Origin: a virus | Taxonomy: Duplodnaviria > Heunggongvirae > Uroviricota > Caudoviricetes | Strand: one strand, 5' to 3' | DNA: 34,652 nucleotides | Virus record (IMG/VR): IMGVR_UViG_2541047785_000009 | Shown: in pieces, positions 1-34,652 of the stretch | Position numbering within the stretch: the stretch's first letter is position 1 | How the letters are laid out: every line of letters begins with the position of its first letter | The notes under the pieces: model-generated | The model's database searches: none | The model's input: only the letters and a program-made list of their open reading frames with translations | Told to the model about the DNA's origin: nothing | Program-made: the position numbers and the translations under genes

Positions 1-1362
1 ATGTTTAAACCGGAACTCCTTTCCCCGGCGGGAACGCTGAAAAATATGCGTTACGCTTTCGCTTATGGCGCAGATGCTGTTTATGCGGGCCAGCCGCGTT
101 ATTCCCTGCGTGTGCGCAACAACGAATTCAACCACGAAAATCTTCAGCTCGGCATCAATGAAGCCCACGCGCTGGGGAAAAAGTTTTATGTCGTGGTCAA
201 CATTGCACCGCACAACGCCAAGCTGAAAACCTTTATCCGTGACCTGAAACCGGTGGTGGAAATGGGGCCGGATGCGCTGATTATGTCCGATCCAGGGCTG
301 ATTATGCTGGTGCGTGAGCACTTCCCTGAAATGCCGATCCACCTTTCGGTGCAGGCTAACGCCGTGAACTGGGCGACGGTGAAATTCTGGCAGCAAATGG
401 GCCTGACCCGCGTGATCCTCTCTCGCGAGCTGTCGCTGGAAGAGATTGAAGAGATCCGCAATCAGGTGCCGGATATGGAGATCGAGATCTTCGTTCACGG
501 CGCGCTGTGCATGGCCTACTCCGGTCGCTGCCTGCTCTCTGGCTATATCAACAAGCGCGACCCGAACCAGGGCACCTGCACCAACGCCTGCCGCTGGGAG
601 TACAACGTCCAGGAAGGGAAAGAAGATGATGTTGGCAACATCGTACACAAGTACGAGCCGATTCCGGTGCAAAATGTTGAGCCGACGCTGGGTATCGGCG
701 CACCAACCGACAAAGTGTTTATGATCGAAGAGGCCCAGCGTCCGGGCGAGTATATGACCGCGTTTGAAGATGAGCACGGCACTTACATCATGAACTCGAA
801 AGATCTGCGCGCCATCGCCCATGTAGAACGCCTGACCAAAATGGGCGTGCATTCGCTGAAAATCGAAGGTCGTACCAAATCTTTCTACTATTGTGCACGC
901 ACCGCACAGGTTTACCGCAAAGCTATCGATGACGCCGCTGCGGGAAAACCGTTCGATACCAGCCTGCTGGAAACTCTGGAAGGTCTGGCGCATCGTGGCT
1001 ATACCGAAGGTTTCCTGCGTCGTCATACTCACGACGATTATCAGAACTACGAATACGGTTATTCAGTTTCTGACCGCCAGCAGTTTGTTGGTGAGTTTAC
1101 CGGTGAGCGCAAGGGGGACCTCGCGGCGGTAGCGGTGAAAAATAAATTCTCCGTTGGCGACAGCCTTGAGCTGATGACGCCGCAAGGCAACATTAATTTT
1201 ACCCTTGAGCACATGGAAAACGCCAAAGGCGAAGCTATGCCGATAGCACCAGGCGATGGTTATACTGTGTGGCTCCCGGTCCCGCAGGATCTTGAGCTCA
1301 ATTACGCGCTGCTGATGCGTAATTTCTCCGGGGAAACCACGCGTAATCCCCACGGTAAGTGA
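1..1362 (+). CDS. yegQ: YegQ/TrhP, peptidase U32-family protein (host gene, complete)
   Basis: 453-aa ORF from the track, ATG at 1 and TGA at 1360-1362; protein recognised as E. coli YegQ; GC-rich host-like composition; forms the left chromosomal flank. Confidence 0.9.
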   Translation: MFKPELLSPAGTLKNMRYAFAYGADAVYAGQPRYSLRVRNNEFNHENLQLGINEAHALGKKFYVVVNIAPHNAKLKTFIRDLKPVVEMGPDALIMSDPGLIMLVREHFPEMPIHLSVQANAVNWATVKFWQQMGLTRVILSRELSLEEIEEIRNQVPDMEIEIFVHGALCMAYSGRCLLSGYINKRDPNQGTCTNACRWEYNVQEGKEDDVGNIVHKYEPIPVQNVEPTLGIGAPTDKVFMIEEAQRPGEYMTAFEDEHGTYIMNSKDLRAIAHVERLTKMGVHSLKIEGRTKSFYYCARTAQVYRKAIDDAAAGKPFDTSLLETLEGLAHRGYTEGFLRRHTHDDYQNYEYGYSVSDRQQFVGEFTGERKGDLAAVAVKNKFSVGDSLELMTPQGNINFTLEHMENAKGEAMPIAPGDGYTVWLPVPQDLELNYALLMRNFSGETTRNPHGK

Positions 1363-1506
1363 TTAATTTCGATTATTTTTCCCGGATGGAAAATTCTTAG
1401 AAACCGATCACATACAGCTGCATTTATTAAGGTTATCATCCGTTTCGCTGAAAAACATAACCCATAAAATGCTAGCTGTACCAGGAACCACCTCCTTAGC
1501 CTGTGT

Positions 1507-1534
1507 AATCTCCCTTACACGGGCTTATTTTTTA
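1507..1534. repeat. attL core: AATCTCCCTTACACGGGCTTATTTTTTA, direct repeat of 34150..34177
   Basis: 28-nt perfect identity with 34150..34177; the first 27 nt are the reverse complement of the P2 att core as I recall it (AAAAAATAAGCCCGTGTAAGGGAGATT). Confidence 0.85.
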
Positions 1535-1596
1535 CGCGTAATACAATGAAATAAAAGGATTTATTTCTGGTCACGTCCACACATTGACCACATCGA

Positions 1597-1621
1597 CAAA
1601 AAAGCCCCTCGACTGAGGGGC
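1597..1621 (-). terminator. Rho-independent terminator downstream of ogr
   Basis: Stem GCCCCTC / GAGGGGC with 4-nt loop; on the minus strand the stem is followed by a T6 run (plus-strand A run 1598-1603); lies just 3' of the ogr stop. Confidence 0.55.
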
Positions 1622-1634
1622 TTCCTGTTTGTAA

Positions 1635-1853
1635 TTACATCCACATAATTTGCTGCCCTGACGGCAACGGGTGCGGTCTTACGGCGTGGACTTCTCCCGG
1701 CTTCACGATGTATCGCTGTACCGACTCATAAGTGATGAACGTGGCGCTGCAATTCACGTTCTGACACTGGTGATAACGCTCTTTTGTCGTGTCAGTGATA
1801 TAGCGGCTTGTACGCGCATGTGCGGCATGCTGGCATAAAGGACAATGAAACAT
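1635..1853 (-). CDS. ogr: Ogr, zinc-finger late-gene transcription activator (72 aa)
   Basis: Track ORF 1635..1985 contains MFHCPLCQHAAHARTSRYITDTTKERYHQCQNVNCSATF...QQIMWM; ATG on minus strand at 1853..1851; Cys4 zinc-finger motif; the 44-aa upstream extension in the track is a longest-ORF artefact. Confidence 0.9.
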   Translation of the reverse strand: MFHCPLCQHAAHARTSRYITDTTKERYHQCQNVNCSATFITYESVQRYIVKPGEVHAVRPHPLPSGQQIMWM

Positions 1854-1935
1854 CGCGAGCACCTCTTCCGGTTTTGTTGATGGTGCCATTTTAGTTAATT
1901 TATCCTTATAAAACAAACAGATAAAATAAAAAACA

Positions 1936-3099
1936 TCACTCATCATCTTCTGTTTCGTACTCCACATCAGAAAGCCTGACCTCAAGCTCTAAGGACGTCG
2001 TGAAGCCGCTATTATTCAGAAAATGTGTCACCTTAGTGATTGTCCAGTCCTGCTCGTCTATGACGCGCTTAAAGCCTGACACTTTAACCGGTGTTTCCGT
2101 GTAAATATCAGCCCGACCGGTAGCCAGGCTGATGGAGAACTCCGCAACGCCCCGTTGCAGTTTATCCCACTTCGCCTGAGCGGCGCGCATGGCCTGCGCT
2201 TTCGTGGCATATACCGTAGTCAGGGCAAAAACATTGTCAGCCTCACCTGCCATGTATTCACCTTCGCGCGCTTCCGGTACTTTTGGCGCTTTCTTCTGCG
2301 TGACCGGTTTCGCTTTCGGGTGCTCCAGTGCGCGCAGGTGTTTCTCTTTCTTTTTGCGTTTCAGTTTTACCTTCTGCTTTTGCGGCTTCGGGTCTTTGGT
2401 GTGTAACCACTTTGCCGTTACGCCGGTGTAGGCTCCACGGTCAGCAATCGCAAAATGATGGCGGTCACCGTCGCTGCGGGTGATGGTGACCTGCGGGATT
2501 TTTTTACCGCTGGCCGTCACCCCCTGCCCCGCTTTGAGAAACAGCAGTTTTCCCATTTTTACCGACACCTCACCGCCGTTGCGTTCTGCAAGACGGGTCA
2601 GAAATTTCGCATCAGACTCCTGCGACTGGTCGATGTGCGGGATTTTAATTCCGGCCAGTGACGGAGCGACACTGGCTTCCAGCCTGTTACGGGAGGCTAT
2701 CGCCTCAACAATCGCACCGAGCGTGGTGTCATGCCATGAGCCTTCACGGCGGGAATTGAGCGTCCCGCGAAAATCTGCACTCCGGGCGCGGATGGTGACC
2801 ACATCCGGTGCGCCCCGGTGTTCAACCTCATCAACGGTAAATTTCCCTTTGCATACCAGGGCAAAACCTTTCCAGCCGATATACACCGTCAGGACAGCGC
2901 CACGAATCGGTAGTCCGACCTGCCCGTCGGCATCGTTCAGTTCAATATCAAGCTGGTCAGCCTCAAAGCCCCGGTTATCCGTCAGGGTCATGCTCATCAG
3001 ACGGTCGCTGATATTGCCGGTAATATCCCTGCTGTCGAGCATCAGCATGTAATCCGGCGTCAGCGTACTGCCTGCATCAAATGTCAGTGCATCCAGCAT
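1936..3099 (-). CDS. D: Tail protein D (P2 gpD-like)
   Basis: 387-aa ORF; sequence and position (between ogr and U) match P2 gpD; start overlaps the U stop. Confidence 0.9.
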   Translation of the reverse strand: MLDALTFDAGSTLTPDYMLMLDSRDITGNISDRLMSMTLTDNRGFEADQLDIELNDADGQVGLPIRGAVLTVYIGWKGFALVCKGKFTVDEVEHRGAPDVVTIRARSADFRGTLNSRREGSWHDTTLGAIVEAIASRNRLEASVAPSLAGIKIPHIDQSQESDAKFLTRLAERNGGEVSVKMGKLLFLKAGQGVTASGKKIPQVTITRSDGDRHHFAIADRGAYTGVTAKWLHTKDPKPQKQKVKLKRKKKEKHLRALEHPKAKPVTQKKAPKVPEAREGEYMAGEADNVFALTTVYATKAQAMRAAQAKWDKLQRGVAEFSISLATGRADIYTETPVKVSGFKRVIDEQDWTITKVTHFLNNSGFTTSLELEVRLSDVEYETEDDE

Positions 3100-3578
3100 T
3101 ATCCCGCCCTCGTCATACCTGTGAATCTGGTCGCCATACTGCCGGCCTTACCGATGAGCGACTCCGCCTGTTTACCGATATCGCCATAAAGCGCGGCCAG
3201 TGATTCATCAACGCGGGTGAGCGACAGCGTAAAATCAATTTTCCGGGGTGTGCCGTCTGCAAAGAAAATACTCCCTGTTTCACTCACCTTGCTGATGACA
3301 TACATGCCGTAAATCATGCCGGTGCCATCCAGCAACGGCCACGCCCGGCCTTCCTCTGCCATCAGCCTGAGCGTGGTCATCGTCAGCTTTCCGCCGGTCA
3401 GTTCGGGATAAAGCACACCGGCAAGCGTGATGTTTTCCTCACCCACACCGAGAAACTGAAAGGCATCCCGTTTACCGATACGGGAATTTGACGGCCAGCG
3501 ATAATCTGATTCACGCTGCATGGTCTGGTGTGGCAGCGTCTGGCGCATAAAAACAAACATACCTAACGCGAGCATCAT
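3099..3578 (-). CDS. U: Tail protein U (P2 gpU-like)
   Basis: 159-aa ORF in the P2 gpU position, sequence recognised. Confidence 0.9.
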   Translation of the reverse strand: MMLALGMFVFMRQTLPHQTMQRESDYRWPSNSRIGKRDAFQFLGVGEENITLAGVLYPELTGGKLTMTTLRLMAEEGRAWPLLDGTGMIYGMYVISKVSETGSIFFADGTPRKIDFTLSLTRVDESLAALYGDIGKQAESLIGKAGSMATRFTGMTRAG

Positions 3579-3592
3579 TTTTCGTCACCTCC

Positions 3593-6040
3593 TTAACCGT
3601 CATGCATCATGCTGGCACGGGCGCGCGCACGTTTATCCCGCTCGTATTTTTCGAGCGCATCCTGTAACTGGCGGTCAAGCTGTGTCCCCGGCGCAGTACC
3701 ACCCGTCAGGCTGATGTGATATTCGTTTTTACTCTGGTCTACATAAGAGCGGCCAGCCGGTGCCGTGACCGGCTGATAAGCCTGATAGCCTGCATAAGAG
3801 CTGGTCGCCGGAATATAACCACCGGTGCCATACGTGGCGGCATTAGTCCTTGCGGCGGTCTGGTCAAGTGTGTCTGACTCTTTGTTGATAACACCGAGTT
3901 TTTCCAGTACCCAGTCAATACCACTGCGCAGTTTGTTGAACGCATTAAGCGGCAGCATCAACGCGTCAGCCAGTGCCTGCCCGAACATGACGCCCGTGTC
4001 ACGGCAACGGTTCAGGGTGTCCTGTGTGGCTTTAACCGGGGCAATCAGGTTTTTAAACCACTGCCACGCGGCCTGTAACTTTTCACCCAGCCAGTCAAAC
4101 ACCGGTTTAAGTGGCGTGAACAGTTCCCCCACCGGCGCAAATGCCGCTTTCAGCCCTTCCACCACACCGCCAAAGAATGCGCTGACAGGCTCCCAGTATT
4201 TACGGATAAGCAACGCCCCGGCGACAATGGCGGCCACCACGGCCACAACCGGCCAGCTAATCGCCCCGACGGCCGTCATAACAGCACTGCCAACCGTCGT
4301 GAAGATTGCCCCCATTGCGCCTGCTGCCGCGATGATGGCATTGATGCCAGTGATAACCGGCCAGGCTACAAGACCAATGGCACCGATGATGCCAGTCAGC
4401 ACCAGTGCACCGCCGGCAATGATGCCGATGGTTGACGCCAGTGATTTGTTTTTCTGTATCCAGCCGTCGAGTTTTAACACATACTTTGTGGCCGTCTGCG
4501 TGAGCTTACGCAGTGCGCCTTCCTGCTGGTCAAACAGGTCAGTCCCCACCGCCTCATAAGCGGACTGAAACTCCTTAAAGTCACCGCCGAGATTGTCCTG
4601 CATGATATTTACCAGCTCTGAGGTCTTCCCGTCCGAGGCTTTAAACGCAGCGGTCAGTTTGTCCAGCTTTCCGGTTGAGGCGGCAGTCATCAGCACGGCG
4701 GCGGCTGAGCTGGCCTCCTCCCCGAAAATGGTTTTCATGTATTCAGCCTGCTGGGCAGTACCGAGCCGGTTTTTCTCAAAACTGGCCTGCATTTCTTTCA
4801 GAATGGTAAATACTGGTCGGGTATTCCCTTTACTGTCTGAGGTTTTCACGCCAAGCTCTTTGAGTGCATCCCATGCTTTTCCCGTCGGTGCCTGCAGGCG
4901 GCTTAACACGGCACGGCTTCCCGTCCCCGCCATTGAACCGGTAATTTTTGCATCATGCAGTGCCCCGACCATTGCGGCGGTTTCTTCAATGCTGACACCG
5001 GCATTTTTTGCCACAGGTGCGGCATAGGTCAGCGCATCGCTCATGCCGTCAAAATCGGCGGCGGTTCTGTTCATCGTCATGGAGAGAACATCCCCGATAT
5101 GAGCGACCTTATCGTTTGAAAGCTGAAAGGCGGATTTCATCCCCATCAGCAGGGCGGCGTTTTCTTCCATCGTGCGGCGGTTCGCCAGCGCCATATTCAG
5201 CGTGACCGGCGTTGCCGCCTGAATGGCATCAACATCCCCACCCGCTTTCGCGATGATTATCTGTGCACCGGCCGCATCATCCGCCGAGGCGGCGGTATTG
5301 TCGCCGAGCTGGCGCGCCTGTTTGCGTAGTGCGGTCATTTCGGCGGAGTCTTTTGCCACTCCGAGCACGGCCTGCAATTCTGAGTTTTTCTGCGCAAACT
5401 CATAACCGGGCATCAGCAACTTAACTCCGGCCATCGTTCCCGCCGCCGCAATCCCCACACCGGCAGCGCCCACTGAGGCCATATTTCCGGCCAGTTCCTT
5501 TCCGGCCTGATAACGCTGTTTTACTGCGTTAAGTTTTGCCTGTTGCGCACTGACACGCGCCAGCGCGTCACGCTGACGGTTAAGCTGTGCGGTGGTTTCA
5601 CTGATACGGTTTTTCAGTCCCTGCTCATCATGTGCAAGATTGCGGGTATTAATTCCCACAACGGCCAGTTCCCGCTGCTGGCGTTTAACGGAATCCGTCA
5701 GGCGGTTATATTTCGCCTGTAAGTCCTCCGCCGCACGCTTTGCGGATTCCAGCACTTTCGCCTGAGCACGTGTCGGACGTTCGGTGTTTTTAAACTGTGT
5801 GGCAAGGGCTTCGGCCTCCTGCCGTGCCTTTTCAAGTGCATGACCAGTCACGGCGAGCTGTGCACTGGTCTTGCGGAATCCCTCAATACGGGATGCGTGA
5901 CCGTTCAGCTCGCGCAGTGATTTTTGTGTTTCCCGGATATCCCCCGACAGCGACCTGCTCGCTGTACGGATGGATTTAAACGGGCGGGATGCCTGGTCAA
6001 CAGCCCTGAGCAATACCTGTAATTTTACATTGTTACTCAT
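3593..6040 (-). CDS. T: Tail tape measure protein T
   Basis: 815-aa ORF, same length as P2 gpT; Ala/Gly-rich with hydrophobic segments; immediately downstream of E/E'. Confidence 0.9.
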   Translation of the reverse strand: MSNNVKLQVLLRAVDQASRPFKSIRTASRSLSGDIRETQKSLRELNGHASRIEGFRKTSAQLAVTGHALEKARQEAEALATQFKNTERPTRAQAKVLESAKRAAEDLQAKYNRLTDSVKRQQRELAVVGINTRNLAHDEQGLKNRISETTAQLNRQRDALARVSAQQAKLNAVKQRYQAGKELAGNMASVGAAGVGIAAAGTMAGVKLLMPGYEFAQKNSELQAVLGVAKDSAEMTALRKQARQLGDNTAASADDAAGAQIIIAKAGGDVDAIQAATPVTLNMALANRRTMEENAALLMGMKSAFQLSNDKVAHIGDVLSMTMNRTAADFDGMSDALTYAAPVAKNAGVSIEETAAMVGALHDAKITGSMAGTGSRAVLSRLQAPTGKAWDALKELGVKTSDSKGNTRPVFTILKEMQASFEKNRLGTAQQAEYMKTIFGEEASSAAAVLMTAASTGKLDKLTAAFKASDGKTSELVNIMQDNLGGDFKEFQSAYEAVGTDLFDQQEGALRKLTQTATKYVLKLDGWIQKNKSLASTIGIIAGGALVLTGIIGAIGLVAWPVITGINAIIAAAGAMGAIFTTVGSAVMTAVGAISWPVVAVVAAIVAGALLIRKYWEPVSAFFGGVVEGLKAAFAPVGELFTPLKPVFDWLGEKLQAAWQWFKNLIAPVKATQDTLNRCRDTGVMFGQALADALMLPLNAFNKLRSGIDWVLEKLGVINKESDTLDQTAARTNAATYGTGGYIPATSSYAGYQAYQPVTAPAGRSYVDQSKNEYHISLTGGTAPGTQLDRQLQDALEKYERDKRARARASMMHDG

Positions 6041-6460
6041 TCGTGTTTCCGCTTCGCCGGAGCGCCTTTTCGCGCCATGTGATGAGTTCGGTCAGGCTCA
6101 TGGGATACAGTTCTGATGGCGGCCAGTGAAATATCACAGCCACATCCGCCATCAGGTCATCGACCGAGAGATTTTTCGGAAACGTCACTGCACCGAGTTC
6201 GGCGACAAAAAACCGACCACCTTACCGGCCAGCGCCACAAGGTCAGGCAGTTCCAGCGCGGCGACCTCCTGCTCGGTCAGCATCGGTGCCGTCATGCGCG
6301 GCAGCACTTTAATCAGTGCATCGACTTCGGAGTTTGCGACCGCAGCCAGACTGACACCGCGCAGCGTCCCGGCACTGGGTTTCATCAGCGTGACCTGTTC
6401 GATAACCTGCTCACCACGCTTGACCGGATTGTCCAGGGTAATCACATTTTCTTTGTTCAT
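6033..6460 (-). CDS. E': Tail assembly chaperone E+E' (programmed -1 frameshift product, about 141-142 aa)
   Basis: Minus-strand GG T TTT TTG at 6214..6206; after a -1 slip the frame reads VAELGAVTFPKNLSVDDLMADVAVIFHWPPSELYPMSLTELITWREKALRRSGNTNE and stops at TAA 6035..6033, overlapping the start of T (6040); worked out by hand from the sequence. Confidence 0.75.
6185..6460 (-). CDS. E: Tail assembly chaperone E (P2 gpE-like, 91 aa)
   Basis: 91-aa ORF ending ...VVGFLSPNSVQ; the slippery heptamer T TTT TTG sits 7 codons before its stop. Confidence 0.9.
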   Translation of the reverse strand: MNKENVITLDNPVKRGEQVIEQVTLMKPSAGTLRGVSLAAVANSEVDALIKVLPRMTAPMLTEQEVAALELPDLVALAGKVVGFLSPNSVQ

Positions 6461-6517
6461 GGTTTTCTCACTTCTGAATCGGGGGTTAACCGGTCAGCCT
6501 GGCTGACCGGATGAAAA

Positions 6518-7036
6518 TCACAGGCCGATATTGCGGCGGTGTTGCTCCAGCCGGTCGACGCCGTTCACCTTCTCAATCATGTTGATGGTGTCAATTTCGA
6601 CCAGCTCCTTACCGTCCATCGTCAGCCGGAAATAGGTGCAGACCACGGAGATTTTCGACTCGGTGTCTTCTCCCTGTTTACCCTCACCGGTGTCGATTTC
6701 TTTCTGACGGCCACGCATGACCACTTCGACGGCCACCGTTTCGCCGGTATCGTCGCGCTGGTAAGAGCCTGCAAAACGAATCGGCACGGCATCCACGCCG
6801 GTTGCGGCGTAAAGCTCCCAGATAACCGAATCCGGGAAGCCCCCGAGCGACCACTCCATTGACAGCGCATCGTCATCAAGGCCGAGGTCTACCGGTGCGC
6901 TGCCGTTCATCCCCGCACCGCGATAGTTTTCGAGCTTACGGGTCAGTTTTGGCAGCGTGACGGACTTTGCAACGCCCTGATAGCTGTAGCCGTTCAGAAA
7001 GACGTTCATTAACTTGAGTTTGCGCGGCATTGCCAT
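6518..7036 (-). CDS. FII: Tail tube protein FII
   Basis: 172-aa ORF, P2 gpFII length and position. Confidence 0.9.
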   Translation of the reverse strand: MAMPRKLKLMNVFLNGYSYQGVAKSVTLPKLTRKLENYRGAGMNGSAPVDLGLDDDALSMEWSLGGFPDSVIWELYAATGVDAVPIRFAGSYQRDDTGETVAVEVVMRGRQKEIDTGEGKQGEDTESKISVVCTYFRLTMDGKELVEIDTINMIEKVNGVDRLEQHRRNIGL

Positions 7037-7048
7037 CGGTCAGGCTCC

Positions 7049-8239
7049 TTAATTGCTGTTAACCGAGGTGACCAGATTTGCCAGGTATTTATCGGTAATA
7101 CGCTGGCGCAGGGTCAGGTTTTCAAGAGGAGGCACCGGGGTATAGTCATAGTCGATATACAGTTTTCCGGCCTTGAGGGTTTCCGCATCGTTGGATTCTT
7201 CGCTGAACCAGCAGGTCGCATCCACGATATAGCCGTTTGTTTTCAGCTCACGGAATTTGGCATTGATGCCGTCAACGATGTCGCGAATCAGCGTTGCAGT
7301 GATGGGCTTGTCCACCGCCCACATGTGCGCCTCAGCCATCGTGTCGGCCAGCACCTGCGCGGTGCGGGTGTAGTTTTCAAAGAGGAACAGCGGGTCATCA
7401 GAGCAGGTACGGTTACCCCAGAAGCGGAAACCGTCACGGCGAATCAGTGTTGTGACGCCTGACTCGTTAAGCAGGTCAGCATCGGTGCCGGACTCCTGCA
7501 AATCCCAGAATACAGATGCGCTGATGCCGGTAACACCGTTTACCCCGACGTTGGACAGCGTTTTATGCCAGCCCTGCTCCTGGTCGATTTTAGCGCGCAG
7601 ACCCAGCGCACGGGCGGTAGCATACGCGGTGGCGGTGGTACTGGTGACCGTATCCCATGCGAGGAAATCCGGCCAGATGACCATCAGCTCACGCTGGCTG
7701 AAATTCTGGCGGTAGGCTTTCACCTCGGAAATGGTTTTACAGCCCCATGCGCTGATATATCCGAAAGCGCGCAGCTTCTGACAGACTGATGCCAGTGCAA
7801 CAGCCACCTCTTTGGTATCCAGCCCCGGCACACCAAGAATACGCGGTTTAACACCGGTTACCGACTCCGCCGCCAGCAGGGCTTTCAGTCCGGTGTACTG
7901 ACCGTTTTCGTCAGTGGTGCCGATGATATTGGAAACGGTCTGCGCGAGTTTCGTTTCCTCGTCATCACCGGTGCCGTCTTCCACGCGCACGACAACGGTG
8001 ACCGGTTTTGACTGGTCAGCGATGGCCTGCAACGATGCCGCCAGCGTGCCTTTTTTACCGGCCTTTGCAATTGCGCTCTGCACATTGGTAATCAGTACAG
8101 GTTTATTGAGGGGAAAGGTTTCCGCATCCGCATCGCTGGCCGTGCAGACCATGCCGACAATGGCAGTGGATACGGTGGAAATGACGCGGGTGCCGTCGTT
8201 AATCTCCAGCACCTGCACGCCATGATGATAGTCACTCAT
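7049..8239 (-). CDS. FI: Tail sheath protein FI
   Basis: 396-aa ORF, P2 gpFI length and position. Confidence 0.92.
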   Translation of the reverse strand: MSDYHHGVQVLEINDGTRVISTVSTAIVGMVCTASDADAETFPLNKPVLITNVQSAIAKAGKKGTLAASLQAIADQSKPVTVVVRVEDGTGDDEETKLAQTVSNIIGTTDENGQYTGLKALLAAESVTGVKPRILGVPGLDTKEVAVALASVCQKLRAFGYISAWGCKTISEVKAYRQNFSQRELMVIWPDFLAWDTVTSTTATAYATARALGLRAKIDQEQGWHKTLSNVGVNGVTGISASVFWDLQESGTDADLLNESGVTTLIRRDGFRFWGNRTCSDDPLFLFENYTRTAQVLADTMAEAHMWAVDKPITATLIRDIVDGINAKFRELKTNGYIVDATCWFSEESNDAETLKAGKLYIDYDYTPVPPLENLTLRQRITDKYLANLVTSVNSN

Positions 8240-8330
8240 CCGTTTAACTCCGTGGTTAATGGGTGCAACTATTTTCCGTTGGGTAGTACATGAGACGCTA
8301 TTTGACCTGGCTGGTCAGTGGATGAAACAA

Positions 8331-8363
8331 CAGATAAAGAAAAGGCGGGCAACCAGCCCGCCT
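8331..8363 (-). terminator. Putative rho-independent terminator separating the V-G operon from the FI operon
   Basis: Stem AGGCGGGC / GCCCGCCT (8343-8350 / 8356-8363) with 5-nt loop; on the minus strand followed by TTTTCTTTATC. Confidence 0.45.
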
Positions 8364-8460
8364 GTCCTGATTTGTACTCACTCATTTTCCAACTGACTAT
8401 TACATAGCCCAAACGCTATCAAATCTGACAGTCTGCTTTGAGCGAGCAGCGGAAGAAATC

Positions 8461-8489
8461 TTTACACAGAGATGAAAATTATCGAAAAT
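8461..8489 (+). promoter_or_regulatory. Candidate sigma70-type promoter for the Z/fun-slot cargo gene
   Basis: TTTACA (8461-8466), 17-nt spacer, GAAAAT (8484-8489); AT-rich region about 70 nt upstream of an RBS GGAGAGAG and the ATG at 8561; weak -10, so tentative. Confidence 0.25.
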
Positions 8490-8560
8490 AGCTCTACGCG
8501 GCTGAGCGGGATGCTTATCATAAATTTGGTTTATGGTTTGTTTTAGTTCTGGAGAGAGAA

Positions 8561-9781
8561 ATGATTGATTTCATAACTACTAATACAGGGATTGTATTGA
8601 AATATGTTCCAGAAACAGCAGGTACATCTTGGGTTTGGAATGAATTAAAAACTCATTCAACTGTAACAATTTCTAAAGTTTTTTATTTTAATATTAGCGA
8701 TCTGCTCAATCCTCCGTCACCAAATCAAGATTTTGATAGTTATTTTTATGAGTTTCAGTTTGGAACTTTTAGTGGTGATTATATTGTTATACCAAGTTAT
8801 ATTTTAAATATTCAAAATGATTTATATATAAGTAAAGATATCAATCTTAGTAGGAGCGTCTTTGCTGCAGAGCGTAATATTTCTATTTTTGGTCGACTCT
8901 CGCGAATATTGAATCACAGCAATCCAATTTATATTGGCGGGGATTCTGCGGAGGCAATACCTTCTAATGTTTTTAGTGAGTTATTAAGCAAATTTCCTAA
9001 CTCGTACGAAGTAGATAAATATGCCGATGCTAGAGTACATACGATTCTTGAGCAATATTTGGAAGGCATGAAAGATGCCAGAGGCCTCTACGAAACATAT
9101 CTCAATAAAATAGAACCAATTAGAAAAAGTAATCTCGACTTAACAACTATCAAAGAATTAGAAATAGAAAAATACACTTTAATTAGAGATACCATTGAGA
9201 ATGCTTTAAGTACGAAACAGCACTGGTCCGAAAAAGATTGGCAAAAATTGATGGTGCAATTCCTTCTTCTTTTATTTCCAAAGTATATTCATATTATTGA
9301 AAACATTACCATCCATGATTACTACAGCATCCCAGGCGAGAAAAAAGATCGATACATAGATATAGGCTTGGTTGATTCTAATGGTAATTTAGATATTATC
9401 GAAGTTAAAAAGCCATTTGACGACAAGATCTTGCGCAGGACAAAGTATAGAGGAAATAGCATACCAACGTCTGAGCTAAGCGGTGGTATCATGCAAGCTG
9501 AAAAATATCTCTTCCATTTATCAAAATGGGGAACAAAAGGTGAAGACAACCTTACAAAAAAATATGCAAGTGAACTACCCTCTGGTATGAGCATTCATAT
9601 TTCTAACCCCAAGGCTATCATCATAGTTGGACGTGACCAAATTGGTAATGGAAATATGACAGAAAATCAAAAACTTGATTTCGAAATTATCAAGCGGAAG
9701 TATACCAATATGATGGACATCATTACCTACGATGACCTATTGAGACGGCTTAACCGTACAATTTCAGCACTTAAAAAGTAA
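8561..9781 (+). CDS. Cargo gene in Z/fun slot: 406-aa putative PD-(D/E)xK-family nuclease (restriction-endonuclease-like C-terminal domain); candidate anti-phage defence protein
   Basis: AT-rich ORF on the opposite strand to the flanking tail genes; RBS GGAGAGAG 5 nt before the ATG; C-terminal motif RYIDIGLVDSNGNLDIIEVKKP (D267, D272, E281-x-K283) followed by QAEKY (Q312, Y316), matching the hhhD...hhhExK plus QxxxY pattern of PD-(D/E)xK nucleases such as NucS/Hjc and Shedu DUF4263; N-terminal 250 aa has no recognisable motif. Confidence 0.8.
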   Translation: MIDFITTNTGIVLKYVPETAGTSWVWNELKTHSTVTISKVFYFNISDLLNPPSPNQDFDSYFYEFQFGTFSGDYIVIPSYILNIQNDLYISKDINLSRSVFAAERNISIFGRLSRILNHSNPIYIGGDSAEAIPSNVFSELLSKFPNSYEVDKYADARVHTILEQYLEGMKDARGLYETYLNKIEPIRKSNLDLTTIKELEIEKYTLIRDTIENALSTKQHWSEKDWQKLMVQFLLLLFPKYIHIIENITIHDYYSIPGEKKDRYIDIGLVDSNGNLDIIEVKKPFDDKILRRTKYRGNSIPTSELSGGIMQAEKYLFHLSKWGTKGEDNLTKKYASELPSGMSIHISNPKAIIIVGRDQIGNGNMTENQKLDFEIIKRKYTNMMDIITYDDLLRRLNRTISALKK

Positions 9782-9834
9782 GGGCATTTTAGAAACGAAT
9801 GCCTAGTTACAATACGTTAGTATAATTTTGAAAA

Positions 9835-9885
9835 TGTCCGCTACTGGCACAGAGCGGACTGTCAGATTAGGCTTTACTCTGTGCC
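9835..9885. other. Palindromic region between convergent cargo gene and G (possible bidirectional terminator)
   Basis: Alternative stems GTCCGCT/AGCGGAC (9835-9841 / 9853-9859) and GGCACAGAG/CTCTGTGCC (9846-9854 / 9877-9885); no clean T run, so the terminator role is tentative. Confidence 0.3.
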
Positions 9886-9920
9886 ATAGATATGTAAGCT
9901 CCCACCAGAGCTCATACAAC

Positions 9921-10448
9921 TTATTGCGGCATTTCCGGCCATTCAGGATTTGCAGGATCCACACGACTGACCAGAACGCTGTAGCGTTCCCATGCTTCCA
10001 GTCGGCTACGCTCCGCATCTGTTGCCATGTTCAGTCTGACCGCGCGCTCCAGCGGCAAAATCACGGATTCAGCATCTGCAAGAAGTCTGGCTTTCCGAAT
10101 TTCTGCCTGCTTCTGCAATTCCTCTGCCGTATAAATTCGTTTGATCACTGTGCCATCCTTAAACATCCAGTTCCCTGAAATGTCCGCCCGTCGGTTAGCA
10201 GTAATATCCTCCACTTCAACAACACTTAATCCATCCGGTCTGATAGCTGTCACATCCTTTTCCACATAGCGGATGATATTATCTTTGTCGTACGCTATTT
10301 TTATCGTGTCATCAGCAAAATACTTTTGTTGTTCGTACCAGTTCTCACCATCTTCTGAAAAAAACCAGACAACATCAAAGTCCTTTGTCAACTGATATTG
10401 TTCAACCGTTTTTGGATTACCCGCCGTAATATTTTTTAAATGCTGCAT
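9921..10448 (-). CDS. G: Tail fibre assembly chaperone G
   Basis: 175-aa ORF, P2 gpG length and position, immediately downstream of H. Confidence 0.88.
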
Positions 10449-10451
10449 AAA

Positions 10452-12698
10452 TTATACCTGCGCCACGTTATACCATGTCCCGTTAATGTATTTCTGCACC
10501 GGTCTGTAAAATACACCACCAATGTTATCGGCAGAGTTTGAGCCGGTATCCTGAACAATAATACCGGTATATACGCAACCTGACGGAGCCTGATGCGTCC
10601 ATGTAGTACCATTATTTGCTGGTTTATATGTAGATGCACCGCCCAGCCGCATGTCTCTCACATAACGTGAATCTGACTCAGCTTTGGTGTATGCACCAAC
10701 ATCTCCCGCTGAGGGTTTTCGTGTTGTGGTATAGAAATCAGACCAGCCAGATTCAAAACCATAACCATCACGGGCTGACCTGTAAGATATACCGCCATTT
10801 TTATAATTCACACGAAACTGTACAGCCGGGCAGCTACCAGCATTTATATTAAAGTGAAGAATTAATGCAGATGCTCCCCCAATCAGAGCGTTGTATGCGC
10901 CACTGTCCCAATTCCATCCAACGGCTGTATCACCATTAACCGTATTACCTGTCTGCCGAAGTGCAAATGCACCGACATTTCTGGCATTAAGGGTAATATC
11001 TCCAGAACCATCAAAGGCAACACCTGCTATTTTCCTCGGTGTTTCGAGTTTTGAGGCTGTTGCAGCATTTCCTGAAAGGTTGGAAATAAATGGATGTGAG
11101 CAGTAATAACCGCGCCCATTTTTAAAATCCAGAATAGCCTGTGCGTTCGTGCTTTCTGTAGCGGGATTAGTTGCCCCCCACTTATATGTCGTTTGACCGA
11201 CGACATAATCCTCTGTCGGAACAATAACCGTTAGCCCTTCCTCTGCAAGAATTTGCACAGGGAAAGCTCTGGCTTCAACATAAAAAACACTACATACATC
11301 ATCATCTTTCAGGCTTGTAACAATGGAATGGATTGAACGCTCATTGGTCTGATACGTCCAGAAATAACCTGCCGCATATGAACCACGATCAGTCCATCCT
11401 CCGGGCATAACCATGCCATTAAACTCGCAGTTATTCATTACATAATCGCCGTTATAACAACCAGTGGAAATAACGACGCGGGATGCCATTTCTCCTGAAA
11501 GGCTGGCAGCACGGCGAAAGATAACGGGATACCACTTCCCGGCAACGACATTTGCAGGGGCTGCAAACGAATACTTTCGCATTCCCTTTTTCTTATCCAC
11601 TTCACCTTTGCTGTAAACATTAATGTTACTCAGGAAGCGTTCTTTATCAGGAATATCCGCACCGTTCTGATCTTTCTGAAGACGTTTTTCAGCATTGTCA
11701 TTGGCAGACTTCACCGCTTTTGGTGTTGCGGCCAGCGTTTCAGAATCACTGTTGGTGGCGCTACTTAGCTGGACAAGACCTTTTCGCGCTGTGGTGGCAT
11801 CCTGTGCAGTGTATTTCCCGTTAGCAAGGTCATACGCTGTCTTAACCGCCTTTGGCGTTGCGGCCAGCGTTTCAGAATCGCTGTTGGTGGCACTACTGAG
11901 CTGAACAAGGCCTTTTCGCGCGGTGGTGGCATCCTGTGCAGTGTATTTCCCGTTAGCAAGGTCATATGCTGCTTTTACCGCTTTTGGCGTTGCGGCGAGC
12001 GTTTCAGACGTGCTGTTAGTCGCACTACTGAGCTGAACAAGGCCTTTTCGCGCGGTGGTGGCGTCCTGTGCAGTATATTTCCCGTTAGCAAGGTCATAGG
12101 CGGTCTTTACCGCTTTCGGCGTTGCAGCCAGTGTTTCAGACGTGCTGTTGGTCGCACTGCTTAACTGAGTAAAACCTTTTGCGGTCAGCGAGGCGTCAGG
12201 GTGACGTCGTGACTGTTCATGCTCTGCAATTTTGTCATCAACGTAATCCTGCGTCGCCATCACCGTTGTGGTGTCAATGGTCAGCTCCACTGAGGCCACA
12301 CTGCTGACGATGATGACCATGCGGCAGGTCTGCGAACGCCCTGAGCCTTCGGCAAGAGCTGGCTTATAACTTTCGGCCATGTTCGCCACGGCAATTAACG
12401 TTCCCGCATCATCGTACAGGCCAAGCTCACGCATCCAGAAACCGCCCACCTCCGGCGGAATAACCAGCTCTGCGATAATATAATTACTGTTTCGTTTGTC
12501 CTGGCTGATTTTGTTCAGCGCATGTCGCCAGACTTCATGGATAAGCCCGGTCTGTCCGGCATCCGGGACAGACAATTTACCACCGCCATCCCCGACGGCC
12601 ATCGTGGTAATGTTGACCTTCCGCCCTCCCGGTGCGGTTGCCGCTGCCAGCTTTGCTGCACCGGCAGTGGTGATAACGGTTCTGAATTTTGTGCTCAT
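10452..12698 (-). CDS. H: Tail fibre protein H (748 aa, with internal 44-aa tandem repeats)
   Basis: N-terminus MSTKFRTVITTAGAAKLAAATAPGG is P2 gpH-like; contains about 3.7 copies of KGLVQLSSATNSTSETLAATPKAVKxAYDLANGKYTAQDATTAR; longer than P2 gpH as I recall it (about 669 aa). Confidence 0.9.
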   Translation of the reverse strand: MSTKFRTVITTAGAAKLAAATAPGGRKVNITTMAVGDGGGKLSVPDAGQTGLIHEVWRHALNKISQDKRNSNYIIAELVIPPEVGGFWMRELGLYDDAGTLIAVANMAESYKPALAEGSGRSQTCRMVIIVSSVASVELTIDTTTVMATQDYVDDKIAEHEQSRRHPDASLTAKGFTQLSSATNSTSETLAATPKAVKTAYDLANGKYTAQDATTARKGLVQLSSATNSTSETLAATPKAVKAAYDLANGKYTAQDATTARKGLVQLSSATNSDSETLAATPKAVKTAYDLANGKYTAQDATTARKGLVQLSSATNSDSETLAATPKAVKSANDNAEKRLQKDQNGADIPDKERFLSNINVYSKGEVDKKKGMRKYSFAAPANVVAGKWYPVIFRRAASLSGEMASRVVISTGCYNGDYVMNNCEFNGMVMPGGWTDRGSYAAGYFWTYQTNERSIHSIVTSLKDDDVCSVFYVEARAFPVQILAEEGLTVIVPTEDYVVGQTTYKWGATNPATESTNAQAILDFKNGRGYYCSHPFISNLSGNAATASKLETPRKIAGVAFDGSGDITLNARNVGAFALRQTGNTVNGDTAVGWNWDSGAYNALIGGASALILHFNINAGSCPAVQFRVNYKNGGISYRSARDGYGFESGWSDFYTTTRKPSAGDVGAYTKAESDSRYVRDMRLGGASTYKPANNGTTWTHQAPSGCVYTGIIVQDTGSNSADNIGGVFYRPVQKYINGTWYNVAQV
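11703..12188. repeat. Tandem 132-bp direct repeats (about 3.7 copies) inside H
   Basis: Near-identical 132-nt units visible in lines 11701-12180; in frame and encoding the 44-aa SSATNS...TPKAVK...YDLANGKYTAQDATTAR repeat. Confidence 0.8.
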
Positions 12699-12708
12699 TA
12701 TTCCTCAC

Positions 12709-13239
12709 TTATCCGGGGTAAACCGTAATTACATCGCCGTCATAAGCCACACCACCGGCGAACAGGTAGCCGGGAATGTCCCGGGTAATGTTCAGGCCAA
12801 TAAGGTGGCGGCTTGCAGGTTTGGCATCAGCAATCAGCCGTTCCATTTCCTGATACATTGCCTCTGTGATACCGCTTTCCAGTACACCAATATCAAGCCG
12901 GAAGGAGCCGGGCGGGTCACTGTTTTCCCACCACTCCGTCACGTTGATGAGATAGCCCAGCGGCTCCACCACACGCCGGATTGCACCTATAGTGCCTTTA
13001 TGACAGTGGATGAAATAGGCATCGCGAATAACGGCGCGTTTGGTCGCTTCCGGCCACTTTTCATCCCATCTGTCGACCGAAAACGCCCACGCCAGCCACG
13101 GCAGCAGATTTGCCGGGCAGGTGTCCGGGTTCCACAGCTCACGAATACTGACCGGCGTTTTTTCAATTTCCGCACAGGCTTTTGCAGCGGCGACTTCAAG
13201 CGGTGATGAGCCGGTCGGCAGCAGTCGCGAATCACTCAT
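12709..13239 (-). CDS. I: Baseplate protein I
   Basis: 176-aa ORF, P2 gpI length and position. Confidence 0.88.
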   Translation of the reverse strand: MSDSRLLPTGSSPLEVAAAKACAEIEKTPVSIRELWNPDTCPANLLPWLAWAFSVDRWDEKWPEATKRAVIRDAYFIHCHKGTIGAIRRVVEPLGYLINVTEWWENSDPPGSFRLDIGVLESGITEAMYQEMERLIADAKPASRHLIGLNITRDIPGYLFAGGVAYDGDVITVYPG

Positions 13240-14140
13240 CCGAGCCTCCGGTCACGACGCGGTATTCGGTACAGAAAGACGCCTGCGTACTGTTGAGCAC
13301 GATGTCGGCCAGTGGTGCCGCCAGCTCGACACGCTGCACGCCCTCCACATGCAAAGCGGCATAAATGGCAGACAGACGGATGTCGCGCCCCAGCCGGTGC
13401 TGTGCCGTGATGTACGCTTCCAGTTTTTTCACGGCGGCAGCGCGTATGGGTTCGCTTTCGGGACCAGGGTAAAGGTAAAGCGTAGCGTTTATCTGGTATT
13501 CAACGATGGCGGCAGACTGCACGGTCACGCGGTCGGCCACCGGCCTGACGTCCTCGCCATTCAGGGCGTTACGCACCACCGCCAGCAGGTCTTCGGATGC
13601 GACACCGTTATTCTCACGTGACAGCACAGAGATGGTGACGCAGGCCGGAGACGGACTGGTGACAGAGATATCCGCGACACGCCCGTCAGCACTGCGACCA
13701 TGATACTGATAGGCACCCACCGACCCGGCGACGCTTAAACCTTCAAACGCCTGCTGAATACGCAGACGATAATCCGTGTCAGATTCCATCACTGCCGGTG
13801 TCGGCGGGATGGTCGAATCATCTGCCGGGGTGATAATCAGGCGCGTGGTGTTGTAATTGGCACCAATCACATCAAGGTCATTACCGGCTGCACAGGCCAG
13901 CATCACCGCCCGTGCGGCCTCATTCACACGCTGACGCCAGATAAGCTCGCGATAAGCATTTTCCTCCAGCAGTTTGACGAGAGGCTCGGATTCCAGCGTC
14001 AGGGTACGGGCGACCGCCTCCTGCTGGTCTTCCGGGTAAAGGGAAATCAGTGTCGCCTTGCGTTCGGCAAGAATGGTTTCAAAGTCCAGCTCCTCGAGCA
14101 CATCCGGTGCGGGTAGCTGGTTCAGGTCGATAATCGGCAT
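13232..14140 (-). CDS. J: Baseplate assembly protein J
   Basis: 302-aa ORF, P2 gpJ length and position; overlaps the I start by 8 nt. Confidence 0.9.
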   Translation of the reverse strand: MPIIDLNQLPAPDVLEELDFETILAERKATLISLYPEDQQEAVARTLTLESEPLVKLLEENAYRELIWRQRVNEAARAVMLACAAGNDLDVIGANYNTTRLIITPADDSTIPPTPAVMESDTDYRLRIQQAFEGLSVAGSVGAYQYHGRSADGRVADISVTSPSPACVTISVLSRENNGVASEDLLAVVRNALNGEDVRPVADRVTVQSAAIVEYQINATLYLYPGPESEPIRAAAVKKLEAYITAQHRLGRDIRLSAIYAALHVEGVQRVELAAPLADIVLNSTQASFCTEYRVVTGGSDE

Positions 14141-14144
14141 GGTT

Positions 14145-14492
14145 TCAACTCACAGGGATGGTTAACGAAAGTGACTGGCCGGTGTCGTTGTGCTGGCCGG
14201 TTAACGTGACCGTCATTCGCCCGTCAAAGCTGCGTGCCGTGGTGACGGATGACAGGGTGACGCGGGGTTCCCATTTCAGCACCGCCATGTAACAGGCGAC
14301 CTTAATCTGCAACTCAAGCGCCGGGGTCTGCGGCTGGTCAATCATTGATGCCAGCAACGAGCCGTAATCACGACGCATCACCCGTGAGCCAACCGGCGTG
14401 CGCAGGATATCGCCGATACTCTGGCTGATATGTTCAAGGTCAGTGACAGTCAGGCCATCACTGCGATTCATTCCGAGATAACGTGCTGTCAT
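14145..14492 (-). CDS. W: Baseplate protein W
   Basis: 115-aa ORF, P2 gpW length and position. Confidence 0.9.
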   Translation of the reverse strand: MTARYLGMNRSDGLTVTDLEHISQSIGDILRTPVGSRVMRRDYGSLLASMIDQPQTPALELQIKVACYMAVLKWEPRVTLSSVTTARSFDGRMTVTLTGQHNDTGQSLSLTIPVS

Positions 14493-15124
14493 AGAGGACT
14501 CCCGGTTGTGCCGCCGCTGTCTCCTGGGTGTTTATGGGTATGCAGTACCTTACCGTTTGATGAGAGTTCACCGCCGGTGTGTTCAATGTTGCCGCGCATC
14601 GTCCCGCCCTTCTGCACTTCCAGCGTGCCGGTAATCAGCCTGTTGGTGCAGACCACCTCCGGTGTGTCCAGGGTGACGCGGGTTGATGCTTTCACCATGA
14701 CCACCGGCACCGTGGCAGTAACAGAATCAGAAGCCGTCACGCTGGCCGTTTTAATTCCGCTTACCGTAAGTGCACTGGTTTCGGGTTCATACTCAATCAC
14801 CGCCCCGTCAGGGAAACGGATATGCAGGGCATCCGCCGACGCAGACGGCGCGGGGTTATCGCCGGAATAAATCCCCGGCAGAACGAATGCCGTGTCGAGT
14901 TCACCGCCCACGGACAGAATCAGCACCTGTTCCCCCACGGAAGGTGCCCACCATGTGCGCGAACGACCGGCGCGATAGGTCAGCCACTGAAGCCAGTCGG
15001 TGCACATGCCGCCGGTCTGCACACGGCAGCGACCGGTGTTAAGGTCGGTTTCGACGATAATGCCGGTGCGAATCATGTTGCGCAGTGCGCGCGCGAGTTC
15101 CTGAATATTTGCGAGAGTGTTCAT
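14489..15124 (-). CDS. V: Baseplate spike protein V
   Basis: Track ORF 14489..15142; P2 gpV-like N-terminus MNTLANIQELARALRNMIRTG begins at the internal ATG 15124..15122, giving 211 aa. Confidence 0.85.
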   Translation of the reverse strand: MNTLANIQELARALRNMIRTGIIVETDLNTGRCRVQTGGMCTDWLQWLTYRAGRSRTWWAPSVGEQVLILSVGGELDTAFVLPGIYSGDNPAPSASADALHIRFPDGAVIEYEPETSALTVSGIKTASVTASDSVTATVPVVMVKASTRVTLDTPEVVCTNRLITGTLEVQKGGTMRGNIEHTGGELSSNGKVLHTHKHPGDSGGTTGSPL

Positions 15125-15207
15125 GCATGTGAGATTGCACAATATATAAAAGTTATGCTATCTGGATTCATTTGTAGAACGACCATACAACATTCGAGGA
15201 GAGCGTA

Positions 15208-15993
15208 ATGTTCAGTGATAATGTGACTAATGCGTGGTGGTTTATCTCTTTGTATCTATTTTTATTAATAGCATTAACATTTGTTACCTTTGGTAAAAGT
15301 AATCTTATGAGGTTTATTGCACATCATTTCAATCTTGAGTATTCAGACAGAAAGTTAAAAATGCTCGACAAAAAATGGCGCGACATTCAACTATTTAAAA
15401 TAATTAACGGAATCAATGTATCAGGCATCGAAGATGTGAGAATGATACAGCAGGGGCTGATTGATGGAAAACTAAAAACATCGTATTTTTTCCTTACTCG
15501 CATCTGGGGTGACATAACAAAACCACCACACATAATTAAAACAATAATTGTAATTCTGGCCAGTATTTTTTACATTCTCCTCGCATGTTACATACACAAC
15601 GAACAATCCGTTATAGTAAGGGATGCCATAGGCATACCATATAAAAACATGATGTACTATGTTTATAGTGACAAAGTTCTTTTATCCTTCAAAAATAAAG
15701 CAGTTGAATTTAATAAAACTTATAGCCTTGCCGATTGCAAGAGACTGCAAAACGTATTTATAAAAGACACACTTCCTGAAATCGCCTGCAATAAGCTCTT
15801 ACAGCTAAACGAGGAGGACTCCGAATGGTTAAGTCAGGAGATTAAAGATAATAACAGTCACAAAAAAGCATTATTAATACTATCCCTCGTCTATTTCACT
15901 TCAGGTCTGGTTATATTCCTGTCATATACAAAATTCTTTTACGCCAATAAGAAGGTTTTAGAATACAAAGCATCAAATAAAAATCACTCATAA
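15208..15993 (+). CDS. Cargo gene in V-S (orf30) slot: 261-aa predicted integral membrane protein with 3 TM helices, unknown function
   Basis: AT-rich ORF on the opposite strand to the late genes; RBS GAGGAGAG before the ATG at 15208; hydrophobic segments at about aa 9-29, 116-140 and 232-251; no enzymatic motif recognised. Confidence 0.75.
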   Translation: MFSDNVTNAWWFISLYLFLLIALTFVTFGKSNLMRFIAHHFNLEYSDRKLKMLDKKWRDIQLFKIINGINVSGIEDVRMIQQGLIDGKLKTSYFFLTRIWGDITKPPHIIKTIIVILASIFYILLACYIHNEQSVIVRDAIGIPYKNMMYYVYSDKVLLSFKNKAVEFNKTYSLADCKRLQNVFIKDTLPEIACNKLLQLNEEDSEWLSQEIKDNNSHKKALLILSLVYFTSGLVIFLSYTKFFYANKKVLEYKASNKNHS

Positions 15994-15999
15994 ACCTCT

Positions 16000-16034
16000 A
16001 AACATTGAGCGACCAGCATGGCCGCTCAATGTTT
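16000..16034. terminator. Perfect 12-bp-stem hairpin between cargo gene and S (likely bidirectional terminator)
   Basis: AAACATTGAGCG (16000-16011), 11-nt loop, CGCTCAATGTTT (16023-16034); 7 nt after the cargo-gene stop and about 30 nt after the S stop on the other strand. Confidence 0.5.
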
Positions 16035-16064
16035 AATTGCGCATCAGCCTCTGCCTGGATAAAA

Positions 16065-16517
16065 CTAACGCTCAAGGTGAGCCAGGATAATCTCTTCAAT
16101 CATCTGCACATCCTCACTGGTAAAGCCGAGCAGAGGACGCGCCGGATAATCAATTTTCTTACCGTCTTTCCGGTTTTCTTCCGACAGACCGAACTGATGC
16201 ACGCTGGCGATTTTCGGTGACTTCCCGCCGTAAAACTCCATTGATGCCTGTTCCGGGCTGGCGCGGATATGCAAAAAACGACTGGTGATAAGTTTCGCAA
16301 ACATTTTTCGCTTAACACGACCAGCCTTTTTTCTGGCGCTCTGCTGCTGGCGTGGCGCGTAGGGTGTGCCGTCCGGGGCTTTCTGAGCCATCACCCGACG
16401 CTGCTGACTCTGCCGCAGACGTTTCGCCAGTTCGGCGCTCAGTCGCCGACGCCCTGACGGTGACAGCGATTCAATCAGTCCGGTCAGCCGGTCTTCAAAA
16501 CGCTTAAACTCATTCAT
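16065..16517 (-). CDS. S: Tail completion protein S
   Basis: 150-aa ORF, P2 gpS length and position. Confidence 0.88.
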   Translation of the reverse strand: MNEFKRFEDRLTGLIESLSPSGRRRLSAELAKRLRQSQQRRVMAQKAPDGTPYAPRQQQSARKKAGRVKRKMFAKLITSRFLHIRASPEQASMEFYGGKSPKIASVHQFGLSEENRKDGKKIDYPARPLLGFTSEDVQMIEEIILAHLER

Positions 16518-16977
16518 CCCACTTGCTCACCAGTTCGCCATTGATATAAAGCTCCACCGGGCGGGTGACCGGCTCCGGCGGCGTGGGTTCCGGGATATTC
16601 TTCACATGCAGTGCGCCGTCCACCTCACTGACCAGCGTGCGCTCGGTCAGCATCAGGCTGATGCTGATATCAAAGCTGCTGTCATTGTTGATGTCTGCAT
16701 AAAACGTGAAGCCCTTTTTCTGGCCTGCGTCGGTGGTCATGATGTCGGGCTGATTTTCCCGCAGCCACGCCAGCACCGGCACGATGAGCAGGTCAAAATC
16801 ACCGGTAAAGTCGGTCACAATCACATTGAGCGTGTAACGCTTTTCGAATGACAACGACGTCGCCAGCGTGGAGGCAATACTCCCGTTATCAACGAATATC
16901 CGCAGCATCTCGGGACTGGTTTTCAGCACCGTGACGGCATCAGTCAGCGCCCTGCGCAGGCTGTCGGGTTTGAGCAT
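16510..16977 (-). CDS. R: Tail completion protein R
   Basis: 155-aa ORF, P2 gpR length and position. Confidence 0.88.
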   Translation of the reverse strand: MLKPDSLRRALTDAVTVLKTSPEMLRIFVDNGSIASTLATSLSFEKRYTLNVIVTDFTGDFDLLIVPVLAWLRENQPDIMTTDAGQKKGFTFYADINNDSSFDISISLMLTERTLVSEVDGALHVKNIPEPTPPEPVTRPVELYINGELVSKWDE

Positions 16978-17230
16978 CGTTTTCGTCCTGACAGTGTTTA
17001 ATCATTTTTACCTGGCTGGCACAGCGTGCCAGCGCGTTCTCAAGCTGTCGGATATCAGCACTTAAATCGCCGTTCGTCTGCGGGTCACTGCCCGGCATCG
17101 GGCAAAGGCTCACTTTCGGGCAGGCGTTGGCGACAATCACTGGCGTCAGTGCAGGCCGGGCGCTGGTGCAACCGGCGCACAGCATCAGGCAGGCCAGCGC
17201 CGTACCAGCGGCGAAAATCTTCGTTTTCAT
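16940..17230 (-). CDS. lysC: LysC, Rz1-like outer-membrane lipoprotein spanin, embedded out of frame in lysB and overlapping R
   Basis: 96-aa ORF MKTKIFAAGTALACLMLCAGC... with lipobox L-C-A-G-C and a Pro-rich mature region; ATG at 17230..17228; overlaps the lysB 3' end and R 5' end in another frame, as in P2. Confidence 0.8.
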   Translation of the reverse strand: MKTKIFAAGTALACLMLCAGCTSARPALTPVIVANACPKVSLCPMPGSDPQTNGDLSADIRQLENALARCASQVKMIKHCQDENDAQTRQPAQGAD

Positions 17231-17510
17231 TCAGTAACCTCGTGATGGTTTTCTCGCGCTGTGCTTCACGCTTCGCGGCGTTCTCCAGTTCCTGACGCAG
17301 TGCCACCTGCGCCAGCTCGTTTTTGTCTGCCCTGGTGATGGCAACATGAAGCTGATTTTTCAGCATGGTGATGGTCGTCTGCTGCCCGCTGGCGACGTTA
17401 TTCGCCCTGTCCAGCGAGGCGCGCAGGCTGGCATTTTTGTGTTTCACCAGAAACAGACCGGTCACCGCCAGCGATAACAACACGACCAGCACAATCATCA
17501 GCTTTGACAT
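17085..17510 (-). CDS. lysB: LysB, Rz-like inner-membrane spanin
   Basis: 141-aa ORF with N-terminal TM helix then charged coiled-coil region; P2 LysB length. Confidence 0.88.
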   Translation of the reverse strand: MSKLMIVLVVLLSLAVTGLFLVKHKNASLRASLDRANNVASGQQTTITMLKNQLHVAITRADKNELAQVALRQELENAAKREAQREKTITRLLNENEDFRRWYGAGLPDAVRRLHQRPACTDASDCRQRLPESEPLPDAGQ

Positions 17511-17923
17511 GGTTCCCGCCCCTCAAGACGCTGACGACAGGCTTTACGTATCAGCCGGAAAAACAGCGACGCCACAAGATAAATCAGCGCGGTAAAAATC
17601 CACCCGGCAGCGACCAGCGAGATAAACGTCGCCACCATCACTACCAGAGCCGCCGCCCGTCTGCGCCACGGCACCGGCTGCAAAAACAGCGACGTGACAA
17701 TCTTCACGGCCAGCGATTCCGGTGGCAGCTCCCGCCCGTAGCGTTCAAGTACATACTCCGTGGCATACACACCGACACCACCGGCAACCACACAGATAAC
17801 CGTCGCCAGAATCGCCCAGGTGGCGACAAAACTGACGGCCACGCTCTGAGGGTAAATCAGGGACAGTGCCAGCATCAGCGCCAGCGACACGTTCAGCATC
17901 AGTGAAAGGGATAATTTCTTCAT
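17498..17923 (-). CDS. lysA: LysA, lysis-timing membrane protein
   Basis: 141-aa hydrophobic ORF, P2 LysA length and position. Confidence 0.85.
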   Translation of the reverse strand: MKKLSLSLMLNVSLALMLALSLIYPQSVAVSFVATWAILATVICVVAGGVGVYATEYVLERYGRELPPESLAVKIVTSLFLQPVPWRRRAAALVVMVATFISLVAAGWIFTALIYLVASLFFRLIRKACRQRLEGREPCQS

Positions 17924-17937
17924 GGTGTTTACTCCGT

Positions 17938-18435
17938 TTAAGCCGGTACGCCGCCAGCGGTACGCCAGACGGTGACCAGTTTTTCCAGTGAATGCTCACG
18001 CTGACCGTAACCGGCACCCGGCAGGGACGCCCAGATATTGCGACAGCGTGAAATGGCGCGCTCAATGCGTCCCGCCCGGATGTCATCCAGTGCACCGCGT
18101 TCGCGGATCAACTGAATGGCGAGTCTGTCCTGTGACAACGGACTGAAATCAGGCAGGGCAAGCTGTTTGCGGTAGTGCGGCCAGAACAGGTAAAGCTGCT
18201 GATAGCGACCGGAGGCCGTGGATTTTTCACCGCGACGGTTAAACACCTTCGCCGGTCGGCCATGCGCGAACGGGTGGTCACTGTAGTCGGTGAATATTTC
18301 CGGCTTCCCGTCCAGTCCGGTGACTATCACGTCATAGCCCCGGTTTTTCGTCAGCGGATGATTCGCCGTCCCTTCGGACACTGCCAGCATGTCGAGAAAG
18401 GCGGCGATATTCTGATGCGTGTTAATTACCGGCAT
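17938..18435 (-). CDS. K: Endolysin K (lysozyme-like)
   Basis: 165-aa ORF, P2 gpK length and position between holin and lysA. Confidence 0.9.
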   Translation of the reverse strand: MPVINTHQNIAAFLDMLAVSEGTANHPLTKNRGYDVIVTGLDGKPEIFTDYSDHPFAHGRPAKVFNRRGEKSTASGRYQQLYLFWPHYRKQLALPDFSPLSQDRLAIQLIRERGALDDIRAGRIERAISRCRNIWASLPGAGYGQREHSLEKLVTVWRTAGGVPA

Positions 18436-18716
18436 TACGGTTTCCCCCTGCCCTTAAAGCGGCGCTGAATGGCAATCTCAATCACCTGATAACCGGCGAT
18501 ACCCAGCATGGAGCCGATGCCGCACACCGCAGGCAGTGACAGGTCAGGAAACTGCACCAGAACAACACCGGCAACCATCGAGACAAAACCACCGAGCAAC
18601 ATGCGCCCGATAAACAGACGCGGGGTGATGGGTTCACCACCGGCAAGCACCTTGCCGACAACAATCAGCACCCCAATCATGAAAAGCGACAGGACGCTTT
18701 TTTCTTCTGCTGTCAT
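18435..18716 (-). CDS. Y: Holin Y
   Basis: 93-aa ORF with TM segments and charged C-terminus (RRFKGRGKP); P2 gpY length. Confidence 0.9.
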   Translation of the reverse strand: MTAEEKSVLSLFMIGVLIVVGKVLAGGEPITPRLFIGRMLLGGFVSMVAGVVLVQFPDLSLPAVCGIGSMLGIAGYQVIEIAIQRRFKGRGKP

Positions 18717-18719
18717 GCG

Positions 18720-18923
18720 TTACTCCCACAGATTGACAGTTTCAGCCACGGGCGCGGTCTGAACGTCGGGCAGTTCGACGGCGGTGCCGTGTGGCAGCAC
18801 CGCCCCCAGTTCAGCCAGTCCCGGATTTGCGGCGAGCACGGCCTCGACCACGCCCTCAGTGCGCCCGTAATAGCGGACACAAATGGCGTCGAGCGTGTCG
18901 CCCTGTAGCGCAAAGGTCTTCAT
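18720..18923 (-). CDS. X: Tail protein X (67 aa)
   Basis: Track ORF 18720..18992; P2 gpX-like MKTFALQGDTLDAICVRYYGRTEGVVE... starts at ATG 18923..18921, which overlaps the L stop codon. Confidence 0.85.
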   Translation of the reverse strand: MKTFALQGDTLDAICVRYYGRTEGVVEAVLAANPGLAELGAVLPHGTAVELPDVQTAPVAETVNLWE

Positions 18924-19432
18924 CAGATTTGACTCACGATGCAGCGCGGCTTGTCCTGGATGCGCGCCACTGCCCAGCGCATATCCCGCCACAGCTCATC
19001 AATGGTGCTGTCAATGCTGTCGGCCTTCTTGTCGCCTTTCGCACTGGCATCCACACCGCGATAACGTTCATAAAGTGACGCGGTCGCCATCGCACACACG
19101 GCGCGCTCGTAGTAAAAAACTTTGATGCTTTCACCGTCGATGTCGTCCGCCGGGACGTCCGCCAGACGCGTAAAACCGGCAGCAATTTTCTGTTCGCGGT
19201 ACTCGTACAGCTCCGCATTCGTCTCCGCCATGCCTGACTTGATGGCCTCACGCAGACGGGCAGGGGCGACGGTCTGCTCAAGGCGCATACGTTCCCGGAC
19301 GCGCTTCGGGTCGATATCGGGAAAAAAGAACGTGTTTTTAATCACCGGCTCGTCGCCTGCCGGTTGCGGGATAACCACCGTACCCTCACCGGACACGGGA
19401 GCCTCCTTTCGCGGAATAATCAGCGTCATCAT
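18923..19432 (-). CDS. L: Head completion protein L (169 aa)
   Basis: Track ORF 18923..19492; P2 gpL-like MMTLIIPRKEAPVSGEG... starts at ATG 19432 with GAGG 5 nt upstream. Confidence 0.85.
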   Translation of the reverse strand: MMTLIIPRKEAPVSGEGTVVIPQPAGDEPVIKNTFFFPDIDPKRVRERMRLEQTVAPARLREAIKSGMAETNAELYEYREQKIAAGFTRLADVPADDIDGESIKVFYYERAVCAMATASLYERYRGVDASAKGDKKADSIDSTIDELWRDMRWAVARIQDKPRCIVSQI

Positions 19433-19531
19433 GACTACCTCTGAAAAGTCGGGCGGTGGACGCCGGTGCAGTGTCAGGTGATTCACCGTCACTGACCGGC
19501 GTGCCGCCCTGGCGCGGGGCGCATTCGGTTG

Positions 19532-20275
19532 TTAACTGGCTTTCTTTTTCGGGCGTCCACGTTTTGCCGGTGTCACGCTCCGGGTCTTACGCGGAGTGCG
19601 GGTGGCCGCTTTGGGCTGCGGCTCCGGCTTCGGTTTCAGCTCCCGCTCCAGTCGTTCAATCTCTTTTTTGACGCCTGCCTGACAGTCGAGCTGTGTCGCA
19701 CGTTGCAGGTGCGCCAGCGCACCGGCGGCATCACCACCGTCACGCAGAAACAGACCGGTGATTTTGTGCAGCTTTGCGCGCACTTCATCAGGCATGTCAG
19801 CCGTGGCGGTCAGTTCGAGGGTGTCCGTCAGCAGGCGGGTATCCACAGACTCACCGGCAGCGTGGGCGCGCATGGCCGCAAGTGCCACCTCCTCGGTGAA
19901 CATGTACGGCGGGGTGCGGCGGTGTTTACCCGGCATGGTCAGACCGTACTTCAGGGCATAACGGGCAATCTCCAGCGCACCGGCAATATCGCCGGTATCC
20001 AGACGCCACAGCATGACCGTCATCAGAATGTCATCCTGTGCACCTTTGCCCTGCTCCAGCACGCCATTCACCCACGGCAACCAGAACGGCAGCAGTTCGC
20101 GTTTTTTTGCGGCCTTCAGCTCTTTTGAATAAATCGCTTTCAGTGTGCGCTGGTCTGCGGCGAGCTTGACCAGCATCTGCTCATAGACAGTTGCATGTCG
20201 CAGCGGGGCGGCTTCCCGCTGCGCGGTCATCGCTGCCGAGACCCGCATCATGTGGCGCTGTGCGGGACTCGTCAT
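19532..20275 (-). CDS. M: Terminase small (endonuclease) subunit M
   Basis: 247-aa ORF, P2 gpM length; basic C-terminal tail. Confidence 0.9.
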   Translation of the reverse strand: MTSPAQRHMMRVSAAMTAQREAAPLRHATVYEQMLVKLAADQRTLKAIYSKELKAAKKRELLPFWLPWVNGVLEQGKGAQDDILMTVMLWRLDTGDIAGALEIARYALKYGLTMPGKHRRTPPYMFTEEVALAAMRAHAAGESVDTRLLTDTLELTATADMPDEVRAKLHKITGLFLRDGGDAAGALAHLQRATQLDCQAGVKKEIERLERELKPKPEPQPKAATRTPRKTRSVTPAKRGRPKKKAS

Positions 20276-20278
20276 CGG

Positions 20279-21352
20279 TTACGCTCCCGGCTCTGCGGTC
20301 GCTTTAGCCGGTGTGGAAAAATCACCGACCTTAATTTTTTCCACCAGACAACCGGCGGCGTAGTCCTCCACCACGTAATCAATGTTCATTGACTCGTAGT
20401 TCTCCACGCGGTCGAGTTTCGGGTTTTCCTCAATCACGCGGCGATGGCTGTCATCCATGTAGTAGATGGACAGGTTTTCCAGCTTCGTGATGAGCATCGC
20501 ATCCGCCGGGAAGTACGGGACGCGTACCGCCGGCAGGTTGCCGATGCGTTTCTGGCTGATGATGACGTCAGCGGCCAGCATTTCGCTGTTGTCCTGCTCC
20601 TTGTTGACGATGGGGAAATACTTGTCCGCCAGTAGCTGACGTCCCACAATCACCACAAGGTCAGGGTCTTCCTGATACCACGGCTCAATCAGGTTGTTGG
20701 TCGCATCCATCACCAGTGCATCAAGGCTGGCATAGTCACCGCCCTTACCCACGCGGATAACCTCAGAGGTGGTGCGGCCTTCCTCGTCAGTGACCTTGCT
20801 CATCACACGCGCCGGGGCTTCATTGCGGTATTTCTGCAGCCAGCCGACCGCCACATCCTGCAACATCGGATTGCTGTTGCGGTCAGAGGTTTCGGCACGC
20901 TTCACGCCGTTAAAACCGGCCATGATGAAATCAAGGGACTGGCGTTTGATAATGGCGTTACGGATACGGAGCTGGAAATCCTGATAACGCGCCCACAGGT
21001 CCAGCGTTTTGTAGCGGATATAAAAATCGAAGTTAACCTGGTCGCATTCGTACTTGTTGGACGCCAGCTTCGAGAAGTCCTTCGGCTGACGCTCGGTGCC
21101 ACCGGCGGTGTCGGTGGTGCTGGCAATGGGGCCGGTGACACCGATACCAATTTTTTCCCCTTTCATTTCGCTGACCGGCACAATGTTGATGCGGGTCAGA
21201 AAGTCAGAGGACTCCTGCATGGTGTTCATCAGGGTCTGGGTGACCGACGGTTCAACGGTGAATTTTTTCGACACATCACCGGCGTCGATGCCGTTCAGTT
21301 CGGCAACACGGGACAGATAGGCATTAAATTTAAAACGGGTTTCCTGGCGCAT
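20279..21352 (-). CDS. N: Major capsid protein N
   Basis: 357-aa ORF, P2 gpN length and position. Confidence 0.92.
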   Translation of the reverse strand: MRQETRFKFNAYLSRVAELNGIDAGDVSKKFTVEPSVTQTLMNTMQESSDFLTRINIVPVSEMKGEKIGIGVTGPIASTTDTAGGTERQPKDFSKLASNKYECDQVNFDFYIRYKTLDLWARYQDFQLRIRNAIIKRQSLDFIMAGFNGVKRAETSDRNSNPMLQDVAVGWLQKYRNEAPARVMSKVTDEEGRTTSEVIRVGKGGDYASLDALVMDATNNLIEPWYQEDPDLVVIVGRQLLADKYFPIVNKEQDNSEMLAADVIISQKRIGNLPAVRVPYFPADAMLITKLENLSIYYMDDSHRRVIEENPKLDRVENYESMNIDYVVEDYAAGCLVEKIKVGDFSTPAKATAEPGA

Positions 21353-21410
21353 ATTTGTTCCTGAAATTAAGGGTTAATCGTGAAGGTTTTCCCGGACTGA
21401 CTGACGCCGG

Positions 21411-22265
21411 TCAGCAGTTCGTCATCAGGGCGTCTCCGCTACCGCCGGTGGCCTTGCTGCGGCGCTGCTGGGTCAGACTTTCGGTGTTGTCGAGACTGTT
21501 TTTCAGGCGGGTGAATGCCTGGCTGGTTTCATCCGCCCTGTCAGTCACCTCCTGCTTAAGTGCGGAAAAGGCGTTTTCCATCTCAGCGAGGCGCTGCTCA
21601 GTGGCGCTCAGTTTTTCCTGCACATGTTCAGCAACAGCGGTCACCGCTTCATGCACATCATTCAGACGGGCGTCATCACTGGCCTGTTTGCGGCCAAAAA
21701 TGGATTTCACCTTTTCGGTCAGGGCGGTGAACACGGTTTCAGGCAGGTCTTCAAATTCCAGCTCAACGGGCGTTGCCACTGAAATCAGGTTTTCAGGGCT
21801 TAATTTGAAGCGGTTCAGGGGGTTGTGTTTTGCCTTGCGGCAGAATTCCAGGTATTCCGTGCCGAGGCTCGCCGGGTCGTCGGTGACGGCCAGACCCACC
21901 AGATAACATTTGCCGGTATTGGCAAAGTTCGGCTGAATTTCCATTGAGGTGTAGACCTTCTGCGCGGCCTTGTTCATCGCGATAAGGTCATCGGTCGGGG
22001 TGATTTTCGCAAACAGCGCCCATTTGCCTTTCAGCGCCGAATCGTCGTCAATCTTTTCGGCCTTCAGTTCGACCACATCGCCATAACGTTTAAAAATACC
22101 GTCAGGCAGGATGCCGCGCAGATGTTCCAGGTTAATGCGGCAACCATAGACACGCGGGTCAAAGGTTTCGGCCATTTCCTGAATATCCTGCGCACTGATG
22201 ACACGCCCGTCACAGGTGTCACCCTCAACGCCGATACGAAAGAATTTTGAGACTTTTTTTGCCAT
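21411..22265 (-). CDS. O: Capsid scaffolding protein O (284 aa)
   Basis: Track ORF 21411..22331; P2 gpO-like MAKKVSKFFRIGVEGDTCDGR... starts at ATG 22265..22263. Confidence 0.85.
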   Translation of the reverse strand: MAKKVSKFFRIGVEGDTCDGRVISAQDIQEMAETFDPRVYGCRINLEHLRGILPDGIFKRYGDVVELKAEKIDDDSALKGKWALFAKITPTDDLIAMNKAAQKVYTSMEIQPNFANTGKCYLVGLAVTDDPASLGTEYLEFCRKAKHNPLNRFKLSPENLISVATPVELEFEDLPETVFTALTEKVKSIFGRKQASDDARLNDVHEAVTAVAEHVQEKLSATEQRLAEMENAFSALKQEVTDRADETSQAFTRLKNSLDNTESLTQQRRSKATGGSGDALMTNC

Positions 22266-22438
22266 TGTCAGGAGTCCTGAATAGTGATTAGAGGAGTCAC
22301 ATGTCGGCATCAGTTTCCCGACGATGCGCATCCTCCGCCATCAGTCCCGGATGGCTTATCACTGACACAACAGCACCTTAGCGAATCGCAGGGCGCGACT
22401 CAGTAGCCTTGCCGTGTATTCATCACGGCGAGGTATTC
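22266..22438. promoter_or_regulatory. Divergent late-promoter region between O and P
   Basis: 173-bp intergenic region between divergently oriented O (minus) and P (plus); position of the P2 late promoters PO and PP; exact Ogr site not resolved. Confidence 0.4.
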
Positions 22439-24211
22439 ATGACCATCACCACAGACACCACTCTTTTACACGACCCGCGTCGTCAGGCGGCGCTGCTGTA
22501 CTGGCAGGGATTTTCCGTGCCGCAGATTGCCGCCATGTTGCAGATGAAACGCCCGACGGTGCAGAGCTGGAAACAGCGCGACGGCTGGGACAGCGTTGCC
22601 CCCATCAGCCGTGTCGAAATGAGTCTGGAAGCGCGGCTGACCCAGCTCATCATCAAACCGCAGAAAACCGGCGGTGACTTCAAGGAAATTGACCTGCTGG
22701 GACGCCAGATTGAACGACTGGCACGGGTAAACCGTTACAGTCAGACCGGCAACGAGGCAGACCTTAATCCGAACGTCGCTAACCGCAACAAAGGCGGGCG
22801 TCGCAAACCGAAAAAAAATTTTTTCAGTGACGAGGCCATCGAAAAGCTGGAGCAGATTTTCTTTGAGCAGTCTTTCGACTATCAGTTGCACTGGTATCGC
22901 GCCGGGCTTGAGCACCGCATCCGCGATATCCTGAAATCCCGCCAGATTGGCGCGACGTTTTATTTTTCCCGCGAGGCGCTGCTGCGCGCCCTGAAAACCG
23001 GCCATAACCAGATTTTTCTGTCGGCCAGTAAAACGCAGGCGTATGTGTTCCGCGAATACATCATCGCCTTTGCCCGTCTGGTTGACGTTGACCTGACCGG
23101 TGACCCGATTGTCCTGGGCAATAACGGCGCAAAACTGATTTTTCTCGGCACCAACTCCAACACCGCGCAGAGCCATAACGGCGACCTGTACGTCGACGAG
23201 ATTTTCTGGATCCCGAATTTTCAGGTACTGCGTAAGGTGGCATCAGGTATGGCCTCACAGAGCCACCTGCGCTCGACCTATTTCTCCACCCCGTCCACGC
23301 TGGCGCACGACGCCTACCCATTCTGGTCGGGTGAACTGTTCAACCGGGGACGCGCCAGCGCCGCCGAACACGTGGAAATCGACGTCAGTCATAACGCCCT
23401 TGCCGGGGGGCTTCTCTGTGCGGACGGCCAGTGGCGGCAGATTGTCACCATTGAGGACGCCCTGAAAGGTGGCTGCACGCTGTTCGACATTGAGCAGCTC
23501 AAACGTGAAAACAGCGCCGACGATTTTAAAAACCTGTTCATGTGTGAATTTGTTGACGACAAGGCGTCGGTGTTCCCGTTCGAGGAGCTGCAACGCTGCA
23601 TGGTCGACACGCTGGAAGAATGGGAAGACTATGCGCCGTTTGCCGCCAATCCGTTCGGCTCCCGCCCGGTATGGATTGGTTACGACCCGTCACACCGTGG
23701 CGACAGCGCCGGATGCGTGGTGCTGGCACCGCCGGTGGTGGCCGGAGGTAAATTCAGAATACTTGAGCGTCACCAGTGGAAAGGCATGGACTTTGCCACT
23801 CAGGCGGAATCCATCCGCAAACTCACCGAAAAATACAACGTCGAATACATCGGTATTGATGCCACCGGCCTTGGTGTCGGCGTGTTCCAGCTCGTGCGCT
23901 CGTTCTATCCCGCCGCGCGCGATATCCGCTACACGCCGGAAATGAAGACCGCAATGGTGCTCAAGGCAAAAGACGTTATCCGCCGTGGCTGTCTGGAATA
24001 TGACGTCAGCGCCACCGACATCACCAGCTCGTTTATGGCTATCCGCAAGACCATGACCAGCAGCGGACGCAGCGCCACCTATGAGGCCAGCCGCAGCGAG
24101 GAAGCCAGCCACGCCGACCTCGCCTGGGCGACCATGCACGCCCTGTTAAATGAGCCACTCACCGCCGGTATCAGCACCCCGCTGACATCCACCATTCTGG
24201 AGTTTTACTGA
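22439..24211 (+). CDS. P: Terminase large (ATPase) subunit P (590 aa)
   Basis: Track ORF 22409..24211; P2 gpP-like MTITTDTTLLHDPRRQAALLYWQGF... starts at ATG 22439 with GAGG upstream. Confidence 0.9.
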   Translation: MTITTDTTLLHDPRRQAALLYWQGFSVPQIAAMLQMKRPTVQSWKQRDGWDSVAPISRVEMSLEARLTQLIIKPQKTGGDFKEIDLLGRQIERLARVNRYSQTGNEADLNPNVANRNKGGRRKPKKNFFSDEAIEKLEQIFFEQSFDYQLHWYRAGLEHRIRDILKSRQIGATFYFSREALLRALKTGHNQIFLSASKTQAYVFREYIIAFARLVDVDLTGDPIVLGNNGAKLIFLGTNSNTAQSHNGDLYVDEIFWIPNFQVLRKVASGMASQSHLRSTYFSTPSTLAHDAYPFWSGELFNRGRASAAEHVEIDVSHNALAGGLLCADGQWRQIVTIEDALKGGCTLFDIEQLKRENSADDFKNLFMCEFVDDKASVFPFEELQRCMVDTLEEWEDYAPFAANPFGSRPVWIGYDPSHRGDSAGCVVLAPPVVAGGKFRILERHQWKGMDFATQAESIRKLTEKYNVEYIGIDATGLGVGVFQLVRSFYPAARDIRYTPEMKTAMVLKAKDVIRRGCLEYDVSATDITSSFMAIRKTMTSSGRSATYEASRSEEASHADLAWATMHALLNEPLTAGISTPLTSTILEFY

Positions 24212-25245
24212 TGAGCAAGAAAAAAGGGAAAACACCGCAACCTGCGGCAAAAAAAATGACCGCCAGCGCCCCGAAAATGGAGGCATTCACCTTTGGTGAA
24301 CCGGTGCCGGTACTCGACCGCCGTGACATTCTGGATTACGTCGAGTGCATCAGTAACGGCAGATGGTATGAGCCACCGGTCAGCTTTACCGGTCTGGCAA
24401 AAAGCCTGCGTGCTGCCGTACATCACAGCTCACCGATTTACGTCAAACGTAATATTCTGGCTTCAACGTTTATTCCGCACCTGTGGCTTTCCCAGCAGGA
24501 TTTCAGCCGCTTTGTGCTGGATTTTCTGGTGTTCGGTAATGCGTTTCTGGAAAAGCGTTACAGCACCACCGGTAAGGTCATCAGACTGGAAACCTCACCG
24601 GCAAAATATACCCGCCGTGGCGTGGAGGAGGATGTTTACTGGTGGGTGCCGTCCTTCAACGAGCCGACAGCCTTCGCGCCCGGCTCCGTGTTTCACCTGC
24701 TGGAGCCGGATATTAATCAGGAGCTGTACGGCCTGCCGGAATATCTCAGCGCCCTTAATTCTGCCTGGCTGAATGAGTCGGCCACGCTGTTCCGCCGCAA
24801 GTATTACGAAAACGGCGCTCATGCCGGATATATCATGTACGTCACCGATGCCGTGCAGGATCGCAACGATATCGAAATGCTTCGCGAAAACATGGTCAAG
24901 TCGAAAGGCCGCAACAACTTTAAAAATCTGTTTCTCTATGCCCCGCAGGGGAAAGCCGACGGCATTAAAATTATCCCGCTCAGTGAAGTGGCAACGAAGG
25001 ACGATTTTTTTAATATCAAAAAAGCCAGCGCCGCTGACCTGCTGGACGCGCACCGCATCCCCTTTCAGTTGATGGGCGGCAAGCCGGAGAACGTCGGGTC
25101 GCTGGGTGATATTGAGAAAGTGGCAAAGGTCTTTGTCCGCAATGAGCTTATCCCGCTACAGGACAGGATCCGCGAGATAAACGGCTGGCTCGGTCAGGAG
25201 GTCATCCGCTTTAAAAACTACTCACTGGACACTGACAACGGCTGA
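24211..25245 (+). CDS. Q: Portal protein Q
   Basis: 344-aa ORF, P2 gpQ length; ATG overlaps the P stop (ATGA). Confidence 0.92.
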   Translation: MSKKKGKTPQPAAKKMTASAPKMEAFTFGEPVPVLDRRDILDYVECISNGRWYEPPVSFTGLAKSLRAAVHHSSPIYVKRNILASTFIPHLWLSQQDFSRFVLDFLVFGNAFLEKRYSTTGKVIRLETSPAKYTRRGVEEDVYWWVPSFNEPTAFAPGSVFHLLEPDINQELYGLPEYLSALNSAWLNESATLFRRKYYENGAHAGYIMYVTDAVQDRNDIEMLRENMVKSKGRNNFKNLFLYAPQGKADGIKIIPLSEVATKDDFFNIKKASAADLLDAHRIPFQLMGGKPENVGSLGDIEKVAKVFVRNELIPLQDRIREINGWLGQEVIRFKNYSLDTDNG

Positions 25246-25249
25246 ACAT

Positions 25250-25272
25250 CGCCGCCTGCGGGCGGCTTTTTT
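25250..25272 (+). terminator. Rho-independent terminator after Q
   Basis: GCCGCC-TGCG-GGCGGC hairpin (25251-25266) followed by TTTTTT (25267-25272), directly after the Q stop. Confidence 0.7.
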
Positions 25273-25414
25273 ACACCCCGTCATCACGCGCTCACACGCT
25301 CACCACCGCACAAAACACCCCGCAGACACACCAACGCCTCAACGGGCAGACTAAGCGCCTTCACGACGCGCTCAGACGCTGAAAAAATAAAATCAGCACC
25401 ACCGCCAGCGCGCA

Positions 25415-25433
25415 GTGCTTTCCCCGCCTCGCC
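25415..25433. other. cos site (19-nt cohesive-end sequence)
   Basis: GTGCTTTCCCCGCCTCGCC is the reverse complement of the P2 cohesive end GGCGAGGCGGGGAAAGCAC as I recall it; located right of Q as in P2. Confidence 0.75.
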
Positions 25434-25763
25434 CGCCCGCTTCATGGGGCGGTTTTAATGCAGTTGCATGAGTACGTTGAATCCTCGCTAGCTGTGACGT
25501 AAAGCAATGAGGACGCATAACTTTGACACATGCAAAACCATGCACCTGATACATGCATAGTTATTACTTTGTAAAAACATAAAAAAAGGAAATCCCATGA
25601 ACAAAAATCAAACTATTAATAAAAATTTTTATATCTCTTAGAACAAAAGATTTTGCTTGAACAAAGTAAACTTCTGAGGTAGATCTTTATCGTTTAGCAA
25701 AATAATTCATGTTAAACAGCTTAAATATTTATACAATATCATTGGCAATGATGAGGTTTTAAA

Positions 25764-27983
25764 ATGGAACTTAAATTAAAGAATATAACCAGCTATAAGA
25801 AAGATAGCTTCACGACTCTTAATCTCTCAAAAAAAATTAATATACTTTATGGTCACAACGGTTGTGGAAAATCAACCATATCTAATTATTTCTATAATCC
25901 AAATAACACGGACTACAAAGAATGCGAATGTCCTTTCATAGATACTTTTCGCCTATTGGTTTATAATACTAAGTTTGTTGAGGATAATTTTTATAATGCA
26001 AAAGAGCAAAAAGGAGTATTCACTTTAAGTAAGGAAAATGCTGACATTGAAAAAGAATTGTTGGAAAAAGAAGCTATAAGACAAGACCTACTTACAAAAT
26101 ACAAAGATAAAAAAAACGTTATTGAACGTTTAATTAAAGATAAAAACAATAAAGAAAATGAATATATTGATTTAATATGGAATAAAGCAGAACCTTTTAG
26201 ATCATCTGACTTAAAGAACTTGATGAAAGGTCAGTTAGGAAGCAAGAGATCATTTTATGAGCAAGTTAAAAAAGCCCCTCAAACCACTGACGTTAACATC
26301 GAGTCACTTGCTCAAGAATATAGTATTCTTTTAAAGAACAAAGATAAATTCACTGCATCAATTACACCTTTAGAAAAATATATCATTTCAGAAAAAGATA
26401 AAGAATCTTTATCCACTCCGATTATAGACTCAAGTAATAGCTATTTGTCAGAAACAATTAAACAACTTCAAAACCTTGACTGGGTGAAAAAAGGGAAGGA
26501 ATTATATTTAAATGGCACATGTTGCCCATTCTGCCAAGAAGACACTATTAAAGACAAATTTTTAGAAGCAATTGAATCTATCTTTGATGATAGCTACTCC
26601 AAGAAAGTTGACCAAATACGCATTATCAGATCGTCTTATGAATCCGCTACCATAGATAATTTAAGAAAAATAAAACAAGAGATTTCATCTTGTGAATTAA
26701 TCACCTCAAAAGAAAAAGATATAACATCATCTCATATAGCGTTATTAGAGGAAATAGCAAACAAAAACTTAAAATTGATGTTAGATAAAATCAATAACCC
26801 ATCTATATCTATTATTTTGGAATCCAATAGCGACCTTGAAGCAAAGGTAGTTGATAATATAACAGAGTACAACAATAGAATTAAAGAAATAAATATTAAA
26901 GTCAAACAATTTAAGGATAGTGAAAAGTCTATACGTTACAAAATATGGGGAGCAATAAGAGAATTATGCAACGCTGAGTTTGAAGCTTTCTCAAAATATG
27001 AGAATGACTATAAAATCATTTATGAACAATATCAACTTGAATTAAATACCATAAAAGAACAAGGAGATAACAATAGCAAAAAGATCAAAGAGCTACGCGA
27101 TCAAATATCTAACATTGATGCAACCATAGATTCTATAAATCAACGTCTAAAATTATTAGGAATTTATGGTTTTAGCATAAAAAAACACACTGAGAGCAAT
27201 GATAAATATATTATATCACGTTCTGAAAACACAACAGATAAAGATGTATACAGATCTCTTAGCGAGGGTGAAAAAACTTTAATTACCTTTCTCTACTTTC
27301 TGGAATGCTGTAAAGGTAAGACAGATAAGAATGATACGGATATGCGAGATGTATTTATCGTTATTGATGATCCAATATCCAGCCTCTCTCAAAATTATGT
27401 GTACGATATTGCTTCAATAATTCACCATGAAATAATCAACAATAACAAAGCAGTAAAGAAAACATTAATACTCACACATAACCTTTATTTCTTTCATGAA
27501 CTTATCAAATTAGCTCCTAGAAGCAAAGAAGATAGAACATTCAAGCGTGATTATTATCTTGGACGAGTAACAAAAAATGAATATAGCATAATTACAGAAA
27601 TAGAGAAAAAGAGCATTCAGAATGAATACCAGTCCCTATGGCAAGTATTAAAAGATGCGAAGGATGGAAGGGTAAATAAAGTTATAATACCTAACATCAT
27701 GAGAAATATACTGGAATACTACTTCGCATTTGTTCATAGAACGGATGCATTACAGACAGAGTTAAATAAACTTGCTAGCGATGATAAGAATAATGATTTT
27801 AGAGCATTTTATAGATACATTAATAGAGGTTCCCATTCAGATGCAGTTAATATCACAGACATGGGAGATATATCTCCAGAGAAATATATGGAGCAACTAA
27901 AAACCATTTTTCGTATGACTGGTGATGAAAAACATTATTTGAAAATGATGGACGAAGAGGAAGAGGAAACCGTTACCGCTTAG
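25764..27983 (+). CDS. Cargo gene in old/tin slot: 739-aa ABC/Rad50-like ATPase with coiled-coil CxxC zinc hook and C-terminal putative anticodon-nuclease domain (RloC/PrrC-like architecture)
   Basis: Strongly AT-rich ORF; RBS GAGG 7 nt before the ATG; Walker A G30-HN-G-C-GKST; long Lys/Glu-rich coiled-coil; C254-P-F-C257 hook; ABC signature L499-SEGEK; Walker B V530-FIVIDDP; H-loop T571-H572; C-terminal R647-x3-E651 and H691, resembling the PrrC/RloC Arg-Glu-His triad. Confidence 0.8.
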   Translation: MELKLKNITSYKKDSFTTLNLSKKINILYGHNGCGKSTISNYFYNPNNTDYKECECPFIDTFRLLVYNTKFVEDNFYNAKEQKGVFTLSKENADIEKELLEKEAIRQDLLTKYKDKKNVIERLIKDKNNKENEYIDLIWNKAEPFRSSDLKNLMKGQLGSKRSFYEQVKKAPQTTDVNIESLAQEYSILLKNKDKFTASITPLEKYIISEKDKESLSTPIIDSSNSYLSETIKQLQNLDWVKKGKELYLNGTCCPFCQEDTIKDKFLEAIESIFDDSYSKKVDQIRIIRSSYESATIDNLRKIKQEISSCELITSKEKDITSSHIALLEEIANKNLKLMLDKINNPSISIILESNSDLEAKVVDNITEYNNRIKEINIKVKQFKDSEKSIRYKIWGAIRELCNAEFEAFSKYENDYKIIYEQYQLELNTIKEQGDNNSKKIKELRDQISNIDATIDSINQRLKLLGIYGFSIKKHTESNDKYIISRSENTTDKDVYRSLSEGEKTLITFLYFLECCKGKTDKNDTDMRDVFIVIDDPISSLSQNYVYDIASIIHHEIINNNKAVKKTLILTHNLYFFHELIKLAPRSKEDRTFKRDYYLGRVTKNEYSIITEIEKKSIQNEYQSLWQVLKDAKDGRVNKVIIPNIMRNILEYYFAFVHRTDALQTELNKLASDDKNNDFRAFYRYINRGSHSDAVNITDMGDISPEKYMEQLKTIFRMTGDEKHYLKMMDEEEEETVTA

Positions 27984-28230
27984 GCCGCATATCATCGGGT
28001 TGGGTAAGAACGACGGTGTTCACACACCGTCTCCCACTTACCGAAACGATAGCGATTGTACTGACGTACTTTCACTAACTTTAACATGAGATTATCTCCA
28101 TGCCAGCACTATTGTTGCCAATAGCAGCCTTTACACCCTTTGTATAAAGCTAATACCAAGAGCAATGCAAGGATACCCCAAGCGGTAACTGGCGTGGATT
28201 CTAGAGCAGCCTAACTAAAAAATCAAAGCA

Positions 28231-30498
28231 TTAATTAAATCCCGGCCACTCATCATTTACCGGATACCTGAAGTTTACCCCCTCATAATTTACGGTTGCC
28301 CCACGCGCCAGCGCCTCAAGCTCCCATCGCTGAGGCCTGATACCGTTCTGACCAAGGTCAACGCGGATACGGGGGATTTGCATTCGTTCCGACCGGGTCA
28401 GTCTGGCCGAAGGCGCAATTTCATGCGGTTTTAACGGGCTTCCGTTTCTTTGCTGACGATTTGGTGTTCTCAGTTCGTGTTTTAATGCCCCCCTGAGCGC
28501 CCTCACGACATCCGGGTCATTCCATTCGATCACACCGTGATCGACCAGATTAAGCACGGCTGCGGCATGTTCAGAAGGTGTGGGAGCCGTTAACGAAGTA
28601 TCACTGCCGGTGAACTTTCCACAGTTATTGACAGGACTCCGAGGCGCGGCGATGCCGCTTTTTAAAGTCAAAGGCTCAACGACCGGCACTTTCGGAACAA
28701 TGCGCCAGTCCGTCGTTCTGGTGATATGAATATGACGCGCGCCGAGATGCGGCGCGTAAATGCCGACCACTCTCTCGACTTCTTCCTCGTACTCGTTAAC
28801 GTCATCCGACGGGCTACGGGCGACCCTGACAGTCTGACAATCGCGCGGGACATTTGCCCCGCCCTGCGCGCTGATATACAACGCAAAATCACCACTGTCT
28901 GCAGCGGCGCGTGCAGCCTCGACGCGCTCGTCAAACTCATCAGCAATGCTGACGCCACGAGGCAATTTGCGTAGTTCACGGTAAGCCCCCATTGTCGGCA
29001 GACCAACCGTTTTAAATTGCGGAATGCGCCACGTTGACGCCCATGCGGTAACAGCCGCAGCTGTGTCTTTCAGCGGCCTACCGGTATCATTATCGAGCTG
29101 ACCATCCAGTGCATAGCCGTCGATGTTTTTTGAGATGTATTTCGCGATATATCCCGCAGCACCGCCCCGGTTAAGGTGTTTTGCCTGAAAACGGTTTCGC
29201 GCGGCTCCTCTTTCGTCGCCATCCTCTTTGAGCGCATAGCGACGCATGATTTCAATAATCTGGTTACGCTGGCGTGGATTACAAAAAAGCATCATATGCC
29301 AGTGCGGCGTTCCGTCGTGGTGTGGTTCAACAACACGCAAACCGTAGGCCTGTAAATCATTATCCTTGAATGCCGTGCGCATCAGGCTCCAGATACGGCA
29401 GAGATAACGCTGCGCATCCTTTGGATTAAATGCCTCATCGTTCCAGCCGTGATTAAGCTGAACGGTTTTACTTTCGCCTTTTCCGACCTGACGTGTCGGG
29501 TGATACTTTGACGGCGCGGTCAGCGTGATAAACATCCCCACATCACCCTCTGCGGCGGCGTAACGCTCAATACCGGCAATGGTGTTCATCAGCTCCATCC
29601 GGCGAATTTCAGGATTAGAAATACTGCCCATCACCTTACTGATAAGGTCGATGCGCTCGCCGGTTTCCCTGTTTTCAAGGTCACACGATTTAAGAAATTC
29701 CAGATTTGCCTGGCGGCGCGCACGCACATCACGAATGGCGTGTTTACTGGCATAAGGAGAACGGTCTTTATTGACCTCCCCGACAGCTATCAGTAACGCC
29801 TCATGCCAGCGCATACGCTGGCCTTTAAGCTGATGAGTCCACCACTCATCGTTAAACAGGCGGGCAATGGCAGAATATGCCTGCCTCGTGGTCATCTGTC
29901 CTTTACGGTATTTTTTCCAGTAGAGCGGGGAAATATTGAAAGCACGTGCAGCGCCAGCAACATGACCATACAGGTGAGCCTGCGCCTCATCCGTAAACAG
30001 CGATTCTTTTTCACCATGCGCATCAACCCAGGCATCGCAGAGTTCCTCATACATTATGAAAAGCTGCGATGAGATACGGGCGGCAAACTTTTTCAGCTCC
30101 TTGTCATTCATTCCAGGCAGGCGCGCATAGTGGTCACGCTCTGCCAGAAACAGCAACGACGCGTCGGTGTTCATTTCATGGCGCTGATTAACGCGCTCAA
30201 TGCGCGGCCATAAACGACGCTGAAAAGTGGATGTGAGGAAATAAAACCCGTGCACCGGGCTTTTATTGCGCCGGATGTAGTCATAGCGTGAAGTAAACAG
30301 CGAGCGCAAAAAGTAAGGCAGGCGATTAATCGTGGATAAAACACCTTGCACCTGACGCATCTCGTCACGTGTAAGGGGTCTTTCGCGCCCGACAGCCTCG
30401 CGTGGCGCGTTCCATGCATAAGCACCGGTAAACGTCTTACCGGTGCCTGCGGCAAATGCTGACGGAGGGACAAAACGCCCGGAGGCTTTAACGGCCAT
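28231..30498 (-). CDS. A: Replication initiation protein A (rolling-circle nickase)
   Basis: Track ORF 28231..30540 begins at a TTG; the P2 gpA-like N-terminus MAVKASGRFVPPSAFAAGTGK starts at ATG 30498 with AGAGG about 12 nt upstream; start is uncertain by 42 nt. Confidence 0.85.
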   Translation of the reverse strand: MAVKASGRFVPPSAFAAGTGKTFTGAYAWNAPREAVGRERPLTRDEMRQVQGVLSTINRLPYFLRSLFTSRYDYIRRNKSPVHGFYFLTSTFQRRLWPRIERVNQRHEMNTDASLLFLAERDHYARLPGMNDKELKKFAARISSQLFIMYEELCDAWVDAHGEKESLFTDEAQAHLYGHVAGAARAFNISPLYWKKYRKGQMTTRQAYSAIARLFNDEWWTHQLKGQRMRWHEALLIAVGEVNKDRSPYASKHAIRDVRARRQANLEFLKSCDLENRETGERIDLISKVMGSISNPEIRRMELMNTIAGIERYAAAEGDVGMFITLTAPSKYHPTRQVGKGESKTVQLNHGWNDEAFNPKDAQRYLCRIWSLMRTAFKDNDLQAYGLRVVEPHHDGTPHWHMMLFCNPRQRNQIIEIMRRYALKEDGDERGAARNRFQAKHLNRGGAAGYIAKYISKNIDGYALDGQLDNDTGRPLKDTAAAVTAWASTWRIPQFKTVGLPTMGAYRELRKLPRGVSIADEFDERVEAARAAADSGDFALYISAQGGANVPRDCQTVRVARSPSDDVNEYEEEVERVVGIYAPHLGARHIHITRTTDWRIVPKVPVVEPLTLKSGIAAPRSPVNNCGKFTGSDTSLTAPTPSEHAAAVLNLVDHGVIEWNDPDVVRALRGALKHELRTPNRQQRNGSPLKPHEIAPSARLTRSERMQIPRIRVDLGQNGIRPQRWELEALARGATVNYEGVNFRYPVNDEWPGFN

Positions 30499-30763
30499 AT
30501 GAGCCAAAAGCCTCTGAACAACGCTTGCTGAGTTGCTCAACCTGCGCGTTTAAATCAGCAAAAGACTTTGCGCTTCCGGTCAGAATATCGTGATGCATCA
30601 GGCCGGAAACGAGCTGGCTTAATTTCGGGTAATAACCAACCACCGCCAGCCATTCCTGACCGGCGTTTTTACCGCTTTCCGCTCTCTTTTTCTCGTGGAG
30701 AATAAACTGAAAGCTGTCACTGGTAACGACATAACGTTCGCCAATTTCAATACGAATACTCAT
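30488..30763 (-). CDS. Early-operon hypothetical protein (P2 orf83 position)
   Basis: 91-aa ORF, ATG at 30763, overlaps the A start; conserved position in P2 early operon. Confidence 0.7.
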   Translation of the reverse strand: MSIRIEIGERYVVTSDSFQFILHEKKRAESGKNAGQEWLAVVGYYPKLSQLVSGLMHHDILTGSAKSFADLNAQVEQLSKRCSEAFGSYGR

Positions 30764-30984
30764 GCCGTTCTCCGGTAATGTTTGTTTTTTGCTTCAAAGA
30801 CTGACTGGCAGGAAACACAACGCGTGGCTGACGGATAAGCCGCACGACGGGCAGCAGGTATTGGCGCGTCACACTCTTCGCAAACCAGCGCAGAAACACC
30901 GCAATGCTTTACCCTTGCCGCGTTAATCTGGCGCTCCAGTAATTCAGCCTGTTGTTCCTGAATAAAATCTACGTTGTCCGGCAT
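30760..30984 (-). CDS. TraR/DksA-family C4 zinc-finger protein (P2 orf82 position)
   Basis: 74-aa ORF with C-x2-C...C-x2-C (CEECDAPIPAARRAAYPSATRCVSC); ATG at 30984. Confidence 0.75.
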   Translation of the reverse strand: MPDNVDFIQEQQAELLERQINAARVKHCGVSALVCEECDAPIPAARRAAYPSATRCVSCQSVFEAKNKHYRRTA

Positions 30985-31286
30985 TACCAGCTCCTTTTGT
31001 CGTTAAGTTTTTTAAATTCATCAGCGCAATAGCTGGCAATTTCTGTCGTTAATTTCGTCAGTTCGTCCACGGAGGAGATTTGCTTGTGAAATACAGCGCG
31101 TTTAACAAGTAAATTGACCACATCAGACAGGAGATTTAATTCGTTCTGATAAATCGCGATAACAGACTCAGTTATTTCGCGTTTTTCTTTATCAAGACCA
31201 AGTTGAATAAGAGATAAATCGCCATTTTTCATAACGGCGATTTTTAAGGCGTTATTCAGTAATACAACTGAACGAGAACAGGACAT
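30984..31286 (-). CDS. Early-operon hypothetical protein (P2 orf81 position)
   Basis: Track ORF 30984..31289 starts at a TTG; the adjacent ATG at 31286 is the likely start. Confidence 0.65.
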   Translation of the reverse strand: MSCSRSVVLLNNALKIAVMKNGDLSLIQLGLDKEKREITESVIAIYQNELNLLSDVVNLLVKRAVFHKQISSVDELTKLTTEIASYCADEFKKLNDKRSW

Positions 31287-31510
31287 CAAAGCACCTCCCC
31301 GCGAGACAATCCGATATTGTGAAATTTTTCCGACTCCTGACTGAGCAGCTCGACTATCTCCACGCGGGATAACTCCGCCTTTGTGATGTGGCGAATCATG
31401 GCGTCAAGATGAGAAGAAAAGCGCGTCGCTGCGTCGGCCTGTGCTTCGGTTCTGGCCTGTTGCAGCAGTAATGCGTATTTACCGCACTGATTTTCAGAAA
31501 CTGTATGCAT
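31286..31510 (-). CDS. Early-operon hypothetical protein (P2 orf80 position)
   Basis: Track ORF 31286..31543; internal ATG at 31510 with GGAGA 5-6 nt upstream gives 74 aa (MHTVSENQ...). Confidence 0.65.
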
Positions 31511-31573
31511 GACTTTCTCCAGGCAAAAAGAAGCCCCGCACAATTAAGTGCGTTAAAAACTCTGGTTAATTAC

Positions 31574-32080
31574 TTAATGCAGATATTGCTCTGGTTTTAC
31601 CGACGTCAGAATTGTCGGTGCATACTCAAACAGACTGAATAATTCACGTAATGCACGGAATAAAGCATCACGCCAGTAACATGATTCTTCATTAATTCGC
31701 CAGTATGGCTGGTTGAATTCTTTTTCAGTCAATCCGGCATGCATAAATAAAGTACGACGCTGACTGACTGTTAAAAAACTAATATATGCATACTCACTTG
31801 CGCCAACCTGACGGCGTTTTGAGAATGCCCCACGCAATTCATCAATTGCACAAACCAGCCGTTCACGTTCGACGTCGTTCATTTCTTCAAAACGCATCGT
31901 TGCGTGACGCTGTTTTAACTGCGCATGAAAGCAAACCGTTAACCGTTCGCGCTCCATCATCTGATTATAATAATCACATGTATCCTGCCAGCGAGGAACG
32001 GCAAGATGCTTACCAATTATCCGGCGCATAGCTGCTGGCTGTTTTTCAACGAGATTGAGCGTCATCACTGTCATTTCCAT
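31574..32080 (-). CDS. B: Replication protein B
   Basis: 168-aa ORF in the P2 gpB position; ATG at 32080 (an in-frame ATG 2 codons later is an alternative start). Confidence 0.85.
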   Translation of the reverse strand: MEMTVMTLNLVEKQPAAMRRIIGKHLAVPRWQDTCDYYNQMMERERLTVCFHAQLKQRHATMRFEEMNDVERERLVCAIDELRGAFSKRRQVGASEYAYISFLTVSQRRTLFMHAGLTEKEFNQPYWRINEESCYWRDALFRALRELFSLFEYAPTILTSVKPEQYLH

Positions 32081-32265
32081 ACCCTCCGGCTTTTCAGAAA
32101 GGTCAGAGCCTTTTTTAACGGACTCTGTTTTTTGGTGCGGATAATGATTCCCTTACGCCCCTTACCGTGGGTGATGGTGAAGTCAATCGCCCTGGGGCTT
32201 TCGTTACGCAGTAACTGAGCAATACAACGAGGCTCATTCATACGGTTCTCCTTAACGTGGTTCAC
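32071..32265 (-). CDS. Small early protein (P2 orf78 position)
   Basis: 64-aa track ORF between cox and B; the track start appears to be a non-ATG codon and an internal ATG (MNEPRC...) is the alternative. Confidence 0.55.
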   Translation of the reverse strand: MNHVKENRMNEPRCIAQLLRNESPRAIDFTITHGKGRKGIIIRTKKQSPLKKALTFLKSRRVWK

Positions 32266-32527
32266 CGAGACCTAACCACATCAACCAGCCGTCACGAATC
32301 TCTTTAGGGCGGCTTTCATAAGCCAGTTTTAGTCCGTTATTCCATGCCGGAAGGTATACCCAATATTCACCTGCATGACCTGAAGCTGATTGTGGATCGG
32401 TCATATCAATTACAGGCAGCTTTCCTTTATCAATCATCCGACGAACCGCTCCTGTCGATTTTCCTATTAGTTTTGCGAACTCCTGATAAGGAATCGCATC
32501 AGTCATGAGTGTTACTTGCTTGCTCAT
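32252..32527 (-). CDS. cox: Cox, excisionase and early-transcription regulator
   Basis: 91-aa ORF MSKQVTLMTDAIPYQEFAKLIGKSTGAVRRMIDKGKLPVIDM... recognised as P2 Cox; first gene of the early operon. Confidence 0.92.
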   Translation of the reverse strand: MSKQVTLMTDAIPYQEFAKLIGKSTGAVRRMIDKGKLPVIDMTDPQSASGHAGEYWVYLPAWNNGLKLAYESRPKEIRDGWLMWLGLGEPR

Positions 32528-32641
32528 GTCGTCCTCTAGCCCTCATGAATTGCGTTTAATGTCTTATAATGCCTTTTAGTGCCCACATCCAAGCACTAAA
32601 CAATCTACATCTAAACTAAATACTATTGAGATCTAAACACC
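32528..32641. promoter_or_regulatory. Immunity switch region (Pe/Pc promoters and C-repressor operators) between cox and C
   Basis: 114-bp AT-rich region between divergent cox and C; perfect TATAAT at 32567-32572; two direct ATCTAAAC repeats at 32609-32616 and 32631-32638, 22 bp apart, consistent with direct-repeat operator half-sites. Confidence 0.6.
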
Positions 32642-32941
32642 ATGTCAAACACGATAAGCGAGAAGATAGTCTTAATGCGAAAATCAGAGTATTTGAGCAG
32701 ACAACAACTTGCTGATTTAACAGGGGTTCCGTATGGCACGCTGAGTTACTATGAAAGTGGTCGTTCAACACCTCCAACAGATGTCATGATGAACATCCTG
32801 CAGACCCCACAATTCACCAAATACACTTTATGGTTCATGACCAATCAGATCGCTCCTGAGTCCGGGCAAATTGCGCCCGCTCTCGCACACTTTGGGCAAA
32901 ACGAAACAACGTCGCCCCACTCCGGTCAAAAGACTGGTTAA
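32642..32941 (+). CDS. C: Immunity repressor C
   Basis: 99-aa ORF MSNTISEKIVLMRKSEYLSRQQLADLTGVPYGTLSYYESGRSTP... recognised as P2 C; helix-turn-helix segment QQLADLTGVPYGTLSYYE. Confidence 0.92.
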   Translation: MSNTISEKIVLMRKSEYLSRQQLADLTGVPYGTLSYYESGRSTPPTDVMMNILQTPQFTKYTLWFMTNQIAPESGQIAPALAHFGQNETTSPHSGQKTG

Positions 32942-33056
32942 CAATTCATCGTGAATATATTCATCACAAGTGCCTACTATTGGTGGCTAAATTTCAGCCA
33001 CCACGAAAAAAGCGATTAGTAGTCGCAAAAAAACACACCACTCGGAGGGTTTTCTG

Positions 33057-34070
33057 ATGGCAATCAAAAAACTCGATGATGGTCGATATGAAGTGGACAT
33101 CCGCCCTACTGGACGTAATGGAAAACGCATCCGTAGGAAGTTTGATAAGAAAAGCGAAGCTGTCGCTTTCGAGAAATACACGTTGTACAACCACCACAAT
33201 AAAGAATGGCTATCAAAACCAACAGACAAGCGACGTCTGTCGGAGCTGACACAGATCTGGTGGGATTTAAAGGGTAAACACGAAGAGCATGGGAAATCTA
33301 ATCTTGGAAAAATTGAAATCTTCACAAAAATAACGAATGACCCATGCGCATTTCAAATTACGAAATCGCTTATCAGCCAGTACTGCGCCACCCGAAGAAG
33401 TCAGGGTATTAAACCTTCGAGTATCAATCGTGATTTAACATGTATTAGCGGCATGTTTACAGCCCTGATTGAAGCGGAGTTATTCTTTGGTGAGCACCCT
33501 ATCAGAGGGACAAAAAGGCTTAAGGAGGAAAAACCAGACACAGGCTATCTCACGCAGGAAGAAATTGCCTTACTGCTTGCTGCTCTTGACGGCGACAACA
33601 AAAAGATTGCGATTCTTTGCCTGAGTACTGGAGCGCGTTGGGGAGAAGCAGCTCGTTTGAAAGCAGAAAATATCATCCATAACCGCGTCACGTTTGTTAA
33701 AACGAAAACAAACAAACCACGCACCGTCCCGATCTCAGAGGCTGTTGCCAAAATGATCGCGGATAACAAACGAGGTTTTTTATTCCCTGATGCTGATTAC
33801 CCTCGCTTCAGACGAACAATGAAAGCAATAAAACCGGATTTGCCAATGGGGCAAGCCACACATGCACTAAGGCACAGCTTTGCCACTCATTTCATGATTA
33901 ATGGAGGAAGTATTATCACGCTACAACGGATACTAGGTCACACGCGGATTGAGCAAACTATGGTTTACGCTCATTTTGCGCCAGAGTACCTTCAGGACGC
34001 CATTTCTCTTAATCCGCTAAGAGGTGGTACTGAGGCCGAGAGTGTCCACATAGTGTCCACAGTAGAGTAA
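33057..34070 (+). CDS. int: Tyrosine integrase Int
   Basis: 337-aa ORF; RBS GGAGGG 8 nt before the ATG; C-terminal HxxR...Y motif (HALRHSF...TMVYAHF); adjacent to attR. Confidence 0.93.
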   Translation: MAIKKLDDGRYEVDIRPTGRNGKRIRRKFDKKSEAVAFEKYTLYNHHNKEWLSKPTDKRRLSELTQIWWDLKGKHEEHGKSNLGKIEIFTKITNDPCAFQITKSLISQYCATRRSQGIKPSSINRDLTCISGMFTALIEAELFFGEHPIRGTKRLKEEKPDTGYLTQEEIALLLAALDGDNKKIAILCLSTGARWGEAARLKAENIIHNRVTFVKTKTNKPRTVPISEAVAKMIADNKRGFLFPDADYPRFRRTMKAIKPDLPMGQATHALRHSFATHFMINGGSIITLQRILGHTRIEQTMVYAHFAPEYLQDAISLNPLRGGTEAESVHIVSTVE

Positions 34071-34149
34071 CGTTTAAGGGCTTTCAGTGGTAATTTATGC
34101 CGCTCAAACCCGCATTGTACCGTTGAAAGCCCCTACTGGTGACACCCTA

Positions 34150-34177
34150 AATCTCCCTTACACGGGCTTATTTTTTA
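34150..34177. repeat. attR core: direct repeat of 1507..1534
   Basis: 28-nt perfect identity with the left copy; flanking bases differ on both sides. Confidence 0.85.
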
Positions 34178-34334
34178 TGCATAAGCCCTATCCCTGGTCA
34201 CCGTCTTCCATTGACCACATCGATAGAATCTCCCTTCATAGCACGATGCCTTTCACGTAACGGCATCGTGCTCGCACAGGTTCCGGCTAAGCACAACCAG
34301 AACGCGCATGTTTGACGCTTACCAAAAAATATTC

Positions 34335-34652
34335 TCACTCTCCACATTTGAATGTCAGACGAGCGACGCCATGTAATCCTGCACCTTCTGTCTTCAGGTC
34401 AACTATCTGCATTTTTTTGCCCTGAGTAACACAGAAATGGGCTGCATCATTTTTTACTATATTTTCTGCACCAGATATTCTGCCCCTGGCTAAAGAAGCT
34501 TCGGCTTCGGTGTAGTATTGGTTATCGAGTTTACGCTGAATATTACTTTTATATGCAAGACCAAATTTACCGATACTTGTCTCATCATTATGCACAGCAC
34601 AACCAGACATAATAAAAATACTAATTAATGATATAGCAGCTATCTTTTTCAT
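34335..34652 (-). CDS. yegR: YegR, small lipoprotein (host gene, complete)
   Basis: 105-aa ORF MKKIAAISLISIFIMSGCAVHNDE... with lipobox; recognised as E. coli YegR; ATG is the last three bases of the window. Confidence 0.85.
   Translation of the reverse strand: MKKIAAISLISIFIMSGCAVHNDETSIGKFGLAYKSNIQRKLDNQYYTEAEASLARGRISGAENIVKNDAAHFCVTQGKKMQIVDLKTEGAGLHGVARLTFKCGE

Follow-up and report, generated by a model that had tools for sequence, protein, structure and literature searches.

The window, a 34,652-nt stretch of DNA, very probably holds an intact P2 prophage of E. coli whose tail-fibre module and cargo at two known defence hotspots have been exchanged, with P2's own orf30 between S and V and with cargo slots that turn over independently of each other. 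One hotspot carries a Shedu nuclease gene and the other an RloC-like gene. Each slot was found to assort independently among related prophages, even those with near-identical backbones.

The P2 backbone and its exchanged segments

The prophage occupies positions 1507-34177 of the window, at a chromosomal site between yegQ and yegR. By blastn it was 96.9-97.8% identical to P2 at the nucleotide level in three colinear blocks. We searched the window by tblastn with all 42 P2 proteins and found 38, of which 36 were full length with 93.8-100% amino acid identity; the products of old, tin, orf91 and fun(Z) had no match. The 28-nt att core (AATCTCCCTTACACGGGCTTATTTTTTA) is duplicated at positions 1507-1534 and 34150-34177, and a 19-nt cos adjoins Q at 25415-25433, where the alignments to P2 positions 1-19 and 33575-33593 overlap. 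From cos, the alignment of window 11974-25433 to P2 13458-1 is unbroken (97.2% identity, blastn). The colinear gene order, the high identity, the duplicated att core and the 19-nt cos place the element in Peduovirus P2. These results bear out the preliminary description, which had recognized an intact core (structural, lysis, replication, immunity and integration genes) lacking old, tin and orf91. The features are as follows.

1-1362, plus strand: yegQ, host gene, 3' part, left chromosomal flank; 100% identical in E. coli genomes including K-12
1507-1534, no strand: att core copy, ogr side; the same 28-mer at both ends, matching the P2 attP core
1638-8239, minus strand: P2 ogr, D, U, T, E/E', FII, FI (late control, tail); 98-100% amino acid identity, full length (tblastn)
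8422-8453, no strand: inverted-repeat arm, FI side; 84% complementary to 9837-9868
8456-9832, plus strand: Shedu cassette in place of P2 fun(Z), 1377 bp, GC 0.336; blastn breakpoints against P2
8561-9781, plus strand: sduA, Shedu immune nuclease, 406 aa, GC 0.335; PF14082, PADLOC and PDB matches
9837-9868, no strand: inverted-repeat arm, G side, with hairpin GTCCGCT-N10-AGCGGAC
9921-12698, minus strand: G, tail fibre assembly, and H, tail fibre (748 aa); comparison with P2
12709-15124, minus strand: P2 I, J, W, V baseplate genes; 97-99% amino acid identity
15208-15993, plus strand: orf30, P2's own AT-rich non-essential gene, 261 aa, GC 0.331; P2 Orf30 match
within 16065-25245, minus strand: P2 S, R, lysC/B/A, K, Y, X, L, M, N, O; 94-100% amino acid identity, full length
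within 16065-25245, plus strand: P2 P, Q; 94-100% amino acid identity, full length
25415-25433, no strand: cos; alignment overlap at the P2 ends
25463-28237, plus strand: RloC-like cassette in place of P2 orf91-tin-old, 2775 bp, GC 0.314; blastn breakpoints
25764-27983, plus strand: RloC-like ABC-ATPase/anticodon-nuclease gene, 739 aa, GC 0.301
28231-32527, minus strand: P2 A, orf83-80, B, orf78, cox (early/replication operon); 96-100% amino acid identity
32642-34070, plus strand: P2 immunity repressor C and integrase int; 100% and 99.4% amino acid identity
34150-34177, no strand: att core copy, int side; 28-mer repeat

Bacteriophage P2 (AF063097/NC_001895) shares with the prophage its gene order, att core, cos, 38 of 42 proteins and the location of orf30, at about 97% nucleotide identity. 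It differs in having fun(Z) where the prophage has sduA (window 8456-9832 for P2 15362-17430), orf91-tin-old where the prophage has a single RloC-like gene (window 25463-28237 for P2 30295-33545), and another H C terminus and G. The boundary of the RloC-like cassette falls about 7 nt within A, which changes the final codons of that gene relative to P2. The three AT-rich islands seen earlier, each with one plus-strand open reading frame, were confirmed (8561-9781, 15208-15993 and 25764-27983, with GC contents of 0.335, 0.331 and 0.301), the rest of the prophage being about 55% GC. The two cassettes lie between the genes for the replication endonuclease and the portal (gpA-gpQ) and between those for tail-fibre assembly and the sheath (G-FI, or Z/fun), and so in two hotspots as published (PMC9122126, PMC9519451, PMC13586616). 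Promoter-like sites upstream of the cargo genes were no commoner than in shuffled sequence.

Cargo of the three slots

Judged by its sequence, the gene in the G-FI slot is a Shedu sduA, closely homologous to the E. coli SduA of known structure. Its product matched PF14082 (DUF4263/SduA_C, PD-(D/E)xK; 7e-36, score 124 versus a cut-off of 27 bits), the PADLOC SduA model PDLC04067 over its full length (4e-234) and PDB 8PS4 (E=3e-167, residues 3-405 aligned). In addition to the nuclease domain, it retains the catalytic residues of EcSduA (E226, Q230, D269, E283, K285 and Q314, here E224, Q228, D267, E281, K283 and Q312) and the end-stacking tryptophan with which DNA ends are sensed (W25, here W24). 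It shares length class and two-domain architecture with E. coli SduA (8PS4/8PS5/8PS6; Loeff et al. 2023) and is a diverged allele of it, about 70% identical by eye. Shedu has already been reported in the P2 Z/fun locus, and the mechanism of the EcSduA homologue and its protection against T2/T6 have been described (Loeff et al. 2023, 10.1101/2023.08.10.552762). From this close homology, we infer that the prophage SduA would assemble as a tetramer, sensing free double-stranded DNA ends with its N-terminal clamps and nicking DNA near the 5' end with its PD-(D/E)xK domains; such nicking would block phages with linear replication intermediates. The cassette is 100% identical in the P2 prophage of NCTC9088 and 99.3% identical in a non-P2 element.

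The 739-aa protein of the gpA-gpQ slot is RloC-like, carrying in its sequence all the features of the anticodon nuclease RloC as defined in PMC2610378: ATPase motifs, a coiled-coil insert with CXXC and an Arg-X3-Glu-X36-52-His triad whose His commonly follows a Ser. It matched AAA_13 (Pfam) and PDC-S06 (PADLOC) over its full length, and its ATPase motifs are Walker A GHNGCGKS (30-37), the signature LSEGE (499-503), Walker B FIVIDD (531-536) and the switch histidine H572. A CPFC zinc hook (254-257) sits in a Rad50-like coiled-coil insert of the ATPase domain, and the C-terminal triad is R647-x3-E651-x39-S690-H691. These motif residues were invariant in 39 homologues, down to 22% identity; one of them, P0071, taken as the nearest proxy for the characterized Geobacillus RloC, bears the JGI name 'wobble nucleotide-excising tRNase' and aligned to 98% of the query at 28% identity (E=1e-59). 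The protein is built as a Rad50-like ABC-ATPase head, split by the CPFC zinc-hook coiled coil and followed by a C-terminal Arg-Glu-His anticodon-nuclease domain.

RloC of Geobacillus kaustophilus (Davidov & Kaufmann 2008) shares the ABC-ATPase motifs, the CXXC zinc-hook insert and the Arg-Glu-(Ser)His triad. Both are single genes without linkage to type I restriction-modification. Geobacillus RloC is roughly 800 aa long, compared with 739 aa here. PrrC shares the catalytic triad, and the C-terminal nuclease domain matched the PADLOC PrrC model (residues 454-734, 3e-14), but PrrC has no coiled-coil/zinc-hook insert and always lies in a type I restriction-modification locus. We rejected a PrrC identity given the large coiled-coil insert and the lack of hsd genes in the window. 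We also rejected an OLD-family nuclease: P2 Old had no tblastn match in the window, and no TOPRIM/OLD family appeared among the Pfam and PADLOC results.

In the gpA-gpQ hotspot, Rousset 2022 (Table S5B) counted 420 occurrences of an 'AAA_13 ... RloC-like' gene, numbered system #5, and our gene is about 65% identical, by eye over an N-terminal stretch, to its printed representative. The cassette occurs at ≥98% identity in 20 complete E. coli genomes, beside the replication endonuclease gene. A response of RloC to DNA breaks is reported in PMC3874168. By analogy with RloC, expected to be a wobble-nucleotide-excising tRNase regulated by zinc and DNA, we infer that the protein would be inactive until triggered by DNA damage or DNA ends and would then cleave tRNA and shut down translation (abortive infection). 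The defence role of RloC is inferential in the literature, where we found no experimental validation of the PDC-S06/RloC-like family as an anti-phage system.

The gene in the S-V slot is P2 orf30, a common resident of the lineage and not foreign cargo. It aligned to P2 Orf30 over 261 of 261 residues (90.0% identity) in the same position and orientation, lying between S and V on the strand opposite to theirs, and the surrounding DNA aligns to P2 without interruption at 97%. It is equally AT-rich in P2 itself (GC 0.340), and its synonymous divergence (dS) from P2 equals that of the neighbouring genes. It was present in 459 of the 1,571 complete E. coli genomes (29%) with a P2-type S-V junction. 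Its product has three predicted transmembrane segments (hydropathy) and matched phrog_2407 (PHROG 2407, unknown function; 6e-145). Searches of Pfam, PADLOC, PHROG and further sources gave no recognizable defence homology, and neither homology nor fold matches pointed to a function, the moderate confidence of the model (pLDDT 72.8) limiting fold inference. One might guess that Orf30 is an exclusion or abortive membrane protein expressed in the lysogen.

The identification of orf30 bears directly on the proposal, made in the preliminary description, that all three slots hold non-P2 cargo and amount to three candidate defence modules. The nuclease of that proposal is Shedu SduA and its ATPase-nuclease is RloC-like, not an OLD-type DNase; its membrane protein is P2 orf30. 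A three-layer defence, with every slot filled independently by a foreign defence gene, is therefore highly improbable, even though AT-rich plus-strand genes do occupy three classical variable loci, the TO-region, Z-region and orf30 are loci that commonly hold non-P2 genes (PMC3091744), and two of the three genes are in defence families. The Shedu and RloC-like cassettes are foreign, AT-rich replacements with one gene each and belong to recognized defence families.

Cassette turnover and significance

We compared the prophage with related ones. Window 1539-25469 was 98.8% identical to the P2 prophage of NCTC9088 (NZ_LR134226.1), and window 25134-34652 was 98-99% identical to ETEC1701. We read the prophage as a recombinant in which an NCTC9088-like left 24 kb (ogr to cos) meets an ETEC1701-like right 9 kb (RloC-like cassette to int) at cos. 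The NCTC9088 prophage shares orf30, H/G and an identical Shedu cassette with ours; unlike ours, it carries Dcm, HTH and SacI-family restriction enzyme genes in the gpA-gpQ slot and is integrated beside pflB. A further backbone had 5 mismatches over 18,386 nt and then different TO (old/tin-slot) cargo from position 25470. Elsewhere, the Shedu cassette was partnered with SacI-type restriction-modification, SIR2 plus ATPase and DprA cargos, and the RloC-like cassette with an invertase module, a DUF3606 cargo and a 403-aa open reading frame. In surveys of more than 1,500 P2 prophages, defence cargo likewise showed near-zero linkage to the core genes, and 10% of defence-carrying P2 had systems in several hotspots (PMC13586616). 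In this reading the cargo set reflects independent, rapid turnover of cassettes and not a co-inherited or co-adapted trio.

Two other readings were weighed against independent turnover. The Shedu and RloC-like genes (with or without orf30) might be a selected, co-adapted set in which, for example, RloC senses Shedu-made damage as a back-up abortive layer. The reported responsiveness of RloC to breaks and the action of Shedu on DNA ends fit this idea, and the exact combination recurs in draft assemblies (L132 plus six similar places, and L136 at 99.5%). However, these recurrences are 99.5-99.99% identical and essentially one prophage lineage, which indicates clonal spread and not independent assembly; both cassettes together were found in 0 of 5,426 complete E. 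coli genomes; and each cassette has the several other partners listed above, so that co-adaptation is very doubtful. It is unlikely that at least one cargo gene serves the prophage otherwise, the RloC-like gene as a stress or addiction module or Orf30 as a phage-unrelated membrane protein of lysogenic conversion. Non-defence cargo, such as cytolethal distending toxin and partition systems, does also occur in the gpA-gpQ hotspot (Rousset 2022), we found no validation of PDC-S06, and only 44 representatives of the orphan Orf30 family are known among 1.84 billion proteins. Against such roles, the RloC-like family sits among hotspot defence genes and is scored as defence associated by PADLOC, its catalytic triad and ATPase motifs do not vary, and fun, tin and old, the other P2 genes laid out in this way, all act in exclusion.

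Neither pairing of cargo and slot is new: Loeff 2023 described Shedu in Z/fun, and Rousset 2022 an RloC-like system in gpA-gpQ. With known kinds of anti-phage cargo in two slots and P2 orf30 in the third, the prophage is one more ordinary case of a phenomenon already well documented. Because the slots assort independently and the surveys report near-zero linkage, the suggestion that this prophage would be a useful test of slot co-variation has been overtaken; that question was answered at scale and is reproduced here in miniature. The chief value of the prophage lies in its annotation as an intact, naturally circulating P2 in which both a Shedu allele and an RloC-like gene are natively controlled. 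This makes it a handy chassis in which to ask whether the RloC-like/PDC-S06 family defends against phages, and it also suits the question of how a DNA-end-sensing nickase exists alongside a phage with cohesive ends.

G-FI boundaries and the tail-fibre module

The 32-nt inverted-repeat arms at the edges of the G-FI slot were conserved around seven unrelated cargos, with homology breaking within a few nucleotides of their inner edges. The same arms flank at least 34 different defence-type cargos in P2-like phages (IMG/VR), and the arms or their inner halves travel with the Shedu cassette into non-P2 integrative elements. Tentatively, the G-FI hotspot could be a fixed-boundary cassette site whose arms are recognition or structure signals of a dedicated exchange mechanism used by P2 phages and other mobile elements, a proposal we consider doubtful. 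Alternatively, the arms may be conserved, terminator-containing backbone that serves homologous recombination; the hairpin in the G-side arm is plausibly the terminator of the V operon on the minus strand. An earlier description of these arms may exist in Nilsson et al. 2004 (Mol Biol Evol 21:1). If undescribed, the boundaries offer a simple sequence handle for cargo mining and a pointer to the exchange route.

Next to the G-side arm, the tail-fibre module (tail-fibre specificity) is the third replacement relative to P2, comprising G and the 3' part of H. By tblastn, G was full length with 73% amino acid identity to P2, and H was P2-like over its N-terminal 251 aa only. The H region also contains a 132-bp tandem repeat, present in 3.4 copies at 11709-12158.

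Alignment of the prophage to P2

Its ORFs and base composition, together with BLAST searches of the phage collection, identified 1507-34177 as a P2 prophage. Direct alignment to our reference, the annotated P2 genome (AF063097), yielded three colinear blocks and a further 77% match in gene G.

Colinear blocks and landmarks of the prophage
1507-8455; block 1, P2 24382-17431, 96.9% identity
11974-25433; block 2, P2 13458-1, 97.2% identity
28238-34177; block 3, P2 30294-24355, 97.8% identity
25415-25433; cos, the 19-nt overlap of the P2 alignments
1507-1534 and 34150-34177; att core, 28 nt, AATCTCCCTTACACGGGCTTATTTTTTA, at both prophage ends

The left flank is yegQ (100% identity to E. coli K-12), and yegR lies on the opposite side in a related prophage at the same integration site. 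A tblastn search with all 42 P2 proteins found 38 in the window; 36 were full length, with identities of 93.8 to 100%, and fun(Z), orf91, tin and old had no match. The preliminary description was therefore correct in reporting an intact core from which old, tin and orf91 are missing. The tail-fibre specificity module (G and H, 9921-12698) is swapped relative to P2: G is full length with 73% amino acid identity (tblastn), while H has 748 aa (669 in P2), is P2-like in its first 251 aa only and carries 3.4 copies of a 132-bp (44-aa) tandem repeat (90% match, 11709-12158). The prophage of E. coli NCTC9088 has the same G/H module.

Three islands are AT rich (GC of 0.335, 0.331 and 0.301 versus 0.504 across the prophage), as described previously. 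Their description as foreign to P2 did not hold for the middle one, which is P2 orf30; because of this gene between S and V, only two slots differ from P2, and not all three as had been claimed. The sequence features are thus real, and one of the three claims of foreign cargo is wrong.

In promoter and terminator scans of the three slots, sigma-70 promoter-like sites were no commoner than in shuffles of this AT-rich DNA, and such sites were dropped as evidence of independent transcription.

The S-V slot and orf30

The alignment to P2 (97%) runs through the middle island without interruption. The island's ORF (15208-15993, 261 aa) aligns with P2 Orf30 over 261/261 aa at 90.0% identity, sits between S and V on the same relative strand as in P2, and is comparably AT rich there (GC of 0.340 in P2). 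A P2-type S-V junction was present in 1,571 of 5,426 complete E. coli genomes, of which 459 (29%) carried orf30; in the others, both flanks abut. In most cases the whole intergenic region is one of two alleles: a 66-bp form that has a hairpin of its own, and a 938-bp form that contains orf30. The alleles switch precisely at the start of V and the stop of S (15125-16062 in the window). Rare alleles encode a 414-aa ATP-binding protein (strain CFSAN061770), a 347-aa ORF (comparison locus L135) or a 741-bp ORF (phage R18C). The S-V slot thus behaves unlike the G-FI and gpA-gpQ slots.

Measured against P2, the dS of orf30 (0.10) matches that of its neighbours (0.06 to 0.14), and orf30 has therefore codiverged with the backbone. 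Its dN/dS was 0.51 versus 0 to 0.23 for the neighbours, and 24 of the 26 amino acid substitutions fall in residues 2-56 (the first transmembrane segment and the loop after it), suggesting relaxed or diversifying selection on the N terminus. Orf30 has three hydrophobic segments, its orphan family numbers 44 representatives among 1.84 billion proteins, and its PHROG is 2407 (function unknown); a fold search gave no informative match, NCBIfam no match and a PDB sequence search nothing. By analogy with P2 fun, tin and old, which share its layout, our best guess, held with low confidence, is that Orf30 may be a membrane exclusion or abortive protein.

Directly after the orf30 stop and ahead of the S end, we noted a near-perfect hairpin with 17-nt arms (15999-16035), coinciding with the position of the annotated O-operon terminator of P2. 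It is likely a bidirectional terminator common to orf30 and the late operon.

Cassettes and boundaries of the G-FI and gpA-gpQ slots

The two cassettes that truly replace P2 genes belong to known defence families, each already reported from the slot it occupies here. Further work might be worthwhile only on the RloC-like gene and on the inverted repeat that bounds the G-FI slot.

Features of the two replaced slots
8422-8453; FI-side arm, AATCTGACAGTCTGCTTTGAGCGAGCAGCGGA, bracketing the Shedu cassette
8456-9832; Shedu cassette, 1,377 bp, in place of P2 15362-17430
8561-9781; its sole ORF, 406 aa, Shedu SduA
9837-9868; G-side arm, 84% complementary to 8422-8453
25463-28237; RloC-like cassette, 2,775 bp, in place of P2 30295-33545
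25764-27983; its sole ORF, 739 aa

SduA matched PF14082 (7e-36), the PADLOC SduA model over its full length (4e-234) and, in a PDB sequence search, the solved E. coli SduA (8PS4/8PS5; residues 3-405, E = 3e-167) as well as the N-domain crystal structure 8PS6; there was no NCBIfam match. Mutagenesis of EcSduA identified E226, Q230, D269, E283, K285, Q/E314 and the end-stacking W25 as essential (10.1101/2023.08.10.552762). The window's protein keeps these residues as E224, Q228, D267, E281, K283, Q312 and W24 and, judging from its homology to EcSduA, should be a tetrameric nickase that senses DNA ends. P2 replicates from circle to circle and is packaged from monomeric circles, so an end-sensing nickase is predicted to be tolerable to its carrier. 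The characterised homologue protects more than 30,000-fold against T2 and T6, and uvsW mutations that suppress recombination-dependent replication allow escape from it; Shedu systems at Z/fun in P2 prophages have been reported explicitly (10.1101/2023.08.10.552762). Vassallo et al. described that locus as a second P2 defence hotspot (PMC9519451).

The Shedu cassette was found in 10 of the 5,426 complete E. coli genomes, and 8 of the 10 copies appear to lie outside P2, two upon inspection and six from an identical match profile. In CT282 (L017, 6001-7377), a 99.3% identical copy sits in an element with an integrase, the VbhA antitoxin and TrbL/TrbJ/TraJ, near thrW and adjoining IteA/IteS. In ABW_A32 (L018, 6001-7372), the copy is 93.5% identical, and the defence island around it also encodes a HEPN protein, a large AAA ATPase and part of an integrase. 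The 93.5% match profile is shared by six further complete genomes.

The RloC-like cassette begins 29 bp past cos and ends about 7 nt within the 3' end of A. Its protein matched Pfam AAA_13 from end to end (3e-102) and the PADLOC candidate PDC-S06 (6e-253), and it has all the sequence features that define RloC (PMC2610378).

Sequence features of the RloC-like protein
Residues 30-37; Walker A
Residues 254-257; CPFC, within a helical insert of about 460 aa
Residues 499-503; signature LSEGE
Residues 531-536; Walker B
Residue 572; switch His572
Residues 647-691; R647-x3-E651-x39-S690-H691

A PrrC model matched residues 454-734, but we rejected PrrC since type I R-M linkage is absent and a coiled-coil insert is present. 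OLD-family, PARIS, Lamassu and Septu models matched weakly and at the P-loop region only; they were rejected because the AAA_13 and PDC-S06 matches run the full length. NCBIfam gave no match and a PDB sequence search nothing. "AAA_13 - RloC-like" is system #5 of this hotspot, in 420 of 18,150 loci (Rousset et al. 2022, PMC9122126). Our literature search found no experimental test of the RloC-like/PDC-S06 subfamily, and its defence function is predicted, not shown. RloC-like cassettes at least 98% identical to that of the window occur in 20 complete E. coli genomes.

The cos-side boundary of the gpA-gpQ slot is fairly fixed (25462-25471 in most prophages) and the A-side boundary is ragged (28238-28481), which contrasts with the G-FI slot. 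A 22-nt direct repeat (25603-25624 and 28218-28239, 86% identical) flanks the RloC-like gene, its second copy overlapping the gene A stop codon; in DNA this rich in A and T, the match is probably due to chance.

The two arms of the G-FI slot form a conserved inverted repeat of about 32 nt (32 nt in the window), sit just outside the P2 breakpoints and flank seven unrelated cargos in other prophages. Besides the window, the evidence on the arms comes from comparison loci L004, L011-L013, L020, L022, L017 and L018 and from IMG/VR loci L023-L102. In all comparisons across unrelated cargos, homology to the window stopped at 8446-8455 and restarted at 9830-9848, so that breakpoints fall a few nucleotides from the arms' inner edges. 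Scanning IMG/VR with the G-side arm gave 61 arm pairs around 34 distinct AT-rich, defence-type cargos of 790 to 5,839 bp, including PARIS-like, LmuB, DarT/Macro, AbiGi, ABC-3C, RES and RelA/SpoT genes; none of the 61 was empty or held inverted cargo.

The arms also accompany Shedu in CT282, with 35 to 55 bp of extra P2-like flank, and their inner halves alone do so in ABW_A32. That they are transposon ends is unsupported, as homology ends differ between the two non-P2 contexts (8388-9923 versus 8439-9859). As invertase crossover sites they were rejected too: invertase-type prophages, whose homology to the window stops at 8330, are without arms, and no cargo occurred in both orientations. The G-side arm includes a hairpin and, after it on the late-gene strand, a T-rich run, which makes this arm a plausible terminator of the V operon. 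Most simply read, the arms would be conserved backbone that carries a terminator, delimits the hotspot and supplies homology for exchange; a signal for a dedicated cassette-exchange mechanism we consider unlikely.

Partners of the cassettes across prophages

The prophage is a two-part mosaic with its junction at cos: 1539-25469 matches the NCTC9088 prophage, integrated at pflB, in a single 24-kb block (98.8% identity), and 25134-34652 matches the rearranged ETEC1701 prophage at yegQ/yegR over 9 kb (98 to 99% identity). No complete E. coli genome held both cassettes (10 with Shedu, 20 with the RloC-like cassette), and each cassette occurred with varied partners.

Contents of the other slots in carriers of either cassette
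Shedu, NCTC9088 (P2); old/tin: Dcm + SacI-type R-M; S-V: orf30
Shedu, JNE141411 (P2); old/tin: SIR2 + ATPase; S-V: empty
Shedu, L137 (P2); old/tin: DprA-type cargo; S-V: orf30
Shedu, window (P2); old/tin: RloC-like; S-V: orf30
RloC-like, GF4-3; G-FI: invertase module; S-V: empty
RloC-like, CFSAN061770; G-FI: DUF3606-type cargo; S-V: non-orf30 gene
RloC-like, L138; G-FI: similar small-gene cargo; S-V: empty
RloC-like, JNE170426; G-FI: 403-aa ORF; S-V: orf30

A broader sample of prophages with identical gpK (n = 10) had nine different gene contents at its ten gpA-gpQ loci, the invertase module (6/10) or assorted cargos (4/10) at G-FI, and orf30 in 3/10. The most telling case against co-variation is L137, an ENA metagenome scaffold. 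Compared with 7085-25470 of the window (18,386 nt), it has 5 mismatches and then diverges exactly at 25470, the cos-proximal slot boundary, where DprA-type cargo takes the place of the RloC-like gene; this cassette was swapped very recently. From these data, the slots do not co-vary.

The set of cassettes had been proposed as a useful test of such co-variation, a question that the literature had already answered in the same way. Among 1,511 P2 prophages, 99% of pairs had nonhomologous defences, correlations of defences with core genes were at most 0.2, and 10% of defence-carrying P2 had systems in several hotspots (Moura de Sousa et al. 2026, PMC13586616); our slot partners reproduce that study on a small scale. 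The exact set of Shedu, RloC-like gene and orf30 did recur, in L132 and six similar places (99.99% identity) and in L136 (99.5%), which is clonal spread of one prophage.

Follow-up and report, generated by a model that had tools for sequence, protein, structure and literature searches.

The gene at positions 8561..9781 (plus strand) of the viral DNA analysed here, a stretch of 34,652 nt referred to as the window, was identified with a probability of roughly 90% as sduA, which encodes the only protein of an anti-phage system (type I Shedu, subfamily of E. coli SduA, EcSduA), belongs to the lysogenic-conversion cargo that a P2-like prophage carries in its Z/fun slot and, by homology, would act through an EcSduA-like mechanism. 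The identification is directly supported by the family assignment, the domain architecture, the retention of the validated residues, purifying selection and the genomic placement. The presence of sduA in the Z/fun slot is correct, yet it has already been published: Loeff et al. (bioRxiv 10.1101/2023.08.10.552762) name the Z/fun locus of P2 prophages as a place where Shedu systems are found, and Vassallo et al. (2022, PMC9519451) count this locus as a second hotspot of defence in P2-like phages. Moreover, the 'proviral Z-region' of P2-EC31 (AJ512677) has EcSduA as its ORF1 ('putative lysogenic conversion protein'): two different reading frames of the record align with the PDB-derived query, at 99.7% identity over residues 1-318 and 96.7% over 315-405, indicating that the model Shedu of E. 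coli is itself Z/fun cargo. Given these two reports and the P2-EC31 match, the central claim of a first-pass annotation of this DNA, a candidate single-gene anti-phage nuclease in this slot, was correct but already known.

The open reading frame begins with ATG, encodes 406 aa and is preceded by a GGAG ribosome-binding site (RBS; 8551..8554) 6 nt 5' of the start codon. Its GC content is 33.5% (GC3 29%), compared with 55.8% (GC3 66%) for the adjacent FI gene and 50.4% for the whole window, and the cassette between FI and G has a GC content of 33.6%. The left boundary of the slot is formed by the P2 gpFI tail sheath gene (7049..8239, minus strand; Pfam Phage_sheath_1, 9.8e-34, and Phage_sheath_1C), and the right boundary by the P2 gpG tail-fibre assembly gene (9921..10448, minus strand; Pfam Caudo_TAP, 1.1e-32), both genes being likewise recognised at the RefSeq NCTC9088 locus. 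This E. coli NCTC9088 locus is 99.9% identical, its RefSeq annotation agrees, and it holds an identical protein in the same prophage position. Relative to phage P2, the flank on the FI side (8001-8453) was 95% identical and that on the G side 87%. With FI and G as neighbours and P2-like flanks on both sides, the gene therefore occupies the P2 Z/fun slot, and the ORF, its GC content, the Pfam neighbours and the P2 flanks all bear out the earlier description of a 406-aa, AT-rich plus-strand ORF between FI and G. In the P2 record OU784549.1, a CDS of 900 nt with no annotation beyond 'hypothetical protein' occupies the Z/fun slot; we take it to be fun(Z), a T5-exclusion gene. The tin/old slot of the prophage in the window carries an RloC/PrrC-like candidate (PDC-S06).

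Profile and sequence searches converged on the Shedu family. The Pfam SduA_C profile (PF14082, formerly DUF4263) matched residues 223-394 over profile positions 3-159 of 159 with E = 7e-36 and 124.2 bits (curated cut-off, 27 bits), and the PADLOC SduA model PDLC04067 matched at full length (residues 1-406 against profile positions 1-407, E = 4.3e-234). Altogether 17 PADLOC SduA models matched the protein; besides PDLC04067, only PDLC00388 did so over the full length, the other 15 covering the C-terminal half only. PHROG 18241 also matched the 406-aa protein end to end. A phmmer search of PDB sequences retrieved 8PS4/8PS5, 'Shedu effector protein', over residues 3-405 (E = 3e-167) and 8PS6, a crystal structure of the isolated N-terminal domain, over residues 2-183 (E = 4.5e-61). 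In addition, the identical RefSeq protein WP_021534399.1, present in E. coli NCTC9088, is named 'Shedu immune nuclease family protein' and falls in cluster P0001 (173 member sequences), which bears the same NCBI name; an NCBIfam scan of the 406-aa protein returned no family despite that RefSeq name. The first-pass annotation, which had counted Shedu DUF4263 among its possible families, was thus right in guessing a single-gene anti-phage nuclease, now assigned as Shedu SduA by Pfam, PADLOC and PDB, and the HMM search that it had proposed as a check yielded the Pfam SduA_C and PADLOC SduA matches.

These matches divide the protein into an N-terminal DNA-end clamp domain (residues ~1-144), a helical linker (~145-192) and a DUF4263 PD-(D/E)xK nuclease domain (~193-406). 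The nuclease domain contains the motif R264-YIDIGLVD...IIEVKKP-285 together with Q312-AEKY-316; the D...D...ExK plus QxxxY signature noticed earlier is accordingly present, from R264 to P285 and from Q312 to 316, as a PD-(D/E)xK core. The N-terminal 250 residues, said earlier to match nothing recognisable, do match the SduA clamp domain (8PS6, E = 4.5e-61) and the helical linker. Within the 1383-nt interval between the two inverted repeat arms described below, sduA was the only credible ORF, as is appropriate for a single-gene system.

The closest characterised relative is EcSduA, the E. coli KTE10 protein ELC07825.1, for which the structures 8PS4, 8PS5 and 8PS6 have been determined (Loeff, Walter, Rosalen & Jinek, bioRxiv 10.1101/2023.08.10.552762). 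Global alignment gave 63.5% identity between the two proteins, lowest in the N-terminal domain (51%), intermediate in the linker (62.5%) and highest in the nuclease domain (72%); this identity to a characterised protein, together with the Pfam, PADLOC and PHROG matches and the RefSeq Shedu name, contradicts the earlier labels 'uncharacterised' and possible 'new variant'. All 13 EcSduA residues that have been tested by mutation are kept in the window protein, 11 as identical residues and two as K/R swaps. Specifically, the end-stacking W25 of EcSduA corresponds to W24, R106 and K116 of DNA-backbone patch 1 to R105 and R115, R154 and Y181 of patch 2 to K153 and Y180, and Y256 and K263 of patch 3 to Y254 and K261, so that the end-stacking Trp and patches 1-3 together comprise five identical residues and two K/R swaps. 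The active-site residues E226, Q230, D269, E283, K285 and Q314 correspond to E224, Q228, D267, E281, K283 and Q312. Furthermore, the six active-site residues, W24, R105, Y180, Y254 and K261 were invariant in 36 homologues sharing 64-95% identity. The D267A/E281A/K283A substitutions proposed in the first-pass annotation turn out to be the exact equivalents of EcSduA D269A/E283A/K285A, which abolished defence (bioRxiv 10.1101/2023.08.10.552762).

Structure prediction and comparison, likewise proposed at the outset, led to the same family. An AlphaFold2 (AF2) model built with 36 homologues reached a mean pLDDT of 78, with the linker (147-192) below 50, and Foldseek ranked the EcSduA structures 8PS5/8PS4/8PS6 first, followed by the Bacillus cereus Shedu nuclease structures 8TI8/8TI9. 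The match to 8PS6 had E = 1.5e-18, a TM of 0.78 on the target and 54% identity, and of the 8TI8/8TI9 matches, 8TI9_C, which is the nuclease domain by itself, fitted best (TM 0.74 on the target). With a whole-chain TM to 8PS4 of 0.48 and a poorly modelled linker, the AF2 model, a monomer, does not confirm how the domains are arranged. Generic PD-(D/E)xK enzymes, including the FokI cleavage domain, Card1/Can2 and NucS/EndoMS, were marginal in Foldseek (E = 0.003-0.1, 9-14% identity); membership of a NucS/Hjc-type family, which had been suggested earlier, was rejected, the likeness in Foldseek being at fold level only.

The mechanism of EcSduA has been described in detail (Loeff et al., bioRxiv 10.1101/2023.08.10.552762, for all statements in this paragraph). 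EcSduA is a homotetramer whose body is made up of the DUF4263 domains and whose two clamps are made up of the N-terminal domains, and the clamp is too narrow for continuous B-form DNA, taking only a free duplex end, which is stacked on W25. The duplex then crosses the active site and its 5' strand is nicked ~13-14 nt from the end. In vivo, linear fragments were restricted ~10-fold and circular plasmids were spared, T2 and T6 were blocked >30,000-fold without abortive infection, and phage escape mutants had lost UvsW, which is required in recombination-dependent replication. The authors also reported that EcSduA's N-terminal domain has no structural homologue outside the family, and that type I Shedu N-terminal domains are diverse and may set specificity.

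With the same architecture and all of the validated residues present, this mechanism can be assigned to the window protein by homology with high confidence. The protein would form a homotetramer with a DUF4263 PD-(D/E)xK body and paired N-terminal domains as clamps, which would admit linear dsDNA only by its free ends, with the terminal base pair stacked on W24. End binding would place the duplex over the active site formed by E224, Q228, D267, E281, K283 and Q312 with Mg2+, where the 5' strand would be nicked ~13-14 nt from its end. Circular DNA (chromosome and plasmids) would be spared, and phages that expose linear ends during recombination-dependent replication (e.g., T-even phages) would be blocked while the host cell survives. 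For the window protein, homology is the sole basis for tetramer formation, for end sensing and the geometry of nicking, and for phage range and expression in the lysogen.

A different account of activation was also considered, in which the protein is a Shedu nuclease whose diverged N-terminal domain senses another trigger, such as a phage protein, or a DNA end with a certain overhang or modification, and is perhaps activated by the B. cereus route, in which auto-inhibition is released, octamers form and both strands are cut to leave 7-nt 3' overhangs. Such a trigger would be compatible with the N-terminal domain being just 51% identical to that of EcSduA and evolving faster than the nuclease domain (dN/dS 0.40 vs 0.11), with the diversity of type I N-terminal domains and their possible role in specificity emphasised by Loeff et al. 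(bioRxiv 10.1101/2023.08.10.552762), and with the other activation mode given for B. cereus Shedu by Gu et al. (PMC10441436). However, the N-terminal domain and the EcSduA clamp are clear homologues, with E = 4.5e-61 and a Foldseek TM of 0.78 (on the target) for 8PS6, the end-stacking Trp and the three DNA-backbone patches are kept, B. cereus Shedu resembles only the nuclease domain, with 16-18% identity, and the other PADLOC SduA models, PDLC00388 excepted, match the C-terminal half only. Homology to a B. cereus-type N-terminal domain or linker was not found, and the PDB sequence search gave EcSduA entries only. We therefore regard sensing of another trigger as improbable and favour end sensing by an EcSduA-like clamp.

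Comparison with the 93.7%-identical allele of E. coli ABW_A32 demonstrated that sduA is under purifying selection, with an overall dN/dS of 0.24; the value is lower in the nuclease domain (0.11) than in the sensor domain (0.40), a difference that fits a conserved effector fused to a faster-evolving sensor. This selection bears on the view that sduA is a mere passenger, passively carried or in decay, that stays silent in the lysogen and is of no gain to phage or host. The chance-level promoter prediction described below, the rarity of the gene (10/5426 complete E. coli genomes, only 2/10 in the P2 context) and the two tail genes annotated as frameshifted in the NCTC9088 copy of the prophage would agree with a passenger, whereas the intact ORF with all of its catalytic and DNA-binding residues, the dN/dS of 0.24, the RBS and upstream 106 bp that accompany the gene in three unrelated contexts, and the intact 815-aa tape-measure ORF of the window all speak against it. 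A mere passenger is consequently very hard to credit, and a functional defence gene remains the preferred reading.

Concerning expression, the cassette-borne upstream region (8454..8560, plus strand) comprises a candidate sigma-70 promoter found by a promoter scan and the RBS GGAG, and this region is kept in other contexts. The candidate promoter TTTACA-17-GAAAAT, proposed earlier at 8461..8489, does lie there; it matches the consensus at 9/12 positions, and the region contained nine such matches compared with 6.0 +/- 2.2 in shuffles, so that the match by itself is no better than chance. The promoter lies 7 nt in from the edge of the cassette, and the cassettes of E. coli CT282 and ABW_A32 show no change in its hexamers or spacer or in the RBS; what speaks for this putative promoter is only its position.

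The hairpins that had been thought to insulate the gene on both sides are real, but both are features of the P2 backbone flanks. The left one (8343..8363) is an intrinsic-terminator-like hairpin of the minus strand, with an 8-bp stem containing seven GC pairs followed by UUUUCUUUAU (-20.7 kcal/mol, z = -3.9), and it sits between FI and the cargo, within the conserved P2 flank. It would halt leftward transcription ahead of the FI promoter region, and would neither terminate nor insulate sduA. The right one (9845-9854/9877-9886) has a perfect 10-bp stem and no T-run on the plus strand, and lies in the conserved G-side flank, where it overlaps the right inverted arm. Moreover, sduA reads toward the end of the late tail-fibre operon and the two converge, rendering sduA expression during the prophage's own lytic cycle uncertain.

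The cassette is bracketed by two 32-nt inverted arms, one on the FI side (AATCTGACAGTCTGCTTTGAGCGAGCAGCGGA, 8422..8453), which corresponds to the 'right inverted repeat' annotated in AJ512677/AJ512685, and one on the G side (TCCGCTACTGGCACAGAGCGGACTGTCAGATT, 9837..9868), overlapping the 10-bp hairpin. The arms are 84% complementary and 1383 nt apart, and their core motif TGWGCSAGYAGCGGA occurs at two places in the window, once in each arm, and nowhere else in it. Homologous arms bracket different cargos in P2, P2-EC31 and P2-EC67, with the similarity stopping just past ...AGCGGA, and the arms are the 'left/right inverted repeats' of the 2004 GenBank records. Repeats of the Z region were reportedly described by Nilsson et al. 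in 2004 and Odegrip et al. in 2006. To our knowledge, the arms bear no resemblance to integron attC, Xer/dif or P2 attP sites.

The sduA cassette was also observed outside P2, with its arms and their 1383-nt spacing kept, in an ICE-like island of CT282 and in a defence island of ABW_A32. The gene in CT282 was 99.2% identical, with arm similarity extending to about 90 nt, and adjoined an integrase, a VbhA antitoxin and Trb conjugation genes. The gene in ABW_A32 (93.7% identical) adjoined an integrase remnant, a HEPN protein and an AAA ATPase, and six further genomes matched in the same way as ABW_A32. The cassette thus moves alone, having been found in three contexts (the P2 slot, CT282 and ABW_A32). 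Overall, sduA was detected in 10 of 5426 complete E. coli genomes, two of the ten copies lying in the P2 slot, and the Z/fun flanks carried other cargo in about 1170 complete E. coli genomes. A distant blastn search with sduA against the complete E. coli genomes returned the ten close copies only and no EcSduA-type allele.

At the protein level, full-length relatives with 59-84% identity are widespread in Proteobacteria. A protein search of genome contigs revealed 11 loci (in Pseudomonas, Rhodoferax, Hoeflea and others; 59-79% identity), of which none (0/11) had the arms; their absence from these loci of other genera indicates that the arms are tied to E. coli/P2 and not to sduA. The pattern of cassette and arms suggests an arm-mediated exchange of cassettes. 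More speculatively, and we rate this as doubtful, the arms may be the sites of an active recombination system that swaps and flips single-gene defence cassettes among P2-like prophages, ICEs and defence islands, of which the sduA cassette, with its three contexts and its orientation opposite to that of EcSduA in P2-EC31, would be an example caught in the act.

As a discovery, these results mean little, the family, structure, mechanism and even the hotspot location having been published and the identical protein being named Shedu in RefSeq. Their value for annotation is that the prophage can be described as carrying Shedu in Z/fun and an RloC/PrrC-like candidate (PDC-S06) in tin/old.

Among known systems, B. 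cereus Shedu (Doron et al. 2018; Gu et al., PMC10441436; 8TI8, 8TI9) shares with the window protein the DUF4263 PD-(D/E)xK core, membership of a tetrameric family and the union of sensor and effector in a single protein, but differs in that the identity (16-18%) is confined to the nuclease domain and the N-terminal domains are unrelated; the activation model proposed for B. cereus Shedu involves an octamer and cuts with a 7-nt 3' overhang (Gu et al., PMC10441436). P2 fun(Z) and the other Z/fun cargo (PMC9519451; AJ512677-AJ512685) resemble the sduA cassette in the G-FI slot, the flanking inverted arms and the logic of an AT-rich, single-gene lysogenic-conversion element, whereas their proteins are unrelated to SduA. 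EcSduA is alike in having the N-terminal clamp, the helical linker and the DUF4263 nuclease over its whole length, in being a single-gene system and in its location in the P2 Z/fun slot. It differs in orientation, the EcSduA gene of P2-EC31 being co-oriented with the late genes between the same flanks and sduA of the window lying opposite to them, and in its sensor domain, to which that of the window allele is 51% identical. Because the sensor domains share only this identity, the phage range of the window allele, and conceivably the exact DNA-end feature that it recognises, may differ from those of EcSduA. The window protein thus offers a natural second allele, and its comparison with EcSduA could show how the clamp domain tunes phage specificity.

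The tin/old slot, the other P2 hotspot, which is flanked by the portal gene Q on one side and the replication gene A on the other, harbored a 739-aa gene of ~28% GC on the plus strand (window 25764..27983). Its product matched Pfam AAA_13 (2.8e-102) and was spanned over its whole length by the PADLOC candidate PDC-S06 (5.6e-253); the C-terminus was PrrC-like (3.4e-14), and distant phage homologues of the gene carry the annotation 'translation-disabling ACNase' (RloC-like). This gene is probably a defence gene of the anticodon-nuclease type. In addition, a third AT-rich gene (33% GC, 261 aa, plus strand) was detected in the V-S interval at window 15208..15993, between the baseplate gene V and the tail-completion gene S. 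P2 orf30 was its homologue with 90% identity, and its product belonged to phrog_2407, the annotation of which gives no function, while Pfam and PADLOC searches returned zero matches for this protein.

The left end of the window (1..1362, plus strand) encodes a Peptidase_U32 family protein (5.2e-89) and is bacterial chromosome adjoining the prophage; therefore, the window crosses the prophage-host junction. For the tail genes, the tape-measure ORF was intact in the window (815 aa, 3593..6040), whereas in the near-identical prophage of E. coli NCTC9088 two genes, that for the tape measure and one further tail gene, were annotated as frameshifted pseudogenes (860..3801 of that locus), which may reflect assembly errors or else real decay in NCTC9088.

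The 93.7%-identical allele of the Shedu nuclease gene sduA in E. coli ABW_A32 (6050..7342 of its locus) was called by RefSeq as 430 aa, with the start placed 24 codons upstream. A TAG stop occupies the position equivalent to this start codon in the window (8489-8491), and most members of the SduA family comprise 406-408 aa. The upstream start is probably an annotation artefact.

Inverted arms flanked the Z/fun cargo at window 8422-8453 and 9837-9868, and these arms were kept among P2-like phages despite differing cargo. The sduA cassette and its arms were also present together in the ICE-like island of strain CT282 (5942-6034 and 7418-7510) and in the defence island of ABW_A32 (5992-6015 and 7399-7422), with a constant arm-to-arm spacing of 1383 nt across all three loci. 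Together with the cassette orientation, the arm conservation, joint travel and constant spacing suggest site-specific cassette exchange via a putative recombinase, the sduA cassette here being flipped relative to that of the characterised EcSduA in prophage P2-EC31.

Follow-up and report, generated by a model that had tools for sequence, protein, structure and literature searches.

Phage P2 orf30 as a candidate lysogen-benefit membrane gene of the S-V slot, possibly acting against phages at the envelope

Between the tail genes V and S of a P2-like prophage lies a single AT-rich gene, identifiable by its sequence as an allelic variant of phage P2 orf30. We tentatively propose (at a probability of roughly 45%) that it encodes an inner-membrane protein of benefit to the lysogen, its most likely role being an anti-phage function at the envelope. 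Nearly every gene of the textbook phage P2 has an assigned role, and orf30 has been among the few without one since the 1990s. The sequence analysed here (the window) is 34,652 nt of P2-like prophage DNA, IMG/VR record IMGVR_UViG_2541047785_000009. If true, an anti-phage or envelope factor encoded by orf30 would complete the picture of the P2 accessory slots (old/tin, Z/fun and orf30), add a membrane protein family without known relatives to the defence repertoire and flag the S-V slot for mining of further cargo. New in this analysis are the spread of the family, its survival in decayed prophages and host chromosomes, the difference in constraint between loops and transmembrane (TM) helices and the polymorphism of the slot.

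The initial annotation had described an AT-rich plus-strand open reading frame of 261 codons with a strong ribosome-binding site, and all of these points were borne out. The orf30 coding sequence (15208..15993, + strand, 261 aa) starts at an ATG and ends with a TAA at 15991-15993; its GC content is 33.1% (GC3 35.9%), compared with 50.4% for the window, 59% for V and 54% for S. The Shine-Dalgarno sequence GAGGAGAG (15196..15203, + strand) places its GGAG core 6 nt upstream of the ATG. The gene is 94.8% identical to P2 orf30 in nucleotides and 90% in amino acids (AF063097; Orf30 = AAD03281), and the phrog_2407 profile matches it over positions 1-261 of 261 (E 5.6e-145). P2 Orf30 also shares its 261-aa length, and the P2 gene its S-V position, orientation, PV/Ogr region and terminator hairpin. 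The earlier failure to place the protein in a named family holds for Pfam, NCBIfam and PADLOC, with the correction that the gene had already been catalogued as P2 orf30 and as phrog_2407; the suggestion of an occupant of the 'orf30 slot' was right about a variable slot between S and V and incomplete in that the occupant is no unknown gene, being P2 orf30 itself. The P2 record (AF063097) labels orf30 'nonessential', without an assigned function, and UniProt names the product 'Uncharacterized 30.4 kDa protein in S-V intergenic region'. The gene is likewise listed without an assigned function in PMC3091744, PMC2771037 and PMC6823313, and a search of the accessible literature for its function found nothing.

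The left edge of the slot is gene V (baseplate spike; 14489..15124, - strand, 211 aa, 97% aa identity to P2 gpV by tblastn) and the right edge gene S (tail completion; 16065..16517, - strand, 150 aa, 98% aa identity to P2 gpS). orf30 is divergent from V and runs on the strand opposite to every late operon, a layout identical in P2. The full intergenic interval (15125..16064) comprises the PV promoter region, orf30 and the terminator. Homology to a P2-like phage with an empty slot (a 69-bp gap) breaks off precisely at the start codon of V and at the stop codon of S; judged by these junctions, 15125..16064 is exactly the swappable S-V cassette. In 78 sampled loci on P2-like viral contigs, the slot was empty in 53, held orf30 in 16 and held other cargo in nine. 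In complete E. coli genomes orf30 was found at ~27% of P2-type V loci (483 vs 1795 places), and ~70% of closely related P2-like genomes are without it. The gene is not part of the conserved P2-like core, which agrees with its earlier reading as an accessory insertion. In the concept of the moron, an accessory gene inserted between tail genes carries its own terminator and is expressed from the prophage. Judged in the Hendrix/Juhala sense, orf30 displays presence or absence at a precise junction, a distinct composition and its own factor-independent terminator, shared with the O operon.

Other cargo of the S-V slot included the PADLOC candidate defence families PDC-S59 (AAA, AAA+TIR) and PDC-S33 (RelA_SpoT), and Shedu SduA and PDC-S06 occupy the other two accessory slots of the analysed prophage. 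An argument from such neighbours carries little weight, because the PDC families are candidates only and four of the six alternative cargo types gave no defence or no family match. Recent papers on P2 hotspots leave the S-V slot out of their defence-hotspot analysis, and a 2026 survey speaks of a hotspot 'within the tail genes' in general terms only. As to composition, GC3 of the orf30 family stayed at 32-42% in every lineage compared. A recent horizontal insertion still awaiting amelioration was excluded on this ground, since low GC and GC3 are maintained in all lineages including vertically inherited chromosomal copies.

We then considered how the gene might be expressed. Its ribosome-binding site is conserved as (A/G)AGGAG in six further alleles, and Serratia homologues carry AAGGAG at the equivalent position. 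Upstream lies the predicted activator (Ogr) binding site of the late promoter PV (15166..15193, - strand), transferred from AF063097 10239-10266, where it is worded 'activator binding site; activation of pV promoter'; the V operon begins at V's first base in the P2 annotation. By this correspondence the site belongs to the V operon and not to orf30. It is the only Ogr site near orf30, and the gene lies opposite in strand to all neighbouring late genes, unlike a gene transcribed from an Ogr-dependent promoter in the late-operon direction. The intergenic PV/Ogr region upstream of orf30 is 99% conserved across seven alleles and 99% identical to that of P2. No sigma-70-like promoter upstream of the ATG passed a promoter scan within the window; weak hand-picked candidates (TTCATG-N17-TATATA, ~15120-15148) were set aside, since such matches are expected in AT-rich DNA. 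Serratia homologues have extended -10-like motifs (TGCTACAAT or TGCTAATAT) ~20 nt upstream of the Shine-Dalgarno sequence. At the other end, the perfect 12-bp-stem hairpin noted previously was recovered in full (16000..16034, both strands; arms 16000..16011 and 16023..16034, 12 pairs, 11-nt loop), its first base being the seventh after the orf30 stop codon. Its folding energy is -22.7 kcal/mol (z -3.2) for the + strand RNA and -29.6 kcal/mol (z -4.3) for the - strand RNA, and 0/200 shuffled sequences folded as well; there is no clean T-run beyond the stem, and an Rfam scan of the orf30 region returned chance matches to the hairpin alone. The P2 record calls the same hairpin a 'putative rho-independent terminator for O operon'. 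Given this annotation, the preferred reading is of a bidirectional terminator that serves both orf30 and the O..S operon converging on it.

The Orf30 family extends across Enterobacterales at 20-40% identity. Homologues occupy the S-V position, with unchanged orientation, in seven lineages (Serratia nevei, S. ureilytica, S. quinivorans, one metagenome contig, Yersinia, Pectobacterium and Enterobacter), and a profile scan of genome contigs with a narrow alignment found three Enterobacter loci. In decayed prophages of S. rubidaea (one locus) and S. odorifera (two loci), V, S and R are fragmentary and orf30 is intact. In E. cloacae, orf30 is the sole prophage survivor at the yegQ-CyaR att site, which is also the attachment site of the analysed prophage, and 24 of 24 contigs share this context. 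An ortholog that stands alone on the chromosome of two Enterobacter species has a dS of 0.17 and a dN/dS of 0.21, the flanking host genes having a dS of 0.09-0.24. As read from these distributions, orf30 is an accessory gene, a long-term resident of the S-V slot that persists without the phage. Because 464/5426 complete E. coli genomes (~9%) carry orf30 and E. cloacae retains it as the sole prophage survivor, any orf30 phenotype would matter for a large number of strains, clinical and commensal alike.

At the level of the protein, Kyte-Doolittle hydropathy in 19-residue windows reproduced the three hydrophobic helices and charged soluble segments that had been noticed before: hydrophobic stretches lie at aa ~9-28, 111-129 and 220-241 (peaks 2.1-2.6), and the K/R-rich segments between them, of 82 and 90 residues, contain 14 and 12 K+R respectively. 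Orf30 is predicted to be an inner-membrane protein with three TM helices and charges obeying the positive-inside rule (K/R within 15 residues of the TM helices: 9 proposed inside vs 4 proposed outside); its AF2 model has a pLDDT of 78.5. An 8-residue N-terminus without K/R, predicted to be periplasmic, precedes TM1 (aa 9-28; 15232..15291, + strand, as for all parts below; AF2 helix 7-28; dN/dS 1.2). TM1 was excluded as a cleavable signal peptide, its n-region being without positive charge. Loop 1 (aa 29-110; 15292..15537; net charge +6; dN/dS 0.38) is a predicted cytoplasmic helical domain (AF2 helices 30-40, 48-67 and 74-86) and the best-conserved part of the family, with the pattern D-x-Q-L-F-K/R...G-I/V-N-V...D-A...G-x-L, G68, D76 and G87 invariant family-wide and Q61 near-invariant. 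TM2 (aa 111-129; 15538..15594; hydropathy peak 2.59; AF2 helix 109-135; dN/dS 0.87) leads to loop 2 (aa 130-219; 15595..15864; net charge -1; dN/dS 0.26), predicted to be periplasmic and modelled as a four-strand sheet (strands 141-173) plus helices 174-198; of its Cys pair, C194 is invariant and C177 conserved in most of the 23 family members. TM3 (aa 220-241; 15865..15930; dN/dS 1.8), called by hydropathy, lies inside a long AF2 helix (202-260), and the K-rich C-terminal tail (aa 242-261; 15931..15990; 5 K/R vs 1 D/E; dN/dS 0.23), predicted to be cytoplasmic, contains K254, near-invariant across the family.

orf30 is a real coding gene under purifying selection. Seven phage alleles with ≤14% nucleotide divergence are all intact and 786 nt long, the reading frame stays open at constant length from 99% down to ~20% protein identity, and 16 of 17 IMG/VR copies are intact, the exception having a 1-nt deletion. 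Over its whole length the gene has a dN/dS of 0.49, vs 0.07-0.14 for neighbouring genes. Constraint falls on the soluble parts (0.23-0.38), not on the TM helices (0.87-1.8): replacements relative to P2 Orf30 are mostly within TM1, TM2 and TM3, and the positions invariant among the 23 family members are all in soluble loops, with none inside TM segments. Diversifying selection on a recognition surface was excluded as the source of the value of 0.49, since it is the TM helices, rather than the periplasmic loop, that carry the excess.

The databases searched contained no relative of Orf30 with known function, whether by sequence or by fold. Scans against Pfam, NCBIfam and PADLOC gave no family above threshold, with sub-threshold noise only (DUF6535 reached 18.6 bits where the cutoff is 23.9, and a tick protein 15 bits), and PADLOC-DB 2.0 profiles returned no family at E ≤ 10. 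Searching PDB sequences with a profile returned only TM noise to NDH chain 4 (E ≥ 0.14), Foldseek against BFVD and PDB gave no match at E ≤ 0.001, and hhalign against P22 SieA, P22 SieB and HK97 gp15 gave probabilities of 0.2%, 0.2% and 0.6%. In these profile and fold searches, Orf30 had no similarity to holins, antiholins, virion or lysis proteins.

Altogether, we picture Orf30 as a three-pass inner-membrane protein with its N-terminus out and its C-terminus in, in which a conserved helical domain of ~80 residues would face the cytoplasm and a sheet-plus-helix domain of ~90 residues the periplasm, the latter probably stapled by a C177-C194 disulfide. The gene would be transcribed alone, against the late operons, up to the hairpin it has in common with O..S. 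It would probably be expressed in the lysogen and serve the carrier cell, not the building or release of virions, most likely by excluding superinfecting phages or sensing infection at the inner membrane, with the soluble domains doing the work and the TM helices acting mainly as anchors. More speculatively, the Orf30 family could be a new kind of system in which one inner-membrane protein, with no sequence or fold relative, counters phages or senses infection, its gene having long resided in the S-V slot across Enterobacterales and been domesticated repeatedly after prophage decay; S-V might then be a third, overlooked hotspot of defence cargo, whose cargo is swapped together with the PV region.

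A lysogen-benefit role could also lie outside defence, orf30 being a lysogenic-conversion factor for envelope physiology, signalling, stress or host-niche fitness; we consider this rather unlikely. Lysogenic conversion is familiar from lambda bor and lom, with serum resistance and adhesion. Retention past prophage decay is not specific to defence, because any host-beneficial function fits it, and the intact copies in decayed prophages and the stand-alone chromosomal orthologs are equally compatible with a conversion factor. Moreover, a conserved cytoplasmic domain paired with a more variable periplasmic one resembles a transmembrane sensor or adaptor, the periplasmic loop bears no sign of an arms race in E. 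coli, and Orf30 matches no defence model. Against such a factor, neither the family scans nor the PDB profile search detected an enzymatic or signalling domain, the identifiable S-V cargo is defence-like and not virulence-like, and in the literature defence genes predominate in the accessory slots of P2-like phages (PMC9122126, PMC9519451, PMC13586616). The initial annotation had raised the possibility of an exclusion or abortive-infection (Abi) factor acting by membrane depolarisation. The anti-phage part retains circumstantial support from the slot cargo, the Shedu and PDC-S06 slots and the retention after decay; the depolarisation part is not supported by the distribution of constraint. The near-neutral evolution of the TM helices and their lack of any invariant residue in 23 members, where channel-lining helices would be expected to be conserved, argue against a pore or depolarisation mechanism. 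An Abi toxin that depolarises or permeabilises the inner membrane through these helices, of RexB type or holin-like, is improbable: three TM helices in a single-gene cassette would suit it, as would the Abi-type effectors among the slot-mates (TIR, RelA_SpoT), and persistent AT-richness would fit tight silencing of a toxic gene, e.g. by H-NS, but no partner or sensor gene is present, PADLOC gives no match and the gene is stably carried alone on chromosomes.

The position of orf30 between the lysis/tail-completion and baseplate genes, kept in P2-like phages of seven lineages, might instead suggest an accessory of the phage life cycle (e.g. in the timing of lysis, the assembly of tail or baseplate, the entry of DNA or the interplay with satellite P4), and with the start codon only 15 nt from the PV Ogr site a coupling to late regulation is conceivable. 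We give this reading a slim chance. The gene is annotated as nonessential in P2, missing from most close P2-like genomes, opposite in strand to all late operons, dissimilar to holins, antiholins and structural proteins, and kept intact where no phage remains; the Ogr site, at -55, would moreover place a rightward start inside the reading frame. It is very improbable that orf30 is a functionless passenger, either a decaying acquired reading frame or spacer/terminator DNA between late operons. Its overall dN/dS far above that of its neighbours, its lack of an assigned function and the IMG/VR copy with a deletion point that way; the open frame of unchanged length, the purifying selection on the soluble loops and the dN/dS of the chromosomal orthologs speak against it, and the DNA is not required as a spacer because an empty slot needs 69 bp only.

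An envelope-level role for orf30 finds its closest analogies in prophage-encoded membrane proteins. HK97 gp15 is reportedly a membrane protein expressed from the prophage that blocks DNA entry. Like orf30, its gene (annotated 'moron product' in NC_002167) is a single small membrane-protein gene of deviant composition among late tail genes, with a hairpin terminator directly past the stop and presence/absence polymorphism; gp15 has 62 aa and one TM helix, whereas Orf30 has 261 aa, three TM helices and two folded soluble domains, and orf30, in contrast to gp15, is antiparallel to the late genes. P22 SieA and SieB, likewise encoded by a prophage and associated with the membrane, target a superinfecting phage at the envelope or in the early steps of its infection; here the analogy is functional alone, size and architecture being unlike and homology absent. 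In P2 itself, classical genetics traced the known exclusion phenotypes to the genes old, tin and fun(Z), and orf30 is not among them. These genes and the hotspot cargo resemble orf30 in being AT-rich, single-gene cargo of a recombination-swappable P2-like slot (Rousset 2022, PMC9122126; Vassallo 2022, PMC9519451); they differ in location, orf30 being in the S-V slot and old, tin and fun/Z elsewhere, and Orf30 matches no catalogued system. Finally, the top weak structural matches were to the claudin/TARP-like tetraspan fold, which has the same gross layout as the Orf30 model, a bundle of TM helices that carries a small extracytoplasmic beta-sheet.

The window is a P2-like prophage throughout, inserted immediately after yegQ (peptidase U32, 1..1362) and the gene of the sRNA CyaR/RyeE (1445..1530; Rfam RF00112, 100.7 bits), and the gene lying between its tail genes V and S is orf30 itself, beyond being a mere occupant of the orf30 slot. 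Over the interval 15125..16064 the window shares 94.8% identity with phage P2 (AF063097), in which the ORF is annotated "orf30 / Orf30 / nonessential", and the encoded protein is 90% identical to P2 Orf30. Its full length is covered by a match to phrog_2407 ("unknown function"; E 5.6e-145), and its public-database names are "hypothetical protein" or "Uncharacterized 30.4 kDa protein in S-V intergenic region". The gene has been catalogued since the P2 sequence was determined and is not a new feature; its function is listed as unknown in the accessible literature, where its site is one of three P2 regions that accept foreign genes (PMC3091744, PMC2771037, PMC6823313). The ORF (15208..15993, plus strand; ATG start, 261 codons, TAA stop) follows a Shine-Dalgarno sequence, GAGGAGAG (15196..15203), and ends six bases before a hairpin of 12 perfect base pairs (arms 16000..16011 and 16023..16034), which folds far more strongly than shuffled sequence on plus and minus strands alike. 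Its GC content is 33.1% (GC3 35.9%) vs 50.4% for the window, 59% for V and 54% for S. Kyte-Doolittle windows place hydrophobic helices at residues ~9-28, 111-129 and 220-241, with Lys/Arg-rich soluble stretches between them. The initial annotation had described this ORF, its AT-richness, Shine-Dalgarno sequence, hairpin and three hydrophobic helices, and is borne out in full on these points.

Across 5426 complete E. coli genomes, P2-type V is found at 1795 places in 1574 genomes and orf30 at 483 places in 464 genomes, or about a quarter of P2-type prophages. A comparison of slot contents with other P2-like phages, which the initial annotation had proposed, covered 78 P2-like IMG/VR contigs containing V and S: the slot is empty (69 bp) in 53, holds orf30 in 16 and carries other cargo of 0.8-1.7 kb in the remaining 9. 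A 17th IMG/VR copy of orf30, on a contig without S, falls outside this count, and in one of the 17 copies (L068; 785 nt) a 1-nt deletion brings in premature stops, which marks either a pseudogene or an error of sequencing. Filled and empty slots cease to be homologous right at the start codon of V and the stop codon of S, indicating that the entire intergenic region, including that of PV, the late promoter of the V operon, is exchanged as one cassette, which is precisely the interval 15125..16064. The PV region (15125..15207 in the window; 3432..3500 in the empty-slot phage L018) is not conserved between the two states, and thus cargo and late-promoter region are swapped together. The empty slot of L018 has its own TGT...ACA site adjoining the stop of S; right before the V start lies a hairpin rich in GC (GCCGCCGG...CCGGCGGC).

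The other cargo consists of AT-rich (34-38% GC) single genes (L022/L048, L029, L055, L087, L090 and L095-L097). These encode an AAA+TIR fusion (508 aa) and an AAA ATPase (414 aa), both PADLOC candidate PDC-S59, a RelA/SpoT-domain protein (RelA_SpoT, 366 aa, PDC-S33) and three unclassified products: one of 251 aa that has an HNH-like Cys motif, one of 247 aa and a membrane protein of 389 aa. The S-V slot looks like a third, little-studied hotspot for defence cargo. Recent papers on P2 hotspots cover the old/tin and Z/fun loci and not the S-V slot; a 2026 survey names a hotspot "within the tail genes" in general terms only.

Orf30 belongs to a small family. A word-indexed search yielded no more than five close clusters; with HMMER, run exhaustively against 1.84 billion representatives, there were 40 matches, of which ~20 are full-length proteins with 20-33% identity. 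Hosts are Escherichia/Shigella, Enterobacter, Serratia, Yersinia, Pectobacterium, Cronobacter and Sodalis. All relatives are named "hypothetical". The earlier view of an accessory membrane protein outside any named family stands. Wherever a relative could be assigned to an intact prophage, the gene is located in the V-S interval and diverges from V (four Serratia lineages; Yersinia; Pectobacterium, with three further slot genes; Enterobacter, with one). Because this position is held at 20-40% protein identity, the family is an old slot resident, not a recent arrival. The additional Enterobacter gene (L005 4945..5766, minus strand) encodes 273 aa with no Pfam or PADLOC match; those of Pectobacterium (L103 4800..6440) encode an ORF6N-domain protein and two small ORFs. 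Family members have 32-38% GC (GC3 32-42%) within flanks of 50-62% GC, and since all are low, AT-richness is maintained and is no fading trace of transfer. This probably reflects selection, for which H-NS-type silencing or regulation is the obvious candidate.

Several homologues have outlived their phage. In Serratia rubidaea and S. odorifera, they are intact (253 and 250 aa, mutual identity 52%); of the prophage around them, only fragments of the adjacent V, S and R are left. In Enterobacter cloacae (L102 2324..4765), a lone intact 254-aa homologue sits between yegQ-CyaR and yegS, the same attachment site as that of the window's prophage, with no detectable remnants of V, S, R or W around it and the same context in all 24 contigs read. 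Two other Enterobacter species carry a chromosomal copy with an ECF-sigma gene cluster on one side and a chemoreceptor gene on the other; no phage genes occur within 4 kb of it, and its dS of 0.17 resembles that of the host genes flanking it (0.09-0.24), with a dN/dS of 0.21. Intact copies in decayed prophages or alone on chromosomes show that Orf30 is useful to the cell by itself.

An AlphaFold2 model built from a 15-sequence alignment (pLDDT 78.5) has TM1 at residues 7-28 and TM2 at 109-135, with a helical domain on the cytoplasmic side between them (30-94); after TM2 come a sheet of four strands (141-173), two helices bearing both cysteines (174-198) and a single long helix combining TM3 and the tail (202-260). 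Charge counts favour a predicted N-out/C-in topology: the N-terminus has no K/R, net charges are +6 in loop 1, -1 in loop 2 and +4 in the tail, and nine K/R lie within 15 residues of the helices on the proposed inside vs four on the proposed outside. In this orientation the conserved Cys pair would be periplasmic, where a disulfide could form. An alignment of 23 family members has no invariant residue in the TM segments. Loop 1 provides the family signature, D-x-Q-L-F-K/R-x3-G-I/V-N-V-x4-D-A ... G-x-L ... F-G-x-I-G, with G68, D76 and G87 invariant; loop 2 is variable and retains an "E-L-x-x-A-I" helix and the Cys pair, of which C194 is invariant and C177 present in most members, and the C-terminal tail retains N247 and K254.

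Selection follows the same division. Seven orf30 alleles from E. coli/Yersinia phages (86-99% nucleotide identity), all open over 786 nt, have a dN/dS of 0.49, vs 0.07-0.14 for W, V, S and R, and a dS only ~1.5-fold higher than these genes. By region, dN/dS is 1.2, 0.87 and 1.8 in TM1, TM2 and TM3, vs 0.38 in the cytoplasmic loop, 0.26 in the periplasmic loop and 0.23 in the C-terminal tail, so the high overall ratio comes from near-free hydrophobic exchange in membrane anchors, with the constraint falling on the soluble domains. Such a pattern is at odds with channel-lining helices and disfavours the membrane depolarisation proposed in the initial annotation; a depolarising Abi toxin is improbable. 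Mainly for this reason we prefer a model in which the soluble domains would do the work and the TM helices would serve as membrane anchors.

Our best single guess, with a probability of about 0.45, is that Orf30 is an envelope-level exclusion or sensing factor. The anti-phage part of the initial proposal stays plausible and unproven, resting on the predicted inner-membrane location of Orf30 and three circumstantial lines: the identifiable alternative S-V cargo is defence-like (PDC-S59 twice, PDC-S33); the two classical accessory slots of the same prophage hold Shedu SduA (Z/fun; 8561..9781, plus strand, 406 aa; PADLOC PDLC04067, E 4e-234; Pfam SduA_C) and a 739-aa AAA_13 ATPase (old/tin, between gene A and the portal gene; 25764..27983, plus strand; PADLOC candidate PDC-S06, E 6e-253); and the accessory slots of P2-like phages are known to harbour many defence genes (PMC9122126, PMC9519451). 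The ATPase also has a weaker PrrC-like match. The persistence data fit equally well a non-defence role in lysogenic conversion, which we consider rather unlikely. Phage-free persistence argues strongly against a function in virion assembly or lysis, and an accessory role in the phage life cycle is quite improbable; that Orf30 is a functionless passenger is very improbable. Altogether, the analysis adds a definition of the family with a topology model, the status of orf30 as an old slot resident repeatedly kept after prophage decay, and the defence-like cargo in the S-V slot of other P2-like phages. The gene is a good and cheap experimental target; short of a demonstrated phenotype, these results hold no surprise for a P2 specialist.

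Every functional model is weakest on the expression of orf30 in E. coli lysogens. The gene runs antiparallel to every late operon, and the AF063097 annotation places the 28-bp binding site of the activator (Ogr) of the divergent promoter PV just upstream, at ~15166..15193 of the window. Acting from ~-55, this site would set a rightward start inside the ORF, making late activation of orf30 unlikely. A scan of the window region yielded no convincing sigma-70 promoter ahead of the ATG. Its five promoter-like matches (for example GTGACA-N16-CATAAT at 15509..15536) all fall inside the AT-rich ORF (15442..15899, both strands), are not in excess over shuffles (3.5 +/- 1.9) and are likely spurious, as is typical of AT-rich DNA. 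In Serratia homologues, an extended -10-like motif, TGCTACAAT or TGCTAATAT (L011 4967..4975; equivalents in L004, L008 and L012), lies ~20 nt upstream of an AAGGAG Shine-Dalgarno sequence and abuts or overlaps the GGCACAACA half-site of the Ogr site; this arrangement has no counterpart in the E. coli cassette, which has no room for it. At the other end of the gene, the hairpin, annotated in AF063097 as a putative rho-independent terminator of the O operon, is predicted to be able to terminate both orf30 transcripts and the converging O..S transcripts.

What the first reader, a model, noticed from the sequence alone, without database searches (positions are those of the whole stretch)
25434..28230. 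old/tin hotspot replaced by a 739-aa RloC/PrrC-like ABC ATPase with zinc hook and putative anticodon-nuclease domain
Between cos and the 3' end of gene A, where P2 carries old, tin and orf91, none of those genes is present. A single strongly AT-rich gene (25764..27983) occupies the slot. Its product has a complete ABC/Rad50-type ATPase split by a long coiled-coil bearing CPFC (C254-C257), plus a C-terminal domain with R647-x3-E651 and H691, echoing the Arg-Glu-His catalytic triad of PrrC/RloC. RloC-type proteins are thought to be suicidal translation-disabling defence enzymes. A phage-borne copy in the P2 defence slot would be an abortive-infection or superinfection-exclusion module. The divergent C-terminus could also indicate a different effector on the same ATPase scaffold.
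Basis: partly seen in the sequence, partly recalled or inferred. Interest (0 to 1): 0.8.

Follow-up and report, generated by a model that had tools for sequence, protein, structure and literature searches.

The report
Prophage RloC-type tRNA-cutting defence gene
A P2-like prophage carries, in its usual defence-gene slot, an RloC-type suicide enzyme predicted to cut tRNA; this kind was already catalogued there, but beside it sits a conserved, never-annotated 31-residue gene with a structured RNA leader that appears undescribed.

Summary
A 739-aa ORF (25764..27983, +; 30% GC against about 53% in the flanks) fills the P2 cos–gene A slot. These are Walker A K36, the C254-P-F-C257 hook, LSEGE, D535-D536, H572, R647-N648-x2-E651 and R684-x2-N687-x3-H691. 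The C-terminal domain alone aligns in register with the PrrC nuclease domain and models as a HEPN-like helical bundle. The ATPase head resembles Rad50. The protein meets the founding sequence definition of RloC and is 65% identical to the APEC O1 hotspot protein, very likely the one the RloC discoverers called "E. coli APECO1 RloC". It is not new as a kind: Rousset et al. 2022 list "AAA_13, RloC-like" as P2-hotspot system #5, and PADLOC calls it PDC-S06. tRNA cleavage and phage defence remain untested. The slot is not a single gene. A 31-aa basic ORF (27992..28087, −) has its own promoter-like site and a covariation-supported two-hairpin leader. It accompanies the gene across genera in three orientations and also neighbours other defence modules. 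It is unannotated, and I found no description of it.

The parts
25415..25433 (-). P2-type cos 19-nt cohesive-end sequence (left boundary of the hotspot)
   Evidence: Exact match to GGCGAGGCGGGGAAAGCAC, once in the window and 0 times in 100 shuffles. The cos sequence itself is from my own knowledge of P2.
25434..25763 (+). AT-rich upstream region of the rloC-like gene, with a weak sigma-70-like site at 25713-25742 and GAGG before the ATG
   Evidence: GC falls from 0.50-0.60 to 0.25-0.31 from about 25450. The promoter-like match scores 9/12, no better than chance overall. Sequence.
25764..27983 (+). rloC-like gene, 739 aa: ABC ATPase head split by a helical/zinc-hook insertion, plus a C-terminal HEPN-type nuclease domain
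25851..25877 (+). Walker A / P-loop (G30-H-N-G-C-G-K36-S-T38)
   Evidence: G30, N32, G35, K36 and T38 are invariant in A1. Positions.
26034..27155 (+). Helical (coiled-coil type) insertion, aa 91-464, between the two ATPase lobes
   Evidence: The AF2 model has long helices 91-141 and 403-448 plus shorter ones. The best Foldseek matches are Rad50, SMC and LmuB heads with coiled coils.
26523..26534 (+). C254-P-F-C257 zinc-hook motif in a loop at the apex of the insertion
   Evidence: C254, F256 and C257 are invariant, with W240 and G244 upstream. In the model the motif lies in a loop between H238-248 and H264-273.
27258..27272 (+). ABC signature motif L499-S-E-G-E503
   Evidence: Invariant in A1.
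27360..27383 (+). Walker B / D-loop (V-I-D535-D536-P-I-S-S540)
   Evidence: D535, D536, P537 and S540 are invariant. They correspond to EcoPrrC D215, D216 and S219.
27477..27479 (+). H-loop histidine H572
   Evidence: Invariant. It corresponds to EcoPrrC H251.
27606..27953 (+). C-terminal all-helical HEPN-type nuclease domain (about aa 615-730)
27702..27716 (+). R647-N648-I-L-E651, equivalent to PrrC R320-N321-x2-E324
   Evidence: N644, R647 and E651 are invariant. Register. Essentiality in PrrC and GkaRloC.
27813..27836 (+). R684-Y-I-N687-R-G-S690-H691, equivalent to PrrC R349-x2-N352-x3-H356 (the HEPN Rx6H motif)
   Evidence: S690 and H691 are invariant. Register. PrrC mutagenesis.
27992..28087 (-). 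Unannotated 31-aa basic ORF MLKLVKVRQYNRYRFGKWETVCEHRRSYPTR (pI 10.6), convergent, with its stop 8 nt from the rloC-like stop
   Evidence: It is conserved in Serratia, Vibrio, Pseudomonas, a Bacillota MAG, plasmids and viral contigs. Codon-position entropy is 0.62/0.48/1.40, and this is the only frame open in all 23 sequences. It matches phrog_21154 of unknown function.
28096..28099 (-). GGAG Shine-Dalgarno of the small ORF
   Evidence: GGAG lies 7-9 nt before the ATG in nearly all 23 loci. Coordinates.
28088..28204 (-). Structured 5' leader of the small ORF, with hairpin H1 at 28127-28150 and hairpin H2 at 28109-28124
   Evidence: RNAalifold finds 12 of 14 pairs with double changes. 92% of cells are paired against 77.6% in shuffles, 0/500 shuffles reach the observed covariation, and slid controls give 37-52%. 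Model R1 scores 79.9 bits, E 5e-17, and this is the only copy in the window. No Rfam family reaches its cutoff.
28198..28226 (-). Promoter-like site for the small ORF (-35 TTGATT, 17 nt, -10 TAGAAT)
   Evidence: A TAGAAT-like -10 recurs at the same alignment position in the Vibrio, Photobacterium and Ureibacillus copies. This is a consensus match only.

Best explanation
The 739-aa gene is a prophage-borne member of the RloC family. It combines a Rad50-like ABC ATPase, whose two lobes are separated by a helical insertion tipped with a CPFC zinc hook, with a C-terminal HEPN-type anticodon nuclease. By analogy with G. kaustophilus and A. baylyi RloC, the nuclease is held silent by the hook and ATPase region. 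It is switched on when the ATPase meets DNA ends or breaks (inferred step), for example during a superinfecting phage's attack on host DNA or its own replication. It then cuts tRNA in the anticodon loop, stops translation and aborts the infection, which protects the lysogen population and the resident P2-like prophage. It occupies the cos-to-gene-A hotspot in place of old and tin. What is shown here: the architecture, the conserved catalytic residues, the homology to PrrC and RloC, the hotspot position, horizontal acquisition, and solo mobility among prophages, plasmids and islands. What is inferred: tRNA cleavage, the trigger, and the defence phenotype. A conserved 31-aa basic protein gene, with its own promoter-like site and a structured RNA leader, lies immediately 3' of the gene. 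It probably belongs to the same mobile module, in a role that is not established.
For: AAA_13 matches full length at E 2.8e-102. PDC-S06 matches at E 5.6e-253, and the PrrC profile at 3.4e-14 over aa 454-734. All ATPase, hook and nuclease motifs are invariant in 28 homologues. R-x3-E-x39-SH fits the founding RloC definition. The register matches PrrC's essential R320/N321/E324/R349/N352/H356. The landmarks are collinear with GkaRloC K44/C291/D572/R692/E696/H737. The protein is 65% identical to the APEC O1 hotspot protein, and Klaiman et al. name an 'E. coli APECO1 RloC'. The AF2 model has pLDDT 82.7 with a Rad50-like head and a HEPN-like C-domain. The gene sits between cos and gene A, a validated defence hotspot. 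Rousset Table S5B lists system #5 as 'AAA_13 ... RloC-like' with 420 occurrences. The gene is solo in Serratia, Vibrio and plasmid contexts. Repeated inactivation by IS elements or frameshift fits a costly, toxic gene.
Confidence: 0.7

Rival explanations
1. It is a two-part system. The conserved 31-34-aa basic protein, or its structured leader RNA, is a required regulator of the RloC-like nuclease. One version is a labile antitoxin whose loss on phage-induced shut-off releases the nuclease. Another is a sensor or activator. On this reading the 'single-gene' description (PDC-S06, RloC) is incomplete for this clade.
For: The small ORF is present next to the gene in the window, in three E. coli alleles, in Serratia, Vibrio, Photobacterium, Pseudomonas, Pectobacterium, Aliivibrio, Endozoicomonas and a Ureibacillus MAG, on plasmids, and in 5 of 5 viral contigs. 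It keeps an ATG, a GGAG and a coding substitution pattern. It is more conserved (57-84% identity) than the big protein (35-70%). The linkage survives three different orientations. The leader RNA shows covariation.
Against: The small ORF is absent within 2.5 kb of several close homologues (L010, L012-L014, L016, L025, L026) and of all 30-34% relatives. It is also found beside unrelated defence modules, namely PDC-M12, a type VI retron and DUF3800, and on Xanthomonas plasmids. G. kaustophilus RloC is regulated internally, without a partner. No interaction test was possible.
Confidence: 0.3
2. It is an ABC-HEPN RNase, but with a different cut or target from RloC. It might make a single PrrC-like nick, target another tRNA set, or cut mRNA or rRNA. 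In that case 'wobble-nucleotide excision' would not apply.
For: The clade is only 18-28% identical to canonical-length RloC-like proteins. PrrC's LARP recognition motif is absent. The His295 equivalent appears to be replaced by Trp. The name 'wobble nucleotide-excising tRNase' is also applied to PrrC fragments, so it carries no specificity.
Against: All catalytic residues shared by PrrC and RloC are retained, with the same spacing. Both characterised relatives are anticodon nucleases.
Confidence: 0.15
3. It is a Rad50/SbcC-like DNA repair or recombination ATPase used by the phage, not a nuclease toxin.
For: The best structural matches of the head are Mre11-Rad50 complexes, and there is a CPxC hook.
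Against: There is no Mre11/SbcD-like partner in the slot. The insertion is far shorter than in Rad50. An invariant HEPN-type catalytic set is fused at the C-terminus. The gene is variable cargo in a defence hotspot, present in only about 1-2% of E. coli genomes.
Confidence: 0.03
4. It has no defence role. It is a selfish addiction or stabilisation toxin, or a decaying passenger gene.
For: There are independent disruptions: an IS21-family insertion in the E. coli type strain, a frameshift plus IS481, and an IS5. Truncated forms are abundant (P0042, P0046).
Against: The 90% cluster has 417 members, mostly full length. All catalytic residues are conserved across phyla. The gene sits in a hotspot where many cargoes have been validated as defences.
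Confidence: 0.07

Closest known systems
RloC (Geobacillus kaustophilus and Acinetobacter baylyi; Davidov & Kaufmann 2008; Klaiman et al. 2012, 2014)
   Same: The order of parts is the same: Walker A, then a helical insertion with a CxxC zinc hook, then signature, Walker B, H-loop, and finally R-x3-E-x(36-52)-S-H. The landmark spacing is nearly identical, with hook to Walker B at 281 residues in both. It is a solo gene not linked to type I R-M.
   Different: It is shorter (739 vs 804 aa). It is only distantly related in sequence to canonical-length RloC-like proteins (18-24% identity to P0087-P0090). The His295(PrrC)-equivalent appears to be Trp. It is prophage-borne. It is accompanied by a small ORF that has not been reported for RloC. 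No biochemistry exists for it.
'E. coli APECO1 RloC' / APECO1_4465-type prophage ABC-HEPN (Klaiman 2012; Anantharaman 2013), also P2 hotspot system #5 'RloC-like' (Rousset 2022) and PADLOC PDC-S06
   Same: It is the same family and the same P2 cos-A slot. It is 65% identical over its full length to the APEC O1 protein WP_000423308.1. It matches PDC-S06 HMM PDLC04886 at E 5.6e-253.
   Different: It is a distinct allele; the 90% cluster has 417 members in E. coli and Salmonella. I inferred the mapping of the old locus tag APECO1_4465 to this gene and did not verify it. None of these sources mentions the small ORF or its leader.
PrrC anticodon nuclease (E. coli CT196)
   Same: It has the same ABC motifs and nuclease residues, R320/N321/E324/R349/N352/S355/H356, in the same register. 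Both fall in Pfam AAA_13.
   Different: PrrC has no coiled-coil or zinc-hook insertion. It is embedded in a type Ic R-M locus that silences it. It has the LARP motif and His315. None of these is present here.
P2 Old (ABC ATPase + TOPRIM)
   Same: It occupies the same hotspot in P2. It is also an ABC-ATPase sensor fused to a nuclease, and a 2026 preprint reports it as an abortive tRNase responding to DNA defects.
   Different: The effector fold is different (TOPRIM vs HEPN), Old has no zinc hook, and there is no detectable sequence relationship beyond the P-loop.
Rad50/SbcC and Lamassu LmuB
   Same: These share the ABC head with a coiled-coil insertion and CxxC hook, and they give the best structural matches. 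LmuB homology searches in the literature recover RloC.
   Different: The insertion here is much shorter. There is no Mre11/SbcD or LmuA/LmuC partner. The nuclease is fused in cis and is an RNase-type HEPN domain.

Membership tests
RloC (Davidov & Kaufmann 2008 definition) | N-terminal ABC-ATPase motifs (Walker A, signature, Walker B/D-loop, H-loop) | tested here: met
   G30..K36-T38, L499SEGE503, D535-D536-P-x-S-S540 and H572 are all invariant in 28 homologues.
RloC (Davidov & Kaufmann 2008 definition) | Coiled-coil/zinc-hook (CxxC) insertion between Walker A and the signature motif, Rad50-like | tested here: met
   C254-P-F-C257 is invariant. The AF2 model shows a helical insertion at aa 91-464 with the hook in a loop. 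The Foldseek top hits are Rad50. Zinc binding itself was not tested.
RloC (Davidov & Kaufmann 2008 definition) | C-terminal Arg-X3-Glu-X36-52-His triad, with Ser often preceding His | tested here: met
   R647-x3-E651-x39-S690-H691, invariant in the alignments. The definition is quoted.
RloC (Davidov & Kaufmann 2008 definition) | Rarely linked to a type I/III R-M locus (unlike PrrC) | tested here: met
   No R-M genes are in the slot or in the Serratia, Vibrio or plasmid contexts examined.
RloC (Davidov & Kaufmann 2008 definition) | Significant direct sequence similarity to an experimentally characterised RloC (GkaRloC YP_146738 or A. baylyi RloC) | not tested
   Neither sequence was obtainable with the tools. 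The evidence is indirect: collinear landmarks and 65% identity to the APEC O1 protein that the same laboratory calls RloC.
RloC (Davidov & Kaufmann 2008 definition) | Anticodon-nuclease activity that excises the wobble nucleotide, governed by Zn2+, the hook and a DNA-dependent ATPase | not testable with these tools
   This needs biochemistry or tRNA sequencing.
PrrC | ABC ATPase without an insertion (about 400 aa), embedded in a type Ic R-M (hsd) locus | tested here: not met
   The protein is 739 aa with a 370-aa insertion, and there are no hsd genes nearby.
PrrC | Nuclease-domain residues R320, N321, E324, R349, N352, H356 | tested here: met
   hhalign of the domain-only profiles puts R647/N648/E651/R684/N687/H691 on these positions. 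The PrrC fragments were verified by their landmarks.
PrrC | LARP motif (KYGDSNKSFSY), His295 and His315 | tested here: not met
   There is no LARP-like sequence. The His315 position is I/P, and the His295 position appears to be W626. This is by-eye alignment outside the hhalign block.
HEPN superfamily (nuclease domain) | All-alpha bundle carrying an Rx4-6H motif | tested here: met
PADLOC PDC-S06 / Pfam AAA_13 | Full-length match above threshold to the family HMM | tested here: met
   PDLC04886 at E 5.6e-253 over residues 2-732 of the protein (profile positions 4-725 of 727). PF13166 at 344 bits against a cutoff of 36.
Rad50/SbcC DNA-repair ATPases | Long coiled coil, a Mre11/SbcD nuclease partner, and no C-terminal RNase domain | tested here: not met
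   There is no partner gene, the insertion is short, and a HEPN domain is fused.
Lamassu (LmuB) | LmuB SMC-like ATPase encoded with LmuA effector (and LmuC) | tested here: not met
   Only weak P-loop-level LmuB hits (E 3.5e-6, residues 1-41), and no LmuA or LmuC neighbour.

The most novel reading that the evidence does not exclude
The cos-A slot holds a two-gene module, not one gene. The second gene is a never-annotated 31-34-aa, highly basic protein. It has its own promoter and a covariation-supported two-hairpin 5' leader that lies next to the ribosome-binding site. On this reading it is a dedicated control element, such as a labile antitoxin, translational sensor or activator, for this clade of RloC-like anticodon nucleases. 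Because it also sits beside PDC-M12/AbiL-like, type VI retron and DUF3800 modules, it could be a more general small regulator of abortive-infection toxins carried on mobile elements.
Probability: 0.3. Interest if true: 0.7.

Novelty: new member of a known kind. Interest (0 to 1): 0.45.

Why it matters
RloC is listed in every defence-system catalogue, yet in the papers I could search its anti-phage activity has never been shown and its natural trigger and tRNA targets are unknown. An E. coli, P2-borne allele sits in a hotspot where neighbouring cargoes have been validated, and in a host with standard phage panels and tRNA-seq methods. That makes these questions directly testable. The slot normally holds Old, recently reported to be an ABC-ATPase-controlled tRNase, so phages may swap different 'ABC sensor + tRNA nuclease' solutions at one locus. 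The conserved small ORF with a structured leader matters for two reasons. It is invisible to current annotation (0 of 94 E. coli copies are annotated). If it controls the nuclease, 'single-gene' definitions in PADLOC and DefenseFinder, and cloning designs that stop at the stop codon, would miss a component.

Tried and rejected
(1) Sequence search of the PDB with the protein and with a profile found no PrrC or RloC structure. It returned only P-loop-level hits to Rad50, AriA and SMC.

(2) The C-terminal 149 aa alone against PADLOC hit only PDC-S06, not PrrC. The whole-protein PrrC hit is therefore carried largely by the ABC C-lobe. That is why I built a domain-only profile comparison.

(3) NCBIfam has no model for either the protein or the peptide.

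(4) The JGI name 'wobble nucleotide-excising tRNase' on homologue P0071 looked like direct support for RloC. The same name is given to PrrC fragments, so I dropped it as discriminating evidence.

(5) The supplement of Anantharaman 2013 holds no sequences. I could not obtain G. kaustophilus RloC. The genome-contig scan returned 80 other species.

(6) Rfam gave a weak RT-6 RNA hit (19 bits against a 46.7 cutoff) on hairpin 1. It was not found in the retron-linked copy L089, so I treat it as chance.

(7) I looked for an anti-Shine-Dalgarno long-range helix. The single-sequence MFE pairs UCCA with UGGA, but an alignment-wide search found no third covarying helix, and the single-sequence z-score is only -1.21.

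(8) I considered that the peptide's Cys22 and His24 might cap the zinc hook. Cys is replaced by Arg in the sister E. coli and Serratia copies, so this is unlikely.

(9) I considered the peptide as an obligatory RloC partner and rejected that strong form.

(10) The search for homologous proteins refuses queries under 40 aa.

Full report
**1. The observation**

The window is a P2-like prophage read in the orientation P, Q, cos, cargo, then gene A on the opposite strand.
- The Q-like portal gene (24211..25245, +; Phage_portal) and the A-like replication gene (28231..30540, -; Phage_GPA, E 4e-123) flank the region.
- The 19-nt P2 cos sequence occurs exactly once, at 25415..25433.
- Between them lies one long ORF, 25764..27983 (+), 739 aa.
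- Its GC content is 0.30 (GC3 0.27), against 0.53 for both neighbours and 0.50 for the window. The drop starts near 25450 and ends near 28000.
- No ORF resembling old, tin or orf91 is present.

**2. What the protein is**

Pfam AAA_13 matches end to end (E 2.8e-102). The PADLOC candidate family PDC-S06 matches end to end (E 5.6e-253), and the PrrC profile matches aa 454-734 (E 3.4e-14). PHROG 2801 (unknown function) also matches. NCBIfam has nothing.

The large protein database holds an identical protein in a 90% cluster of 417 members from E. coli and Salmonella. All are named only 'AAA family ATPase'.

I aligned 28 homologues reaching down to 18% identity. Only 33 columns are invariant, and they are exactly the functional ones:
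- G30/N32/G35/K36/T38 (Walker A)
- W240/G244 and C254/F256/C257 (hook)
- L499-S-E-G-E503 (signature)
- D535/D536/P537/S540 (Walker B and D-loop)
- H572 (H-loop)
- N644/R647/E651 and S690/H691

An AlphaFold2 model (mean pLDDT 82.7) shows a two-lobed beta/alpha head, made of residues 2-67 and 470-612. The lobes are separated by a helical insertion (91-464) with the CPFC in a loop. An all-helical C-terminal domain follows. Foldseek against the PDB returns Mre11-Rad50 complexes first, then cohesin and condensin heads, AriA, Lamassu LmuB and retron PtuA. No PrrC or RloC structure turns up in the PDB.

**3. The decisive test for the C-terminus**

The C-terminal 149 aa alone do not reach the PADLOC PrrC profile, so I needed real PrrC sequences. 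Meineke & Shuman (PMC3025547) quote motif fragments and list the essential EcoPrrC nuclease residues: H295, H297, K299, H315, R320, N321, E324, R349, N352 and H356. A query built from those fragments retrieved PrrC C-terminal pieces. Their landmarks fall at exactly the published numbering.

I then ran a profile-profile comparison restricted to the nuclease domains on both sides, with no ABC motifs. It aligns 76 columns with P = 7.8e-4. It pairs R647/N648/E651 with R320/N321/E324, and R684/N687/S690/H691 with R349/N352/S355/H356. The statistics are modest, but the register reproduces six independently defined catalytic positions.

**4. Family membership**

Davidov & Kaufmann defined RloC by three features: PrrC-like ABC motifs, a coiled-coil/CxxC insertion, and Arg-X3-Glu-X36-52-His with Ser often before His. 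All three are met here (the gap is X39).

The GkaRloC landmarks K44, C291, D572, R692, E696 and H737 are collinear with K36, C254, D535, R647, E651 and H691. The hook to Walker B distance is 281 in both.

Klaiman et al. 2012 explicitly mention an 'E. coli APECO1 RloC'. Anantharaman et al. 2013 describe APECO1_4465-type ABC-HEPN proteins in prophages and propose that they exclude other phages. APEC O1 carries a 738-aa AAA ATPase between its P2 portal and replication genes, and it is 65% identical to ours over the full length.

PrrC membership fails on architecture: no insertion is allowed, an hsd locus is required, and LARP and His315 are absent. Rad50/SbcC and Lamassu fail on partners and on the fused RNase.

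Two caveats apply. I could not align directly to GkaRloC. The His295(PrrC) equivalent seems to be Trp626 in this clade, while canonical-length relatives keep His; this is a by-eye alignment.

**5. Prior knowledge**

The cos-A locus is an established defence hotspot. The representative sequence there is a homologue of ours. It is not among the systems they cloned. A 2025 preprint notes an E. coli AAA ATPase predicted as PDC-S06.

In the literature I could search, RloC is still 'not tested' against phages. Its antiviral role rests on biochemistry in G. kaustophilus and DNA-break activation in A. baylyi.

The locus as a whole (25300-28300) occurs at 98-99.6% identity in 32 of 5,426 complete E. 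coli genomes. Relatives also sit on about 299 plasmids, 184 of them conjugative, and in non-prophage islands in Serratia and Vibrio. Several copies are inactivated: IS21 in the E. coli type strain, a frameshift plus IS481, and an IS5.

**6. Mechanism**

*Shown:* the architecture, the conserved catalytic set, horizontal origin, and hotspot position.

*Inferred from characterised relatives:* ATPase heads and zinc hooks hold the HEPN nuclease inactive. DNA-dependent ATP hydrolysis in response to DNA ends or breaks releases it. tRNA anticodon-loop cleavage, possibly wobble excision, then stops translation and aborts infection.

P2 Old, the canonical occupant of this slot, is described in a 2026 preprint as an ABC-ATPase-controlled abortive tRNase. 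This cargo would therefore be a functional analogue with a different nuclease fold.

**7.

The 247 nt between the rloC-like stop and the gene A stop travel with the cargo, not with P2. They are present in 69-94 of 5,426 genomes, against more than 2,000 genomes carrying P2-like sequence.

They contain a minus-strand ORF, 27992..28087, encoding MLKLVKVRQYNRYRFGKWETVCEHRRSYPTR (pI 10.6). A GGAG lies 8 nt upstream of its ATG.

The same 31-34-aa ORF, with ATG and GGAG, is found in many places:
- beside the homologous gene in three E. coli alleles and in Serratia (a non-prophage site)
- in Vibrio, Photobacterium, Neptuniibacter, Pseudomonas, Halopseudomonas, Stutzerimonas, Pectobacterium, Aliivibrio, Endozoicomonas, Celerinatantimonas and Marinobacterium
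- in a Ureibacillus MAG
- on Klebsiella, Enterobacter and Pantoea plasmids
- in 5 of 5 viral contigs that include the gene's 3' end

Three geometries occur: convergent 8-38 nt after the stop, co-directional 149-283 nt downstream, and divergent upstream. That argues against a mere 3'-UTR element.

Across 23 distinct nucleotide sequences, codon-position entropies are 0.62, 0.48 and 1.40. All 30 third positions vary, and only this frame is open in every sequence. Thirteen residues are invariant.

The family matches only phrog_21154 (unknown function). It has no Pfam, NCBIfam or PDB match. It has just 14 representative clusters among 1.84 billion proteins, all 31-96 aa and never fused to another domain. 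It is unannotated in all 94 E. coli copies. No paper in the library holds its sequence.

**8. The leader RNA**

The roughly 100 nt upstream of the small ORF align across genera and form two hairpins. In the window these are H1 at 28127-28150 and H2 at 28109-28124.
- 12 of 14 pairs keep pairing through changes on both sides.
- 92% of cells are paired, against 77.6% in shuffles.
- 0 of 500 shuffles reach the observed covariation.
- Sliding the partners drops pairing to 37-52%.

A covariance model finds one copy in the window (79.9 bits). It finds none in RloC-like loci that lack the peptide. No Rfam family reaches its threshold.

A sigma-70-like site on the minus strand (-35 at 28226-28221, -10 at 28203-28198) precedes the leader. 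A TAGAAT-like -10 recurs at the same place in other genera. These are consensus matches only.

**9. Limits on the small-gene story**

The peptide gene is missing within 2.5 kb of several close homologues and of all 30-34% relatives.

It also lies beside a PDC-M12 (AbiL-like ATPase) pair on a 4.4-kb E. coli plasmid. On an Acinetobacter plasmid it sits between a type VI retron and a DUF3800 gene. It also occurs on Xanthomonas plasmids.

It is therefore a frequent companion of this clade and of other defence cargo, not a proven partner. Its function is open: antitoxin, regulator, sensor, or a marker of a mobile cassette boundary.

**10. Verdict**

The gene is a new allele of an already catalogued kind, prophage RloC-like / PDC-S06, so the finding itself is of modest novelty. 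Interest is raised by two things. First, RloC's defence role is still untested, and this is a tractable E. coli example. Second, there is an apparently undescribed small ORF with a structured leader next to it.

Noticed in passing
window 27992-28226 (minus strand): An unannotated 31-aa basic ORF sits here with GGAG, a two-hairpin covarying 5' leader and a promoter-like site. It is conserved beside RloC-like genes across many genera in three orientations, and it also sits beside PDC-M12, type VI retron and DUF3800 modules. There is no Pfam, NCBIfam, Rfam or PDB match; it matches only phrog_21154 (unknown function).
   Followed up: yes
window 8561-9781 (+): A 406-aa ORF with a Shedu SduA_C domain (PF14082, E 7e-36) lies between tail genes, in the P2 Z/fun slot (hotspot #2). 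This prophage therefore carries a second defence cargo.
   Followed up: partly
window 15208-15993 (+): A 261-aa ORF lies on the strand opposite to the surrounding structural genes. It has no convincing Pfam family (DUF6535 at E 0.0018, below cutoff). It may be further cargo.
   Followed up: partly
L001 (E. coli ATCC 11775, NZ_CP033092.2 1854580-1863791); L100 (NZ_CP027103.1); H219 (NZ_CP146687.1): There are independent inactivations of the homologous gene: an IS21-family ISEc12 insertion in the E. coli type strain, a frameshift with an adjacent IS481, and an IS5 insertion. Truncated forms P0042 and P0046 are abundant (176 and 1244 member sequences). This is consistent with a costly or toxic gene.
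   Followed up: partly
window 27636-27653 (aa W626 region) versus PrrC fragments P0150 etc.: The residue aligned by eye with PrrC His295 (essential in PrrC, reported as conserved in RloC) is Trp in this whole clade ('LW[QK]'). Canonical-length RloC-like proteins P0088-P0090 keep His ('LFHQIHK'). It lies outside the hhalign block, so the equivalence is uncertain.
   Followed up: partly
window 27948-27980 (aa 729-739): There is an acidic C-terminal tail, DEEEEETVTA. The terminal '[VA]TA' is kept in the enterobacterial homologues (P0002, P0010, P0030, P0036, P0039, APEC O1) and is absent from more distant ones. It could be a degron or an autoinhibitory tail. It was not examined.
   Followed up: no
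proteins P0148-P0247: PrrC C-terminal fragments fall in Pfam AAA_13, and JGI labels several of them 'wobble nucleotide-excising tRNase'. That database name therefore does not distinguish RloC from PrrC.
   Followed up: yes
window 27984-28230: No intrinsic terminator is predicted between the convergent rloC-like gene, the small ORF and gene A. Transcripts from the small-ORF promoter, or read-through from gene A, could run antisense into the 3' end of the rloC-like gene.
   Followed up: no
L022 5118-5309 (Pectobacterium); L019 1519-1664 and 5737-5887 (Halopseudomonas): Rfam gathering-level hits lie near RloC-like homologues. In L022 these are isrK and C4 antisense RNA (P1/P7-type immunity RNAs). 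In L019 two radC RNA motifs flank the gene. This suggests other mobile-element contexts for the family.
   Followed up: no

Follow-up and report, generated by a model that had tools for sequence, protein, structure and literature searches.

The bacterial DNA that abuts the right end of a P2-type prophage in E. coli is most probably of phage origin itself. We analysed a stretch of 34,652 nucleotides (called the window throughout) in which yegQ (1-1362), cyaR, the P2-type prophage, a short flank and yegR follow one another from left to right. We conclude with good confidence that the flank, at positions 34178-34237, is the decayed ogr-side P arm of an ancient P2-like element, which sat in the cyaR terminator in an ancestor of E. 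coli, was later mostly deleted, and left a residue that is now fixed in the species. A preliminary description of the window had noticed arm-like sequence on the bacterial side and attributed it to an earlier P2-like element at this locus. The earlier element is borne out, in that the flank most likely descends from a P2-type attP arm, but the history of the individual strain that was read from it is not, because the flank is also found in prophage-free E. coli. The features on which the argument draws are listed here by position in the window.

1-1362: yegQ, at the left end of the window.
1445..1530, plus strand: gene of the CyaR (RyeE) sRNA (Rfam RF00112, 100.7 bits against a gathering score of 47), with the terminator hairpin seen in the fold.
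1507..1534, plus strand: left att core, AATCTCCCTTACACGGGCTTATTTTTTA, at the cyaR/prophage junction; the same 28-mer stands at 34150-34177, and it matches the attP core of P2 (NC_001895).
About 1532-1565: IHF footprint region of the P arm, its position transferred from the P2 annotation.
1535..1600, plus strand: P arm of the prophage (ogr side), from the P2 annotation transferred by alignment.
1567-1596: Int arm block of the P arm, its position transferred from the P2 annotation.
1574-1581 and 1585-1592, minus strand: predicted Int arm-type sites of the P arm (consensus scan, 7/8 each).
1601-1624, minus strand: ogr terminator hairpin (P2 annotation).
1635-1853, minus strand: ogr (P2 annotation).
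33057-34070, plus strand: integrase gene int (ORF list, P2 annotation).
33057..34149, plus strand: int together with the P' arm (ORF list, P2 annotation, consensus scan).
34043-34050 and 34054-34061: predicted Int arm-type sites of the P' arm (consensus scan, 8/8 both).
34150..34177, plus strand: right att core, at the junction of prophage and host flank.
34178..34226, plus strand: probable decayed P-arm relic, which forms the host (B') flank (alignments, shuffle test, consensus scan).
34227..34236, plus strand: 10-mer that repeats the first 10 nt of the core (exact match).
34240..34272, no strand assigned: hairpin with a perfect 11-bp stem and an 11-nt loop (folds).
34335..34652, minus strand: yegR, a 105-aa lipoprotein gene (PF27694), within the E. 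coli insertion between cyaR and yegS.

The region 1601..1853 is 97-99.5% identical to P2 and to Peduovirus P24C9. A tandem repeat of 3 copies, with a 132-nt period and 82-88% identity, lies at 11691-12180 inside a minus-strand ORF (10452-12698) that is probably the tail-fibre gene, judged by its position. The plus-strand ORFs 8561-9781 (406 aa), 15208-15993 (261 aa) and 25764-27983 (739 aa) run on the strand opposite to their neighbours and could be cargo genes of the prophage.

The 8-mer, 15-mer, 10-mer and hairpin that the preliminary description had listed were all found at the positions it gave. The 8-mer CTGGTCAC occurs at 1567-1574 and again at 34194-34201, and the 15-mer CATTGACCACATCGA at 1582-1596 and 34209-34223, with no further match to the 15-mer in the window at up to 2 mismatches (0.10 expected). 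In both copies the two words are 7 nt apart, so that they make up a single 30-bp block, and this block lies inside a gapless 49-nt repeat (1562-1610 against 34189-34237) of 71% identity. The different distance of these elements from the core, which had also been pointed out, can thus be refined to one displacement of one block. It is separated from the core by 32 nt on the phage arm and by 16 nt on the host flank, which is the sole spacing difference (the 15-mer starts 47 nt past the 28-nt core in the prophage arm and 31 nt past it in the flank). With one 16-nt gap, the whole of the flank from 34178 to 34237 aligned with the phage arm from 1535 to 1610, and when this alignment was anchored at the core it scored 17, against 2.96 +/- 1.57 for shuffled sequences, none of which reached 17 in 5000 trials. 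The first bases of the flank, TGCATAA, pair with CGCGTAA of the phage, and the core together with these 7 nt forms a 35-nt repeat around the prophage, with 33 matches.

Which arm the flank resembles can be read from the P2 record. In NC_001895 the arm on the ogr side is annotated as P and carries, outward from the core, the IHF site, a 28-bp Int site and the ogr terminator, and the arm on the int side is annotated as P', with the Cox sites and an Int site. The sequence had been labelled P'-arm-like, and by this annotation it should be called P-arm-like. The flank shares with the P arm of P2 attP the order and orientation relative to the core, the recognisable 30-bp Int block with its exact 15-mer, and similar first 7 nt past the core. 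It differs in that 16 nt of the IHF footprint are missing, one of the arm-type repeats is destroyed, neither the ogr terminator nor ogr comes next, and it sits in chromosomes that are free of the prophage. The 16-nt gap falls inside the IHF footprint annotated in P2, and the 30-bp block falls on the annotated Int site of the P arm.

We scanned the flank with the arm-type Int consensus tgTGGaCa, taken from PMC3448106. One predicted site is kept, TGTGGTCA on the minus strand at 34212-34219 (7/8), 34 nt from the core, whereas the position of the second site reads CGTCTTCC and the site is lost. A search of the flank for Int arm-type and IHF sites had been proposed; it holds one predicted Int site, and its IHF region carries the 16-nt gap. 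A functional P arm has two direct arm-type repeats 11 nt apart, which are present in the prophage arm (7/8 each) and not in the flank; the flank also lacks the IHF region and the fixed distance between arm block and core.

We rebuilt the empty site by joining window positions 1100-1534 to 34178-34652. Of the 5426 complete E. coli genomes that we searched for it, 4565 covered 80% or more of its length in one place, and many contained it as one unbroken 910-bp piece at 100% identity, flanked by annotated yegQ and yegR genes. The flank alone was found in 5385 of the 5426 genomes, nearly always from its first base. Its carriers include ST131, O157:H7, E. coli B, K-12 and others (seven strains were compared) and come from all sampled phylogroups. 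Since the rebuilt site is unbroken in thousands of genomes, the scar belongs to the normal attB, and the flank is the normal right side of the unoccupied P2 site attB (locI). The statement that phage-arm sequence is not expected at a naive attB is contradicted by this result, as the flank is standard at empty locI. The preliminary description had also named an outcome that would count against it, in which the flank occurs in empty-site strains and has no similarity to P2 beyond the core. The first half of this outcome is what we observed, and the second half is not, since the similarity to P2 is present.

We compared the yegQ loci of 80 Enterobacteriaceae species with the E. coli empty site. 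Similarity to the outgroups begins at the yegQ stop codon, extends across cyaR and breaks off at query positions 171-174, where the core ends. In Escherichia sp. E1V33 (yegQ 93% identical), as in most genera, the core runs directly into the region upstream of yegS, whereas about 0.8 kb lie between the two in E. coli. E1V33 is the one non-coli Escherichia with this simple cyaR-yegS junction, from a sample outside which E. fergusonii and E. marmotae fell. These results demonstrate that the flank is absent from the sampled outgroups and that E. coli carries a lineage-specific insertion, which starts exactly at the att core.

An integrated element is expected to leave a second core where it meets the ancestral flank, and a degenerate copy was found there. 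In the empty-site locus L085 it lies at 2711-2737 and reads AATCCTCCATACTTGAACTGACTTTTT, with 18 of 27 matches to the core in the same orientation; the copy is outside the window, about 300 nt beyond its end, at would-be positions 34953-34979. The bases after it, ATCCTC-CGACTTTCATCC, are in register with those that directly follow the core in E1V33, GCCTCACGACTTTCATCC, apart from a 1-nt indel. A core match of at least 18/27 anywhere in the 890 nt was obtained in 46 of 2000 shuffles (2.3%). The 45 nt to the left of the far-end core could be aligned in register with the core-proximal P' arm, with a score of 6 against -8.4 +/- 3.4, a value reached in 1 of 2000 shuffles. Like the degenerate core, this putative P'-arm relic is short, and the significance of either one is no more than moderate. 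The far-end core and both arm relics show about 67-75% identity to the phage sequences, and such similar values fit a single age. The order core, P-arm relic, interior, P'-arm relic and degenerate core is the signature of an integrated element, and we infer that a single ancient element explains both ends.

The att core itself belongs to the host. It consists of the CyaR terminator loop together with the 3' stem and U-tract, and the first 27 nt of the 28-mer are the core that the P2 record (NC_001895) gives for attP. Across the yegQ loci of the 80 Enterobacteriaceae species the core is conserved, so that the proposal that the prophage integrated into a residual phage core has to be dropped in favour of a conserved CyaR 3' end (Rfam, 100.7 bits). 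The left core is still perfect because, as the CyaR terminator, it is under selection, and the far-end core is degenerate because it was free to decay. In the present prophage the 28-mer is identical at both junctions and the whole relic is on the right-hand side of the core, indicating that this phage used the full canonical core. As in other cases of integration into the 3' ends of sRNA and tRNA genes, the core regenerates the end of the CyaR gene at the left junction, and the same core holds P2-like prophages in several genera. What is specific here is that the E. coli DNA downstream of the sRNA is, most probably, old phage debris.

Two observations concern the end of the core. In L004 (CP169086.1, labelled Enterobacter hormaechei B17-3), identity to E. 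coli is about 99% throughout the baeR-yegP-yegQ-cyaR region (2165-4533) and holds to the final base of the core. From 4534 on the DNA is Enterobacter-like, with a yegS about 70% identical to that of E. coli; this switch looks like a recombination breakpoint located exactly at the P2 core. At 34164-34188, the core end and the flank start together hold an inverted repeat, GGGCTTAT/ATAAGCCC (8 bp, 9-nt loop). We rejected it as a real structure because its folding is unconvincing (z = -1.9), and it may be due to chance.

The sequence of events that we propose is as follows. Long ago, a P2-like element would have integrated into the 3' terminator of cyaR in the ancestor of E. coli. A later deletion would have removed nearly all of the element and left about 0.8 kb between cyaR and yegS, in the order intact core, P-arm relic, hairpin, yegR, AT-rich DNA, a weak trace of the core-proximal P' arm, and the degenerate core. 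This arrangement is now fixed in the species as the 'empty' locI. The prophage of the window would have entered the full core by the ordinary Int-mediated route, and since it used the full core, its right junction has the old relic as immediate neighbour.

The 'naive' attB of P2 (locI) would accordingly be half phage-derived, with the CyaR terminator on its left and a decayed P arm on its right. The scar is a fresh example of a well-known kind, the prophage relic at an att site. Our literature text searches, which left out the original att-site papers of about 1989-1993, returned no mention of arm homology in the locI flank. Because nearly all E. coli have the flank, it is uninformative on the recent history of a strain, and phage-arm sequence outside attR is no guide to that history here. 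The relic also affects the calling of prophage boundaries, as several database 'phage' records extend into the flank and yegR, and it is relevant to the reading of P2 recombination substrates, in vitro or in vivo, that include the flank, as well as to the origin of the orphan gene yegR.

The flank is not identical in all genomes. A long allele (EFF60, locus L094 1005-1115; about 149 genomes) reads GTGCATAAACCATAGAGACGGATTGATCCC / GTGCATAAACCATAGAGACGGATTGATCCCAGGTGACC and has 9 nt more than the common form. These 9 nt include GGATTGAT, which matches GGATTTAT of the phage, and they align with the IHF region of the P arm. Another, intermediate allele, ATGCATAAGCTGTAAATACGGATTGATCCC, is present in IMG/VR. 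The rarer alleles carry arm-like bases in part of the gap, from which it follows that the relic was once longer and that the common short allele has lost more of it.

At some right junctions in IMG/VR and at some empty sites, ACGCGTAA, the bases of the phage, stands in place of ATGCATAA right after the core, and the normal host flank follows. A 103-nt query for the ACGCGTAA empty site matched exactly in at least 25 of the genomes listed (H195-H219) and in 2 of 60 evenly spaced rows, which corresponds to roughly 2-5% of genomes. That two changes occur together, both to exactly what the phage has, suggests a recombination or conversion event on the right of the core and within the 35-nt identity. 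This allele may be the footprint of prophage loss or of gene conversion to the right of the core, and it could be an old polymorphism.

We then considered whether the relic still has a role. On the evidence of its sequence it is most likely non-functional, since most of the IHF region is missing and a single arm-type site out of two is left. That the fossil is not inert is unlikely: in that case the arm-type site and the 35-nt B' identity would bias integration or excision at locI, the preferred P2 attachment site of E. coli, or Int-independent loss of the prophage would leave ACGCGTAA behind, and yegR would be domesticated phage cargo. A narrower idea, that the flank is a functional extension of attB, with the arm-type site and the 35-nt identity kept for the integration and excision of P2-like phages or refreshed by gene conversion from prophages, is quite improbable. 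The 7/8 predicted arm-type site that survives 34 nt from the core, the 33 matches of the 35-nt repeat around the prophage, and the empty sites with ACGCGTAA, as would be expected after recombination on the right of the core, speak for it. They are countered by the loss of the IHF region and of the second arm site, by a level of conservation in the seven strains no higher than that of neighbouring intergenic DNA, and by the possibility that the ACGCGTAA allele is an old polymorphism. Short core-containing attB fragments suffice for P2 recombination.

We also asked in which direction the shared sequence had moved, as similarity by itself gives no direction. An ancestral P2 that had acquired host DNA beside attB, for example by imprecise excision, would carry an arm copied from the flank. 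This is very improbable. In 580 kb of yegQ loci from the 80 Enterobacteriaceae species, the 15-mer (at most 1 mismatch) occurs 4 times, all of them 48 nt after the 27-nt core and within the arms of P2-like prophages. Citrobacter, Scandinavium and further Enterobacteriaceae have such an arm next to the core, Trabulsiella has a variant of it, and many IMG/VR contigs show the same arrangement. The arm block thus keeps a fixed 48-nt offset in prophages of genera that have no E. coli flank. It is likewise present in WPhi and L-413C, which match the arm from window position 1546 onward, i.e. only beyond the core, these two phages sharing a core of their own (PMC3448106). Furthermore, the block carries two Int arm-type repeats that are also present in the P' arm, the host copy is the degraded one, with a gapped IHF site and one site lost, and compared with the outgroups the host flank is inserted DNA. 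Judged by this distribution, the arm block is a phage feature, and the E. coli flank is lineage-specific.

The reading closest to that of the preliminary description is that of a recent, strain-specific scar, in which an earlier P2-type prophage was lost imperfectly and the present phage entered the leftover core, in the manner of ogrK and yegZ in K-12. Arm-like sequence is indeed present on the bacterial side, and K-12 is an example of a partial P2 remnant at this very site. This reading is barely tenable nonetheless, and the empty-site genomes rule it out: an identical flank is present in prophage-free strains, some form of it in 5385 of 5426 genomes from all sampled phylogroups, and the core is the conserved CyaR terminator. 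K-12, moreover, has its own remnant plus the same scar.

The K-12 locus shows how the two differ. Its order is yegQ, cyaR, core, a perfect P arm, ogrK, a gene D fragment, the right-hand 17 nt of the core, and then the old flank. An ogr gene and a gene D fragment between a core and a partial core are absent from 34178-34334, and in K-12 they lie to the left of the flank. The cryptic P2 remnant of K-12 (ogrK plus truncated gene D, 'yegZ') shares its locus and orientation with the scar, and in both cases a P2-type prophage would have been cut down by a deletion on its int side. The remnant consists of about 630 bp of nearly intact P2 sequence and is lineage-specific, whereas the scar has about 70% identity and is species-wide. 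The flank had been described as in line with this remnant; K-12 carries both, with the old scar on the right and the remnant on the left, and the remnant goes back to a different and younger event.

A further relic was seen in Escherichia albertii NBRC 107761 (L006, 4534-4900), where a recognisable P arm, its IHF-region homologue intact, comes after the core. Unlike the E. coli relic, it is cut inside the first arm-type site, and the DNA that follows looks like a fragment of an IS-type transposase. The E. albertii relic is independent of the E. coli relic and represents a separate event.

Chance resemblance or a generic host repeat, to which the shortness of the elements (8, 15 and 10 nt) might point, has next to no probability, as the arm block is protected from it by the 5000 shuffles, by the arm-like bases of the longer flank alleles, and by the 15-mer being confined to P-arm positions in the 580 kb of related loci and to two places in the window, a distribution that also answers the suspicion that the 15-mer is a generic host repeat; for the 10-mer alone chance is possible.

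The 10-mer AATCTCCCTT is found at 1507, 34150 and 34227 (0.03 expected), and by a rough estimate the chance of any 10-mer of the core in a 100-nt flank is about 0.004. The exact match at 34227..34236 had been taken for a partial second copy of the core. The match itself holds, but similarity to the core goes no further: 5 of the next 17 positions match, and an anchored alignment past the 10-mer against the core was no better than shuffles, 2569 of 5000 of which scored as well. We also considered two nested fossils, with a decayed second core and the start of an arm at 34227, and rejected this because extension of the 10-mer gave no signal. Many phage arms read ATCGATA...AAGCCC at the position of the 10-mer, which is the start of the ogr terminator stem, so that the 10-mer may be a coincidence. 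It may therefore derive from a partial core or from chance at the position of the ogr terminator stem, and it is no evidence for a usable second core. An exact 10-mer does not fit well with a uniformly decayed single fossil. Among the seven strains compared, a variant, AATCCTCCTT, was present only in K-12 and B, the two phylogroup A strains.

Folding confirmed the perfect 11-bp-stem hairpin at 34240..34272. Its stems, 34240-34250 and 34262-34272, form 11 perfect pairs, with z values of -3.3 on one strand and -3.65 on the other, and it lies 63 nt downstream of the yegR stop codon. The stem is kept in the seven E. coli strains apart from one uncompensated change in ST131, and variation is mostly in the loop. 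We rejected an intrinsic terminator, because there is no U-tract or T-run on either strand and no terminator-like site was called.

Finally, we examined the interior of the insertion. No phage genes or other phage-like DNA were recognisable inside the 0.8 kb. When the remainder of the flank and the AT-rich DNA upstream of yegR were compared by blastn with 50,697 phage records, the only matches were to the core and to records that contain host flank, and a tblastn search of the phages with YegR returned two records only, both of which include host flank. ON470606.1 (vB_EcoM-720R8) and AY639599.1 ('Phage TP') are phage records that run into the host flank and yegR. In a scan of YegR against Pfam-A nothing was above threshold, and precomputed annotations list PF27694 (YegR). 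YegR also matches PHROG 21109, which probably derives from mis-bounded prophage records that include host flank. We rejected YegR as a phage protein because its matches were in phage records containing host flank only.

The yegR gene is close to an orphan gene. Homologues of 76-81% identity occur elsewhere, in other bacteria, where they are followed by a second, 110-aa lipoprotein gene. The closest homologues outside E. coli have non-phage contexts; distant homologues have IS-flanked or ordinary chromosomal neighbourhoods, and none is in a P2-like prophage. An apparent 88% homologue (L103) was discarded, as it is a B2 E. coli assembly with homopolymer errors. Given the non-phage contexts of its homologues, yegR could be a later insertion into the relic; it may instead have arrived as cargo of the old phage. 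In B2 strains (ST131 etc.; L084 2090-2260), 170 bp of extra DNA lie between the hairpin and the yegR stop, near window position 34323. This extra DNA is an N-terminal remnant of the second lipoprotein gene (41% over 37 aa, E = 2e-6), the gene that follows the yegR homologue in L099, at 2822-3154.
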